Origin: Hyphochytrium catenoides
Lineage: Eukaryota > Protista > Hyphochytriomycota
NCBI GenBank assembly: GCA_900088475.1
Contig: FLMG01000368.1
Location: 124,001-188,000 of the forward strand
Direction of reading: 5' to 3'
DNA: 64,000 bases
Shown: positions 1 through 64,000 of the stretch, piece by piece
Position numbering within the stretch: position 1 is the first letter of the stretch
Layout: every line of letters begins with the position of its first letter
Made by a program: the position numbers and the translations under genes
Notes under the pieces: model-generated
The model's input: the letters and a program-made list of their open reading frames with translations, nothing else
What the model was told of the DNA's origin: nothing
Databases searched by the model: none

Positions 1-3000
1 GGTCTGCACTACGTTCTACCTACTGCAATCCTTCTCTTTCCTTCCTCACTGTCTCTCTTCTCCTCCCTTTCTCCCTCAGCTTGTTTTCTCATGGAAAGCC
101 TCTCTCCTACTCCGGAGTGCCAGTACGACGACGATCATACTCTTTTCTTTCTTCTGCTGACTCACGTCCTTTCCTCACCTCGACCACCTTTCGTTTTCCT
201 TCCTTCCCTCCAGCTTGTCCCTTCTCATCTCTCGGTCTCCTCTGTTCACAAGCTCAGCCCCCAGCCAGTTGACAGACACACGGAAACTTCTCTCTCTCCG
301 TACTCTGTCTCTCCTGGTCCAGCTCTCCACCCACCAGACAGTCATAAACAGGGACTTCTCCTAGCATCAGACACAGAGTCTCCTCTGCCCTGTTCCCTTC
401 CCTCATTCTGACTTGTTTCCTCCCTCCTCTCTCTCATTCTCTCTTACTGTCTCCACCTGTCTTCTGGTTCTTCTTTCTCTCTGTCTCTACTTCTCTCCCC
501 CTCTTTCTGCTGTGGTCACTCCTCCTCTATGGACTCTTCTCTTGGCCTGCTCTTCGGTCACAAGAAAGATCTCAGGGACAGGCGGCCAGGATGGGTGGGA
601 CTCTATCTGCACGATGGCACCTTGAAGTCATTTATGCTGACCCACCCGCCATCGGCATAAGATATTGCAGGCCTCCTCATGTCTTTGGAATATTGTTGCC
701 TATAAAATGACAGCTCTGTCTTCCTCGTTCTGTCTCTGCTTTCTGTCGTGCAAATGAGACATTTTCAGGTGTGTTTGCCGTATATCTAAAGAAGCCCTAC
801 ATCTGTTAAGGGTCGAGAAGGCCCCCCTACAATCTCCTAACTGGAGAACGACACTCACTCTTTTACTTGTGTTTATATAGAGCCCAAAAGTGTCAGGCCC
901 ATCGCCCCCCTGGGGATGAAGGAGGCACCCCCATAGAGATCAGAGGCTAAATGTGACTCTCCCTTGCATCGTCCACCTGCCCTTTCTAGCTCAGAGTGGT
1001 AACTTTCTTCACACCTGCCCCTTCTTCCCTCCCTTTAGAACTACTGTACCTCTTTCTTCCTTGTCTCTTTCTTCCTCCTTCGTGTTGCTTGTGGAGGGGA
1101 AGGATGCCTGGTGATGGCTTCCTAAGAACAATATGACAGTCACGTTCACGCTGCTCCCTTTTGTCCTTCATCCCCGCGCATAGGTCTTCCTAGCCCAAAG
1201 GTAGCACTCGGCAAGCTAAATGCTGACGAGCCCCCGAGCTCCAATGGGAGACAGGCCTGCTGACTAAGAGGCTATAGACCAATCAGGTTGCTAGATACGT
1301 TGAAATGCCAGCCAATAGAGACGGAGTAATCGGACACTCGGGTTTTGATTGGTCCTTTAAGGTGTGTCACCGATTGCTTTCCTGCCTTGGAAAGCTGCGG
1401 GACGATCATAAGACCAAAGCCCGAGAGTACCGCTAACTGCCATATAGTGCCACGATATAATAGAATAAGAGATAGTCGTCCCAAGTGGCCGAAACAGATA
1501 TTAGTGGACCATAATAGCAGTTGCCGGCTATAGAAAGCTTCTTGAACATCGTAGGGTTAGTAACACTTAGGAGTCAGCGTCAGCCGGAGTACACGAATTG
1601 TTGTGAACGTTAGCCCCTCTCAAGGCAGAGGGTTCACACTTCACACTCAGCACCCTGGGATGCGGCCCAAAATTAGGACACCACCACCATCTTGCCCCTG
1701 TCACTTTGTGGCAGAAAGATCCTCTAGGTTGAGGGGCAGCCTTGCCTCGCAGCTCCTTTGGTGTCATCTTCTCATCTCACACTGGTCCTCTATTCGGCAC
1801 CACCCAATTTGGACACACTTCTCTTCCCGCCAAAAAGTGTACATTACGGGGCAAATTCGGCCCAGCACATTTGGCTGTGTCTCGGTCAGCGCAACAGCAC
1901 CAGAAAAGAGCCCAAACCTAAGTTATAAGACATTTGTAGGTGAGAGGAGAGAAGGCAAAGGTAAAAAGAAGGTAAAGTGCACTCTTTGGAAGAGACTTTT
2001 CGGCCAATATTGTCTTCCTTCACAAAGAGGTTGGGAAGCTGTTCTAGAGTAATAATAACAGTGAGGAAAACAAGCCTTCGAGCTGACTGGCAGGAGGTTT
2101 GCTCAATGGGCACAGATTGATAAAAGGGTTAGACCTACGGGGGTAGATATTTTCTAGCTGCGAGTTCAAGTTGATGCACAAACCCTATAAACCCTTTCGG
2201 TCATTCCGTACTTCGACATGAGGTGTAACTCTACCATTACGACTAAGGGAAGGTTGATAAAGAGGGCTACTAGTCCAGCGCCTTGCCTTGTACAGTACTC
2301 CCCCGCCATCTCCATCATCACTACTACCCTATGTCTTACCAGTCTAGAGTGGCAACCCAAGCCTGTTCTGTCGCCTCACCCCGCCACGTTGCCCTCCAAG
2401 TGCAGTAGGCGTGTAGTAAGTTATAGGGGCGATCTGAGAAACTTCTGTTGGCCAAGCTGAGCCCCATCCTCTATGAGAATCCCTTGGTAAGTACAGAGTA
2501 GTTCTTCATAGATGACAGACAAGATCCAAGCTTTGGCTCCCACTTGGTCGGCTCCCCAGAGCTTCATCTCTGCTTGCCTTGCCAGAAAGCCCGAGCGTAT
2601 AGCTGCGTCTCTTTCCTCCCCTTCCTCCTCTTCTTCATCTTGCGATCTTTGCTTCCCTTTCGTTCTCCATCATGCAGCAGGAGAGGGACAGTGAGGCGCC
2701 TTTGTCAACAAGAGAGTTGTCCAACGTTCTAAGTAAATTATACCGAACAGCCAAATATTATCAGGATCGCGGCGTTATCTAAGGGGAAAGTGACTACTTA
2801 CTACCTGAATATTTTCTCGACAATGCTGGAAAGTGTATGGACTCTTTATAACGCGATCCTTTCTGGCCAAAGTAGGGGGTGGAAAGCGATCAGGGCTGCC
2901 ACGCTGGAGTAGGGGCGTGGATGACGCAGCCTCGCCCTAGACACCTCTTCACTGTACTTAACCTGCAATTGTGCTCACATTCCAAGGGCAGACATTCCAG

Positions 3001-3137
3001 TTTGATCATAGATAGGACAGCCAAAGGACAGGGCGAGTGCGAGGTCAATGAAATGAGAGCGACGCTCACTATTTGGACAGGTTGTCTGACAGCCAATGCA
3101 GGCAAGCAATCCAATAAAGTGATATTTTGATATTTTC

Positions 3138-3694
3138 CTACAAGCAAACAGTCACGCTTTCTCGTGCTTGGGTACGACAGACGTGTATACTCGTTGTCTG
3201 TAGCTTTCCGTCACCTTCTGCAGTTATGGCAGACCTACAGAGAAAGCCAGAAAGCTCTGACAAGTTAAGATGTAGGTATGGGTCGTCTTTCTGACTCTTC
3301 AGACCCACCTTACGACTTGACGACGTCTGGGTGACCCTTGAGGCTCTGTCCAAGAGCCGCAGCCCAACAGCGATACGCCAGAGTGCCTTTTCTTTGAAAG
3401 CTTGTCATGTCTGATCTGGTTGTCTGGTCCATTTCTGCCTCGTCTCACTCTTTTTTTATCATCACTATCTGCACTATGCTGTCCCTTCTTGGCTACTTGT
3501 AGGTCATAGATTTGTTTGCGCTTGTTTCTGGTTGGAGCTATTGAAGCACCTGTAGCAGATTCAGCTATTATGTCAGTTGGCATCGCTATGTGCGCTTGTG
3601 AAGCTCCTCTTACTACTGGTTCCGTCAGCGAGGCCTGTGATCCGCTGGCATTAAGGATAGAATTGAGCACTTCGGGTGATATGTCAGCTATCAA
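3138..3694 (-). CDS. Possible hypothetical protein, K/R-rich, probably spliced
   Basis: 131-aa ORF without an ATG. A plausible GT..AG intron at about 3236-3308 links it to ORF 3138-3353. No recognisable domain. Confidence 0.2.
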
Positions 3695-3942
3695 AAGTTT
3701 GTCTATTTATCCATATAGCTTGCGGTCACCATCATATAGCAAGCAAAGACTATTCCTCAGTTTATTGCCCTATCTGTACCCTAAATATATCCCTAGATGT
3801 AAGGTTGATTGTCTCTAGAAAGACAACCGCGACGTAGTGCGTGGCTTCCTCTAACACGGATGATCGCGGCATTATAGCCTCGTACATCCTGCTACACATA
3901 GCGCAATGCCGCACTAAACTTCTTGTCCACAGAGTAATAGCC

Positions 3943-6900
3943 CTAATGTGCCATTATGAGGGGACCATAGCCCAAATTGTTGATGGCCCTGGCGCGTACA
4001 TAATACTCGCGTCCTGGCGTCAAACCTGTTATGACATAGGCACGGACTGAGTATAGCTGCAGGTCCATGTCGCCGCCCGTAAACACGGGGCAACCATGGC
4101 CAGGCCGCAAGGAGACAGCACCAAGACTTGCACTAGCAACTTGCGCGACGCAACCGGTGTTGCCAAGCACGATTGCTTGCCCCGAGCTCAGCACTGGGGA
4201 TAGATCGAGGGTTGGGAGAACGGTGATAATGTCCCCTGCCAGCCTCCGGACGCAGGCCTCACAAACTCGGACATTGAAGTCTCCCGGAGGCAACGGAGCA
4301 CCCTGTGTTCCGGAAATCAGAGCTGTCTCCAATGTATCTTCTTCAGATTGCGTAACCTTGCCAATCACGTCAAGGTGTTCGGCGGTGCAAGACTCTGGCA
4401 GTCCTTGTCCTTCCATGCCGTCGAGGCCAGGTCCATAGGGCATGGTAATCGCATTTCTCAGCACACTCACCGGACCGGTACACGACACGTCATCATCCCA
4501 AGTAATCAGCGAGACGTCACCAACAGGAATACCTGTGACTGGCGATGGTCCGAAAGTGATATAGTAGACGTACCCATAGTCCCATGCAGCGGAGCCGTCA
4601 CCTTCTCGTCGGACTGTGACGCCGTCAAACCGTGCCGGAAACAGCCCTTGCAGCGCCGTCTCAATATCACTGGCGGCTGCATCCCAGGAGAGGCACACCG
4701 TAGACTGACCATCAACCACCCACTTCCAACTCTGTGCCGGCAAAAGAGGGACACCAGCAGGGGAAGAGATGGAGATAATCTGCACTTCACTGCGGTCACC
4801 GCATTGGCTGTTGAAGGTATCCAGCGTGTCCCACTCTACTTGGAAACTGTGTGGGGCATCGCCACCAGTAAAGGCTGGGAGCTCCCACTGAACCAGAATG
4901 GAGGAGGCTGAATTTGGACGTGCCACTACATTCCTCAGTTCGGAGGGATGGAGAGGAGCTGGCTTGAGACCAGGGGGCCACGCGGATGCGGGAGATCCCA
5001 TGCCGACTTGATTGTAGGCAGAGACGCGAACATACCACTTATTAGTGGAGCTAAGATTATTGATGACTAGGCTATGCGAAAGCCTGCCCACAGTTGGTTG
5101 AGAGGCTCCTTTCCTGACCTCAACGACTGTACCCGAGGGATTGTTGGTGCCAGGAGTAAAGATTAGCATTGGTACATCACCTCTCTCACTGAGGAAAGTG
5201 ATAAGGATTTCATCTGAGGGGCTTGAGGCACAAATAGTAGTTTGACTGCCTCCTGCAGCCACAACGATGGCCGCCACGCCCAACGCTGTGCTCATAATGA
5301 GCTTGAACTAGAAGGAAGAAGAGAGAAGAGCCCGGTTAGTCATACGAACAAGAGAAGTGCAGAGTCGCTTAAGTGAGAGCAAACATAGTATGCCTCTTTA
5401 CTAGCCACAAGCAGTAGATATGGACTTACTTCAGAGAGCGTAGTAGTGGTTGCTATTAGGGCAGTTCTCCCCATATACGTCAGTGTGAAGTCGCCATCGG
5501 CAGTAACCGTACAAGTCAGAGCTTGCACCTCACTGACAGAGCCCAAGGTGATGGAAGGACCAAAGGGTCCCTGCAGACCGTGGTAATAGTGCCGCACACA
5601 AACGTCTCGAGTAGGACTGCTGCAGAGCAGGAGATCTTCACCAGAAACTGACATTTTGTACCCAGGGGGATCACGGTAGAGGGAGTCAAAACCACGATGC
5701 TGGTTTCCGGTAGCTGGCTTGGTAGTGTAGGTCACCATCCACGCATAGCCCTGGAAGATGAGTCGTTAGAGACAAAGACGACCCCAAAACTAAGGAAACT
5801 CTAAATCCTGGAGTTTCCAGCGCAAACACCACTCACTTGAGGCAGGAGGTTTCTCGTCACGGTAACCGTATCAATATTGCAGAGCCTCGCAAGCTGTCGC
5901 TTGACCTCTTCCGCACTGGCATCGAAGGCTAGTTGTTTCGTCCGCTGACCGTCAAAAGTCAAGAAAAATGACCCACCCAGATAAGGGAAAGTGCCGGACG
6001 CTATAGCAGCAGTCAGAACGTTAGCCTCTCTTCTCCAGCTGGAGAGCCAGATGCTTGTAACAAAACACTTACCGAGGGTAGGAGAAGACACTGTGATCAT
6101 CTGTACTTCTGGTATGTGCGCTGCCAAATGCGCAGGTACCATTCTTGATCCTCCGCCCAAGAGCGCATTAGTGAAGCTAGGCACATTGTCCCATTCAACC
6201 TATGCATGACAGAAGCAAAGCCGAATTAGCTTCTGCAATGCTCTTTATGGGCTCGTTTACTGTCAGGAGTGGTGGTTGATAAAAGAAAACGTAGTGTGAA
6301 ATGCTTTGCCTACCCGATATTGCGTCACCTCTCTACCACCGATATCCAGCGGGGTCCCCCATTGGACCAGGAGCTCAGAGTCAGAAACGACTTCTAGCTG
6401 TACATTTTGAGGTGCAGATGGCGGACTGGCAGAAATAGGGACGGAAACACCAGTTGCCGAATCCTCAGGCAGAGTCCACCCTGCGGAGTTATGAGCGGAA
6501 ACACGAAGGAAGTAGGGTTCTCCTTTACTGAGATCCGTCAGAACCACCTCCTGGGTCGGGGTAACCTTAAGCCAGGCTGAATCTTTGGCCGTAAGGTTAT
6601 TCCTATTTCCATCCAAGGCTCCTAAAGCTCCGCCACAGGACGAAGACAAAAACGTCACTCTCCATGAAAACCCATTCTGGTTTGTCCGGCGCTTCACCTG
6701 GGCCGAACAAACCGAGCTTAGCTGCTCAAGGGCGGCTTTTACGTCTTCTGCACCCGCGGAACTGGGAATAGGTGGCGTCGTCTCCAGACGGTATAGTGGC
6801 GCGAAAGACGGTCTAGCAACCGCGACACTGATTGGACCGACAAGATCCCCATGGAACGCACTGCACCCATTTACTCCGACATCTATAATCTCGAGCAAAG

Positions 6901-9900
6901 GTTGGTCTCCTTTGACCTCTTCACCTGTGAACGTGACGTAATAAGTGACCAGAGTCTCTGACGGTGACAGGGATCTAATGTCTCGAGATATCTGTTGGAT
7001 ACAGTGAGGCAGAGACGTCAGGCTCGGCCAAGTAGAGACTCTTAGACCATTTAATACTCACCTTAACGCGGTCGATATTATGAAGCGTTTCGATCTCTTG
7101 CTGGAAGGCGAGGATATCTGTCCCCTCCGCTGCTGGCCCCGTGGCCCATCGGATGCAGCCTGCTGAAAGCCTTTGACTTATCCCATCACCTCCAGTCAGT
7201 GTGGTAGCTGTTATCTGTCCTTTGAATTTCAGTCGAAAGCCTCCGGAGTCATAAATGGCCGGACTGTTCGTGCTGAACGAGAAGGTCACTTTTTGAACTG
7301 ATGGCGTTGCGCCTATCAAAGCTGCTGAATTAAGCTCTTTACTGACAGTGGCATCCTGCAACATTGCCAAGGGTAATTCGGTTGCTGTCAGTCCTGGACA
7401 GGTACACGGTTCTTCCGCCAGTCCTGCGGTGCATACAGACTTCACTCTGGCTAGTTGACCTAGGACTGGGTGGCCCACCCTGACATAGTCTCCACAAGCG
7501 AGTCTTGTACGCATATCCATGGGTATGAGGGAAGGGCCGTTCCAGCCAGTCCGTAAGCTGGTGCTTTGAGCATAAAGACCAGTTACAGAGCCCACCGCTG
7601 TGCTCAACCTATGGATCGCCACAAAGGTTTCTGTAGCCCCAGCATACTGTGCAGGCATAAACGGGTTCCCGCTTTGGCAGATAGGGAAGACGCTTGGCCC
7701 CCAGTGGACATACAGTGTGGCCAAAGGAGGAGACGAAGTAATGTCGCAGGAGGACCCAGCTTTTACCGAGAGCGACGTATCACCAGAACTGGGGCTGGTC
7801 GCCATAATCAAAGTACAGCCTGCTCATCACACGTATCAGCGCATCAAGCTTTAGTCTTCAAAGTATGGAGCTCGGTTCATAGATACTTGTCAATACACCT
7901 TCGCACACTCACCGTTTAGGCCAACCTCGGTATCCTCCACCAACACGTCGGCCTCTGAAGTAGTCAACGCACTAGACAAGAGAATAGTTGATAGACCATC
8001 GAAGCTGGATACGCGCTCTCGAAGCAGAGGATCTCCAAATGACGGGTCCAAACAGACCTACAGGTGACAACATAAACGATATCAAGAGTAAGATAAACGT
8101 GTAAGTGAACATACAGATGTTTTGACGGCATTGGTGGCACCAAACCCACGCAAAACTAACCTGATACTCATGACCCCTGATTTTCACGAACTCGCCTCTT
8201 GCGACACTCGTCATTGTGTTTGCCCCTCCCAATCCAAGCAACGAATTTGGGTGAACTCGATGCACAAAACTCTGCCCTTGTCGGACCTGCTCAGCAAGCG
8301 GCAAAGTTAAGCAAGTGTCCTTTTCTAGCCAACAAACAAAGGGGTCAGCTGGTCACTTGCCTTGAAGTACGTATATGACCCATCTCCTCCTCTACCACCA
8401 AGGCGTTTGGAGAAGCTTCCCCTATAGTCCTCTAGAGTAAGGGAAAAGTTGGTGGTGGACCCAAACGGGCCACTGTAGGCACCGGTTGTGATGGTCTGGA
8501 CGTTAAAGGCTGGTGGCAGGATCATGGTTCTAGCTTGGGGTGAATCGAAAGAAGGTGTCGTGTCATACTCAACCTTAAATTGATCGATATCAGCACCATT
8601 TGTTTCGGGAGAACCATCAAACCAAACCTACAATGACAGACAGTAAGATATCGTCATATGATACAGACCCCACACAAGGTCTTGCTTCCGCATACCTTCA
8701 AGCTCGTCGAAGAGGTTGGCCTAGAACCCAGGTTTTTTACGGGACCAGGAGGTCCAACAACTTTGGTGGCACCAGGTTCTGTGATTGCGTACATGCCGTA
8801 GCCTAAGTCGCTCGCAGCGGAGACTCTGACATAGTATTCCATTCCTATTTTGAGTGACCGAAATGATGTTTGTTACGAAGTTGAGCTACGATTGAGCGTC
8901 TAAACTAAAGAACACGCATACCTGCTCTGAGGTTCGTGATAGTCCAGTTTGAGTTGATCGTAGATGGGACCACAGCGCTGCCATAATTGGATGGCGCTAC
9001 ACCTGGTACGTCAACGCCAATGGAGGGTGTACCAGCTCCTAATAGGCGATAGTTATTAACCTCAAATTTGGCTTGTGCCCCCAAGTTTGTGAGAAATGTA
9101 ATTAGCCACGTAATGGCGCTAGCATCCTCCCTGCGAGCCACGCGAAGAGAACCAACACCTGGCAGAGTCTCAAGAATCGATCTTATCTCTTCGCCAGTAG
9201 CTTGATAGGAGATATTTTGGGTGGAGTGCTTCATTAACAAACTTCCCCGGGTTATGGGCTCCCCATTGAACGTAGCAGTAACACTAGGGTCTGCCATCAT
9301 CGCCAGCGGAATATGCGTACTGTTGAATTCCCTAGACGTGTCCGTTGACACCCTAAAGTTCCTGCCGCCGACTGAAATCGCATCCCCTCGATCTAGGATG
9401 TAACGAAGGTCGGACTCTGTGGCGGCAGTAGCCGAACCGGCCCTTACCGAGATCAGACTTGGTGAAATGACTTTAAAAGCGCCGAAGCTGATTCGAAAAG
9501 TCCCACTAACGGGCTTAGGGCTGAAGGTGATGCTTTGGACTTCTGGAACCCCAAGGAGTGGACCCACTGCACCCTTTGTAAACCATTCAACCTTGTAGCT
9601 CTTGACATCACCAAGATCAGGCGCCGGAGGAGGGCCCCAGAGAGCCATCAGAGAAGATCCTGCAAGGACGCCTACGAACCACAGTTCGTAACCCAGAGCC
9701 AGATAGGTGGTCAGTTGCAATGTCAAGTTGGGCCTGAAGTTGCTACATTATACTCGCGACTCTAAACCTCCAACGTACTCACCCTGAATAACCCTAAGCG
9801 ACGAGGGAGGAAGTAGCCGTCTTCTTGGAACTTCAGATTCCGGCATCGTAGGAGTGAAAGGCCCTGCTCCGCCTTGATAGTTCATTGCGTAAAGACGAAC

Positions 9901-12900
9901 GTAGTACCTCTTGCCAGGCAAGAGCCCTAATCATTTGCCAACTTTGTTAGGTTCCCCATTGCGGAGACACTTTACATGTTGGTTCTAGCTTTACCTGATA
10001 TGATGAACTCCCCAGCGGTGAGGGTTGTAGCAAAGCCAATTGGCTTTGCACCTAACCCTGAGTTGAAGGCTGGTGAAAGGTCCCATTCAATAACATAGGA
10101 ATTTACACCATCCCCGCCATCATAACTTGGCGGGCCAAATTTAACTTGCAAAGAGTTCCAAGTATAAAGGTACAGCCCGGGTTTCCTGTCAAAGGCGAAC
10201 TGTGCCGTGGGTGCTGATGGGCTCTGGTAGGGCACTGTGATGCCTACTGGAGCCGTCAGACGTTGATAGCCTGATAATAATAAAAAGGATTAGCCCAAAG
10301 TAGACACAAGTCAACACAGCTGAGACGTGTTCTTACCGAGACCCAGAGCACCCTTGGCTGATACACGGGCATAATAGGACTGTCCAGGAGTCAGCCCAGT
10401 GATCACATACGATTGGATTCCAGCCCTCTGGTTGTTAGCTGGTACCTCCAAGCAGGTTCCCCCACCACAGTAATTAGCACCAGCGGGTTTTGCCCCTGTC
10501 GCGTTAGCAAAATCAGATAAAAGAAGAGTTCTGTGCCCAAAGGTCTCAGTATGCCCTCAAACCTGCTGTATCCAAGGCGACGGTGACGCTGGCGGGGGCC
10601 GCGGTGGAGGAGGAAACATAATTTAGGACTGAAAGAAGTGGCTGTCGATCGACAGCTGATGTGAAGGTTACGGTGTAGGCATAGGATTGAGGGGAGGCGC
10701 CAGTGCTTCTCTTCACGTTTACAGCACCTAAAGTAAAGAAGATGATGCGATCAGCCTCGACCCCTCGCATGGTATCTTTGATAAACCGTACCTATGTCAG
10801 GTAGGTTCTCTAACGCTCTTTTCACTGCACTCTCGGTCGCATCATAGGGTAATTCATTGGTCCAGGATGACAGACGTCCCATACGGAACGTCCCAGTAAG
10901 GTCCTCTCCTGATATTGTGACCACTTGCACCTCTGCGGTGTAGTCGTCAAAGGGCTTGGAACTCCATTCTACGAGGTAAGACGAGATTACACTCCCTCCA
11001 TCTCCTACAAGATCGCTATGGTGTCCTTGGCGAGGATACCGCCAGCTAACTCTCAAGCTTGTGCCCTTCTCCCGAGGAGATGCATCTGCGTCTTCTTCCA
11101 ATGTGTCTAGAGTCACAGGATAGGCGGGAGGATCGGGCTTTGTCATTGGGGTGACGGGCAATGAGGTTGAAGGCTCTCCATAACCCAAGGAATTGTGAGC
11201 TTTGACCCGCACGTGGTAACGCGTGCCCATTTTCAGATTTTGTATCAGGTACGCGTAAGTATTCATATGATGCAAGGAGAGTGCTACAGAGCTAAAGTCT
11301 GCACAGGTCGTAGCTAGTGGTGTCAGGGTGACACTATTACCAGAAACGGTGGATACCTAACGAAAATCCGGAGGTTAGATCGTACTTGCTATTGGCGAAG
11401 TGACTCCGATGCAGTACACCCGATTCATACCTTTGCCACACAGTTTCTTTGGGCTTTGTCAATGACCAAGGTCATTCCAGCCTCTATGGTAGATAAATAG
11501 CTACTGGTATCAACAGTCAGAGTTAAAACGAAGCCGCTGGACACTAAATCCGTGCTACAACTATCACAGATCTTTCTTGTGAAGCTTCTGACAGTGTTCG
11601 CTGCAGTTAAGCCAAATTGTAAGTGACTCCTAAAAGGCCATGCATTTCGAAGTGCCCAGCCCCACTTGGCTTCTTACCGCTGCTAACAGAAATCTCATGA
11701 AAATCCATTGGTCGGCCGGAGTTGGATGAGAAGGTTGGCAGTGTGTCCCACTCAATCATGAACCTGGAGACGAGTACGTCGTGAGAGGTAAAAGCGGTCA
11801 CTAGGCAAAGGTTAGGTATAGGAGATCACTTACTTGTCAACTGATTCGAGTCCAAGCCATAAGCTGGGATCCGAGAAGGCAACCTCCACCGTAGTCGCGG
11901 AGAAAGTGAGGGGTGAGCCCACGAGGCCGTTGGAAATTAGCCATGGAACTTCCAAGGTCGGCGGTAGAGGAAGCTGTCTCACGGCAATATCATTGGAAAG
12001 CGAAACCGCGGCTTCACAATCCAGTAGACCGAATTCACAGGTAGGTACCGCTACGGTAACCATAGGGCTATGGCCCCGACTATTCGCGGCGCGAACACGC
12101 ACGCGGTATGTTCCGCCAGGAGTTAAGTTAGTCAAGGTCACCACTAGATTGTCTGTCTCTCCTCCGTCTGTATGATAATATGTTACCCAGTTATCCGGAG
12201 ACATCACCTCGATAGTCATCGGCAACATACTCGCGCTGTAAAACTAACCATCAGTACAGAGATCATGTACACTGATTTTGTGTTCTACCTACCTGTGATA
12301 TAAGCACTTATGGTTTGATGAGGCCGAATAGTCTACTGAGACCCCATTCCAAGGTGACAACACGGAGTTCAGCGTAAGAGTGCAAGAGTAGAACGCTGTG
12401 AGTGAAGTCAATCTAATTGTCCTCGGCAGCAGACCAGGAGTGAGGCCAATATCTGATGAAATTGTCACCCTGTTGCCTAGCAAACAAATCTCCATCAGTT
12501 GTCATTTTGTGGGACGTTGAAGGTAAGCACAGAGCACCTGTCATGAGACGAGCGCACCCGGAACAAGCAGTTGTAGCTGCAAATCCATCTTTTGAATGTT
12601 CTATCACGTAGCCTATTATAGGAGATCCTTGTGCCACTCCTGGTGACCAGCGGACTGAGAGTTTCGTTCGGTCGTTCCATACAGCGTACACCTACATTGT
12701 GAGAAAAGCAGTTATATAGTCATCTCTTTAGGGTTCTAGTTTGAGCTATTCCCTGGCCCTTACTTTGGCATCTGCTGGAGGCTTTGGAGGAGCCGCCGGG
12801 AAATAAGGATTAGCAGGAAAGCTCTGGAAAGGTCCAGTGCCGACGGCGTTTGTTGCAGCAATTCTTAGATGGTAACCTTTCCCCGAGGCCAGACGGCCAC

Positions 12901-15900
12901 CATCCTGGACAACCCGTTGGCGTACCTAAAATTGTACCAAGCATGACGGTTAGTACTCAACTATAGTAGAGCACTCCTGCAGTAGAGAGTTGATAAAACC
13001 TGTCCTGCGATGGCAGTGCATGTTCCAGAGCCGTCAAAAGATGAGACTACGATATCCTCCATATCTCCTGCCATACTCGTTCCTGAGAATGTGACGAAGT
13101 ATGTTGCATTGTAGGTCCCAATATTGTTTATCCGGACGGCTATTTCCAGATTATTCGCAGATACAGATGATAAAGCCTCCAGAGAAGCTTTTAAAGCTCC
13201 TGTGGTCGTCGCGCCAGATATGCAGCTTGTTGTAGGTTTCTGTACCAGGGAATAGCTTGCTCCAGCGAAGATCCCGCACTATAACATGCGGTTAGAAAGG
13301 TTAGGAGAGGGACAGGACCCAAAATCAGATCTGCTATGGACATACCTGGTGATCACCTTTGACAGGCACTGAAGATGAAAGTAAGTCACCGCTGGGAGTA
13401 CCGGATATCTGGACTGAGCAAATAACAGTGGACGTGGGGTCCATAATTCCGAAAATCGCTCCAATCCCAACGTCGGGCACCGAAGATAGCGGTACATTTA
13501 GCTTCAGAAGTCCACTGCCAGTGATCTCCGTAACACACAATGAGCAGGTGGGAATGGAGAGTTCAAATTTGCCGAAAGAAAGTTTGAAGCTTCCGGCAGG
13601 GGCAGTAGCACTAGTAGATGTTATGATGAGCGCCTGGACTTCTGTTCCAAGCGAGACTTGACAAGCAGTAGGATTACACAAGACAGATCCCCCGGCACTG
13701 TCAACCATATCAAAAGCAGCCGTTCCTTGAGGTTCACCATACGCGCTACAATAATCGACCGATTAAGAGTCAGAAACATCCGCCATGGACAATAGCTTCG
13801 GTCCGCATCAACGGCTACTCACCTATTGAAGGTGGGCAAGGGATCCCACTGGATCACATAGGAACTAATAGTAGAGCCAGCTGCGCCAGCCATGAAGCCT
13901 TCGGCATTGAAGGTTGGCCCTCTGAAAGTCAAATCCAGCTGATCCGGTATCCCTTTCTTACTCTCGGTGGCAATGAGGTCCGTAGGAATATGGGGAGTCC
14001 GTGGTCCTGGGGAAAGGGATCTCGGGTCTGATACGGCGGCGGGGCCATACCCGTAGTTTGTCCCTACGGTAGGGTTCCCGTTGAAGGCACGGACTCGGAC
14101 AAAAATAGGGACATCTGCCGTCAGGCCATCGATAACATAGCTAGTGGTGGATGCGTCGACCATCGCACTACCGGTGGACGCCACTGTCCAGGGGTTACCG
14201 GTGAGCAAGATCGTTGAGGCCCTGAAAGGTAGGGTATTCAAAGATATCGTTGATATGTTGCCCGTATAGCTAGTCGTATTAGTCCAATCTCACCTTTCAA
14301 ACTGGTAGTGCGAATCCCATTCGACTACGTACTTGAGGACGGGAACCGAACTGGCATTTGGCTCCCTCCATCTTACTCCTAGGCTTCTGTCATCTATCAC
14401 CGAGATCTGGACCTGGGGGCCACAATTTATCATAGTCAGACTTATAGCAGATTAAGACTAAGATCAGCGCTCTGTGGCTGTCCATACCTGCTGAGGTCTC
14501 GTGGGCGGTACCCCGAACACCTTCAGTTTGGTGGTAGAGTAAAAATCACCCTCCCAAACTTTGGTAATACTGATTAGGCCATCAATGTTATTTGTCGCGC
14601 TCGCTATGCTCAAACTAACATCCTTTCCCTCTACTCCTTCTGGTGTGGGGTAGGCAAAGGTGATATGATAGCGGATGTCTATGGGCACCGGTGGCTGTCG
14701 AAGAGAAACGCTGTTATCCGTCTCGGCACACAAACGGCAGAATACAAGGGAAGGCGGATGCCAAGTCAACTCTTACCAGAGTTCCTGGGTCCTCGAAACC
14801 CTTGGACTGATCGATTCTAGTTACCCAGAGAGGACCCACGCCAGCAATTTTCTGAAGCGCGTCTGCTAGAGTCTTCGCTCTTGCATTCATCTTGATGGGG
14901 CTTGTGTCACCCAAAACAATCCCTTCAAATCAGGAGGGATACAGGATCAGTTCTTTCTGGCCTGAGAAGATTGAGTCACTGACACTAGACAAGACTTACC
15001 CTTCCAGGTTGCCCTCAGGACAAAATTCTCATCCTCATTGAATATTGTTGGCAAGGAGACGGTCGGTCCAGGGTGGACCAAGGAGACTATCACTACGGCC
15101 AACCTGCTGGACATTGACTTTGCGACAGCAGGCTCACTAAATCCTACGGAGTTGTAGGCCAAGACTCGTATGTAGTATACTTCAGATGGCGCCAGTCCGG
15201 TGATAGTGGATGAATAGAGCCTTTTCCCTTTTATGGCCTGATTACAAATTTTTACTCAGCCTCTCTGGAGGTGCTAGGAGATAGTACAAAGCTAAACCTG
15301 CTTACCTGAATTGATAGCTTTCCCGAGGCTGCAGACACGCCGCTGAAGCTAGGGCTATTATCCCATTGTAGCGAGTACAAAGTTATTGTCTCTCCTCCAT
15401 CAAAAAGGGGGACCTCCCATGTCACTAGGGCTGAAGACGCTGTACGTGTGTAAGCCATCACAGAGCGGGGTGCACTCGGCGGAACGTTCCTCATGGCTAT
15501 TGCTAATGGCGCAATGACAGGGGTCCCACGTCCAAGATTGTTCCATGGCGTCACCCTCACAAAATAGGGACCCTTATGCGGAAGAAGCCCGTTGACCTCA
15601 AAATCTGTGGGTACGACTCCGGCCTGTACTTTTCTCGTCTTTACACAAACATTCGTTCCAGTCAGGGTTCCTCCGCATGAAACCGTCGTTGCTGCAATGC
15701 TCAGGCTGGGATCTGTCTTGACAAGGAGCTGAGGAAGGTTGGCTTCGCTACTAATGAAGGTAACCCTCCATGCCCGACTAACGCGTTGAAGTGGTACACT
15801 GCTCATAGCGTTAACATCATGTGAACGCCTCACGACGAGGCTTCTAATCCCGGGTAGACCTGCAATTAATGGGATTGGCACACTTACTGAAAACCGTCAG

Positions 15901-18900
15901 GAAGCAAAGAAAGTGTCTACACTACAGGTACTACCTTCAAGAGCGAGCGTGATTTCATGGGTTGATGATGTGACCTTGATAGGCTGGGATAGACGTCCAT
16001 TAAGAGAGACATAGAACTCTCCACCATCGTCAAATTCTTCCGCGCTGAGCTCCAGCTCCTGTATCTCAGGCCTGTTTTCCAAATGATAAGGATAGTGTAT
16101 GGAGGTGCTGAAAGGAACGGGTTCAAACCTTCGTTCCACCATTGCAGAACCAAGAGAAAGCTCATGGATTCCATGCGAGCCGCCGGTGAAAGCAGGTGGC
16201 GTTCCCCTGACGATCCTTCTGGTAGTCAAGTTGAAGTCGCCAACGATACTATAAGGCCCTGGTTGGAGTAGACGCTGTTCTCCAACATTCTCGACAAACT
16301 CTATTCTCCATCGTCGAACGCCTATTACCTGGGGAATCCCTTTTTCCTCCTCCACGTTAACCACTACCCGACCTATGCCACTCAGCTTCTTGACAGCTTG
16401 GATCATTGTCTTGGGGTCTGCATTCCAGGCTATCGGTGAGGTCGTTTCTTGACCACAGCTTAGCTCAAAGGAGCCACCAATCGCACCCTTATAGGTGAGC
16501 AAGACCTGAATGGCAAAGATAGAAAATGAGTCTCGGCTCAGTTATTGCCCTTTAAAAAATTCGCGCTACTACCTACCTCTTGAACTTCATTCTGGCCGGG
16601 CACATTATCCCACTCAACCAAATAGCCTCTGATCCCTCCCTCCAGTGTGCCTGCACTTGTGATGGGTGGAGACCACGTCACCCGAAGAGTTGTGTTGGAG
16701 GTTGGAACCCCTGTGAGGGCTTCCACGGATCCTGGCCTGTTCAAGGTAGCCATTGCTGGTGGCTGAGCATACCGAGCTCGACCCCATTGAGATCCGACAC
16801 CGTTCCACGCGCTTACTTTCACAGTATACTCGACGCCCTTCTTCAGCCCATCAATGATGTAAGTGTAATTGGAGCCTGGCAGACAGCAAAGTGGGTTAGG
16901 CCCTTGATGAGATGGGGGAAAGTATGTCACAGTTCAGTACTCACCCTTGGCATTGGCCATGATCACACTACTTCCATACGATGAGGTTTTGTATCTTGGG
17001 AGACCCCCCACCCTCTTGACTGCGACTACAGCTTGAATTGGGTCTGGACTGTAAACATTTGAAGAATCTATCAAGAGTAGCGGAACAGTTCCAGGTAGTG
17101 ATACGAAGACCACATGCCAGGTAAAGCCCTGAGCTGACTGTGTTCGCCAAACACGGATTTTGTCTCCGACGTTGCCCAATCGCAACAGCTCCCCTTCCAT
17201 GACTGCTGCAGAGACATTGAACTGTATCGCATTAGTCGACCTACCGTCAAACGATAGACGGAAACTTCCACTGAGCAGTGACGCCGAGGTGGACGTCACC
17301 GATACAATCTGCTCCTCAAAGCCAACGAAGCTATCCACCAGTATAGCTGCAGAAAGGGTTGTGCCATCGGGTGCGACGTTGCAGGAGGCCGCCGTCAATG
17401 AGTGTTTAAAATCCTTTGCCAAGTTCTCCAAGGAGCAGGAAACAAGGAAAGGTTCCACTGATCCAGCATGAGGCTCATAGAGTCCCAAACCGCTCACAAA
17501 AGTCACATCCCAAGAGAAACCATACGCGAAGGATCGACGGCTGACTTCTAGGGCTCCCACCGAGGGGAGCTCCTCCAATGCGGCTTTAACATCGCTCGCA
17601 GTGCTTGACACAGGTAGCGGCACTGTCGTAAAGCCCTGATATGCAATGCGGAAGTGGCCAGTGAAGTCATAAGAAGCAGGCGCGGAGATAGTAATGGTCT
17701 GTACGGGATAGGACGCGAAATGAACGTCGGAGGGTCCGAGGCTTGGGTTAGCTATGCACGCATAAGAGCCAGCAGCATCCCATTCAACTCTATACTGTGT
17801 AACTGTAAACGGTCCAAGGCAGTAGCGGTTAGATGGTTAGTGCTAAGACTATGGAGGGTGATCAAGATAAAAAAAAATACACTGACCTGCGGCACCACCA
17901 TTATCCAATGATTGTCCAAAGGTTACCCTAAGTGAGGTGGCACTCCATGGCTCCAGATAGACGGAAGATGGTGGATCAGGTTGCCTCTTTGGTGTCTCAG
18001 ATAGTTGATATGGTACGGCAGGGTTGGCGGAGAAACCGTGTGAGTTGTACGAGTAAACGCGGACGTAGTACGGGACCCCTGTCGACAAACTTCCGATGAC
18101 AAGCTCACAGGGAGATAGTTGACATTCCCGTTCAGGGGCTCGCACCAGGTAGTCCTGGTATCCCACCGCTGCTCCGTCTGTGCTATCAAACGTTTGGTTT
18201 AGATCCCATTCTACCCGATAAGCTGTCACAGGGTCACCGCCATCACTCATAGGATAGCTCCAAACCACCTTCAATCCACTGTCACCATGGACATCGAGCT
18301 CCACTTGCACTGGCTCCGACGGCTTCTGCTTTGGTGGAGCCAAAAACGTGGGGACAGAGACTTGAGGAGCACCGTATCCTTTAACATTAGCGGCGCTCAC
18401 TCTTACAGAATAAGGCACCCCTGGCAAAAGGCCGGAGAGTACATAGGAGAACGACTGCTGGTCATAGGGACTGTCAATTTCAAATGTCTGGAGGTTGTCC
18501 GGAAGAATCCCAGATGCAAGAACGTCCACTGATGAGGTATATCTGATGTCCCACAGTGGGTGTGCAATCTCAAGAGTCCCGGGGGGGATGTCAGAGACAA
18601 AGGTAACAACAAAAGAAACTGTCTGTCCGATTAGGTTCTTGACCACCTGAACATCTCTGAAAGGTACCGAAGAAACATCCGGTAAAAGAAATACGGAGCA
18701 GTTAGCTAAGAAACGGCTTTAGATAACTTTCCTGCCTACCTCAAAGTGGGTAGTCCCCTCAGAGCTGCAGCAAAGTCCGACTCGGAGGCCTCGACTGCTA
18801 TAAAGTCAGTGATTTCGTCTGCGAGTCGAACCCTAAAGTAGCCCGTTATAGGACAAGCAGCACATGCGACGATACTCAGCCGCTGAACTTCAGGAGTTCC

Positions 18901-20175
18901 AGCGGAGGTAAAGCACTCAAGCAAGTATTTTGAAATAGTACCTCCGTGGGAATCCACCGGCGCCTGCGTAGAAGTCGCCATCAGACGGTCAGAAATTCAA
19001 GAGGGAACCAGAACACGCACCTGCCAAGACACCACAAGCGACCGTGATGGATCGTCCATAGAAGCCACATCTTCCGGGCCTGATGTTCGCAGGACGACGC
19101 CCCCAACGTCGATTGCATCTGGCGCAGCTATCGGAGCAGAGCCAAAAGGTGTGGCGACGGTGAAGTTGCTCAACCCCATTATATTTTTTGCAGCTACACG
19201 TACGTAAAGTTGCACCCCCGCTATTAGTGAAGCGATTTTATAGTTGTAGAGCGCCTCGGCGAACGCGAACTGGGCACGTTCGCGCTCCACTTGCTTCAGA
19301 TGTAATGATTCAAAAGAAGGCGAGATATCCCATTGAACAACATAGGATGTCACTGCAGCTCCATTATCGCTGTCAGGGCTCTTCCAGTAGACTTTTAGGC
19401 TTGAGTCACTATCTCCCACAGACCTTACGAAAGTCTCCAGCGGAGCCGTTGGCGATGCCATTGGTTTCAATGACCGAGATTGAGACGGGAATCCTAAGCC
19501 AGCTGAATTTTCAGCAGTCACTCTGACGGAGTAGCCTTGACCCTGTCCCCGCTCCAATGGTGGGATAGTGTCCGTCGGACGTGAATTTAGTCCATCAATG
19601 ATGAATTCATAAGGTCCAAGATCCTTTGGGACGAACAAGACTGAATGTGCCGTACTTGTTGCTCCAGCAACCGAATCACTGGACGTGCAAGGTAAGTAAA
19701 CCCTGCTGATGGTGATGGCTCCTGCACAAAGAGCGATTTCTGGGACCACACTGCCACTGCTGCTAAGAGCAGCCCCATCAACTGCTAAAGATACCTGTCC
19801 AAAGTAAGAAGTGAAAGTGATACTATAATCATAGCTCTCAGTCGCGGAGAGGCTGTTGTCCACATACGATATGCGGACAGGTCCCACACCTGGTAAAGCT
19901 TCTACTGCTTTTTGAAGTTCCTGAGGGGCAACATTGAAGGAGAGAGGCCCTGTGGTAACTGCACCACCCAATGCTAGGGTGAAGAAACCCTGATTGACCG
20001 TGCGATGGATTCGAAGAAGCTGTACGTCCTCGATATGATCTCCAGTCTCCCACCATTCAACTCGATAAGTAAGGCTGTCATCACCCCCATCATACAGGGG
20101 CTTTTCCCATTCCACCATAAGCGAGGATGATCCAGCTATCCGCAGAGCTGTAAGTATGGGCGGTCCCGGGAGGAC
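3943..20175 (-). other. C-terminal block of about 17 FN3 domains with inserted modules
   Basis: Repeated FN3 halves, e.g. LMVEWEKPLYDGG, LKVYWKSPDSDNG, LKVVWSYPMSDGG, LVTWEVPLFDGG, LLVQWGTPLDIGG and ILVQWELPAFTGG, each completed by a GL..G..Y.VRV.A.N motif. Confidence 0.8.
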
Positions 20176-23100
20176 GGGCATAGCTATGACCGAAAACGGT
20201 GAGCCTTGAATGGGTTCACGACCATGAAACAATCTTCGACTTGGTATAATCTCCTTTGGTTGAGATAAGCTAGACCAAGATAGGCGGATCTGCGCCGAAC
20301 CAACGTTCTTTTTGAACTTGATGCTGATGGCGTAGAGGCGATCAGCAACTAGTGCTGCTGGAGTTGAATAGCTCAATTCTTGAGGAAAAGGGGCATTTAC
20401 GGTCTGAAAGATCAAGAACGTCTATCAGAATATTAAATCAGTAGAAGCACTTATTTTCAGGTAAACTCACCTCATTTGACAAATCGTTTAGCACCACTTC
20501 CCCATCGAAGCTCAATTGCACTCCATCATTGTATATCAAATAAAAGGTATAGACTTCCTCGTATGCAGGTTGAACAAAGCCCTGCCAATGGGCACTAATG
20601 TAGTCTTTTCCAGTTTCGGTAATGAGGCCTTCCCAGAAAAAGTCCACAGCCCCATCTACGCGCTGTAAAGCGGGTTGCCCATACAGCCATCGATTGTTAT
20701 AGTACTCTGCTTCTAGGCCAAACGGAAAGGTCCTGAAGACCTCCAGCCTGTACTCCCCATGTTCAGGCAAGATGTATTCACCACGGTATTGCGGTCCTGC
20801 GAAGTGCCTCACATCTACGGCAACCTCTTGAGGACCATGCAACCTGCCAACAAATTGATCACCCATGGTTCCAGATTTGCTGCTGACTGCTAAGGCACCA
20901 TCATAACCACTAGAGGTCGGGCAATAACTGCTTGTGTAGATGGTTGCACCGTCACCTAGCAGCCTATACGCTTCACTTGTGAGCAGGGATATTGGAGAAT
21001 GCTGCTCATCGGCTACCGAAAGCAACGTTATTATAAAGTCCACGCCGTTTAGCGCATTAGCTTCGCGTTCCACCTTCACGCTGTGAAAGGCAGGATTTTC
21101 TAGCAGTGCCCTTTCGATTACCTCTGTTGAACTTGTTGGCTGCAGATCTGAAGTCCTGAAATCATGATAGGCCAAAGTAAAATACCCACCCAGGCTTCCA
21201 GAGCTGAGAGCGGTCAATCGCACTCTCTGCCTCTTGTTGACATCACAGGCACTAATATGAGCTTCTGTACCCCCCAGAGAACTACTGGTCAGCTGGCTGC
21301 TGTCCACTTTTATCGGCGGTACGTCACCGAGTGCCGGTTCAAATGAGATAACGTACTGATAGCCTACGTTTGTTCCTCTATATAGATTAACGTGTTGTGT
21401 TGGGCCCTCGTAGACCGCAGATAGAGTTATTTGTGCCGGTGTTACGGACTTAACTCCAAAGATGGGACCGGTTTCGGATCCAAGTCGTATCCATGACCCA
21501 GATGTAAAGGCAGCAGCCACTGCTGAGTTGTCAAGGAAGAGTATGTCAGAGGTCTCTGTGGCTAGCGCTCCTCCAGCGGCAACAAGAGTTCTGCATGAGG
21601 TGGACTGAACGGTGACTGCCCCAAAGACGCCGGCCCTTCTGAGCTCGTTCTGAAGCGTCTCCGGGTCGATAGCGGCCCTAACAGGTAGAGAGTAATTTCC
21701 CAGGCCTATAGTCCACTTTCCCTGTAGTGCACCTCCATCAACTGCTCTTACTTCAATAACTTGGGTGTCCGGAACGGCTCCCACTGTTATACCTCCAGTA
21801 CCATCTACAAGATTTCCCTGTTTGTCTCGTGCCTCCACCAGGAACTCGGTGATGCTGTCAACCTTACTTTCATGCAAGCCTAAAGGACAATACAGAGGCG
21901 AAGTATGTTTAGAGTACTCTATTCATAGTGAAATGTAGGTGAAGGCAGGAGGAGAATGTGCCTACCGTAGAGTCCGACTTGGTTTTCAGATCCGGGCCAG
22001 GATGCTGTCGGTGAGTCTATGGCAGTACATGCTCCCGGGTCCGTTTCTCCATGAGCGATGTGTGGCTCGAATGGGCTTCGTCCCGTAACGATCTCTACAA
22101 TCGAGGCAGAGATTGCCGGCGTAGGCGTTCCTAGTACAATTTCCAGCAGTGGCAAGTCCCCAAGAAGGTAGGGAGAGTTGACTACTTGACCTTCAATATA
22201 TCTAGCGGAGAGCCAATGCGCGCTTTGTGGATAGCCAACTAGTGTAGGCAGGAATGTGACAGTCCAGGCCCATTTATCGACAGCGATGACTTCCTTAGTT
22301 ACTTTGGCATATTGGAGAGTAGAGATGGCTACTAATCTCTCCTGTAGCTCAGCTGCTGAAGCTTGATAAGGTACCTCTTCCGAAAGTTGGTCCCTAAAAC
22401 GCAGCCTGAAAGTATCGGACGATCGCGCTCCTAGGTCAGTAAGGACAATCCTCTGTTGCTCATGCACTATGATCTCAGGATTCTGGCCCGATGTAGAGGT
22501 CTTGATATGCTCCATCTCGCCCTCTTGCACTGGGACCACAGAGATGGTAGCACCTGGTCCTATGAGCTTGTTACGCACACGGAGAGTTGGAGCGTTGCCG
22601 ACGTACTTGATAAAGTGCAATAAGTGATGAATCCTATTGGTCTTCCTATTTGTCGTTACCTTCACCAAACCAAGGGTTGAGAAGCGAGCCAAGGCCTTTT
22701 CAAGCTGATCAGATTGCGCATTCCAGACTAACGACTCGGTCCACTGATTATTGTGTCCAAGCTGGTAGGTTCCGCCTGCCTCTTCCACATTGGAAAAGGA
22801 GAGTATCACTTCTTGAATGTCAGGTTTGGTTGCCATCATAACAGCCAATGTGTGGGGCCCAGAATGAAGTGGAACGTAAGATACCTCGTATACACCCCCC
22901 GACACCTCCTGTACTTTGCCCACAATAACTTCATCTTTGAAGGACTGGAAACGAGACGGAATAAGATTTACACGAAATCTAGCGTTGTGGCCAGCTTCTA
23001 TGTCATTCCCATGTGTATCCTTTATCTGAATCCAGAACTTTGACTCAACGCCGGATATTCCTACGAAACACATACCAACTTGGTAAGCACCTCTCAAGAG

Positions 23101-26100
23101 CCAACAAAGTCGGCAAGGTCCTACCTGAATACAAGCCGTCACCATAGGCTGTTGTTCTTTTAGCGTCAGGGGGCCCTGGAAGAACCACCAGAGTCCTGGG
23201 AAAGCCAGAGATTGGGCGAGCCATGTTCCCTTTCTGAATAGTACGCACAGTAATCGAAGTATCTCCTTTGATCAGCACTTGAGGTAGAACTGTCCCTAGT
23301 GCCTTCACCCGCGGAGACGTCTCTTCTTGCAGAAATGTCACAGTCCAAATGCAGCCTTTTGAAGGATCATCGCCTACACAAGATACTGTCGTGCTGTACC
23401 CCTGAATAGACTCGAATACTATCGTTGACAATGCAGCTTGAAGGTCAGCGGCATTGCTATCAAAGCTCATGCTAATTGTCGACCTCTTCGTCACCCATTG
23501 GTTCTTCTCAAATGCCGTTAGTGAGAGATACACGTCATGGAAATTCAAAGGCATCGTGCCAGTCGATCGGACTATCATGATCGTGGGCACAGCGGGGACC
23601 GAGACATCAAGTCTATACCTTCCCTTCACCTTCGGTACATAGCTCACTAGATGCGTCCCCGTAAACTGCGATGCACGGTATACTGGCACTCCCTTCTTAT
23701 CCGGAAGTAGCAGCCTTTCTACAATTGGCACTTGCGACCCATTAAGAGTGCCACTATAGGGGTTGACTGTAAAAAGTAGCCCTTCTACAATTAAGGTGTC
23801 TCCTCTTCGTATGTGAGAAGAGAAATCTGTCGCGGTCAGGAGCGTCGTACTACCCGTCCGAACTGTAGCGAGTCCAAGGTAGTCCCACCCGTTTTGAACT
23901 ACCGTGGAGACAGCGAAACTCCCAACCCCAAAATCGCATGGTGATAAGGAAGTCACCAGCATTTCCATCCTATTGGTGACAGAGCTCCAGGGACTAGTCG
24001 ACTCCGCTCTAAAGATGCAGTCTTCATAAGCATCCCCCCCATGGGCGCCAATAACCGCGAGAGTGGTCCCATTTGTCACCTGGTCGTTCAGGTCAGCGGA
24101 CAGCTTGAGAACGCCACCAGCAGAAAGCTCCACTGCGCAACTGGGACATAAGAGAGAAGGCGCAAAGGCAATGGGAGTGGGCACCGGTGGAGCATTGTCT
24201 CCCACCCTGCCAGACCCTGCCCAGCCGTCAACGCCTACATGACATAGAGAGCAAGTATCAGTGACCTCAGACGAAAGCGGTCCTGCATAAGACAAATCTG
24301 GGTTGCTTACCAGTGAAACGCACAATGTATTTTCCGCGTCCATTATTTAGAAGAGTATTATTTTCTGAATCCTTCGCTGTGATGGTGAATGTCTGGAGTT
24401 CCAAGGCTTGTACTTCAGGAGCAAGTCCAATACCGTTGGCAACGGTTAAGTTAGGACTAATCTCTCCGGGCAGGATATCCACAGAGAAAGGCGTCTTGGA
24501 GATGGGCCTCGAATATAGCAGGTTATCGGAAGGTATAACCTCACGTCTATTTTGTAGAGTACTGCTCCAAAGCAAACGAATTTTGGCCGGTTCGTCTGTA
24601 ACTCGATATTCCAAAACTATTGGCACAATGCTAGCTGAGAGGGTCATTGTGCCGTTGTGCAAGGTTGAGACTAGCCTCGAGTCATGGAATTGGTCGATAA
24701 CCACCTGACCGTTAATGTACAAGCGAACGCCTGACAGAGTTTCCACATAGAAGGTATATGAATCATTTCTCTCTACGAAGAGGTGACCTATCCACCGTAT
24801 TGAATAGTCCTTGGCTGGAAAGCCATCTTTAGGTGACCACTCATCCCAATTATAGTCAATGATGGGGCTAAGCCACGTGGCCTCGCATGGAGCGGCAACT
24901 TCTGAAAGCACCTCTTCGTCTAAGGGACAGAAAGGAGGACGCCCAGGGATAGGATTGGTGAGGTCATCGTTCATGAAGAACGTCGCGGTTAGTCCTCCCG
25001 CCTGCCGAAGCGCAACGTGGAGATTGTAATTGCCTGCAGACTTAGGCAAAAAGGATGCTTCGTAAACGCCTTTTCGATCTCCAAAAGAGGGTTCAACTGT
25101 ACCAAAGAGAGTGACTCCGGACGTGTCACCTAGTTGGGACCGTCCAGTTCCTATTAGCGTCACATTAAAAGAAGCTTCAGATCCGAGGTTGATATTGGTT
25201 GGGTTGCCGTAACGATCTGCAGCATATATTTTGAAGCGCTCAGCAACCCCTACCATTGCATGACTGCTGGCGGTATGAGACGTCCGTGGTCCATGCGCCT
25301 GTCCCCCAATAACCCGAACTGGAACTTGGAGATCAGACCCAATAACCTCACCTCTAATCAGAATTTGAGCTTGATATTCCGCTTGACTGATGGGGGTGTA
25401 TTGAGCTTCATAGAGGCCATTGCCCAAATGGGATATCCGATCCAGGCCCTTTACTTCGTATCGAACGTCCACACTTGAGATACCATTAGAGAAGTCTGAA
25501 GCTTCTAGAAGTGGAAGGCTCCTCACTGTTGAGCCCGTATGATTGACTAGAAAGCTGGTGGAAGAAGGAGAGCAGAGACTGCCAGAAGGTCCCGTCACAC
25601 TGACGGGTAATCCTAGTATATCCCTGAGTATAGTCTGTAGGGATTCTGTTGAAACGTCGCCGGATACTCTACTTGATCTTTCTCCAGTCCTGAGGGTGAA
25701 TCTTCCCTTCGCTAAACCAGTACACGAGACTCGTTGTTCTTCCCGCATACCTAGTCTCACCAAAGATTGCGAGCTTGATTTTCCCTTTTGTAGTTCGGTG
25801 ACTATAACGCGGTTTCTGCTGGACACGCCCACACTAAGTAAGGGTTGGTCCTTCAGCTCCTCGAACGTTAGTAACAACATATCTGGCAAAGACGGTACAC
25901 AAATGGTGTTCTGGCCACCCGGTGACACTAAAGATACAGGGAATCCCATAGCACCGGTCAGGAGGGCCTCGGCTTCAGAGAGGGTCGACGTTGGCTTAAG
26001 CGTTATGTCGGCAGATGTCCCTAAGGAGATTGGGATCGTTGAGGACGCATCGCAAGGATTTGTAAGACATCTACAGTTCAGTCCCTGAACCTCATACTCT

Positions 26101-29100
26101 CCGACATGGTAGCTAGTTCCTGACAATGCGATTGTGAGGTCAGAGAGAGCCCCAAGCTCTACCTTGTTGCCATGAGTACCCTTTACTATTTCAAAAACCA
26201 TCATTTGTGGGGCTCGTTGGCTGGCTTCGGATGACTGCAGCCCGCTCACATCAACCGCCAAGAGTTCAAGATCACCACCCATGGTGGGGTGGTCGAAAAG
26301 AATTGAGAAAATGTAGGTCATCACGGGAAAGTCGTACTGGCCGTGTGTGCTATTGTCTAATCCGATGACGTCTCTGGTCACTTCTACGGAAGGGATACTT
26401 GGTAGTTGGCTCATATAATTGCTGACTTCGATGGCGTCGCTATCAAATGGGATTGGCGAAGTCCAGAAGCCATTATAGCCAATGAGAAATGTACCCCAGA
26501 ATGGAGCTATACCTTTTACAGTAGACTCTGCATGATGCGCAAAGGTCAGGCTGGATAGAGGGCTAGTACTGCTGAAGCTTAACTCTGGCAACGGCCCTGT
26601 ATGAGCATTGAAGGTAACGAAAATCGAGGGGGGCGTGGGAGAGGAGCTGCATATACTAGCAGCTCCCGGCGGGTCAGAGCTTACGCTGACGTCGCCAACA
26701 CTCTCACTGGCGGATAATGCAGCCTCAAATTCAGCAAGAGTCGCCTGACTACTTATGGGAGATAATGTTGATGAGCCTCTGAAGAGAACGTTGAACTGTT
26801 CGGTTCCTAGAGAAGTGGAGTCGAGACATGTGAACACCTGTACTTCTTTCCGAAATGAGGTTTGGCCCCTAACCTCTTCGCTGATCACCACCTGTTTGGT
26901 ATCACGGACAGAATCCTTAGGCCATGGGAGAGGTTACTATCTACGAACATGAAGGTGAGTCTTACCCCTCCGGTTCCTGCCATGAGAGGCAAGTCTCCTT
27001 CCTCAACTATGAAGCTTACTAAGTAACTCTTGCCGGCGGCGAGAACGGTAGTTCCATCAACTGAGCTGACGGTAACTCCACTTGGAGAAATGGTAGGAAG
27101 ACCGGTCAAGGCCGCCACCAGGCTAGTTAAGGGGTCATTTACAGGGATCGCAGCTGTCTGGAAGCCTCGAAACGAAAGGGTAAAAGCAGAGGTGAGCGAC
27201 GGAGGAATGAAGACCCTCTGGACTTCTGGAATAGTTGGAACTATTCGGGCTTGGCTAACGATAGCCTGCTGTTCAAATCTGGGAGAAGAGAGAACTTTAG
27301 TATTCTCTTCGAGCCAGCAAGACTTGGTACTAACTCACCGTCTGGGGTCTCGAGTTTGAACATGGAGTATGGAAGGCTGTCCTGCGGTGCCATTAACGAG
27401 ACCTATTCCGAAAGCTGTGGAAGATGACGGATCAACAGCACCTTCTATCACAGAAACTACAAAAGGGCTGCCTTTGATTGGAACACCATCAGAAGTGATA
27501 TTCAACTTGTAGACTCCAGATTTCCAGGCTACGTAAGAGACAGGATAATCTCCCCCAGCTGCGAGAGTAGTGACAGTGATTCGATCGGTGCTAGATGAAG
27601 TAGCTGCATTTTCGACCGCCAACCGTGCCTGCCTCCATTTCTGGAATCCCCCTAAGAAGGTCACGTGATACTCATGTCGCCCGCCTCCGGCTTTTGTGTC
27701 TCGCACCTCGATTCCATACCGATAGTTATACATCATCTCCAGAGCCATTTGCAATCCTACGGGGCTGATGGACGAAGGAAGCTCTTGGGTAAAGACGCCT
27801 GGGCCTGAGGAGGACATAAAGGCCGGGTAGAAGGTAGCCGGTAATGTAGTGCAGCCATGTCCCAAGTTGACCGGTATCGTAGTAGCGGTCATAAGTCCTG
27901 CACCGACAGTCAACACACATTGATTCACCGCCAGTTTGCTTCCAGCACTGAGATAGGGAGAAATATCCTCGACAGTAGAGATTTCTGTGGCCGATATGGC
28001 GGTCACACAGCTGTCGCATAATTTCCTATCTAGGCTGCCCCAAGTAAGACGGAAGTACTTGTTCGCGCTGGGATCTGGGATATTAACGATCTGTGTAACG
28101 GATGAAGTCACTTCTTGGTAACCATCAGGTCCACTTAGAACCACCAAGAACGTGTCATCATCACCTGCTCCATAACCTTTGAAGTGAGCCGTCGAAGCAC
28201 CCGTCCTAGGATTTCCCATCTCATCTCGGGCGTGAAGGAGAAAGGAAGTGTGAACGCCCGATATTGCATATGATAGTGCCTTGGAGTCTGCATCGCTTGC
28301 CAAAGTCGAAGGAGGATGAAGATGACCATGTACCACTGTCAATAAGGGCAGGTTATCTAGCGATAGGCAATTTGAGGTATCTCCATCAAGGCAATGCAGA
28401 ATAGGGAGCCCTTCAAGAGTGGTTTTGACTCTGTATAAACCGGCGACCAGAGCTGTGTATGTGAGGCTGTAAGTGCCATTGTAATGGTCAACCACCCTAC
28501 CCGTATAAACGATGTCCGTATCCTGTCCGTCACTCTGAAGAATCAATTGCATCAAGAATTTGTCCCCTCCTGTTACCACCTTATTTCCAAAAGCATCCTT
28601 TGCCTGGATGTGCATATGACCGACCTCACCAGCGACGGCCTCCAACAGGTAATCCATGCCAGTAGAAGACCAGCTAACCACTGTAGACGTATGCCTAGCC
28701 GCCTCGCCAGGTGAAACCTGCAACGAAAAGGGGCTGCACTTTCTCGCAGCTCCTAATCCACAATAGATGGGTGTTCCTATGTACCCTCTCTCTCCGGTCT
28801 GGCCCATGTTGATGTGCACCGAGTAGTTGCCTGCTTCTGTCACCATGTATTGGACCTCGTACAAGCCTAAGCCAATATAAGAGGCATCTAGTTGAACAAT
28901 CCTCCTCTGATGGCTGGCATCCATGATGTTAATCTGCATTATCGTATGAAGAAGTTAGCAAGCGAAGGAAGGGCATTGACACAAGACAAAGGAGAAGGTA
29001 GTGACACACAACAGAATGATGATGAAAAGAGAAGATCGCTTCGTGTAGAGACGAGTGCGATCACAAGATCCAAGTAGTAGCTTACGGAGAAGGTGTCTCC

Positions 29101-32100
29101 ACCGGTCATCTTCGTGTTGTTGTTCTGATCTTTTGCCTGGATGTAGAAGGAGGCCGTTACTCCAGCCGTTGCACTTCTTAGGCCTTGACCAAAGGCTGTG
29201 GTGTAAGGGTAGTCTGCGGCACCAGGCACCACTTGTATAGTGAACGGGCTTCCCACAACGTGATCAGCATAAAGGAGGTTAGAAGAAGGGATAATTGTTC
29301 TCGACAGGCTATGGCTGCTCCATTCGAGCCGCACAGCGGATGGGCCTTTCTCAGCAACATAGTCAAGTCTAAAATGGTGGTAACGCCCTTTCGTAAGCAC
29401 CACTCGAGCGTGCTGGATGACGCCAGAGCTTTGACTATCAGCATCTATAATCACTTGATGATCAACCCACACCTTTATAGTATCTCTTGCATACACGAAA
29501 ATACTATGTAGCTCCGAAGCACGTCCCAGCAGCTTTCCTTGCCATCTCACGCTTGTATAGTCAGAAAAGGTAGGAGAGATTAAGCCTTCAGACCAGGTGA
29601 AAGCAATCTCTCTATCAATGCGCTCTAGAGCTGGTTGACCTGAACGAGCGCGGAAGAAAATCAGACATGACCTACTACTTGTCCGCCAGAAGCTTGGCCG
29701 GTTCGTCAGGAGCTACACAAACCTTGGAACCAAGGATTGTCAAAATATTCTGCTCTAAGTCCACCCCTTCGTAGCTGCTGGATCGCCAGAGAGTAGTTTC
29801 CGACGGCGCCAGGAATGTAATTTGCTTGATAGGTTGGTAGGCCGGAGATTTTCTTTCTCACCTAAGGAGAGGGAAGCAGATACACTGCTGTGAATCCTCT
29901 TACCCAAACAGAAACCGAAGCTGTAATTATGGATAAGGCTCGAACCTGCAACGTGGGGGAGCTTCCAGAAAGAGATTTCCGAGAACCCTGCTGCAGTTTG
30001 CGAATGCGAACTAACGGGTTAGACCCGACCAAGGCAGAGGCGTCTGACCCCATCAGACTGAGATCTCCCACTTCGGATTTGAAGGTTACGGTCCACTGGT
30101 ACTCCTGCCCAGGGCTTATTGGGCCCGAACGATTGACCTCAACCTCGCCAACAGAATATAAAGCCTCTAATGCAGACGTCATCTCTTTAGCGGAGGCATC
30201 ATGCGGTAGTGGGCTTGTACTCGCTCCTCCAAAGTCAAGAGTGAAAAATCCTTTCAAAGGAGTCGGTGAACCTCCCAAAGTCTCAATTAGCTGGATATCG
30301 TAGCGATAGGGGTGAGCTCCCAGCAATGGCAGAGAACCTAGCGTGCTCAGAAAGGTAATCGTCCACCTATGCCCTGTGTCTAGGACCTCACGGGTGACAT
30401 CGAGCTGACCCACATCAGTCAAACTTTATTTAGTACAGTGAGCGGGGAGAAGAGATCAGATTAAGGTTGTCTTCACCTGGCCTTTTAAACCGGCTTACCT
30501 CTCAAGGGCTGTCTTTAGCCCAGCTGCGGAAATGTCGAAAGGAAGATTCCCCGTATTCGCAGATCCGAAGGACACTACGAATGACCCTTGTATTGGAGAA
30601 TAACCCTTGTGATATAGTGCCTTAGTAACCTTCAATCCATTTCTAGCTAGCAGAGATTGCATGCCTACCTTCACTGCCTCGTCGACGGTCACGCGGCCAC
30701 CAATGCCAGTGAGGAAGTTTGTTGCTCTTACTTCGAGCAGAGGAACATCACCTACGGGATCCCTGAAGGTAACACTCCAGGACCCTGCGTTGTCTGCACC
30801 TTGGACAGAATTCCTCACCGTTACAGAACCGATATTGGGGAGAGTCTCTAACTTGGCTTTGACATTGCTTGGGGTGTCCAAGACATCTAGAGTCACAACG
30901 ATCCCAGCACCAGCCAGTGTAATGTCGAAGGATCCGGTCAGAGTTCCCGAGTCTACCGCCCTGGTAATAACCTGCACCTCAGCAGTGAAAGGCTGTTGGG
31001 CATACGTTTGGAGGGTTTGGACTTCCGTCACTCCTGTCTGCTGCTTGATAAAACTTTGGCTTGGAATAGAGGAGTCGACATTTCTCAAGGAAAGGAGGGG
31101 CAGATCCCCATACCGTTCTAAGAACGTTACTTGGTACACTGACCTTATCGCATCTACAGACCTGCTTACCAATACCCTTCCGATGTTATCTACTGTCTCC
31201 AGCACCGTCTGCACAGCAAGAGCTGCCGAATGATCTGATAGAAGTTCTAGCTGAGCTGCATCTAGAAGACCTGTTGCACTGTTAACAGCTCCTGAGATCC
31301 AAGACGTAGTGTCCCAATTGAAACTAAATCGGCCAGTGCTCCCAATCGGCAAGGATATGGCCTGCACATCATAAACAAGACCATTATATGTAGCCACGCC
31401 GGCATCCATCGCCCAAGCATCAGAGAAATTGCTAAACATTCCAGTGGAAGTCCTCCAGAGCTCAGTAAAAAAGATATCCGTCCCCGCTGTCCCTGCGTGT
31501 TAGAAGTTTGTCCCAATTAGTTAGAGGCTTGTCCGCATCGACCGACGAGTACTTACCAGTTACAGAGTCGACATCAGTCACGACTCTTCCGTCTGCCTTC
31601 CTTGGCTCAATAATAATTTTGTTAACATCTCCTTTGATGTGCTCCGTAATCTTGACCATAGAGGGATCATCAGTACCAGTGAATCCCTCTGCTTGAAGCA
31701 GTGGTACGTCCCCCTTCCTTGAGAGAAACGTAATTAGCCATCTGATGGCTGTCCCTGGTATGAGACTATCATCGCGGGTGATATGCACACTGCCAATACC
31801 GGTGCCAGAAGCCATGAGGGCTTCCTCAAGTTGGGCGGTCGAGAAGGTAGATTGCACTCGGGCAGGACCATTATCAACCCCAGGGATCCTCAAGAAGAAT
31901 TCATTGCTAAGGGATGGTGAGATAGTCACGAGCTGCACCTCATTGACCACTCCAGCTATTCCTTCTACCAATGCGCTGCCACGCACTGTTGTTTTGTCGG
32001 CACTAGCCCCAGATCTGGTGTCAATGACTGCTGATGGAGGGGATACGGAGGAGCCGACCGCATTCAAGGCAACAAGCTTAAAAGCGTACAACGCGCCTTG

Positions 32101-35100
32101 CCGGAGTCTATTCACAGCAAACTCAGTGACCTGGGGCTGGTCTCTGCCATCAAAGACCAATTCCGCCACAGTCCCGCGTTGGATGGAGGTAATCCCTATC
32201 TGAGCTCCGGTACCAGCAAGCCTTCCGCTAGTGACGGACATCAGCGGCAAGTCGCCAATATCCGTAAGAAATGTGATATCCCACGACCGCTGACCGTAGG
32301 AGTAAACCTCTTCAGCCACGGAAAGCCGGCCTATAGACGGCAGGTTCTCTAGCATTCGCTTTAAAGTGTTTGCGCCTACGTCAAACGGGATGGACGAAGT
32401 CTCATGACCTCGAAAGGAGACCGTAAAGTCGCCGCTTAACGGAACTATACCAAGCACCGGCGACGTCACAGACACCGCCGCCTTCTCGGTAGGGCTAAGG
32501 TCAGCCAGTAGGCTAGAGAGGACAACTATTTGGGGAATCCGACTATCAGCCGCATTGAAGGTGATGGTCCACATGTAGAGATTTGGTCCATTTGGTCCTG
32601 ATGTGACCGTAACATCAAGATAGTTAGTGAAGGCGTTCAACTCAACCGCCACCTCAGCAGCGGAGGCCGTCACTGGAAGAAGTCCTGTCTGCTCTTCGCC
32701 AATCCGCAGCCTAAAGCTCCCTGTAGCCTTCTCAATGCGAACTATCTGGACTTCCTCAACAGGCGAGTCCACCATTGTTGTTATGCGTTGGACACTCTGC
32801 TTTACTGGGGTGGGATCCGCCAGAGTCGGGAATGATATTCCACCAAACATCCACAGTTGGTACCCGGTGATCGGAGATCCGTTGCATGAGGCGGTGGGCC
32901 CTACACATGGGCTGTCCCAGGAAACTGTGATGGACGACTGCGACACATCCTTTGGCTCTGGAGCTGCTGGAGGATAGGGGTCGTCCGCCAGCAAAACTGT
33001 CAAAGGAGGACTCTGCGAAGATCTACCTTCCACATTTGAGGCTGCGACATGAAAAGTGTAGTAGCTTCCTGGACTGAGGGCCATATTGCTTGATACGCCT
33101 ACACCCCCAACAGCAGCAGAAGTAAAACGCCAGGATCTAAGGTCCGCAGGTATGCTGGATACCACTTGCAGCACTGCTCCTGTTGCATCTTCACACACCA
33201 ACTCAAAACTGTTTATAACGGCTCCCCCATTGTCTGCTGGAGCCTCCCAAGTTACAACGATATCGAGCAGAGATAGACCTGATATGACACGGGTAGTCGA
33301 ATCCCGTTTTGGTCTAGGCGGAGCAGCAGGAGGTCCAGGTGCTCGAGGGACGTAGGCTGCTTCCGGACTGAACGCCCCATGACAGAGTGCTGTTGGGTCT
33401 GCGGATTGGCAATAGCTAGTTGCACGAACCTGCCATTAAGGTAGGCAAAAATATCGTTTAGCGCTTGGCTTGCAAGTTCAGCACCAAAGCCCGGTCTCTC
33501 ACCTTAAATCTGTAGACTCGATTACTCTCGAGCCCTTCTACTAGTGCGGTAGCTCTGTAACTTAAGCTTGAAGGGTCTCCCGAGCCATCATATATAATAT
33601 TATAGTCTCCTCCTGCCCATCTTTCCATGAACACCTGGTAGCCACTGATAGAGCTGCCCCCATTTACAGTTGGCGGTTCCCATTGAATCTCAATAAACGT
33701 TGGACCAGACGTTTTGAGAATGGGCAACCTTAAAGGACCCGGAGGTTTGTTTGAAGGTATCACGGGGTCTGGCGACGCCAATCTTCTCCTTCCATAGTTG
33801 ACTGCATTGTGCGCAAAGGTCCGAACGTAAAGAGGTTTACCTGGGGTAAGTCCACTTATTGAGCTCTCAAAAGGAGGTCCATTTGACAAGTCAGTATGCA
33901 AGACCCTCAAAGGAACCGAACTTCCTTCAACTATTTTGGTAACATCAATGCCTGGGGTTGATCCAGACCAACCGCCTCGAAGGAGAAGGTTCATCGGCAC
34001 CAAGTCATTCAATGAGCCCTCGTTACATACGTCGGTCCCCAGCGGCGTCCTTCGGCAACCAAGGAACGTGACCCTCCAAGTAAAACCATTTGTTAAGACC
34101 AATCTCTCGACTTCCACTCCACCTATGTTATCCATTTCTAGCAAAGCATGTTCGAAGTCCTTTGCCGAGGCATCATGTTGTATGGTGGGGGAAAGAAATG
34201 TCCTTGCGCCATCATTGTATTGCAATTGAAAGGTTCCTCCCAGCGGATCTGATCCGACTACAATGACCCCCACAGTCGTATGGACTCCTGCTCCGGTCAA
34301 GCGGCTTTCATCGCAGATAAGTGTTGAGACTTGTCCTAACACATACGGTATGAACGGGGTTAGCAAAGTGAGATACTCTATGGCCTCAACTGGGCCGTAG
34401 CGGCCCGAAGTATCCGTTATCATACCTGAACCAGGCGGAAAGCTCCCTGGCTGAGAAACAAAGGTGATGGTCCACGAGAACTCTCCTCGCGGAGAAGGAG
34501 GACTGCGAGTTACTTCGACTGTCCCAACATTTGGTAGACGTTGCAGATATGCTTTAACCAGAGTGTCTTCCGCGTTGTAGGGTAGCCATTCAGTAGTATG
34601 GCCTGCCATTATCAGACGAAAGAACCCTCCTAGGTGATTGCCCCTTATGGAGGCTGCTGTTCCAACCGCTTCTCCATCGGTCTTCACGAAAACGTTTACT
34701 CCGTTGCCAGTCAGAAGGTTCCTTGAAGTCGGAGTTGTTATCGCCGCGAAAGCGCCAGCTTCGTTAAAGAGAACTTGCCAGAGCTAGGTCACCGTGCAGC
34801 ATTTCCATGAAGACACCAGTTGCGAGTGATGTGAGCTAAGATTATACATATGTCGATTACAGCGACTTACCCTTTGCCCGGAAGCTTGCTCAACGCTACC
34901 TAAATTGGTGCTGGTGAGCTCTGTGACTGTTACTCCTCCAGCAGCAGTAATTGTAGGTAGTGCGTTGATACCGGTCTGGAGAATTGATGTCGTGACATTT
35001 GAAGGGAAAAAGAGTCCTGTCATCGCGCCAAGAAAGCTCAGGCTGAAGCTGCCGCCAGGAGGAGCTTGACCCTTTAAGGTCTCTGTGATCTAGACCATAT

Positions 35101-38100
35101 TAAGGACACTGTAAGCTAAGGAAGTATTATTGAAGTGAGGTTTGCTTACATCTATCCTCCTATTTCCTTGCAAGTTGAAGACGTTGGCGGTCAGTAGTGG
35201 CATATCTCCAGCAATTCCGTCCACAGAGTTGAAGGTGACTTCAAAGCCCCCCACGCATCCCAAGGTAGAACAAGGGGAGCATGCCATTGTTGCGCCATTT
35301 ATGAACTGGATTGAAATGTCCCTCACTTTGGAGATGCTTTTGATCGCCTGGGCGATAACCGAAGTTTGACCCTCATCTGCTCTGATAGGCACAGAACTTT
35401 GTCCAGCAAAAGAAAGGGTGAACGTTCCGCCTGGAGTTCAGTAGCGCGTGTCGTCAATGGAAAAATGGGTCATCTCTGACCAGTGGTGACAATAACAAAC
35501 CTGTGGCGTCGCATTGAACTAGTTGAATTTCGGAAGTAGTTGGTGGCCCTGTGTAGCTTGACGAGATATGGAGTAGCTGGGTTTCTTGTGGTGAGGTACC
35601 CGCAAAAGTAGAGATCGTCTGGACGGCTGACCGCACAGGAGCGGTTAAAGTAACCGCCTGAATCTCGTCATTAAAGCTACAGTTGCAACAGCAAAGCAGA
35701 GATATAGCGGAGTGTATAAATAGAAAGGCAACACAAACTTCGCTATAAGAGCGCGGTACCTTGTTTGGCTGTATTCTATGGTGTAGGCATCGACGTTGCT
35801 CCCACCCGAATTAACTGGAGCATCTAGAAGAACTTTTACAGTGGTACCATCCTCTACGCTGAGTCGAACTTTTTCAACTACCCCTGGCGGAACTTAAGGA
35901 GAGACAACGGGCAGAATTAGAGATTAATTGCAGGCAACAAGGGCAGTCCGTTACTAGATACTTACGCCTCGATGGGGCAAGTGAGGGCGGTTTGCTGTAA
36001 GCTGGAGCACCAACTCCGAGCAGGTTTATGGCAGAGATACGGAAGAAGTAGGCGATTCCTTCACTGAGCCCACTAACAGTCATGGAAAGGTCGCTCAGGT
36101 CTGTTATCAGTGTGGTTCCTTCTGGTAGACCGAGTTCCCGATCTCTGGTGTTGAATGCCGGCATTACCCCCTTTACAGCTTCTGTGACACTTATCATTGG
36201 TGATGTCCCACTCATTGTTAGGAAGTCTGCTTCTATTAAGGGAAGGTCACCTAGAGCGGTGAGAAATGTTATAGTCCAGGAGTAGCCGTTGTTGAAGTCG
36301 GGCCCTGAGCGGACAATATTTACCGTTCCCGAGGTACCCAGTCGTTCTAGAGAGTTGCGTAGGTCTTCGGCAGCTATATTGTACGGCAAGTATTCCGTCC
36401 GTTGCCCTTGGTAAAACAGTGCAAACGACCCGCTAAGTGGTTGGGAGGTGCTTAGTTGCAGGACTGATGCAGTCACCGTATCTCCTGTGCCTAGGTCAGT
36501 CGAAGATACGCCAAAAGTGGCAGTACCTCCAGCGGCAACCTCTATGGCAGGAACAGAACCTGCATTAGTGTCAAAAGTGATGAACCAAGTGCAGGATGCA
36601 TCAGGCGAAGCATCGGAAGCGGTCACAGTTACTTGACGAATGTCCGCCAATGATTCCAATTCATACTTGATTTGATTGATGTTCCCATTTTGAATTGTGG
36701 ACATGGCAATGGTATCATCACCGACCGTCACAGAGGTGGAGGGTGTTACACCTCCGCCAAAGACTATCAGCTGTATCTGCGGCAGGTTTCCGTTGTTATT
36801 GTGGAAGGTGACTTGCCATGTGCAGGCCTGAGTAGGAATAGAAGGGGAACTGGAGACGGTAATTGCTCCCGTGACGGTTGGGAGATTTTTTAACTCACTC
36901 GCAATCTGAGCTGCAGTTGCGGAGCAGTTCCCTCGAAGCGGGTTTGCCTTTATGTCACCGGTCGTTCTCGTTTGGCCCTTTATATTGACCACCATGGCAA
37001 AGGTCAGGGACGACGACACCACATTATCTCCACCGAACAAAGTAGTGTCGACAGTTGAGGTCTGAATTTGCTGGATCTCTGGCCGCGATGGATTACAACT
37101 ACCATCCTCAGGATTTGCTAAGATGATTCCTGTCTCTTGATTGTTGAAGCGAAGCCTGAACGTCGTGCTAGAGTGAACCTGTGCCATTGAAGGGGCTGTT
37201 GTGATGGATTGTACTGCCTTTCGCGTGCCTTGGAATATCTCCTTGATAAAAACTGCCGCTGAGCTGGGGCCAAGGTTTTTCGACTCAGTGAGCGTCACCG
37301 AATCCACTAAAAGTTCAGGGATGTTCCCTTCTCTTTCAAGGAAAGAAATGGTCCATGTATAGCCTCTTTGTAGGTCTGGCCCAGTGCGTGCAACTTTGAT
37401 GTTACCGAGGGTGCTAATAACTTCCAGCGCTGTGGCGAAGGTTCGCTCATCGGCATCGAACGCGATCGGAGAGGACAGGCTGCCCTCCAAGCTGAGTGTA
37501 AATGTTCCACCGTTCAGTTCGTTACCTCTAACAACTGTTCCAACAGCTACTGTGGCCCCAACACCGGTCAAGGAGGCAGTGTTAGGGACCAACTCAGGCA
37601 AATCTCCTGCGTTTTGGTTCGAGGTGAAGGTGACCAACCATTCGTAACATCCTTGGTCATCAGGTCCACTGCGCAGGACGGTCACAGTGCCCACAGTAGC
37701 AAGCCCCTGTAGGTACAAATAACGATTAAAACGACAGCAAGCCAACGTAGGGATGAGTCAATTTTGTGTATTGACAGTATCCTCACCTCCAAAGCCCTTC
37801 TCATGTCATCCTCACTGGCGTCGTAGGAGATGCTTTCGGTATCTGCTCCGCTGAAGGAGAGAGTAAAGTATCCACCTAGTCTGTTACCTGGTTGAGGTAC
37901 CCCTATCTCCACCGTTGCCCCCACTCCGGTTAGAGATGAGCTACCCAGTTCAAGGGGTGGAACTAGCCCCAGGGCAGGTGAAAAGGTGATAGTGTAAGAT
38001 AGTCCGGTAGAGGGTGCCCCAGAGGCTGTGATGCCAACAATACCGGCCAAACCAATATTACTCATACTCTAGAGGAATATAGATAGATCAGTCTTTTAGG

Positions 38101-38801
38101 GACTCTGGGATGAACTACGAAAAGTTACCTGTAAAATAGACTGCAAGGTATTCCTGGCTGGCCCTGACGGATCAGCATTATATGCGATCTCGCCTGATAT
38201 TTGTCTAGAACCGCCTGACCGAGATGTATCCAAGATGAGGGCAAAAGACCCACCCAAGGCCTTTCCCTGGGCTACGCTAAGCCGTACCACCTGAACCGTC
38301 GACACTGGAGTTGCACTGCTTTTCACGCTTTGGACCGCAGGCACATAAACCGCGGATGTAGTCACGCTCTGCACCTCATTGGGCCCAAGATGAACTGAGG
38401 TCGAGATCACTTGAACTTCTTGTACTCCCGGATCCGTGTCCCACTCCACCTGTACAGTAATGGGAGCCGCAAGGCTTTGAGGGATGGGGATGGTAACGGT
38501 ATAAGTAGATTACGCACTTTGTATGCCTTGATAGGCGATCCTCCATCGTGGACAGGTGGATTGAACGTAACTCTGAGGCTGTTGTCATCAACGACACTGA
38601 GAGATGGCTGACTGGGAGCTGCTGGAACTGTTGAGGAAAGCGAGAATATGAGTATAAAATGCAGACGACTTCACTGTCAGCTGCATTGGACACCTTTGGC
38701 TTCCTACCTGTGAGTTGACCAGTTGCCTCTCCTACAAGGTACCCCAGGATGCAGGAAAGGACAGAGACGGCTGCCGCCGCTCTGCGGCTCTTTCCATTCA
38801 T
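3943..38801 (-). CDS. Giant (~10,000 aa) secreted multi-domain protein with FN3, filamin-Ig, PA14 and novel repeat modules ('titin-like'); about 59 exons
   Basis: Dozens of minus-strand ORF fragments join in frame across short introns, e.g. 38628-38707, 38450-38517, 38069-38128, 34336-34425, 24235-24310, 8287-8360 and 6001-6072. The protein starts MNGKSRRAAAAVSVLSCILGYLVGEATGQLT|VPAAPSQPSLSVVDDNSLRVTFNPPVHDGGSPIKAYK|VEWD and ends GLTPGREYYVRARAINNLGYGPLIMAH*. FN3 motifs (W..P..DGG..I..Y.VEW; GL..G..Y.VRV.A.N..G) recur throughout. Length is estimated as span minus about 58 introns of ~75 nt. Confidence 0.9.
8287..8360 (-). other. Non-canonical GC-AG intron in the giant gene
   Basis: On the minus strand it reads TTC AAG|GCAAGTGA...GCTGAGCAG|GTC CGA CAA. 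Removing these 74 nt joins YTYFK to VRQGQSF in frame. The donor matches the strong AG|GCAAGT consensus typical of GC donors. Confidence 0.65.
20225..20720 (-). other. PA14 domain 3
   Basis: GLEAEYYNN...RVDGAVDFFW...SAHWQGFV...YTFYLIYNDGVQLSFDG...IRLSWSS...IIPSRRL. Confidence 0.8.
24515..24998 (-). other. PA14 domain 2
   Basis: GGLTATFF...IDYNW...YSIRWIGHL...YTFYV...GVRLYINGQVVID...IRLLWSS...VIPSDNL. Confidence 0.8.
29265..29770 (-). other. PA14 domain 1
   Basis: GGLRAEYFDNPWFQ|GQPALERIDREIAFTW...SVRWQGKL...KVWVD..VIID...RLEWSS...IIPSSNL. Confidence 0.8.
32020..38627 (-). other. N-terminal block of 5 FN3 domains, three of them split by large inserts
   Basis: FN3 starts near 38627, 35890, 33750, 33350 and 32980. 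Their C-terminal halves read SGLSEGIAYFFRISAINLLG, SGLTPGKPLYVRTFAHN, EGLESNRVYRFK, LSPGSYYTFHVAASN and RLRQGALYAFKLVALN. Confidence 0.8.
38718..38801 (-). other. Predicted signal peptide of the giant protein
   Basis: Basic n-region (MNGKSRR), hydrophobic h-region (AAAAVSVLSCILGYLV) and a small-residue cleavage site (A-T-G|Q) immediately before the first FN3 domain. Confidence 0.65.
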
Positions 38802-40163
38802 CGCTCTTGCAACTCTGGAACCTCAGCGTCCGAGACTCTCTCTCATAATCACTCTCCACAGCTGATAGTTGAACCTCAATAAATTTAAGTTGTCTAAAGA
38901 GTATAGTAAGCCAAAGCTGATTGTAAGTCAGGGGCTAAGGCTGGTCAAAGTAGCCCGTGGAGTAATCCAGGCCGGATGCGCAGCGCGCAGGGCTGTGAGG
39001 CAGAAGCAAGACTTTGGTTGACTTACAGGAAGGACCCACACACCAAGCTGCCTTACTCCCTTCACCTCGGAAGGCCCAAGGTCAAGAGGATTAAGCGACA
39101 GAGGGGGTGGTGCTGAAATGGGCAAAATGATGGGACAGAGGTCTCATATTATACAGCCTCCACCTTCAACTGCTTGTTGCTGCTCTTGTTCAAGGTCACG
39201 GCGCTTAAAAGTGACGGTATGTCAAAGCAATTGAGGAAGGTGAACAAAAGAAAAGGATACAGAGTTTAGCAGCCACACGTGGCGGAGGCGGCCGCAGCTT
39301 TGTGGCAACAAAAAGCAGCAGGTGGCGCCAAGAGCCACTAAAGTCTTCATTCAAAGCTTGGGGATTCTGCTGTCTACAGAGTAGAAGGCTGTGACGGGCC
39401 GAAGAATGGAAGAAAGAAGGGCCGAAAGAAAGAAAGGAGCGCCAACGAGATCTCAAAGCCGACTTCAAGTACGAAAGGACTCCAACACGAAACGTCCTTG
39501 TTTGAATGTCAGGGGGGACAAGCTATTGTACGACTGTACAGAACGTACAGTAGATCCTGCAGCGTGATAACTTGCTATGGATCTACCGATGATCTGCTTC
39601 CTTCTGATATCTGGATCTGGAGCAGTGGACTTATGCTAATTCGCCAATTATTGCAAGTAAAGGTATGGTACATATTTATATCTTTATAGTACTTAAGAAC
39701 GGCGTCCTATTTGTACTCTTGTTTCCCTCAGGAACGGTGTGGAGGTGTACTTATTCAAGTGTAAGTTACTCTTACTGTGACATTTGCTACGATCCTCTGT
39801 CTTTCTACAGGTAAAACTAGAACTATCAATGTCGCTCAACAGACAGACCGCCCACGTTAGAAGAGCCACAGCTCCTACATGAAGATCCGAAGTGCATGAG
39901 CTTGAGCGGATAACTCATTCGACGTTGAGCTCCTGAACAACTAACTCACCACAGGCACTTTGGCTCCACCTGACCTACCCTGCTACTTTGAAGTGCTAGT
40001 GTGCAGACAAGACGCAGGTATTGACCTACTGCCCGTAACTGGCAGATTAGAGCAAGTATAGGTGCCACCGCTAGAGGCTGGCTGTAATAGGGACTTCAAG
40101 TCTCTCAAGAAACCCTTTCCACTTAGAGCTGGACGTGCCTGCCAGTGTTCTTGTGAAGGAAAG

Positions 40164-42875
40164 ATGATGATGCGTAAGCTTGCTGAGAGTGTTGAGAAGC
40201 TTAACATGGACAAGCTGAAAAACGTGGTCGATGACGCGTAAGTGCCATGTGCTTCTGCATGCTCTTCTGCTTCTTAACTGTGCGACGCAGGAGGCGGGAA
40301 GTACAGGCTAGAATGGGAACAGAGACGGATCGGAAGTTGGACGAGGCTCTGTCGAACAGAAACTGGGGTCTCTCCAGCACACAGCTTAACGAGTTGGCGC
40401 AGATGTCATTTAACTAGTAAGTTACCAAAGCTCCATCCGTGCGCTCCCAGTGTATCTTGACTAACCTTGAAAGCTGCATCTTTGGGGTTTTCCAGCTCTG
40501 ATTACATGGTGCTGATGAAGAAGGTTTGGGAGTCTTTGGAACTATCTTCAAGGCAATGGCGTGTCATCTATAAGGCTTTGACGATTCTAGAGCATTTGGT
40601 CAAAAACGGAAACGAAAAAGTCATTGAGGACATTCGTGACAGGATATATAAGATACGGTCGCTGCAGGATTTTAGCTACAATGAAGATGGTGTGGAGAAG
40701 GGCTCTGGAGGTAAGAGTTACCGAGGTCTGTCAACCAATAGTCCCTGACGCCTGCTGTCGGACACCGTCATCGGTTGCGCAGTTAGAGAGAAGGCAAAGC
40801 AACTTGCGGCTCTCCTGAACGACAACGATCGCATTAGAGATGAAAGGGCAAAGGCGAGAGAACTAAGAGAGAAATTCGTTGGCATCGGAAGCGGCGGGGG
40901 TTCCTTCGGGAGCTACAGTGGAGGGAGTGGGTACGGTGGCAGTGGCTTTGGAAGCAGTTCCTCCTTTGAAAGGTCCAATTCCTCACGCTATGACGACTCT
41001 GGCCATGGAGGAGGTTACAATCGGAATAAAAGCAGCGACAGCCGGTACGGTGATGACTATGATGATGATAGGAAGCTAAGGTACAGCCAACTGCGGTCGG
41101 TCTGAAAGGCTCGGAAGCTTATAGGACTCTCTTTTTGCGCGCTAGATCGAAAGTCTACGATGAGGACGAAGATGAAGAGTATAGTGGGGCAGAAGAGGTG
41201 GCGCCAAGGTCAAGCAAAAAGAGAAGCCAGAAAAAGAGCAAGAGCAAGAAGAAGCTAGTCAGTGAGGTACGTGGACCCTCCGTCTCATCGGGGGGAGTAC
41301 GTAGGACCCAAGTACTCTATACAATGATCTCATTCCGGGTTAGGACGAGGAAGAGGAGAGTGAGGAGGAGAGACTTCAAGAAAAGCCTACGAAAGTAGAA
41401 GAGCCATCCCTCCTGGACGCGGACGCATTCTTTGGGGACGCACTGCCTTCGACTTCACAAGGTTTTTCAACAGTACTCCTCTAATACATGGTCTTGGTTC
41501 TGACTTCTGTTGTCCAGCGCCCTCTTTTGATGCCTTTGGCATCTCATCCTCTTCCGCAGCGTTCAATAACGATAATAGCTTCACTGATTTCTTCGGCGCC
41601 CCCACCACCAGTGCAACGTTTTCACAATCCGGCGCTCATGACGCATCAAATGCGTTTCTGTCACCTCCACCGACGACAGCCGCGCCAGCATCTGGAGTTA
41701 ATCTGAATACCGGGAACGTTCTAGGGCAGGTGATGGGATTTCACAGCCATCAATTGCCTCAGGGGCAAGGGACAATGGGTACTCCTGGAGGCGTCCCAGG
41801 CACTGCTACTGCAAGCAAGCAATCCTTTATTGCTCAGCAACAATTTCCTTCAACAGGGAACGTAGCAAACCTCAATGTAACTTCATCGTCAGCGCAGTAT
41901 TTTCAACCGTCTCTCATGGGTAGTCAACCTCAATACCATTCAGGTGAATCTGGATCGAATCTGGCTGGCCCATTTCTGAGTCCGCACAACCCTAATGTCA
42001 ATAGTACAGCCGGACTGAGTTCAAATAGCATGCTGGGGCTGACGCCACTTGCCCCCTTACCCGTAACAATACCCTCAAGCGCACCAAAAGAAGCCTGGCC
42101 CCCAGGAGCTTCTGTTGGAGCTCCAAATCAGAATGCGCAACAGAGCCAAGTGGGTGGCTCTGGAGGCTCGTACCCTTCTTCTGCGCCCAAGGACGCCTGG
42201 AGCGCAGGTGCAGGACTGGTTGATCTCAGCACGCTTTCAACGCAAGCGAAAACCGGGACAACTCAGCCTCCCGCAAGACCAATGCAGACAAATAGTTTTC
42301 AGGGTTTGGACGGGTTGGGCACGACATCTAACGCTTTTGGATCAACAGGCTCAAGGACGTTGTCAATGCCATCAACTGCCAACACCAACCCCTCTAACAC
42401 CGGTGCGACTGGACTCACCAGGCCAGGAGCTTATGGCCCCAATCAGTTCACCGCAATGGGTAATGCCCCGTCAAATCTTGGCTCTACTGGTAGCCTTGGT
42501 GGACGGAATATTGCGGTGATGCAGCCAATGGGTGCTGGTACCGGGTTTGGAACGGCGACTGCGTTTCAACCAACGTTCCCTACATCTTCAACCTCAGCTA
42601 CTGCCCCGGCCCCAGCTCCAGGTGGCATGGGAGGGTTTTCTAACCTTACAAGTGGGTCAGCCTTAATGACAGGCAATGTAGCTTTCCCTTCCTCAACTGG
42701 ACCACCCATGGGAAACACAGGTTTCTCAGCTTTTCCTGGTCCTATGAATTCTGGCACAATGCCTGCCAACTTTGGAAGCCAAGGAAGTAGTACTCAGAGC
42801 CGCCCCTTCGCTTCCCAGCAGCCTTTTGGTCAGCAACAGCCACCGCCTCCTCAAGGCGGCTGGCCAGCCTTCTAG
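40164..42875 (+). CDS. ENTH-domain clathrin adaptor (epsin/EpsinR-like), multi-exon
   Basis: Spliced translation MMMRKLAE...EALSNRNWGLSSTQLNELAQMSFNY|SDYMVLMKKVWESL...WRVIYKALTILEHLVKNG...VREKAKQLAALLND.DRIRDERAKA is a canonical ENTH domain. The disordered tail carries LLDAD, FDAF, FTDFFG and GLVDL motifs. Confidence 0.92.
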
Positions 42876-43019
42876 TGACATGACATAGCATATCTATATA
42901 CAGTCATGGCATAGTTTGTCGCAAAGAACAAATTCAGAATGGCGGAGATCGAATGAGAGCTACTCCTTCATTAGCGCAAAATGCAATAGGAGAAACTGAG
43001 GAGAATTGCTCGCTGACAG

Positions 43020-43619
43020 AGAGATCTACTAAATGACTTTTTATTATATGTTGTCCCCTGTGGGGCGTAATGATTCTCCAGTCGCGCGTGCCATTGTGCT
43101 TGCTGCAAGACAAGTAAGCGGACCTTTCGTACGATGCTATTTTCCTGAGGGTTGTTAACATCTCAAGGATACTGAGTTAAGCAGTCTTCCTCATGTGATG
43201 GGGTGTGCTAACTATCTAGCTAGCTAACAGCACGAAGAATTGTCTTACTTCATTGTTTGTGTCACAGATGACAATTCTTTTAACAGCTACCTTCCTAGGA
43301 CCATTCGGCCTTTTCCTGATACCTGTTTTCGTAGCTGTTCAGTGCATCCATGGAGTAGGCAGTCACCTACTGCGCTTGGTGGGGGTCTGCCGAAAGGAAT
43401 GCGAAGGCGCAGGAGTCGGACTGCAACCGTACTGGGAAGTGGAAAGGTTGTAAGTGAGATGCTGCTGCTCGTCTTGGGCCGTGTATCTTGAATCGAGGTT
43501 ACTCGAACGGTAATCGAAAGTGGAAAGCATGGACTTAGGTCTGTGTGGTCTTGACGCTATTTGGCGTCCTGAGCACATGTCTCCACTGGAGGCATATCAT
43601 TGTCTGGACAGACGAGTGA
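43020..43619 (+). CDS. Possible small multi-exon membrane protein
   Basis: Short exon-like segments are flanked by AG/GT sites and encode hydrophobic stretches (MTILLTATFLGPFGLFLIPVFVAVQC; VCVVLTLFGVLSTCLHW). No start codon or consistent exon chain was established. Confidence 0.2.
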
Positions 43620-44190
43620 TCACAACCAAAGTAGTGCCTCTTCCTTCTCAAAAGTTATGTCTTCTACATTCTATGCTTTCAAGGCTCTGCTCTACCACAC
43701 CAGAGACGACAACAACCCCCAGAAAATCAACTGTTGGCGTCTTCCCTGGCAAAATAACCTCAGTTCTTCCACCTAGGAGCTAATCATGATAGCGAACTTC
43801 TCCTTGCCCTATGCATCTAACACAGTTGCGGAATACGCATTAGCGATCTCCGATGTCAGTAAGAGATTGACATATGTGTTATTTCCTGAACATTATCATG
43901 TGTACCGACAATGATGACTTGAAAAGGTACTTGCCATCGTTGGCCCAGCAAATACTAGGAAAAAGCAAACCCATGGACACTTTATAAGTCCTTTTATAGA
44001 TAACGGCAGCGTTGCTCCGTGAGAGGTATCGAGTGAGAAAAATCTCCATGTATCACAATCTCTGGAGTACACGACGACTCAGCTGAGAGTGGCCAATAGT
44101 GCACCATGAGGCAGGTATCCGAGCATCTCCACATAGCAAAAGCTACCTGCATGTGTTACAGTCGCCATTGTAGACCTTACTTTGGAAACT

Positions 44191-45949
44191 TCATTTCTCT
44201 ACAGGCGCTACGCTTTCTGGTAGTGCTCCCCATTCCGACCAGGAGCCATCGTAAAGAGAAGTCCTGCTATTCCATCAACTCAGACTTCAGCACTTGCTAG
44301 GTAGAGATTCATGAAAGGGCATTGTGGACGTACGTTGACCATTCTCTTCCCATCAGATGAAGCGCAAACGTGAGTACTGCAGCTGTCACACCGGAGCCGC
44401 AGCTAACAATAGATTGCATCAGCAACTCGCACTCTCATGAACTACAACCAATCATCGGACCTTGTGATAATTTTCTGGCTCTTGTCTGGTTCTATTCCTG
44501 TACAAGATTATCACAGGAACTCTATCAACGATATTGGTAAAGTCAACTCTAGTGATGAATGACTACTGACCCGCAGCCTTGAAAGCCTCGAGGAGTTCAT
44601 CCTTGGAGCGAAAGCTCTGAGCATAAGTGTGTTAATGGTCATATTCGAAAAAGCGTTTCCTCGTGCTCATTACCGTCATGTCCTTGGAGTCAAGCAGTCT
44701 CCCGAAAGGCAAATTGATGGCATTCGGCATGTGGCCACCCCTCAAGCCAGCTCGTGGCTCCTGTAAAGGAATTAGGCTCTATGACGAGGTTACCGCAACC
44801 AGCTCGCTTACCGGTTCTGTGCCCATAAACCGACCTGGTGAGCGCGCGTCGAGTATTCTCCCTCTTCCAGGATTTTTTGCCAGGTCAGCAATCTGCGGCC
44901 AACAATAGGAGGAGTATAAGCATGAGCGGCACAAATGGCTTTTGCATTTCGAGAGATATCTCCGCTCACGTCATTCATGTCGGCCACGGCGGCATGGTTA
45001 AGCTTGGCGTTATAGTGCGACGCGGTCCTTCCAGGGGGTTTCGGTGGGCCGGACTCCGTCGTGCCGCCTTCGGAGACCCAGGCCCTGATCCCTCCTTATG
45101 TACAGATCCGAAGTGGACTATGTTAATGAGTTTTCGCTTGCGGGTAGAACCCTAGCGCCTGTCTTACCGTTCAGTATCCGTACATCTTGATGACCAAATA
45201 CTTTGAACGTCCACCAGACTCGTGCAGCACTAGTCACAGGATCCAGGAGCAGTCACACTCAGTATACCACCTTTGAAACCCCGTGGAGGCAATAGACTAG
45301 CTTCGTAGTGATAAGCACCCATTTTAGTCTGTGTACCTAAAGGAGTCAGGCTGAGTATAAACGACGACGGGGTCCATATTGGAGATTCCATAGCTGTCCA
45401 TAGCATCGGCAAAAGTTTGCTCTGTAAGACCACGCGTCAAGAGATTAGTTAGGGGATTTGGAAGCACGGAAAGAGAGCTGAACCTGATGGCAGCATATGG
45501 GGTAGTGCGCTTTCCCTGTCCGATAGCTCCTCGATATCAAAGAAGACGGCACCGGGCAGCCTTTTCTAGTATCTCACGTGGTTAGGGCGAGATTCGCAGC
45601 TCTTTCATAAGTCATCGGCTAACCTGGAGATAAAGCTCGTGTGGCTTCTTCGACGGCTGATTCAGGTACCTATGCTCGGTGCGAACCAAGCATTTATATT
45701 GTATGGGTCAACCGCGGGACAAGTAATAGGCACTGACCATGTCGCATCCACAAATCTGAATACTCTGAGATCACGCTCCTGCAGTACTTCCGAGGCAGAG
45801 AGAAGGTCTCGAGATCCTGCTTTGCCTGTTGTTGCAGCCCTAGTTAAACCTGCCGCCATAGCAGCCTTTGCTGCCGTAGTACAAGTACCCTCTCTCAGAA
45901 GCCTTTGAGGGAAGCCGAACAGTGTTTTACCCCTTGAAAGAAGGGCCAT
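44191..45949 (-). CDS. MPST: 3-mercaptopyruvate/thiosulfate sulfurtransferase (tandem rhodanese) with probable mitochondrial targeting peptide
   Basis: Motifs FVDATW, LPGAVFFDI, LPHML, AARVWWTFK.FG, GHMPNAINLPF, the active-site loop SCGSGVTAAVL and the C-terminal LYDGSWSEWG signature. The N-terminus (MALLSRGKTLFGFPQRLL) is Arg/Ala-rich. Confidence 0.93.
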
Positions 45950-46323
45950 GCTGGAGTCCACTCCTCCCTTGAGATATGGGAGAGGCTGTGAGTGGTTGCT
46001 CCTCTCCTAATCAAGCCGAACTCAACGCAGATGGCACCTGTTGGGCGTATCTTCTCATACCATTACTCAGCACGCGAGCTTCCTGTTCTCCAGTTCTCCA
46101 AGGTTGCCGCGCCGAGCTCTACTTCTACTCTCCTGAAACCTGAAAGATACTCCTCAAAGCCTTAAAGGTCATCATCCCCGTTTTGTGAAGGGCAGACAGA
46201 CAGTGAGAAGAGCTGATGTTTCTGTACAGCACACAAGTTCCGCTACGTTCCTGGGGGACATCTGAGGAACATATTCTAGCTGTGTTGAAATCTGTCTCTC
46301 AAACGAAAGGCAGCAGTAGCAGT

Positions 46324-46351
46324 CTTGAGACTGCTTGAGACTGCTTGAGAC
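46324..46351. repeat. Short tandem repeat (CTTGAGACTG) x ~2.8
   Basis: cttgagactg cttgagactg cttgagac in the MPST/WW intergenic region. Confidence 0.7.
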
Positions 46352-46628
46352 CACAACGTCATCCTCCTCTTCAGCCTCGCTCGCTCACCCGCTGCTGGCC
46401 AAAGAGCAGAGAGATCACCGTTTCTAGCTGGAAGGTCAAAGCCTCTTTTCCGCTGGCGGCGAACAAGGTGCCTTGTAGGACTTTCAGGTCGCTGATGTCA
46501 CCCTAGGGAGCTGCCCTAGCAGCTAGAGGTCAAGGGGTTGGCACGATCTCGAGTTCTATGAAAGCGACCTTCTTTCCTTTGAGTCCAGCGGTCATTAGCC
46601 TAGTAGTATCAAGCTGGTCGAGCTCACA

Positions 46629-47639
46629 ATGAGCACCAAAGACCTATCAGCTGACAGGAAAAAGAAGGAGCTCGAGGCCCAGAAAGCCCGAGCCCTTGCA
46701 TGGCAATATCTCAAACAAAAGGACTGTGGGCCGTCAGTCCGTGAATTGCAGAGCATGAAGGCCAAAGTGCCTCAAAGACTTCTCGAAGCAGAACGAGAAA
46801 AAAAGAAGACAGGCGATAATACATTGGAAGTTCTCGCTCGGCGGAAGGCAGAGGAACGTCGAAAGCTACTAGCCAATCAAGCTGTAACTCAAACTGCAGC
46901 TTCTGCAGCGGACATTGATGCTGGGAAGTCTTCAAAGGGCTCAGACAGTGCTCAAACTTCCGGACAAAATGGCGGCTGGACTACGTCGGAACATAATGGA
47001 GGAGACAAGTCATCCAAGGTAAGCTTCAAAAGCGGTTCATTGCTCCGTTTTGTCCTAGTCTGAGCTCCTCTCGCCACCACCGCTGTTTCACGACAGGCTA
47101 TCTCCGCCAAGCTACCACTGTAAGTATAGTCTGTCAAAGGCCTTATCTATCCTCCAGCGATGCAATGTCTTGCTCTTCTAAACCTTTTCTTTCTACCTGC
47201 TGTCATACATGCTCAGGGGCTGGGAAGCTGTAGAAACAGAGGACGGTGATGTGTATTATTGGAACAAAGTGACAGATCAAACAAGTTGGAAGATGCCAGC
47301 TCCTCCACCTCCTGCGGGTATGGAATCTGCTCTCCACCAGAAGGTGATAACACTATTGACTCTAAGTATCTTCCCACTCTGCCAGTGCCATCCGAAGTCA
47401 CCAATTCTGCCCCAGAGGGTAAGTGTAAGGTCCCGGACTGCCTAATTGGTTATAGGGTGGAATAACCTACCTAAACAGGCACAGACGGCATACTTAAGGC
47501 AAATCCTGCAGGTGAAAGCCGACAGGCGGCGGGGCTGAAAGTGCAGTGGAGCTCAGGTACAAAAAAGCGAAAGCTCGGAGTTACTTCAGGTGGCGTCAAG
47601 ATTTTCAGTGATAGTTCTGAAAGACAGGAGAAAGGATGA
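46629..47639 (+). CDS. WW-domain protein with N-terminal charged/coiled region; 5 exons
   Basis: LP(L)GWEAVETEDGDVYYWNKVTDQTSWKMP is a canonical WW domain. Exons join via GT-AG introns and end ...ERQEKG*. Confidence 0.82.
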
Positions 47640-48233
47640 AAAGAGCCTGCCATACGTTTCACCGAACGGACCTCAAGGCTGAGAAGTGGCCTGAGCTTCT
47701 CTTGTGCTGAACTAGGGAGGAGACTTCATTGACTATCCTCTTGAGACGTATCGTCGTGATGCCGTCTCAGCTTCTTGCGACACCTTCCAGCTACCCTGTC
47801 TTCTATTACCCGCCTCACAGCAACCCATCTTCATGCGTTCCTTTGGGTCTTTGCTCTACCTAACAGGAATACTCTTATTTATGCTCAGCTGAGAAGATAT
47901 TATGGCCTTTCTACCTTCAGAAGCTTGTTTGAACTATTGGCTGCTCTTAGCCTTGTTTTAAAATAGAACCACAGAGCACTTATATGTATCAGTGATAACG
48001 GCTGGTGGACCTGCTGCTCTATCTGGGGTACAGAGATGTCATTCTCAAGCTAGGACGGTACCCTCTGTCTAAGCAAGTCTCAAACTACGATTGCTTGATC
48101 ACTAAGCAGCACCTTCTGCTCACAGCGCGTTCGTCGCACTTTCTTTGCATTTGCTTACTGTGGCCATAATAATAATGCAAGCAGTACCTGCCATTAGAGC
48201 CTTCAGGCGACAAAACAAGGTCTTGTAGTGGGG

Positions 48234-51200
48234 TCATGCGTCTAGCTGAGTTCCAAGCTTTTGCGCGACTTCTCTGACATCTCCGGCGAGCTGAGCATCT
48301 ATCACCTCTAACTTGTTCAACTTGTTGAAGAGGTTCAGCACGGGCCGCATTTCATCGTGGTGTGTGTGCCACATCTCCTCGAATTCTAGATCTTCCCGGT
48401 CCCAGCCGTTGAACTCTCTCCCCTCCTGACTGTTCTGCATGTTCCCTGTTCCCTTAGCGGCTTGCTTTCTTTTGACCAGATATCGGTCATAGCTCTCTGA
48501 TTTTGTGCATGAAAGATAGAATGCCTGTAGTTGAGGAAGAGAGGTGTCGTCAGCTGAAAGAGCTATAATGGCCTACTTCACCTTCTTACTTTGTATATGT
48601 CCGCATATTGTTCCAGCAACGAAAACACCTGGTTATGCACCGTAGGTATGGTCGTGAGCCGGTGTCTAGCTAAGCTCTTCGGACTACTCTCCAGAAGCTG
48701 GGAAGGAAGGACAGGGAAGCCCAGTAGAAGTACAGTTTTACACCGAGAGCTCCTGGCTGCAGCTGCCACTTGCTCTGCAATAACGGAGGCCTTGAGCTCC
48801 ACAGTCTCTTGCTCGCTTTGAGAGGCGGTCGTCGAGCGGTAGGCCCTAATGTCTGCAAGAAGTGTTGTTGCGTCCACAATGTGTACTCCAGGCCCTAAAA
48901 GGGCCGTAACCTCTCGGATCCTGCTCAGAGGTGCCCCTAAGAGAAGACAGAGCCGGGGTGCGACACGTGCAGCAATGGTGGCAGCAAGAGTTGGTAAATG
49001 CACAGATCTTCCTTTGGTCCGCTCCGAAGCCCCTCTGGGGATATTCAAGACATCGAACCGCGACTTTCCATCCTCCTCCTCCCTATAGAGCGTTCTTAGC
49101 GTGCTCTCCATGTTAAGATCATCCGCGTGGAAGAGAAGGACAAGTTGTTTGCTCTTTGCCTCAAAGACCTCATGAAACAGTTCTGCCTATCGGACACGAC
49201 CATCAGTACTAAGGGCTTCCTTTGAAGAAAGATGAATAAAGGGGATAAAGGATCACCGATCGCCCCAATGAGATAGGCAAGGGGCTCGGCTTACCTGGTC
49301 CACTGTGCGTGGAAAGTCCACAAGCAAGATTTTCTCATTCTCATCGAGTAGCGACAGCACTAGATCGAGCTGAGATACAATCTGCTCAGCAGTATCGGCA
49401 CGATCAAGATCGACTTGAGATGACCCGGTAAGGGTACACTTCGCCCGCATCATTTCCTCCACCGAGAAAAGTCTATACCCATACTTGGCAGCAATCTGGG
49501 CGCAGAATGTTCTCTTATAGGGGCTATCATCTCTACCCGGTGCGACCAAGATCATCCGATAACTGCTCTGCAAAACGTCTTCAGCTAGCTCTTTTTCATC
49601 CAAGGCTACATTTCTAAAGAGCTGGATCTTTGGTGTGTGAAGTAAGTTGTGGTCGTCGACGACGTCCGCCAGATTCTTACACATAACGATTCTGGGCTTG
49701 ACGATGGAGCTCGTGAAGAGTGAGAGCTGTTGCCGGCACACAGAAATGGCCGATGTAGAATGGGCGGGATCCAACAATGGAGGAAGAAGCGTACGAACGG
49801 GACACAGAGAAAGGAAGAGCATTAGCGGATAATTAAGGTGGCAAAGCTAAGAAAAAGGCACAAAGCCCGAGGTGGGACTTGGAGGATACGTAGCTGCATA
49901 CAGGCCGCATTGTCAACCTACCTGGGCTGAATTTGAGGGGAACCTAAATAGAGCAAACTTGCTCTCCCGATTATAGACCATTGCCTGTCTTAGCACCGAA
50001 ATGGTGATCTCTGGGGCCACAGTACGACCCTCCTTCATGCTGCGAAGAATCTCAGCTGAAAGTCGGCTACCTCGAATCCCTTCCACCCTCAGGAGTTCCA
50101 TTGGATGGAGAGTGCGATAGCCAAATTCACTGGTCAGATGGCATCACGACAAAAAGGAGGAAAGTAAGAGTCAATCTCGCCCCCAAAAACCTTGTATACG
50201 GCATGGGTGTAAAGATCCATGTATGTCAGCCGTGCCAGGAGAGAAGTTCACCTGAATGCCGTCTCAGCTGCTTCATATAGGTTATCTTGCTCAATGGCCA
50301 TTGTTATCACAGTTGGAAGGAGTGCTGAACCAATGTTTTCTTCGTCGTAATCGCCTTGGTGATCCGGCTTGAAAGTCTTGATCAGGCCGGTCTTTTCGTA
50401 CATGCGGACAACCTCGACAGTTTCCTTTTGAAAAACTGCGGCACGAAGATCTGTGTAATTTCGTTTACCCTTCATTGGGCCATTGACCAAAGAAGTCTCA
50501 GACTCTACGGGGGAAGAACTATGGAGTAAGTAGTTGATGTGATAAGGTGAACACTTGCCCCGGAGCGCTCACCTTTCGGCATGAAAAAAAGAACTTTTGA
50601 TGGTCCAACTTGCAATCGTCTTTGCAAAGCTACTGCTTGATCGACGGTGTACGGGAAACCTTCGAGTAGCACCTTCTTGCAGGGCCTAGACCGTATCGAA
50701 TGTTCCACTGCTCCAAGGATCTCGTCTCTTGACAGATGCGTCCCTGTTTCAAGCAGAGTCCGTAGCCTTTGCTGAGATGCAATATCCTTGTGGCTTTCGG
50801 CGATGGCAGACTCTACGGAGATGTGGTACAGTCCATACTGGTCTGCTTTTTGTCGACAAAACTCCGTGAAAGCGTTGGAAGGGTAACCGAGTGCAACTAT
50901 CAATGTTGGTGTGAAGACTTCTTGGAGATGTCTCGACGTGTCAGGCGTCCCCATTACAATGCTGTGCAACCTGCCGGTCTGCAGGCACAACAAGCGCAAA
51001 CAGAGGGACAGTGGTGGAACCATTAGAGACCCAAAGTAAGGTGAACGGTATGATAGGGCTAGATGGACCTTTGCATAAAAGGATCGGATATCGATGAGGG
51101 CTTGGTGCTGCTGGGACCTGTTCCGCACAGACATCCTTCTTCCCACGTTCTCCCGTCTTCTCATTAGTTCTTCCTTTTGGGTAGCCAAGTACACGCAGGA

Positions 51201-54068
51201 ACTCTCGCCCACATGCTGCCATTAAATATAGAGACAAGATCCGAACGACGGGGTCAGATGGCGCTCTCCCTGGACACATGGGTAAGTCGTAGCTTACTAC
51301 GGACCTGCTCAAAAGCATAGATATCATCCTTGATTCTAGGAAAGCCAGTGACGAAGACGTTGGGCCCCCGAGTCTGCGTTATCGCGTATTTTAAGAGCTT
51401 AACTGCAGCGTCGGACGTGATCCTTGATGCTGCAAGATCGTCGTCCGCCAGTCCATAGAAAGGTGAGCCCTGTTGAGCACTCTAGTGGAAAGTTGGCCAT
51501 GTTAGGTTTCAAACACCAGGGAAAATTGGCAGTTGGGCAGCTTTACTTCTTTTAAGGCCAGGCGAACAAAGTCTATGTGGTGGAAGTCGTTGCAGACAGC
51601 CACTTGCACGCATTGATCCAGAGAAATAGCTCCCGCTTGAGTGGTCGCACACAAAAGATAGTACTTTGCACCGCCTGACAATATTGATACCGTGTTACGC
51701 CAGTGCTTCAAGAGTTGAGTGGAAGGAACTTGGCACATCTTACCCATTCTGGTCGCGCCAGGGGCCGGTCCTGTGGCTGACCGCAAGGTATCAGCCTTTT
51801 CGTGAGTAGGAAGCTTTTCTCGGACAGATTCTCGTGCTGCCGTCGATTGTGAGGGTACTGTGTGGTAAACGGGAGGCAAAGTAAGACATGAGCAGTGAAG
51901 GATGTGGAGGAAGGGCTCGACAGTCCCCTCTTACACGCGGAATCGCTAGAAGTTTCTCTTCCCCGGTTAGGGTTATTGTTAATGAGCCATTCTCCTAGGT
52001 AACGTATGGCCTCTAATCCCTCTGGTCGAGTAGCAAGTAATTGACGTAGGCCAACCGCCAGCACTTGATGCAGAGTCTGCGGTCCTGCTAAGAAGAGTCA
52101 ATACATGAGGGCTTATTGCTCAAACTCTGCGAGTTACCTGAAACAAAGCTCTGATTAGCTAACCTTGCTCCTAGATAGGCGACTGTCGCCAAGTTTGAAA
52201 CCAGAGGGCCCGTGGGATACTGATCCCGAAGTAAGAAAGATACTTCCTTGGCGTAGCTACCCGGGCCCACACGATCAACGAGCAGCAGCGAGAAGTCTTG
52301 TCAATTGGTTTTTGAGAAACATCAAGAAAGGAAGAATAAAGATCTACCTACCTGGTGCGGCTTTTGGTTGTGTAGATGTCCTCTTGGGGAAAGCAATATT
52401 GTTCGTCTGCATATTTTTCTCTGAAGAATCTCGCCAGTTGGGCCATGACTTGTAGAGCGAATGGCCGAGAGAAGACCTAGCAAGGGGAAAAGGATGAGCC
52501 TCATTTGACTTAAGCTCCAACAAACGGAAGTACCTGAATCACGCAATCACGATCCCTGAAGGGTTGTAAATGGGTATGTAGCTGGGGAGAGAGAGATGTA
52601 TGGATTAGTGCCATGAACAGGGTGGGCACAAGAAGCAAGTAACCTCGGGATCCACTGGGAGCAGGGCTTGCAGTTCCTCGGAGGTGAGGCAGATCTTGTG
52701 TTCAAGCTTTAGTTCGAAGCCCCAGATATCAGCTAGCCGCCTGAAGTCTAGGTACCTGGCATGATCATTGCCGATTGGCTGAATTACCAGTGTTTCCTCA
52801 GACTACCCTCAAAGCAAGACAAAGCGAGTGATGTTAATAAAGAAGGGACACGAAAGGACCCAAGCTATCCTTCTGGAGGAGGCGATAGAGTGTTGCATAC
52901 CGGAAATCCTCGAGGAAACCAATAGCGGACCTCGCGCTCGGCTGCACTCAAGCTTGAGCTTGCCGTGGCACAGTCGTGGATGTGGCTGGTTCCGAAGCGG
53001 CCCCGTACAGTCGGGAATGGCACAGCTGCCTGTTCTTCCGGACTGACAGGTCCTAAGAGCTCCTTCCACTATGAGGAGGACACATGAAGCGTGATAAGCC
53101 TTACAGTTGATAGCACAGTCTAGTGTGTGGTGGTACACCTGCTTTATTGCATTGACTCCCTCCATGCAGAGCACCAAACAAGGCTTGCTGGTAAGATAAG
53201 CGAGAACTTCGTCGCATAGGTCTGCAGATGAGGAGTTCATCCTCAAAAACTCTTGAGCCTTTTCTCTGGTGAGAGTCTCTCGAAGCTGTACAACAACCAT
53301 CAAGTTCCGACTCTGCTCGAGGGACAGGCAAAAAGGAAGCATGGGCAGGTAGCCAAGAGATGGGGAGATGTGTACGCGTGACGAATGTTAGTGGGTTACG
53401 ACTTCAAAAGCTGCCAAATGGGAGCAACGGCACCTCAATGGCCTCCAGAACAGCCTGAAGTTTGGCAGGTGAAGCAGCAAGATGGGGTTTTATAAGGGCA
53501 ATGGTTCTTTGCAGTCGTCCAGGGTCGTCCTGGATGGTCCTCACTTCACCAAAGAAAAAGTCAATCTCTCGACTGGCCTTGAAGGCTGAGGGGCTTGCAT
53601 GAAGGGTTTTCTTGATGGCATCCGCTCCGTACTTTTTGTTGAGCTTCTCAGCCAGTGCAATGCAGTCACCTAAATGGCAGTATGAGCGCTCGACTAGGCT
53701 CCCATATTAAGATCAAGATTTTCTTCATTCTCACCAACAGCATTGAGCTTCTGAAGTAGCAGGACTGTTACCGGGGCAGACGTCGTGAAGGTTACGAGGT
53801 CTTCAAAAGTGGGTAGGGCGAGCTGGTCACTGCGTGATGCAATAATATCCACAAATGAGACGAGGTCTGCTTTGTGAGATTGTAGAGAGCACTTGACTTA
53901 CCAATAAAAGAGCTTAGCATCTCTCTTCGATAGTGTTAATATTTCTTTCCTTTGTATGGTGAAGCCCTGTTTGACAAATTCTGAGAGTATATTCTCACTT
54001 CTGTCTCCTCCCCCTTTATCGGTCGTAGCCCATGCTAGGGGCAAGATTATGGCGAGTGTCTTCTCCAT
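48234..54068 (-). CDS. Multi-domain NDK x3 / Dpy-30 / adenylate-kinase-like x5 protein, probably flagellar
   Basis: NDK starts are MEKTLAII.P, QRTIALIKP and EETLVIQP, and domain 1 has LHASPS...SREIDFFF. The Dpy-30 motif is VLAVGLRQLLATRPEGLEAIRYLGEWLINNNP (~51970-52070). AK signatures are VTGFPR, LEGFPY, FRFPS, LVDFPR and LLGFPV. Confidence 0.8.
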
Positions 54069-54744
54069 AGTGTTCTTGGCGGTGTGCTTTAGATAGACCT
54101 TCAACTTGTCATAAGGACGAGACTACCATCCTCATTCCTTGACTGGCTTCATCTCTGTTCTGTCGACATGGAAGAAGATCCTCCTCACTGACCTCTCCGT
54201 TCGATGGCTGTAAATCTGTGACTGCCACGAAAGGGCCGGGGTAACTAGAAGCGGCGGGGGCAGGCAGCAGGAGGAAGTGATGGAAGGAAGCGCCCGTCTG
54301 GTTGTCAGCATCTCCAATCTCCATGGACATTCAATTCGGTCTCTTGATGTCTTTGATGTGTTGGTCTTGGGTGTCGTTTCATCCCAACTCAACCCAAGCA
54401 ACTTTGATTACCGCAGGGGACCAACTGTGATTATATTGACTTAGTTATCGATCGGAACCTGACAAGCAATTGACAAGGAAGTACTCGTACTCGCTCTGAT
54501 GAGACAGACACAGAGGAGCTTGGAGCTTGGTGCAGGATGCTATGAATCTCCATCTCAAGAGGCCGATGAAGTTGAAGCTCTATCGGATAACCTATGGCAG
54601 CTCACAGATGTTACAATGAGCACAATGTTGATCTACCGTCATCATCGGAGCTGTCACACCCCTTGAAAGACGGTATATGAAGGTTTTGCAAGGGGTCCTT
54701 CTTTTGAAAAAGCTAAAGCCCGCTAAGGGACGGATTGAGGCATA

Positions 54745-55380
54745 ATGGGAAAGTTGAGCAACATGCCAAAGAGCAAAGAGACCAATGGTAGATTTTCTAC
54801 TATCATGATCTTTGCCTCGGCTCTTGCCTTTCGAGCCATTATCAAGGTAGCGACTCTCATGCTTATATACTCACTGCTATCCAGCTAAGTTGACTCATCA
54901 GAGTATACTGGGTAGCGGTCTGAGCTTCGTCTACATGGGAGCCATGGCTTTCTGGTACTGGCAGTCTCAGAGACAGCAGAGGGTCTCAGGCACCACGATC
55001 ACAGAGTTACAAGTCCAAATGATCAGGAGAATTAAGGGGACTGGATTGCCTCGTCGAGAACGCAGACGGAGAGCAGGGCAGAGCTTGTTGCCGGGGCTTA
55101 AGAAACCAAGTGCAAGAGCGCCACTCCATGAAGCTAATAGGACTATTCGGAAGAGCCTCCGGTCAACCAAGGAGGACTCTTATGCATTGCAAGGTAAATG
55201 GCAAAAGGAGTTTGAGACAAAGATTCGGGCCATGCCAGGCATCCTGACCTACGCATCGTACCAGAAGTTGCAGGTGTGTATACATGATACGGTATAATGC
55301 ACATAGTTGGGACGATAACCTGACATCATTTGCTATCTTCCGCGTAGCCAGTAAAAGTCCTCCCTCTGCAAGCGGCTTGA
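54745..55380 (+). CDS. Small hypothetical membrane protein; 3 exons
   Basis: MGKLSNMPK...IMIFASALAFRAIIK|SILGSGLSFVYMGAMAFWYW...YQKLQ|PVKVLPLQAA*. Two in-phase GT-AG introns and two hydrophobic segments followed by a basic tail. Confidence 0.55.
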
Positions 55381-55517
55381 ACTCTCTCACTCTCCTTGGA
55401 GTAAACCTTGTCTGTTGATGCTTGCGGAGCCCTTCAGATGCTTGGTTGCCAGGGGCAAAGAGCTGATGGAGCAGAGAGTTTCCTCCAAGTAACACCGCAA
55501 CTAGTCATCTAAAGTGA

Positions 55518-56947
55518 CTATGGAAAGATGGCAGTACATATGTGATACAGGACTGGCATCACAAAGAGCATGCTGTCAAAGCGATCGAGCACTCCACCGT
55601 GTCCAGGAAAAAAAGACCCGGAATCTTTGACTCCTTCAAGGAAGCCTCTCAGATGGGTGAAGGTCAAGATAGCTGGCGCAGATTTAGTCTCACCTGCTAC
55701 ACGCTTTACATATGACTCCGTAAGGTCTCCAAATATCGATGCTAACTGGGCAAGGCACCGAGTGAGCTTAGCCCAAACGGGGTTTGAGTGCATTTGGCAA
55801 AGCTCTTACCCCAAGCGCTAGACCTATGACGCCGAACAGTTCTAATGGAGCCCCTGGCAGGATCTGATATCGAGATGACTCTACACATAGCCGCTTTTAG
55901 GTTCCTCGGAGCTCGCCCGTCAGGAACTGACCACTGGTACCTGAGGCGCAAAGAGCTCCTAACGCTAGGGCTGTTAAGGTGCTACTTAATACACTCCCGC
56001 CAACTCCAGCTACTGTCTTGCCGGGGCTGACGTTCTGTGAGCGAAGTCCAAGGTTATGCGATGGGGTGCTGGCTGGCCTGTGTGATACTCACCGGGATTA
56101 GCTTGACGCCACCCAGAGCTCTTCCGAAGAGAATACCGCCGTTATCCGCGTTCCACATGCAGAGGCAACCGAGAACCTGGGAGCCAGAAGGGAGGACTGT
56201 CAGGTGGAACCTCTCCGGCGAGATCAGGGTGTATATCAGCCATAAGGTTCTTTATATACCTGATAGCCAGGGCCAAAGGGGCCCAAGTTTCGGAGTCTTA
56301 TGGCAAAGGTATAGCCCCTAACGCATGTTATAGTGAGTAACGGAGCCCATAGTACGCATTAAGGCGGCACTGGCACTAACCTTACAATGAATGCAAGGCC
56401 TAAGAGATCTAAACCGAGCGCCAAGAAGCTCGTAACACATACACGGTTGCCTGTAGCATGATGCGTTTGTTAGAATCCTTGTTGTCGAGTCTTACAAATA
56501 CAAGCAATACCGCTATGCTTGGGCAGATAAACCACATGGTAGAGGAACGTCAGCAGCCAGGACAGTGTCTCCACTGTTTCTACACAGCCAAAGCGTTTGG
56601 AGCGTCTGAGGTTAATACTGGCATTTAAGGATGTCGGCACACTTGTTCAAGCGCCCACCATAGTGCTCTGGGGCTAGGAACGCAGCCGATGACAGGAGGG
56701 CAGCCAAAGCAGTAATTAGTCCTAGTCCTTCACTCTGCCTAATGGGTTCGTCCTTGCTTAGGCCCTTGGCATTCGTGCCTTGAGCTTTTTGAAGAATTCC
56801 AGGACAGATGTTGACTTTATATTCATACAGCGACAGGAATAAGAAGAGTAGTACAGCAGAGAAGGAGAGACCGTGACTCTGGAGGATCAGCACTCCCGCG
56901 GGCATCCCAATGACAACCGTGATAACCCGCTTGCCCCAGTCCGTCAT
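55518..56947 (-). CDS. CDS: Phosphatidate cytidylyltransferase (CDP-diacylglycerol synthase), multi-exon
   Basis: Family signature [32 protein letters not shown], plus [12 protein letters not shown] and the hydrophobic N-terminus [10 protein letters not shown]. Confidence 0.93.
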
Positions 56948-57209
56948 ACTGCCTGGTTCACCTAGCGCGTTTTGAAGGTTGTGGCACTTTTCACTATGCT
57001 GTCGGGTCTTTTAAAGATAGTACTTCGATTGGCATAGAGCAGGAGCACGTCATTGCGTTTCGAAGGCCAAGCAAGCAGTCGGTAGGGAACCTATCAAAAG
57101 TGCCTCCGACGCAGAGTTGGGCACGATCCTGGCTGCCTCCGCCGTGGTCGCTCTCTCATGTTTGGGCGATAGGTGACGGGTGACGGGAGATGTGAACAGA
57201 CAAAGACAA

Positions 57210-57749
57210 ATGATGTTGCTTTTGCTGCCAAGTCCTCCCCCTGGAGTGGAAGACCAACCCAGGACCCTGATCGTCAGCATCAACGGACAAGAATTCCTTG
57301 TTGACGATCCGCGCCTGGCTGTCGTGTGGCGGCTTGCCATCAAAAGATTCTTATTAGAAGTTTACAGGCAACAATGCTTCTTCAATCTGCCAGGCCAATG
57401 AATGATGGGTCTAAACTGAGTTCTACATTCTAAGCAAAGAAAAGTCAATCTGCGGTCCTTGGCGGCCGGAAGATCTTTTTATGGAGACGGGTACTTTAGT
57501 ATACTGCCATAACCTCCGCTACTCCTCTCCTCTGTAAGCAGCCAAGCAGCGGCTTCGGATATCACCACTAGGAGGAGCGTTACCATGGACTCCGCTGAAT
57601 TCTCGATTTTGCAGATGTTTCCAGCATATGTAAAGGATGGTCTTGACTGCCGTCTTGGACATTATGCCTCTTGTCACGACTCTTTCCCTCCTCTACGTTG
57701 CCTTTACACAGTGTATAAACTCAGCAAAGGCAACCTCTTATCAACATAG
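57210..57749 (+). CDS. Possible small hypothetical protein (spliced)
   Basis: Coding-like ORF MMLLLLPSPPPGVEDQPRTLIVSINGQEFLVDDPRL with further open segments downstream. The exon chain is not established. Confidence 0.22.
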
Positions 57750-57998
57750 AGGTGAGGCTCACTTATTACCGATGCCCATCTCAGATTCTCAGAAAGCTCA
57801 CCCATCGGTGTCGCTCTCCTTGCCCATCTCAAGGTCCCAGAAGTAGTAGGCAAATAATAACTCATTGATTATGCTAATTAGTGGTTTGTAGGAGTCAGCA
57901 GGGGTGAATTTAGAGTCTTTTCTCTTGTCCCTTTGACCCGTCAAGGCCTCTGAGAGTAATACCGAACGCTTCTGCTCACGCTGTCACATAAGAAGTTG

Positions 57999-60586
57999 CT
58001 ATCGTTTCATGTTGTTCAATCCGGCTGGTGGCAGGACCGCACTGGCCGGGACCGGAAGGAGCCGATGGGGGAACACGCTAGAGGTTAGCTTCCCGCCGTG
58101 AGTGGGCTGTGCTAGCCTCCCGCCTTTGAGGGGATTCTTTCTTGAGGGTATCTTCAGGTCCGATACCGTCAGTTTACCCCTACCTTCTTGCATTCGAAAG
58201 CTGTTATGCCCCTGCTCCTCAGAGTCATTCCGTCCGAGTTCCTGGAGATTACCCTGCCTTTGTCGTGCTAACTCCTCTTCGTCAGACTTCTGGATGCCAT
58301 GCTGTTTCTCTCGCCTGAGAGGGCTATTGCCTGCCGACTGTGGCTTACTTGACCGTGGGTCATCAGGTGAAGCGTCCCCCAGTGGCTCGTTCGCAAGTGG
58401 CAAGTGGGAGTTTGCTCTGAGTATTGAGGCCTGTGCTGAGAGAGCTGATAGGCCTTGCTGCTGTCCCATCTGCTTCATTTGTCTTTGTCCAATTGGGGAC
58501 GCTGATGGGGAGCGCCTAGGAGATAGAGAAGGCTGGACAGTGCCAGAAGGTAGGTCATTGAAGAAGAAAGGGTTGTCTCTTTGGTCCATGAGTACAGTCT
58601 GTGGAACGTGAATAGGTGAAGATGGAGGCCGCGTTCCCGGCTTATCAGGGCTCCCGTTATGCGTAGCCACTTCACTCCCGTTAACACCTGTTGTCACGGA
58701 TAACCCTCGGCCGAAGCGTGACAGTGGTCTATCGAGGAGTAGAGAAGGATCAGAATTGTGATTAGGTTGATGGTCTATGGGCGTTACTGGAGTCACTTTG
58801 ATGGGGCCTGAGCGTTCTAGACTTTCAGATCTCGGTTCATGCTTCCAGAGCTGGTCCTCAGCTACGTTAAAAGCCTTGTGAGGGATAATGCCACGAGCAG
58901 GAGACCTAGGATGATCTCCCTTAGCCTTGTGAGACAAGTTCCGCCTACCCGCCCTTCCTCCGTTTGCGTCATGAGCATCCTGCCTGGGGCTAACCTTGAA
59001 AAGCTCATGGCACCGCAGAATAACCTCTGATGTCTCTTTCTCCCTTTGCTTTTCTCGGCCTAATCGGAGCTTGGAGCTACTGATAATAAGTTGCAATGTG
59101 TTGGTTCCTTTCGCCGCTACTTGGAAGCTTTTTATATCCGAATAGAGCAAGACGAATGCCTCCACAATGTTTGAGCTAGCCAGCACTCCGTGACGCAAAG
59201 GCAAGCCTACTTGGGCTAACGCCTCACCACCCACCACTTCTCCTGTAGCGATGATGGCGACCTCAGTCGTTGCTCCTCTGTAATCTCGGCTCGTCGAGCT
59301 CCACTGGGGAAGACGGCCGTTGACGACGGTCGTTAGGCGGTTAATGACGGACTGTCTCCGTCGAGGTCGTCCTAACTCTTCTTTGACTCGCTTTAGAACC
59401 GAGAGGTCTGGTCCTGGGAAGTCTTTATCGCGCCCGTTCGGGGGTAAGACGCGCTTGACAATCTTTACCTCACCGGATTTAATGAAGATGATGTTAGGTG
59501 TCTTGTCCCCTTCCTCAAGCAAGGGATCCCCAATGCTATACTTTCGTTTGGAAAGCAGCCGTGCCATTGTGATCAACCGATGATGCGGCCATCCTTTAAA
59601 GTATTTATTCTTCGACAAAAAGGAAGTCTTCTCCGCTGCAAAAGTAGTGCGAAAAGATAGAAGCAGCATCAGGACAGGGTTCCGACAGTCAAATGACAGT
59701 GACCGAGCTTCAATGCCTCACCTTGCTCCATGGCCTCCACATGATACTGGGCAAAGCTTCGATGGTATAGCTGCTTTGGAACTGCGATCATCTCCACGAA
59801 TCCGTCCGCGACAGCTGATGCAGTACGCCGAATGCCGTCTTCAAATAGCGCCACTTCTCCAAAGCCAGCCCCGGTGGGCACTGTGGCAACTCTTACACCT
59901 GCAGGCGGCATCAATAGACAACGGTGGAGTCACTGGTGGTCAAAAATAGTTCATTCCAAGGTCACCCGTACAACCCTAATCCTAACCCTACCTACCGAGG
60001 TAATCGCCTTTGAGGTCATTGTTCGCCGCAGCTTGCTTACGATCAGCCTTCAGTTCCACCAGGGAGCTAACAGGAGCACCGGCAAAGATGGCGACCTTGC
60101 CTGAGAAGATAATATAATAATGGGTCCCAAAGTCACCTTGAAGAAAGATGAGATCGGCATCGGAGTAGGAGATGAACTCCATGTTCATGAGGACATCGTC
60201 CACAGCGCCTGAGTCAGTGCTTCTAAACGTCTTGGACTGCATCTCATAGGCCCATTCTTTAAGCCGCGCTACTTGCTCAAGGGTGCGCTGTCCCGGTATC
60301 GATTCTTGCAGTGCTTTCCTAGCATTTTCAACTATGGCTTCAAGCCTCTTCTTCTCCGCCAGTTCGCGCATCTGCTTGGTGAACCATTGCCAGCGGATAA
60401 ACCCTTGCCTTTGATTGGCACGTACCAACTTTCGGTGCAAATTCTCAATGAGCGAACGCTCATGGAGTCCAAACTGCTGCGACATTATTGGGATGCTTTT
60501 GCAACTAGTCGTGGCGACGTGATTCGACACGCAGTGCTGGCTAATTATACCCTTTGCAGAAGGAACTCGTTGTCGGTGCTATTCAT
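57999..60586 (-). CDS. Cyclic-nucleotide-binding domain protein (two cNMP domains, long disordered C-tail); 5' end uncertain
   Basis: Domain 1: LIFLQGDFGTHYYIIFSGKVAI...GAGFGEVALFEDGIRRTASAVA. Domain 2: FLSKNKYFKGW...LLEEGD...IIFIKSGEVKI...GEVVGGEAL. Confidence 0.85.
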
Positions 60587-61581
60587 GCTTATGGCACAGC
60601 CCCATGGCCCCATGCTCATAATGCTCCGAGATCGCTGTCAGCCGGGAGAGGTCATTGCAGGGGAAGTAGAAAAGTTTCCCTCCTCTTGCTTTCTTAGTGA
60701 ATGTTGACTGGGGGAGATTGCAGTGACCGTATGCGCAGATTCAGTACAGATGGTTTGTTAGTCAGAAAGAGTAAGAAGACTTTATTATTAGAGAGCAGAC
60801 CGTGGAATGCAGCTCTAAGCCGCTGGAGAGGCGGCAGATTCGTAGACCACAGGCGGTTGCTTACAGGAACGTTCTCCGTACGAAAGAGAGATGCTCCCAG
60901 GGAAATCAAGGTTTAGAAGCGGGTTCAAAGAATTCTGGTGTGAAGAAAAGAAGGTACTTGTAGGAATAACAGCTCAGCGTGTAAGAGAAGGACGCCTGGG
61001 GGAGACTGCCGGAAGCGTATGCACAACTCTGCTGGCTCCTGGAGGAGATAGGGAGAGGGATGGGGGAACAAGGGAAGAAAGCTGGTGGTGGACATGGAGA
61101 CTCATCAGCAGGCTTTACCGAGAACGAACGACATCAATGGAGGAGGAGGACCAGCCAATGGAGCGAGGAGGAAGAAGCGGCAGGGCAGAAGTTAGGGCGG
61201 AAGTAGAAGAGAAGAAGGAGCATCGCATGGGGACGGGCACACGCAGGAATGTAACCGACAGCTCCTCTCTTCTTCTTTCTCCTCCTTTTCCTCTCCCGCC
61301 TGCTGTACTACAAAGAACTTGATAGAACTAGAACAACGGTAGTACTTGTAGTAGTTAAACAAGCGTGTGCTGCACTGCTGTACCGCGGACATGACACACC
61401 CTAGCTTATCAGGAAAACAGTACTGGGCTATAGGGTTTATATTATCCTTGAACTTTATAAGAACCTTCGGACACAGCAGCAACATGTGCGTACACCGCTG
61501 TAAGTGTGAGCCCTGTACAAGGAGGTCAGTATTCATACTATAGGGGGTTATGTGTTAGCCGCAGTTACTCTATTCCGTGAA

Positions 61582-61655
61582 GCCAGCGCAAAATTGCGCT
61601 TGGTAGGTGTTGCGCTGAGCGACATGAAGTCAAGGGTTCAAATCACTCCTTGGCA
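61582..61655 (+). pseudogene. Degenerate tRNA-like element (pseudo-tRNA or SINE head), apparent anticodon CTG
   Basis: 74 nt with acceptor-like pairing GCCAGCG/CCTTGGC+A (6 of 7 pairs), anticodon stem TGTTG/CGACA around a 7-nt loop, and B-box GGTTCAAATC. The D-arm and T-stem are defective. Confidence 0.3.
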
Positions 61656-62380
61656 TAAGAATAGTGAACGATGATTAGTTGTCACCGCCTGTCTACTCTT
61701 TGGACAATTCTCGCCCACCTTGTGTGAGGCTTGAAACCTGGTGACAATGAGTTCTCTCTTTTTGCCGATGATGGAAGCGTCAGGCCACAATAATTTTGAG
61801 ACGCAATGATATGCATATTGTTCTATGAGTAGCTCATAGATTCATCCTCACTCGTAGACTCGTAGTTCTTTAGCTAGTTCTTTACAAGGTGTGGATGATG
61901 GCATGAACTTCACCAGCAGCAGAATGAGTGCCTTTTTTGCTGTTATTAGTAGGGGTAAGAGCTACAGATGTGTTGCCCCACAGACAGTAAACAGATGGGC
62001 GGCAGTTTGTTGTTCCGTATTAGTGTTATGAAGACTCTTCATCTTTGGAGGAAGATTGATGGACGACGGCGCATGTAACTACGACGACCTGTGGCTTGTT
62101 TGGCGCTGAGAATAGATGCATAACAGCCTACCAACTGCTGTCTCTCGCAGACGGCCGCGAGTTTGCCAGCAGTCAGCTTTATGAATAAAATTATCTTCTT
62201 CTTTGTCCTTGGCGAAAGTCAAGGCTTTCTTACCCAGGATACCGTCTCCTTCAAGCATCGATGGCTGGGATGTCCTAAAAGCTTTACCCTCCCTAACCTT
62301 GGGAGTCCCTTGGCCAGAAATAAATCATAGCAAGTTCTTTTATGATGAAGAAGGGCCGTAGCTCGTACTAACTATCTAAG

Positions 62381-64000
62381 TTACCAAGCTTTCATGCCTG
62401 GTCTCTCCCCAGCTGCGGAAGAAAAGTCATAGCTCAATAACTTCATTTTCTCATAACCCACAAAAGTTACTACCGCCACCGGAGTTGTCTTGAGCATATT
62501 TGGAACCAGCCCTCGATATAAGGCACGGATGCCTCCTTCCCGCACCGTCGCGCTGAAGGCATGCAATGCGCCCCTATATGTTGGGAAGGTGACTGAACCC
62601 TCCCATGCTCCCTGCACCTGCAGTTTCCGTCGGACGACGTCCAGGGGATAGGTGACCACCTGAGCAATCCCAGAGGACAAAACGCTGCACGCCAGCTGCG
62701 AGATCACTGCAGGATGACCCAGCTCTTTGCTTTTGGTGTGATGAACCACCACCGCAGGCCGAAAGAGCTCATAGAGAGTGTAACTCAGACCGATGTAGGG
62801 CACAGCACCCAAGGCTGAAGGCCAGAAGCCCCGATAGAGAGCCCAGACTCCTTCATCTCGCACCACTGTAGATATAAGATGAGCGATAGAATTGTATCTT
62901 GCCTTAGGTCCATAGGCTTGTTGAACTGTCATCCGTGCCCTAGCAAACTCCAGAGGGTAAACTGCGGCCGTTGTGAAGAACCCTGCCATGCCCCCAGCGA
63001 GCAAGTTCACAACCTCGGGCGAGAGCTTTCTGTCTGAACTTCTCAGAAACCCTTGAAAGGTGTTGAAGAGTGTGAAATTGAGCGGAATTGTTGGTATAAG
63101 GCGCACTGCGTTGGCGCCATTACCCACGAAGAAGCCTCTGATACCGTTATTCTGCAGAATCCTCCCAGCTGCGGACCTGACATGGGAATAGGGGCTCACT
63201 GCCGCCGGCCGAGTTTGCATCAACAGCTTGATTCGTTCAAACGGAGCGACAACTGCTCGAGCCGCAATAGCAGCAACGATGGCTGACAAAAGGGTAACTG
63301 CCTTTCTGCCTTCAAGCTCAATGTCCTCCGGAGGCTTCTTGTTGACTCCTAGTGAGGGTAGACGCAGCGCAGAGTCCAGCTGAGATTTCTCCCAGATAGC
63401 CTGAAATCTGTTAAATTGTGAAACAGGCAAAGAGAAGGTCAACCTTGATTAATAGAGGGTGGACAAATGGAAGGTCAATATTTCCCGCCGCCAACTTACC
63501 CTATGACGTCCTCCCTGATTTGACTCAGACATTGGCGGAGGATCAAGGGATGCTTCTTAGTCTTTAATACTAGGCGAGTGAAGTCATCGAATGATAGGGT
63601 ACGAGAGCCGTCCGGACCAAAGGTAGCTTGAACGAAGTTGAGAAAGTCTGCGGAGGATACGTTTTCATTGTGCTCCTCAGCCCATGAGTTCAGCCCAGCG
63701 ACGAACTCCTCTCTGCTAATTAGGCCCGTCTTGACGGCAGTGGGACAGAGTAAGCGAAAGGCAACATCTATTCCCAAGTTGGGAGGAAGAGACGGATGTA
63801 ACGTTAGAAAGCGCGAATCTTTCACAAGCCTTTCTTACGCGTTTCCTCACCTGCCAGAACTTTGTCCGTCTTTTTTTCTGAAAAGAGCATGTCAAAGTGA
63901 GCAAACTGGGAGAAGTTGATGACGCCAGTCTGGTTCGGGTCAATAAGGCGCTCTGCGAGCTTGATGTGTGCCTTGCTGACCCTGACAGGTGCTTCATTCC
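62381..64000 (-). CDS. Mitochondrial carrier (SLC25) with N-terminal EF-hand-like region, ATP-Mg/Pi- or CoA-carrier-like; 5' end outside the window
   Basis: Three Px[DE]xx[KR]x[KR]-type motifs (PFERIKLLMQ, PLEFARARMT, PLDVVRRKLQ) and EG..ALYRG motifs. The upstream exon has EF-like segments KTGLISREEF and DGSRTLSFDDF. Confidence 0.92.

Follow-up and report, generated by a model that had tools for sequence, protein, structure and literature searches.

The window analysed here, a stretch of 64,000 nucleotides from Hyphochytrium catenoides (contig FLMG01000368.1), carries a 35-kb locus that, judged from its sequence, is one intact gene. It is predicted to encode a 1.09-MDa secreted, anchorless protein, which we picture as a decorated rod that acts as an adhesive at the surface or scaffolds or templates an extracellular assembly; we give this reading as a whole a probability of about 0.6. 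In sequence comparisons, its domains are conserved one by one in the genes of oomycetes and related organisms. Among the oomycetes are major pathogens of crops and fish; oomycete spores have to adhere to hosts and to form coats and flagellar hairs, and few of the proteins engaged in adhesion, coats or hairs are known. The family is found in the databases under muscle-protein names or broken into fragments. Recognised as one conserved secreted giant, the protein would be a definite candidate for a role in adhesion or in the architecture of the cell surface.

The gene model joins 57 exons across 56 short GT-AG introns (42–122 nt, median 74). It was obtained with a splice-aware dynamic programme and corrected by homology score at four junctions. 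The joined coding sequence of 30,684 nt has no internal stops and yields a protein of 10,227 aa and 1.089 MDa. The earlier note on this DNA had proposed that splicing unites the fragments into a single open reading frame with a product of about 1 MDa; the joined frame and the overlapping collinear orthologues bear out the first point and the mass of the modelled protein the second. Open frames on the minus strand extend from stop to stop for up to 888 aa, a length essentially impossible by chance at 50% GC. The coordinates of the features are collected in Table 1.

Table 1. Features of the giant gene, listed from the start codon towards the stop codon (positions in the window).
Feature	Position	Strand	Basis
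Whole gene	3943..38801	-	ATG at 38801, TAG at 3945-3943; gene model and collinear orthologue tiling
Signal-peptide-like N-terminus, aa 1-27, exon 1	38721..38801	-	Sequence, hydropathy scan, orthologue N-termini
N-terminal block, 5 FN3	31957..38625	-	Self-HMM FN3 halves and X; partial Pfam fn3 matches
In-line array of 5 X modules between FN3 and filamin blocks	30006..31956	-	Self-HMM
X module matching phage genomes directly	29982..30296	-	tblastn
Central block: about 9 filamin-type repeats, 3 PA14, about 9 X, some Y	20170..30005	-	Pfam, filamin HMM, split halves by eye
PA14 domain 1, includes intron 14	29260..29762	-	Pfam PA14 52.2 bits; flanks
Best contiguous filamin repeat	28382..28696	-	Pfam Filamin 79.9 bits; HMM positions 1-105
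PA14 domain 2, same kind of insertion, then KTPFSVDI	24504..24902	-	Pfam PA14 39.1 bits
PA14 domain 3, includes intron 22, then GSPFSVIA	20215..20719	-	Pfam PA14 38.6 bits; flanks
C-terminal block, 17 FN3, 12 of 17 split by X, Y or other inserts	3946..20169	-	Self-HMM halves; partial Pfam fn3 matches
Modelled unit, one FN3 with one nested X	19444..20184	-	AlphaFold2 on alignment A1
Reference X copy, beta-beta-alpha-beta-beta-beta, about 100 aa	19741..20043	-	AlphaFold2 pLDDT 86.4; PDB profile; Foldseek
Example Y module, nested in last FN3	4060..4275	-	Iterated HMM
C-terminal half of last FN3; end NNLGYGPLIMAH, then stop	3952..4080	-	Pfam/self-HMM; orthologue end points

Overlapping orthologue fragments, mostly from oomycetes, tile residues 30–10166 in the same order in collinear BLAST chains. 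P0004 covers residues 30–2696 in one HSP, P0009 (6,721 aa) covers residues 57–8480, and P0010, P0102 and P0079 span residues 713–5847, 3397–7365 and 5575–10166, respectively. It could be argued that the locus consists of several adjacent genes, or of a decayed one, artificially joined by the splice model. The dynamic programme can always obtain some exon chain, as seen past the stop of the giant gene, about six splice junctions are weak and uncertain, and no transcript, proteomic or localisation evidence for the gene or its orthologues was found in the literature. However, zero stops occur across the 30.7 kb of joined frame, the single predicted proteins P0009, P0010 and P0079 cross the block boundaries collinearly, and single assembled transcripts of family members encode 6,001 and 7,479 aa. 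We regard an artificial join as extremely unlikely.

The spine of the protein is built of beta-sandwich domains. A Pfam scan of 30 exon frames returned matches to fn3 (PF00041) of up to 58 bits in many exons (cut-off 25), to Filamin (PF00630) at 79.9, 45.4 and 34.8 bits (cut-off 26.9) and to three copies of PA14 (PF07691; cut-off 24), as well as an Ig_GEX2_N match of 39.9 bits. HMMs derived from the protein's own repeats rebuilt 22 FN3 domains from seven whole matches and 15 pairs of N-terminal and C-terminal halves, and these halves alternate strictly along the sequence. Together with Pfam, the self-repeat HMMs agree with the five plus 17 FN3 and the three PA14 counted previously. The nine filamin repeats of that count fared less clearly: about nine (five contiguous and some four split) are plausible when split copies are also recognised by eye; the HMM alone detects seven pieces.

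What did not hold is the linear layout in which five FN3 are followed by nine filamin repeats with three PA14 and then by 17 FN3. That layout described only about one-third of the residues, and the domains are nested: the insertion of one domain within another involves 15 of the 22 FN3, all three PA14 and several of the filamin repeats, and partial Pfam matches to fn3 and Filamin flank the inserts on both sides. Three split FN3 of the N-terminal block hold six, four and two copies of a small module, termed X here, in the loop that follows the 'Y.VEWD' strand. The first PA14 is preceded by a filamin 'G.Y.L.I' strand and followed by the closing 'GSPFTIQV' strand, and a Filamin match ends at profile position 83 of 93, immediately before the second. 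AlphaFold2 predicted the unit composed of one FN3 and one nested X with a pLDDT of 87.7 and a pTM of 0.74. The unit has 31 full-length matches, 30 in other proteins of the family and one to the query itself, and Foldseek aligned its model with FN3 tandems and receptor ectodomains, at low TM scores. The closing of split FN3 halves into one sandwich is thus suggested by sequence logic and by the predicted pTM. Large inserts in such domains are known from the insulin and IGF-1 receptors, whose FnIII-2 carries an insert domain in the loop between strands C and C', and filamin repeats are used extracellularly in plant GEX2. These are single cases in membrane receptors, whereas in the giant protein nesting is the rule. 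It is unusual for a protein to be designed with folded modules placed in two-thirds of its host domains, and such nesting defeats routine domain annotation.

Module X, an alpha/beta unit of about 100 aa, had been missed in the earlier reading. Its roughly 40 copies, revealed by the self-HMM, account for about 38–40% of the protein. It has no match in Pfam. Approximately 34 of the 40 copies sit in loops of the spine, in arrays of up to six, and the remaining six are in line with it. Searches with X profiles against PDB sequences led to surface proteins of mycobacteriophage Bxb1: E-values of 2e-38 and 6e-43 were obtained for gp23, with three repeats aligned, 3e-6 for the capsid and 6.5e-4 for the tail tube. 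The X model was matched by Foldseek with a probability of 1.0 and TM scores of 0.56–0.67 to 9d93, 9d94, 9d9w and 8giu, and comparisons with predicted phage tail proteins in BFVD gave TM scores of up to 0.74 at an rmsd of 2.6 A. Among PHROGs, the tail sheath was matched by 60 of 85 copies and major tail families by 53 of 85. A tblastn search with a single X module found 55 actinophage records at 33–36% identity over the whole module, the matches falling under minor tail and tail sheath genes. The surface domains of Bxb1 have been named 'CTE-like' (PMC13252515), and their carriers are the tail-tip cage protein gp23, the tail tube protein gp19 and the major capsid protein (PDB 9d93, 9d94 and 9d9w). 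By profile similarity and predicted fold, X is a member of the same domain family as these exposed domains of Bxb1 and other actinophage tail proteins, with which it shares the motif EVQ...GG.F.L.F.G..T..I.Y.AS...V..AL..L. Phages have one or a few copies of the CTE-like domain, placed C-terminally or within a tail-tip protein of the virion; in contrast, the giant carries some 40 in a secreted eukaryotic protein, mostly nested in FN3 loops. No ligand of X is documented in the literature that we found. The kinship of an unnamed module common to phage particle surfaces and perhaps to mastigoneme proteins raises the testable questions of its ligands and of the route by which it reached both. A second unnamed small module, Y, shows the motif CxxC ... 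G..I.V ... C.A.V and was found by iterated HMM searches in seven copies in the giant protein and in 32 family members.

The oomycete orthologues include Thraustotheca clavata AIG55740.1 ('secreted protein'), Nothophytophthora RLN71996.1, Globisporangium splendens KAF1314868.1 ('Projectin/twitchin') and fragments from Aphanomyces astaci and Pythium insidiosum. They are uncharacterised, and all are predictions, either partial or fragmented, under names that are generic or misleading. They align along the whole length of the giant at 30–47% identity, in the same domain order, and share with it the N-terminal signal region as well as the end point at the C-terminus. Sufficiently complete fragments show 8–11 filamin matches and three PA14, and four orthologues have exactly three of the latter. 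The wider family comprises 2,142 matched cluster representatives, many of them longer than 5,000 aa. Its named sources are stramenopiles: besides oomycetes these are a brown alga and the free-living flagellate Cantina marsupialis. One MMETSP transcript also belongs to the family. All 37 X copies compared find their best match in another organism, the positional counterpart scoring above any sister copy. The individual conservation of the modules and the lack of homogenisation among the copies argue for position-specific partners rather than for a simple spacer.

Both ends of the protein bear on its location. The N-terminus, MNGKSRR-AAAAVSVLSCILGYLV-GEATG, follows the charged, hydrophobic and small-residue pattern of signal peptides and is the sole convincing hydrophobic segment in a heuristic hydropathy scan; the other hydrophobic windows correspond to beta-strands or to helices of X modules. 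This signal-peptide-like character is conserved in the orthologues. Orthologue P0004 is named 'secreted protein', the label under which the Thraustotheca fragment is deposited as part of a curated in-silico secretome; in the Thraustotheca source paper this label required SignalP, TargetP and WoLF PSORT predictions together with zero TMHMM helices. The signal peptide proposed in the earlier note is thus supported heuristically by its pattern, by the orthologue N-termini and by the Thraustotheca label. At the other end, the protein terminates with GYGPLIMAH, nine residues after the FG loop of the last FN3, and the orthologues P0079 and P0128 stop 7–9 residues past the same loop. The heuristic scan of the whole protein revealed neither a later transmembrane segment nor a GPI-like hydrophobic tail. 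The abrupt, anchorless end noted before therefore stands, on the strength of the hydropathy scan and the two orthologue end points. Downstream, positions 1–3900 contain no coding sequence or hydrophobic frame, and no kinase match was found in the 30 exon frames scanned.

A membrane tether might nevertheless be supplied by an unseen downstream exon, by a non-canonical splice or by a covalent link to the wall or to a partner, which would turn the protein into a receptor or adhesin. The abruptness of the last FN3 would suit such an arrangement, and the dynamic programme, left free, can run the frame past the stop. However, this extension consists only of exons of 20–240 nt with long introns and deletes a conserved FN3 motif, the splice donor ahead of the stop is poor (GTCCCC), the two orthologues share the stop position, and the downstream region is devoid of hydrophobic frames. 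We consider a tether of this kind very unlikely. A GPI- or membrane-anchored surface adhesin had been considered as a class for the giant and was set aside, as the heuristic scan detected no C-terminal hydrophobic signal.

The names of relatives in the databases, such as 'similar to titin isoform N2B' and 'Projectin/twitchin', imply an intracellular cytoskeletal protein. Cytoskeletal giants also carry FN3 and filamin repeats, and the protein resembles titin, twitchin, projectin and filamin in being a megadalton chain of FN3/Ig-type beta-sandwiches whose repeats are position-specific and have escaped homogenisation. Those proteins, however, are cytoplasmic, have no signal peptide and contain kinase or calponin-homology actin-binding domains. 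The giant begins with a conserved signal-peptide-like N-terminus, its 30 exon frames gave no kinase, calponin-homology or Ig I-set match, one orthologue belongs to the in-silico secretome, and PA14 and the phage-surface domain X are modules of extracellular type. Membership in the filamin or titin/twitchin/projectin families was rejected, and an intracellular cytoskeletal role seems scarcely credible.

The properties described above are consistent with the following picture of a secreted decorated rod. The signal peptide would direct the protein into the secretory pathway. Outside the cell, the 22 FN3 and about nine filamin-type repeats, some 31 beta-sandwich domains in all, would serve as the spine of a rod of the order of 100 nm, bristling with dozens of different knobs: some 34 X, three PA14 and several small Y modules placed in the spine loops. 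The rod may be held in a coat, wall or other surface structure by non-covalent contacts, among them possibly the binding of glycans by PA14 and perhaps X; held in this way, it would therefore provide multivalent adhesion, or scaffold or template an assembly outside the cell. The earlier note suggested a structural or adhesive role outside the cell, in a fibre, coat or hair, and this is a reasonable proposal.

Giant adhesins with PA14 domains are known from other organisms: the ice-binding adhesin of Marinomonas primoryensis is a giant bacterial repeat protein with a PA14 ligand-binding region, and Flo and Epa are fungal PA14 adhesins. The giant shares their logic, in which a long Ig-like or FN3-like rod displays sugar-binding PA14 and further binding modules at a distance from the cell. 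In the bacterial and fungal proteins the spacer repeats are near-identical, and an anchor is present, either an outer-membrane retention module or a link through GPI or to the wall. The giant, in contrast, has no anchor signal, every module of it is different, and its putative binding modules occur, nested, over the entire length of the rod. The Asp-Asp calcium motif of Flo and Epa also appears to be absent from its three PA14, which show RD, SG and ND at what seem to be the equivalent positions, as read by eye from the sequence.

Stramenopiles are defined by tubular mastigonemes, and the giant might be a component of these flagellar hairs or of another flagellar surface structure, for example as a terminal filament, as a connector at the base or as a template that sets the length. 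Two independent X profiles weakly match three chains of PDB 9ufe, with E-values of 1.2e-3 for 'Tubular mastigoneme protein', 0.009–0.027 for OCM5 and 0.09–0.1 for OCM6. These chains are extracellular stramenopile proteins of 366–723 aa, and the matches share one region of about 100 aa that corresponds to a full X module with its hallmark motifs kept. The stramenopile origin of the named family members points in the same direction, and non-homogenised repeats in giant proteins are typical of molecular rulers, as established for titin and nebulin. However, the 9ufe matches are near noise, PCNA chains scoring similarly in one of the searches, and a shared domain does not put the giant protein in the hair. 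Oomycete Mas mastigoneme proteins are described as EGF-like domain proteins, and no EGF-like domain was found by Pfam in the 30 exon frames of the giant. The main texts of the two papers searched, one on the Phytophthora zoospore membrane proteome and one on extracellular vesicles, do not mention FN3 or titin-like proteins. The weak match lends some colour to the hair option, but we judge a place in the mastigoneme or elsewhere on the flagellar surface to be rather unlikely. A more elaborate version, speculative and slightly less probable again, would see X as a building block shared by stramenopile hair structures such as the tubular mastigoneme, and the giant as the template or connector setting their geometry, each of its approximately 75 non-identical modules docking a specific partner.

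In a tree based on the N-terminal 700 aa, which was midpoint-rooted and is indicative only, the copy from the window falls outside the clade that joins Saprolegniales and Peronosporales.

The window DNA is of eukaryotic character, with about 50% GC, and its minus strand carries, between 3943 and 38801, a dense series of long open frames whose phase changes and whose length reaches 888 aa. Exons were joined with a splice-aware dynamic programme trained on these long frames and begun from the ATG at 38801; the weaker junctions were then rechecked, and the final model differs from the first by four local changes that raised the similarity to relatives. It comprises 57 exons separated by 56 GT-AG introns, which range from 42 to 122 nt with a median of 74, and its frame of 30,684 nt, free of internal stops, encodes 10,227 aa (1.089 MDa). 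Residue numbers above about 6,960 are offset by up to 53 between the two models. Around six splice junctions are uncertain, which affects tens of residues and leaves the overall architecture unchanged. One exon start was revised to 11600, a choice supported by a copy of a small CxxC-type module (module Y, described below) at aa 8072, which begins with RKICDSC only under this revision. Two alternatives were rejected: a second splice pass that used retrained site matrices, because it over-split long exons and lost conserved sequence, and a free extension of the frame beyond the stop, which yielded junk micro-exons. No Rfam families or tRNAs were found in the window.

The 627-aa frame of exon 5, used in an exhaustive profile search, retrieved 2,142 cluster representatives, many of them 5,000-7,800 aa long; a word-indexed search with the 888-aa exon had returned only two matches, both confined to PA14, and it was the exhaustive search of representatives that recovered the family. 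Its named oomycete members include the Thraustotheca 'secreted protein', Albugo 'similar to titin' and Globisporangium 'Projectin/twitchin', together with sequences from Aphanomyces, Pythium insidiosum and Nothophytophthora. Other named relatives come from the brown alga Choristocarpus, from the stramenopile Cantina marsupialis, a free-living flagellate, and from one MMETSP transcript. Several relatives are collinear with the giant protein in local BLAST, and their overlapping footprints tile residues 30-10166 (see the table). All domain-model matches in the window lie within the giant gene and on its strand. The claim of the earlier note that the frames form one gene is thus upheld by the uninterrupted joined frame and by the overlapping collinear relatives. 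An artefactual gene fusion, in which the splice model would have joined several adjacent genes, is unlikely, since relatives that overlap end to end cannot be explained by such an artefact. The giant protein belongs to an oomycete orthologous group that is so far uncharacterised. A tree built from the N-terminal 700 aa, midpoint-rooted and thus indicative only, places the copy from the window with oomycete orthologues, outside a well-supported clade of Saprolegniales and Peronosporales. Its source is probably an oomycete that branched off early, or a close relative of the oomycetes.

The fn3, Filamin and PA14 matches all exceed the curated Pfam thresholds. HMMs built from the protein's own repeats gave three PA14 domains and 22 FN3 domains, five of them in the N-terminal and 17 in the C-terminal block; the filamin HMM found seven pieces, or about nine repeats once split copies were read from their flanks. 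These figures bear out the domain counts of the earlier note, which had missed the two additional modules (X and Y) and the nesting of domains within one another. Most FN3 matches are half-domains: N-terminal halves end at 'Y.VEWD', C-terminal halves start before 'Y.VRV.A.N..G.G', and the protein shows a strict alternation of the two kinds of half, separated by X modules. In 15 of the 22 FN3 domains the loop after strand C holds an insertion, either of one to six X modules or of another kind, and six X modules stand in line with the spine rather than nested; the two halves of a split FN3 would close into one domain. The unit of one FN3 with one nested X recurs in full 30 times among other family proteins, and its AlphaFold2 model has a pLDDT of 87.7 and a pTM of 0.74. 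The insulin-receptor FnIII-2 domain is a single precedent for an insert in FN3. Several filamin repeats are split likewise, with every PA14 copy lying between the 'G.Y.L.V' strand of a filamin repeat and its closing 'GSPF.V.V' strand. The Pfam Filamin match that ends at profile position 83 of 93 just ahead of PA14-2 agrees with this nesting.

Large stretches of the protein lacked any Pfam match (580 aa in exon 5 alone) and consist of units of about 100 aa with the pattern EVQ...GG.F.L.F.G..T..I.(Y/F).AS...V..AL..L..IG.V.V.R....G..W.VTF....GDLP.L. Iterated HMMs found around 40 copies of this module X, which make up 38% of all residues; no copy matched Pfam. With the composite model of FN3 plus X, Foldseek found nothing beyond FN3 tandems of low TM, and X was therefore folded alone. 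From an alignment of 85 sequences, AlphaFold2 gave a confident beta-beta-alpha-beta-beta-beta fold (pLDDT 86.4). The X profile matched gp23, the tail-tip cage protein of mycobacteriophage Bxb1, with an E-value of 2e-38; a second independent alignment gave 6e-43. Three tandem repeats aligned motif for motif, and X also matched the major capsid and tail tube proteins of Bxb1 in their C-terminal parts. The Bxb1 domains were termed 'CTE-like' in a later phage paper (PMC13252515). With the X model, Foldseek recovered the same Bxb1 chains and phage Patience at probability 1.0, as well as predicted major, minor and fibre tail proteins of actinophages (TM up to 0.74). Additionally, 60 of the 85 X copies matched PHROG 2839 (tail sheath) and 53 matched PHROG 10909 (major tail protein). 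A tblastn search with a single X module detected 55 genomes of Mycobacterium, Gordonia and Microbacterium phages at 33-36% identity over the whole length, the matches falling under minor tail and tail sheath genes.

Both X profiles also gave weak matches (1e-3 to 0.1) to the mastigoneme chains of PDB 9ufe ('Tubular mastigoneme protein', OCM5 and OCM6), in an equivalent region of the three chains and with the hallmark positions kept. This weak link is no more than suggestive of a relationship between X and mastigoneme proteins, and a role of the giant protein in flagellar hairs is the main rival to the reading as a surface-retained rod that is developed below.

Module Y, of about 65-70 aa, follows the pattern CxxC ... 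G..I.V ... C.A.V and has no Pfam match. The giant protein has at least seven copies, and Y was found in 32 of the 166 family proteins compared, including P0030 of Albugo.

Footprints of collinear relatives (P numbers, orthologue predictions) and located copies of module Y
Feature	Coordinates	Strand	Remark
P0004 (Thraustotheca 'secreted protein')	residues 30-2696		one alignment, 40% identity
P0009 (6,721 aa)	residues 57-8480		local BLAST
P0010	residues 713-5847		local BLAST
P0102	residues 3397-7365		local BLAST
P0079	residues 5575-10166		local BLAST
Y copy	window 4060-4275	-	recurrent unit
Y copy	final-model aa 3214-3279		recurrent unit
Y copy	final-model aa 4435-4502		recurrent unit
Y copy	final-model aa 7580-7661		recurrent unit
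Y copy	final-model aa 8072-8148		recurrent unit

P0030 and three further giants (P0015, P0056 and P0151) contain FN3 and X, show no filamin or PA14 by Pfam, and carry a Cys-containing tail of about 25-30 aa beyond the last FN3, so the family holds at least two giant paralogue types. A 4,172-aa member with filamin repeats (P0022) is deposited under the moss Sphagnum balticum; it falls among unnamed sequences in the tree and probably derives from a protist in the moss sample.

The N-terminus reads MNGKSRR, then AAAAVSVLSCILGYLV, then GEATG, a classic signal-peptide layout by a heuristic call, and in a heuristic hydropathy scan this segment is the sole convincing hydrophobic stretch. The N-termini of orthologues are comparably hydrophobic and lead into the same first FN3, in line with the secretion proposed earlier. 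The Thraustotheca fragment was deposited as 'secreted protein', a label which, according to its source paper, needed SignalP, TargetP and WoLF PSORT calls and no TMHMM helix. The stop codon lies nine residues past the FG loop of the last FN3 ('...NNLGYGPLIMAH*'). It is supported by the sole GT ahead of it being a poor donor, by the lack of a convincing open frame on either strand of window 1-3900, downstream of the gene, and by the ends of the orthologues P0079 and P0128, 7-9 residues past the same loop. The end directly after the last FN3 that the earlier note described thus stands, and by heuristic sequence criteria the membrane anchor is genuinely absent. A hidden tether is unlikely. The three other hydropathy peaks are secondary-structure elements of X modules. 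Past the stop, an AATAAA lies at about 180 nt (near 3762), and the first 2 kb of the window differ in composition on the plus strand (GC skew -0.19, AT skew -0.14). The first model (10,174 aa) has 38 N-x-S/T sequons against some 60 expected by chance, a rough estimate from composition. With a pI of 5.2, 1.0% Cys and no Ser/Thr/Pro-rich mucin-like stretches, the protein looks like packed globular modules and not a glycan brush.

Each of the 37 X copies tested has its closest counterpart in another organism rather than among the sister copies of the same protein, often at the collinear position of an orthologue, and four orthologues have exactly three PA14 domains. The array is therefore, judging from these comparisons, old and position-specific and not a recently amplified spacer.

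The chain comprises about 31 beta-sandwiches that carry around 34 nested X modules, three PA14 domains and several Y modules, plus the six in-line X. Outside the cell it would form a rod of the order of 100 nm that bears dozens of dissimilar knobs and may be retained in a coat, wall or other surface assembly through non-covalent contacts. Among these contacts might be the binding of sugars by PA14 and perhaps also by X, if the analogy with exposed phage domains holds. Such a rod could be a multivalent adhesive, or it could provide a scaffold or template. The position-specific conservation speaks for specific partners along the rod; the function as a whole is entirely inferred.

The giant protein is classed among giant modular extracellular proteins, a kind already known. 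Its mode of working would resemble that of the giant bacterial and fungal adhesins that combine a rod with a lectin, although those have an anchor and identical spacers and it has neither. A cytoskeletal role, which the database names of relatives might evoke, is unlikely. The protein is neither titin nor filamin despite those names; plant GEX2 provides a single precedent for extracellular filamin repeats. Literature searches found nothing relevant on giants with FN3, filamin or PA14 in oomycetes, zoospore proteomes, Aurantiochytrium or Cafeteria, and no paper on the family, on the X domain in eukaryotes or on the nested architecture.

A 381-aa open frame without a Pfam match (41730-42875, plus strand) lies about 3 kb upstream of the start of the giant gene, on the opposite strand. 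At 48578-53342, several minus-strand frames weakly match adenylate kinase and nucleoside diphosphate kinase; taken together they resemble a single multi-exon gene, of a kind common in flagella. The minus-strand stretches 57999-60530 and 62381-63442 hold two frames with weak cyclic-nucleotide-binding matches and a clear mitochondrial carrier (208.7 bits). The best relatives of the carrier do not exceed 40% identity; its long frame lacks a start codon, so it has at least one upstream exon.

What the first reader, a model, noticed from the sequence alone, without database searches (positions are those of the whole stretch)
33860..38449. 'Balanced-bracket' nested domain code: stacked lead strands matched one-for-one by headless module bodies
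The recurring ~90-aa module normally reads EVQ-strand + GGxFxLxF...DA...ALE.L..IG.V.V.R...W.VTF...GD.P.L. Inside FN3 #1, four lead strands come back to back (QEVQVI, NEVQSV, PAVQSV, STVQVV; ~38425-38280). They are followed by exactly four bodies without their own lead strand (GGSFAL, GGYFTL, GGTFTL, SGSFAL), with one self-contained nested pair before the last. FN3 #2 repeats this 4:4 pattern (DEIQAV, SAVQTI, QETQLL, SEIQLV, then GGTFTL, GGSFSL, GGFFRL, GGTFQL). FN3 #5 (~32790-32180) and the insert at ~31030-30330 show 2:2. Inference: the chain runs outward laying one strand per domain, then returns completing each. This would form a rigid strand-complemented stalk of defined length that branches from the backbone. 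I know of no description of this topology for these proteins.
Basis: partly seen in the sequence, partly recalled or inferred. Interest (0 to 1): 0.9.

Follow-up and report, generated by a model that had tools for sequence, protein, structure and literature searches.

The report
Self-nested domains forming double-threaded stalks
A giant secreted protein of an oomycete-like protist builds side stalks by inserting one ~100-residue domain inside the next, up to four deep here and 14 deep in relatives. The chain lays one strand per domain on the way out and completes each domain on the way back, a layout I could not find described for these proteins.

Summary
All of those tests are computational.

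- **The pattern in the window.** The minus strand carries a gene of at least 35 kb with introns (38801 to at least 3946). Two split FN3 domains each enclose four stacked EVQ-type lead strands followed by four bodies that lack a lead of their own. Unit 1 also holds a nested pair, and two 2:2 units lie further on.
- **Conservation.** The four leads of unit 1 keep their number and position in about 45 homologues. Across 170 homologues, lead and body counts between FN3 halves track each other from 1 to 16 (r = 0.93-0.95), and every balanced stacked block is a proper bracket word.
- **Folding.** AlphaFold2 folds a complete orthologous unit at pLDDT 93.5 and pTM 0.73, with all four leads as strands. 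With only two bodies present, only the two innermost leads stay ordered. That fits nesting and contradicts both a separate lead sheet and a parallel pairing order.
- **Cysteine co-occurrence.** A cysteine in lead 1 of unit 2 occurs with an extra cysteine in body 4, about 500 residues away (9/9 against 0/9).
- **Relatives.** The module is homologous to the CTE-like domain of mycobacteriophage Bxb1 (gp23, E = 4e-45). The gp23 half-modules are also in nested order. It is also related to Ochromonas mastigoneme proteins.

I could not read contacts directly because the tools give no model coordinates.

The parts
3946..38801 (-). Giant gene with introns: FN3 backbone with inserted CTE-like module stalks. 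The 3' end is not determined.
   Evidence: Lead, body and FN3-half hits lie continuously on the minus strand from 38625 to about 3958. Introns are GT-AG and 60-80 nt long.
38715..38801 (-). Start codon and a hydrophobic N-terminus that looks like a signal peptide
   Evidence: Translation. Orthologues P0003, P0004, P0006 and P0011 begin with signal-peptide-like segments. The signal-peptide reading is an inference.
38518..38625 (-). FN3 #1 N-terminal half (strands A-C). It continues after intron 38517-38450 as VEWDTDPG (38449-38426).
   Evidence: Pfam fn3 profile positions 2-35, E = 2.6e-4. fnN HMM E = 8e-15. Splice sites.
38276..38419 (-). Four stacked lead strands of unit 1 (QEVQVI, NEVQSV, PAVQSV, STVQVV), spaced 13-14 residues apart
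   Evidence: Position-matrix scores 16.7, 21.6, 15.0 and 9.9. Aligned in about 45 homologues. All four are strands at pLDDT above 90 in the orthologue model.
37949..38254 (-). Body 1, which pairs with lead 4. It contains intron 38128-38069.
   Evidence: GGSFAL motif. Body HMM C-terminal part at 38047-37949. Intron.
37590..37876 (-). Body 2, inferred partner of lead 3. It contains intron 37786-37707.
   Evidence: Body HMM positions 1-30 and 29-67. Intron. Truncation model.
37230..37511 (-). Body 3, inferred partner of lead 2
   Evidence: Body HMM positions 1-69, E = 4e-22. It also matches phrog_10909 (major tail protein), E = 3.9e-4.
36480..37217 (-). Nested pair forming a side branch. Outer module: lead 37217 plus strands 2-3. 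A complete inner module follows (lead 37079, body 36926-36771). The rest of the outer module follows (36713-36537).
   Evidence: Hits. In the orthologue model, the outer module's first three strands come first, then the whole inner module including its helix, and then the outer module's helix and remaining strands.
36160..36434 (-). Body 4, inferred partner of lead 1
   Evidence: Body HMM positions 1-68, E = 3e-23.
35970..36134 (-). FN3 #1 C-terminal half
   Evidence: fnC HMM E = 2e-19. Pfam fn3 profile positions 48-76. Titin FN3 matches cover chain positions about 41-95.
35768..35887 (-). FN3 #2 N-terminal half
   Evidence: fnN HMM E = 1.8e-10.
35508..35666 (-). Four stacked leads of unit 2 (DEIQAV, SAVQTI, degenerate QETQLL, SEIQLV with Cys)
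   Evidence: Scores 19.4, 13.0, below 3 and 14.8. Homologues are also weak at the third lead.
34058..35431 (-). Four bodies of unit 2: 35431-35189, 35056-34907, 34630-34436 and 34240-34058
   Evidence: Body HMM hits.
33749..33880 (-). FN3 #2 C-terminal half
   Evidence: fnC HMM E = 5e-10. Pfam fn3 hit on ORF 33461-34687.
32233..32979 (-). FN3 #5 N-half followed by a 2:2 unit (leads 32796 and 32754; bodies 32721-32524 and 32436-32233)
30321..31025 (-). A 2:2 unit (leads 31025 and 30980; bodies 30935-30729 and 30587-30321, the second split by an intron)

Best explanation
The region encodes recursive self-insertion of one domain type.

**The module.** It is about 100-110 residues long. It has a lead strand (EVQxVxT), strands 2 and 3 (GGxFxLxF, TxxIxYDAS), one helix (xxVxxALExL), then VxVxR, WxVTF, GDxPxL and a closing strand.

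**How nesting arises.** The loop between the lead and strand 2 can host a complete copy of the same module, and that copy can host another. A stack of n leads followed by n bodies is therefore n domains nested n deep. Lead n pairs with body 1 and lead 1 pairs with body n. The whole stack sits in the C-C' region of an FN3 domain, which is thereby split into two halves.

**Geometry (inferred).** Two chain segments join every pair of neighbouring domains, one on the outward pass and one on the return pass. The result is a stalk whose base holds both chain ends, whose tip is the innermost domain, and whose length is set by n. Extra modules can branch off the return pass, as the nested pair does.

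**Function (inferred).** The protein is secreted and very large. It most likely serves as an extracellular structural or adhesive surface protein of the zoospore or cyst stage.

**Shown and inferred.**
- Shown: the sequence grammar and its conservation.
- Predicted by modelling: the fold, and the dependence of leads on bodies.
- Inferred: the exact pairings of the middle leads, the stiffness, and the function.
For: 1. **Grammar in the window:** 4+2 leads to 4+2 bodies, then 4:4, 2:2 and 2:2.
2. **Conservation:** the four leads of unit 1 are aligned in about 45 homologues that are 36-61% identical.
3. **Homologues:** token strings include <LLLLBBBLLBBB> (8 times), <LLLLBBBB> (7 times), 6:6, 8:8 and 9:9, and a run of 14 stacked leads in P0023. 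r = 0.93-0.95, and 29 of 29 balanced stacked blocks are bracket words against 22% when shuffled.
4. **Full-unit model:** AlphaFold2 on P0038:18-845 gives pLDDT 93.5 and pTM 0.73. All four leads are DSSP strands. In the nested pair, the outer module's first three strands come first, then the whole inner module with its helix, and then the outer module's helix and remaining strands.
5. **Truncation model:** with leads 1-4 and bodies 1-2 only, leads 3 and 4 stay strands at pLDDT 96-97 while leads 1 and 2 become coil. pLDDT is 50 over lead 1, and 51 and 81 in the two blocks covering lead 2.
6. **Cysteines in unit 2:** the lead-1 cysteine co-occurs with an extra body-4 cysteine in 9 of 9 sequences and in 0 of 9 without it. 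Bodies 2 and 3 mostly have no cysteine.
7. **Sterics:** lead 4 runs straight into body 1 with a short spacer, so a parallel pairing order is not feasible (sequence).
8. **Phage relative:** the module profile matches Bxb1 gp23 at E = 4e-45. In gp23, three lead-plus-N-half segments (269-323, 330-386, 390-461) are followed by C-halves (506-568, 561-596), which is a nested order in a protein with a solved structure. Foldseek probability is 1.0.
9. **Function context:** signal-peptide-like N-termini. P0059 is Saprolegnia parasitica SPRG_03974, reported as secreted and induced in cysts (PMC5771568). The profile also matches Ochromonas mastigoneme protein OCM5.
Against: - No coordinates or PAE are available, so no lead-body contact was read directly.
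- The models are of an orthologue, not of the window's own spliced protein.
- In the truncated construct, leads 1-2 also lack the FN3 half and sit at the N-terminus, which by itself lowers confidence.
- A statistical coupling score trained on adjacent lead-body modules did not separate nested from parallel or random matching in pure stacks (33 of 62, p = 0.9).
- A general cysteine-parity test was uninformative.
- The cysteine co-occurrence is not corrected for shared ancestry.
- About 40% of blocks delimited by FN3 halves are not exactly balanced. Most are off by one, and I attribute this to weak leads and imperfect gene models.
Confidence: 0.8

Rival explanations
1. The stacked leads form a small sheet or linker domain of their own, and the 'headless' bodies fold completely without them.
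For: Leads are 7-8 residue strands separated by 5-6 residue linkers, which is compatible with a beta-meander. Each body is preceded locally by the closing strand of the previous body.
Against: In the truncated model, leads 1 and 2 do not pair with leads 3 and 4, and they lose strand assignment. Lead numbers from 1 to 14 track body numbers. The lead-1 cysteine co-occurs with a body-4 cysteine.
Confidence: 0.04
2. The leads complement bodies of other molecules, as donor strands do in pili, so that the protein polymerises.
For: The module family occurs in filamentous assemblies: Ochromonas tubular mastigoneme proteins OCM5 and OCM6, and phage tail and capsid proteins. A strand that completes a fold from a distance could in principle act between chains.
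Against: Lead and body counts balance within each chain, and within each FN3 insertion. The monomer model is confident with all leads ordered. FN3 closure needs both ends of the insert side by side.
Confidence: 0.06
3. The architecture is ordinary beads on a string, with the EVQ repeats acting as an extended and perhaps glycosylated spacer that has no fold role.
For: The leads are rich in Ser and Thr (TTSA, STS), as mucin-like spacers are.
Against: The EVQ strand is an integral first strand of every self-contained module and of the phage homologue. Leads have pLDDT above 90 and strand assignment only when the matching number of bodies is present. A bead chain could not bring the two FN3 halves together.
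Confidence: 0.04

Closest known systems
CTE and CTE-like domains of mycobacteriophage Bxb1: gp23 tail tip cage (9d93 chain M), major capsid protein (9d9w) and tail tube gp19
   Same: The module is the same, including the EVQ lead and the GGTFxL...YNAS...AL motifs. Profile E-values are 4e-45, 4.7e-6 and 1.2e-3. Foldseek probability is 1.0. The window's body 3 hits phrog_10909. The gp23 half-modules are also in nested order.
   Different: gp23 has three levels, split after the VxV strand rather than after the lead. The host is a phage virion protein, not an FN3 backbone. There are no stacks of bare leads. I inferred the nesting in gp23 from the order of the sequence matches and did not inspect the structure.
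Ochromonas tubular mastigoneme proteins OCM5 and OCM6 (9ufe)
   Same: The profile matches a single module (OCM5 E = 6.3e-5; OCM6 E = 0.13) in an extracellular stramenopile filament.
   Different: The match is weak and covers one module. There is no evidence of stacking or nesting. I found no paper on this entry.
Giant secreted FN3 proteins of Saprolegnia parasitica induced in cysts (SPRG_03974, SPRG_05384, SPRG_19863)
   Same: SPRG_03974 is P0059. It has the same modules and a seven-deep stack. It is described as secreted and most expressed in cysts (PMC5771568).
   Different: The paper annotates only FN3 domains. It does not mention the module or its nesting.
Classical domain insertion (discontinuous domains)
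   Same: One domain is interrupted by another, whose N- and C-termini lie side by side.
   Different: Here the same domain type is inserted into itself repeatedly, 4 deep in the window and up to 14 deep in P0023. The comparison with typical insertion depth rests on my own knowledge. Searches found no description of this arrangement.
Donor-strand complementation in chaperone-usher pili (from my own knowledge)
   Same: A strand supplied from elsewhere completes an incomplete beta fold.
   Different: In pili the strand comes from another subunit and drives polymerisation. Here it appears to come from the same chain, hundreds of residues away.
Chlamydomonas FMG1B 'beta chunk repeats' (9gos)
   Same: It is a giant surface glycoprotein made of repeats of about 110 residues, each with beta sheets and one short helix.
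   Different: The Foldseek match is weak (probability 0.21). The paper describes a simple chain of repeats with no nesting.

Membership tests
Fibronectin type III (PF00041), split by an insertion | A sequence match to the N-terminal strands A-C before the insert | tested here: met
   window:38512-38670 matches fn3 profile positions 2-35, E = 2.6e-4, 21.6 bits. This is below the 25-bit cut-off because only half a domain is present.
Fibronectin type III (PF00041), split by an insertion | A sequence match to the C-terminal strands after the insert | tested here: met
   fn3 profile positions 48-76 in the 623-aa ORF and 50-78 in P0038:770-845. Titin FN3 matches cover chain positions about 41-95.
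Fibronectin type III (PF00041), split by an insertion | The two halves assemble into one sandwich | tested here: inconclusive
   Both halves are confident strands in the model, at pLDDT 93-95. Contacts could not be read.
Phage CTE-like domain (Bxb1 gp23, capsid and tail tube) | Significant profile similarity over the whole module, including the lead | tested here: met
   A4 profile against the PDB: gp23 E = 4e-45 over profile positions 2-76. Major capsid protein E = 4.7e-6, gp19 E = 1.2e-3.
Phage CTE-like domain (Bxb1 gp23, capsid and tail tube) | The same fold | tested here: met
   Foldseek probability 1.0 to 9d93_M, 9d93_J and 9d9w_A. RMSD is 3.4-4.0 A over 112 columns.
Phage CTE-like domain (Bxb1 gp23, capsid and tail tube) | Binding to cell-wall glycans, as reported for Bxb1 baseplate accessory proteins | not testable with these tools
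   This is only stated second-hand in PMC13252515.
Nested domain insertion | The domain is discontinuous in sequence, with a complete domain lying between its parts | tested here: met
   In the nested pair, the outer module's first three strands come first, then the whole inner module with its helix, and then the outer module's helix and remaining strands. Lead stacks are followed by equal numbers of bodies.
Nested domain insertion | The distant segment is needed for, and packs into, the interrupted domain | tested here: inconclusive
   The truncation model shows that the order of the leads depends on the bodies. The L1-B4 cysteine co-occurrence supports proximity. No contact map was available.
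Donor-strand complementation between subunits | The complementing strand comes from another polypeptide | not tested
   No multimer prediction was possible. Counts that balance within each chain argue against it.

The most novel reading that the evidence does not exclude
Domain architecture in this family follows a bracket (context-free) grammar rather than the usual tandem one. A single module nests inside itself, to a depth of 4 here and 14 in relatives, to build double-threaded stalks of programmed length on an FN3 backbone. The same module and nesting habit are shared with an actinophage tail protein.
Probability: 0.7. Interest if true: 0.85.

Novelty: new variant of a known kind. Interest (0 to 1): 0.8.

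Why it matters
- **A new architectural rule.** Multi-domain proteins are normally beads on a string. Here one chain builds rods in which two chain segments join every neighbouring pair of domains, and the rod length is set by the nesting depth. If confirmed, this would be the deepest self-nesting I know of.
- **A scaffold idea.** It suggests a natural design for stiff extracellular spacers of defined length.
- **A large unannotated family.** The profile search found 8292 representative proteins at E <= 1e-3, and Pfam has no model for the module. The family includes proteins induced in cysts of a fish-pathogenic oomycete. Tools that assume contiguous domains will misread it.
- **An evolutionary question.** The link to the mycobacteriophage CTE domain and to stramenopile flagellar hair proteins raises the question of how the module came to be shared.

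Tried and rejected
- **Pfam on the ORFs.** Only FN3 halves were found, and no family matched the module.
- **Reading contacts.** The tools return only pLDDT and DSSP, and /data holds no coordinates. I used a truncation design instead.
- **General cysteine-parity test** over all bracket-matched pairs. It was uninformative, with 21 leads carrying a cysteine and noisy segment ends. It also cannot separate nested from parallel order when both lead 1 and lead 4 carry a cysteine.
- **Coupling score.** Mutual information between lead and body positions in 690 non-redundant adjacent modules gave an antiparallel ladder between the lead and the WxVTF strand. Transferring those couplings to pure stacks did not favour nested over parallel or random matching (33 of 62, p = 0.9). 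The modest advantage seen probably reflects differences between module classes, so I do not count it as evidence.
- **FMG1B.** The fold match is weak, and the paper describes a simple repeat chain.
- **Literature.** Searches for a description of the nesting found nothing. The primary Bxb1 structure paper and any paper for 9ufe are not in the library.
- **3' end of the gene.** I could not define a membrane anchor or the 3' end.
- **Folding the window's own protein.** I did not hand in the window's own spliced protein, because the tools take only unaltered sequences.
Full report
**What is in the window.** The region belongs to one very large minus-strand gene with short GT-AG introns of 60-80 nt.
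- It starts at an ATG at 38801 with a hydrophobic, signal-peptide-like N-terminus.
- Module and FN3 hits continue down to about 3950. The 3' end is not defined.
- WxVTF motifs occur 19 times on the minus strand and never on the plus strand.
- Pfam recognises only halves of FN3 domains and has no model for the repeated ~100-residue module.

**The observation.**
- Unit 1, in order: FN3 N-half (38625-38518, fn3 profile positions 2-35); four leads 13-14 residues apart (38419-38276); three bodies; a nested pair; a fourth body; and the FN3 C-half (36134-35970, fn3 profile positions 48-76).
- Unit 2 has the same 4:4 layout between 35887 and 33749. Its third lead (QETQLL) is degenerate here, and in relatives too.
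- Two 2:2 units follow, at 32796-32233 and 31025-30321.
The nested pair is nested at a different loop: the outer module is interrupted after its third strand. The strand just before each 'headless' body is the closing strand of the previous module. SGKFSL at 34782 is a chance match.

**Relatives.**
- The 623-aa ORF finds oomycete proteins: Aphanomyces astaci at 46% identity and a partial Phytophthora kernoviae protein.
- A profile search finds 8292 representative proteins at E <= 1e-3, many of them 4000-7800 aa long.
- Named members include Thraustotheca clavata 'secreted protein' and Saprolegnia parasitica SPRG_03974. The latter is reported as secreted and most expressed in cysts (PMC5771568).
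- In about 45 orthologues of unit 1, 36-61% identical to the modelled one, the four leads are aligned column for column. Several orthologues start with a signal peptide directly before the FN3 half.

**The grammar.** I built a position matrix for leads (about 2% of hits expected from shuffled sequence) and HMMs for the body and for the two FN3 halves. I then wrote each of the 170 proteins as a string of tokens.
- Recurrent strings between FN3 halves are LB, LBLB, LLBB, LLLLBBBB (7 times) and LLLLBBBLLBBB (8 times), plus 6:6, 8:8 and 9:9 stacks.
- P0023 has 14 leads in a row, and its running count returns to about zero.
- Over 242-255 blocks, lead and body numbers correlate at r = 0.93-0.95. 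Counts are equal in 54-58% of blocks and off by one in 35-41%. I attribute the off-by-one cases to weak leads and imperfect gene models.
- All 29 balanced stacked blocks are proper bracket words, against 22% after shuffling.

**Modelling.** It is 37% identical over 612 aa and 58% over the lead region.
- *Full unit.* With a 68-sequence alignment, the complete unit (FN3 half, four leads, all bodies, FN3 half; 828 aa) folds at mean pLDDT 93.5 and pTM 0.73. All four leads are DSSP strands at pLDDT 91-96. DSSP assigns a strand only to hydrogen-bonded residues, so each lead has a partner.
- *Nested pair.* In that model the outer module's first three strands come first, then the whole inner module with its helix, and then the outer module's helix and remaining strands. 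That order is nesting.
Leads 3 and 4 stayed strands at pLDDT 96-97. Leads 1 and 2 became coil, with pLDDT 50 over lead 1 and 51 and 81 in the two 10-residue blocks covering lead 2.
- *What this means.* The number of ordered leads equals the number of bodies present, counted from the innermost lead outward. This contradicts a separate lead sheet. It also contradicts a parallel pairing order, which would have left leads 1-2 ordered.
- *Caveat.* In that construct, leads 1-2 also lack the FN3 half and sit at the chain end.

**Cysteine co-occurrence.** I compared 20 orthologues of unit 2.
- Lead 4 and body 1 each always carry one cysteine.
- Lead 1 carries a cysteine in 11 of the 20.
- Of the 18 sequences that cover both sites, an extra cysteine in body 4 (alignment columns 654-661) is present in 9 of the 9 with the lead-1 cysteine. 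It is present in 0 of the 9 without it.
- In most of the 9 carriers, bodies 2 and 3 have no cysteine at all.
- The window has neither cysteine.
- This points to a disulfide between lead 1 and body 4, about 500 residues apart. The count is not corrected for shared ancestry.

**Tests that gave nothing.** A general cysteine-parity test did not discriminate between pairing orders. Neither did a coupling score learned from adjacent modules and applied to pure stacks. The coupling analysis did suggest that the lead lies antiparallel to the WxVTF strand.

**What the module is.**
- A profile of 104 self-contained modules matches mycobacteriophage Bxb1 gp23 (tail tip cage, 9d93) at E = 4e-45. The match includes the leads EEVQQI, NEVQTV and NEVQVV.
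- The same profile matches the Bxb1 major capsid protein (4.7e-6) and tail tube gp19 (1.2e-3). Foldseek agrees, at probability 1.0.
- The window's own body 3 hits a phage major-tail-protein family.
- Another paper calls these 'CTE-like domains' (PMC13252515).
- In gp23, three lead-plus-N-half segments are followed by C-halves. This is again a nested order, split at a third loop position. I did not inspect that structure.
- The profile also matches Ochromonas tubular mastigoneme protein OCM5 (6.3e-5).

**Mechanism.** The best reading is recursive insertion of a module into the loop after its own first strand, with the whole stack inserted into an FN3 domain.
- Lead 4 runs directly into body 1, and the two FN3 halves must meet. 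The chain therefore has to go out and come back.
- Two chain segments then join each neighbouring pair of domains, which should stiffen the stalk. pTM 0.73 is consistent with that.
- The nesting depth sets the stalk length.
- A role as an extracellular structural or adhesive protein is inferred from the signal peptide, the cyst expression of a homologue and the contexts in which the module is found.

**Novelty.** Domain insertion and the CTE-like fold are both known. Repeated self-nesting to this depth, as the organising rule of a large protist protein family, is not described in anything I could search. I rate it a new variant of a known kind.

Noticed in passing
window 37230-37511 (-); profile A4: The eukaryotic module is homologous to the C-terminal extension (CTE) domain of mycobacteriophage Bxb1 capsid, tail tube and gp23, and it hits PHROG major-tail-protein family phrog_10909. 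A domain shared between actinophage virions and stramenopile surface proteins is unexpected, and I cannot explain its origin.
   Followed up: partly
PDB 9ufe chains EA, FA and BA against profiles A4 and A3: Ochromonas tubular mastigoneme proteins match one module (OCM5 E = 6.3e-5; OCM6 E = 0.13; 'tubular mastigoneme protein' E = 0.59). This hints that the module is a building block of stramenopile flagellar hairs.
   Followed up: partly
window 36480-37217 (-): The nested pair splits the outer module after strand 3, before the helix. Bxb1 gp23 splits after the VxV strand, and the lead stacks split after strand 1. The module therefore tolerates self-insertion at three or more loops.
   Followed up: partly
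window about 35590 (-), unit 2 lead 3: The third lead of unit 2 is degenerate (QETQLL). It is also weak in homologues (for example KAQLVH in P0026 and an unrecognisable one in P0039), so the E-V-Q signature is not strictly needed at every level.
   Followed up: no
protein P0023 (7591 aa, JGI metagenome): It has fourteen leads in a row. The running count of leads minus bodies returns to about zero some 50 tokens later, which implies a nesting depth of up to 14 with internal side branches.
   Followed up: partly
window 38069-38128, 37707-37786, 38450-38517 (-): Short GT-AG introns of 60, 80 and 68 nt interrupt modules. The first is in frame and contains a stop codon, so ORF-based callers split the gene. 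Many database homologues are truncated at the equivalent of the FNSKDPxNG site by read-through into an intron.
   Followed up: partly
window 62384-63442 (-), 50508-51212 (-), 58002-59669 (-): The neighbouring ORFs are ordinary eukaryotic genes: a mitochondrial carrier (Pfam E = 8e-63), an adenylate-kinase-like fragment and a weak cNMP-binding hit.
   Followed up: no
window 2400-3950 (-): I could not identify the 3' end of the giant gene or any membrane anchor. The last clear FN3 C-half is at 4047-3958.
   Followed up: partly
adjacent lead-body modules in 170 homologues: Mutual information between lead and body positions forms an antiparallel ladder. Lead positions 1, 3, 5 and 6 pair with body columns 54, 52, 51 and 49. 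This suggests the lead pairs with the WxVTF strand.
   Followed up: partly
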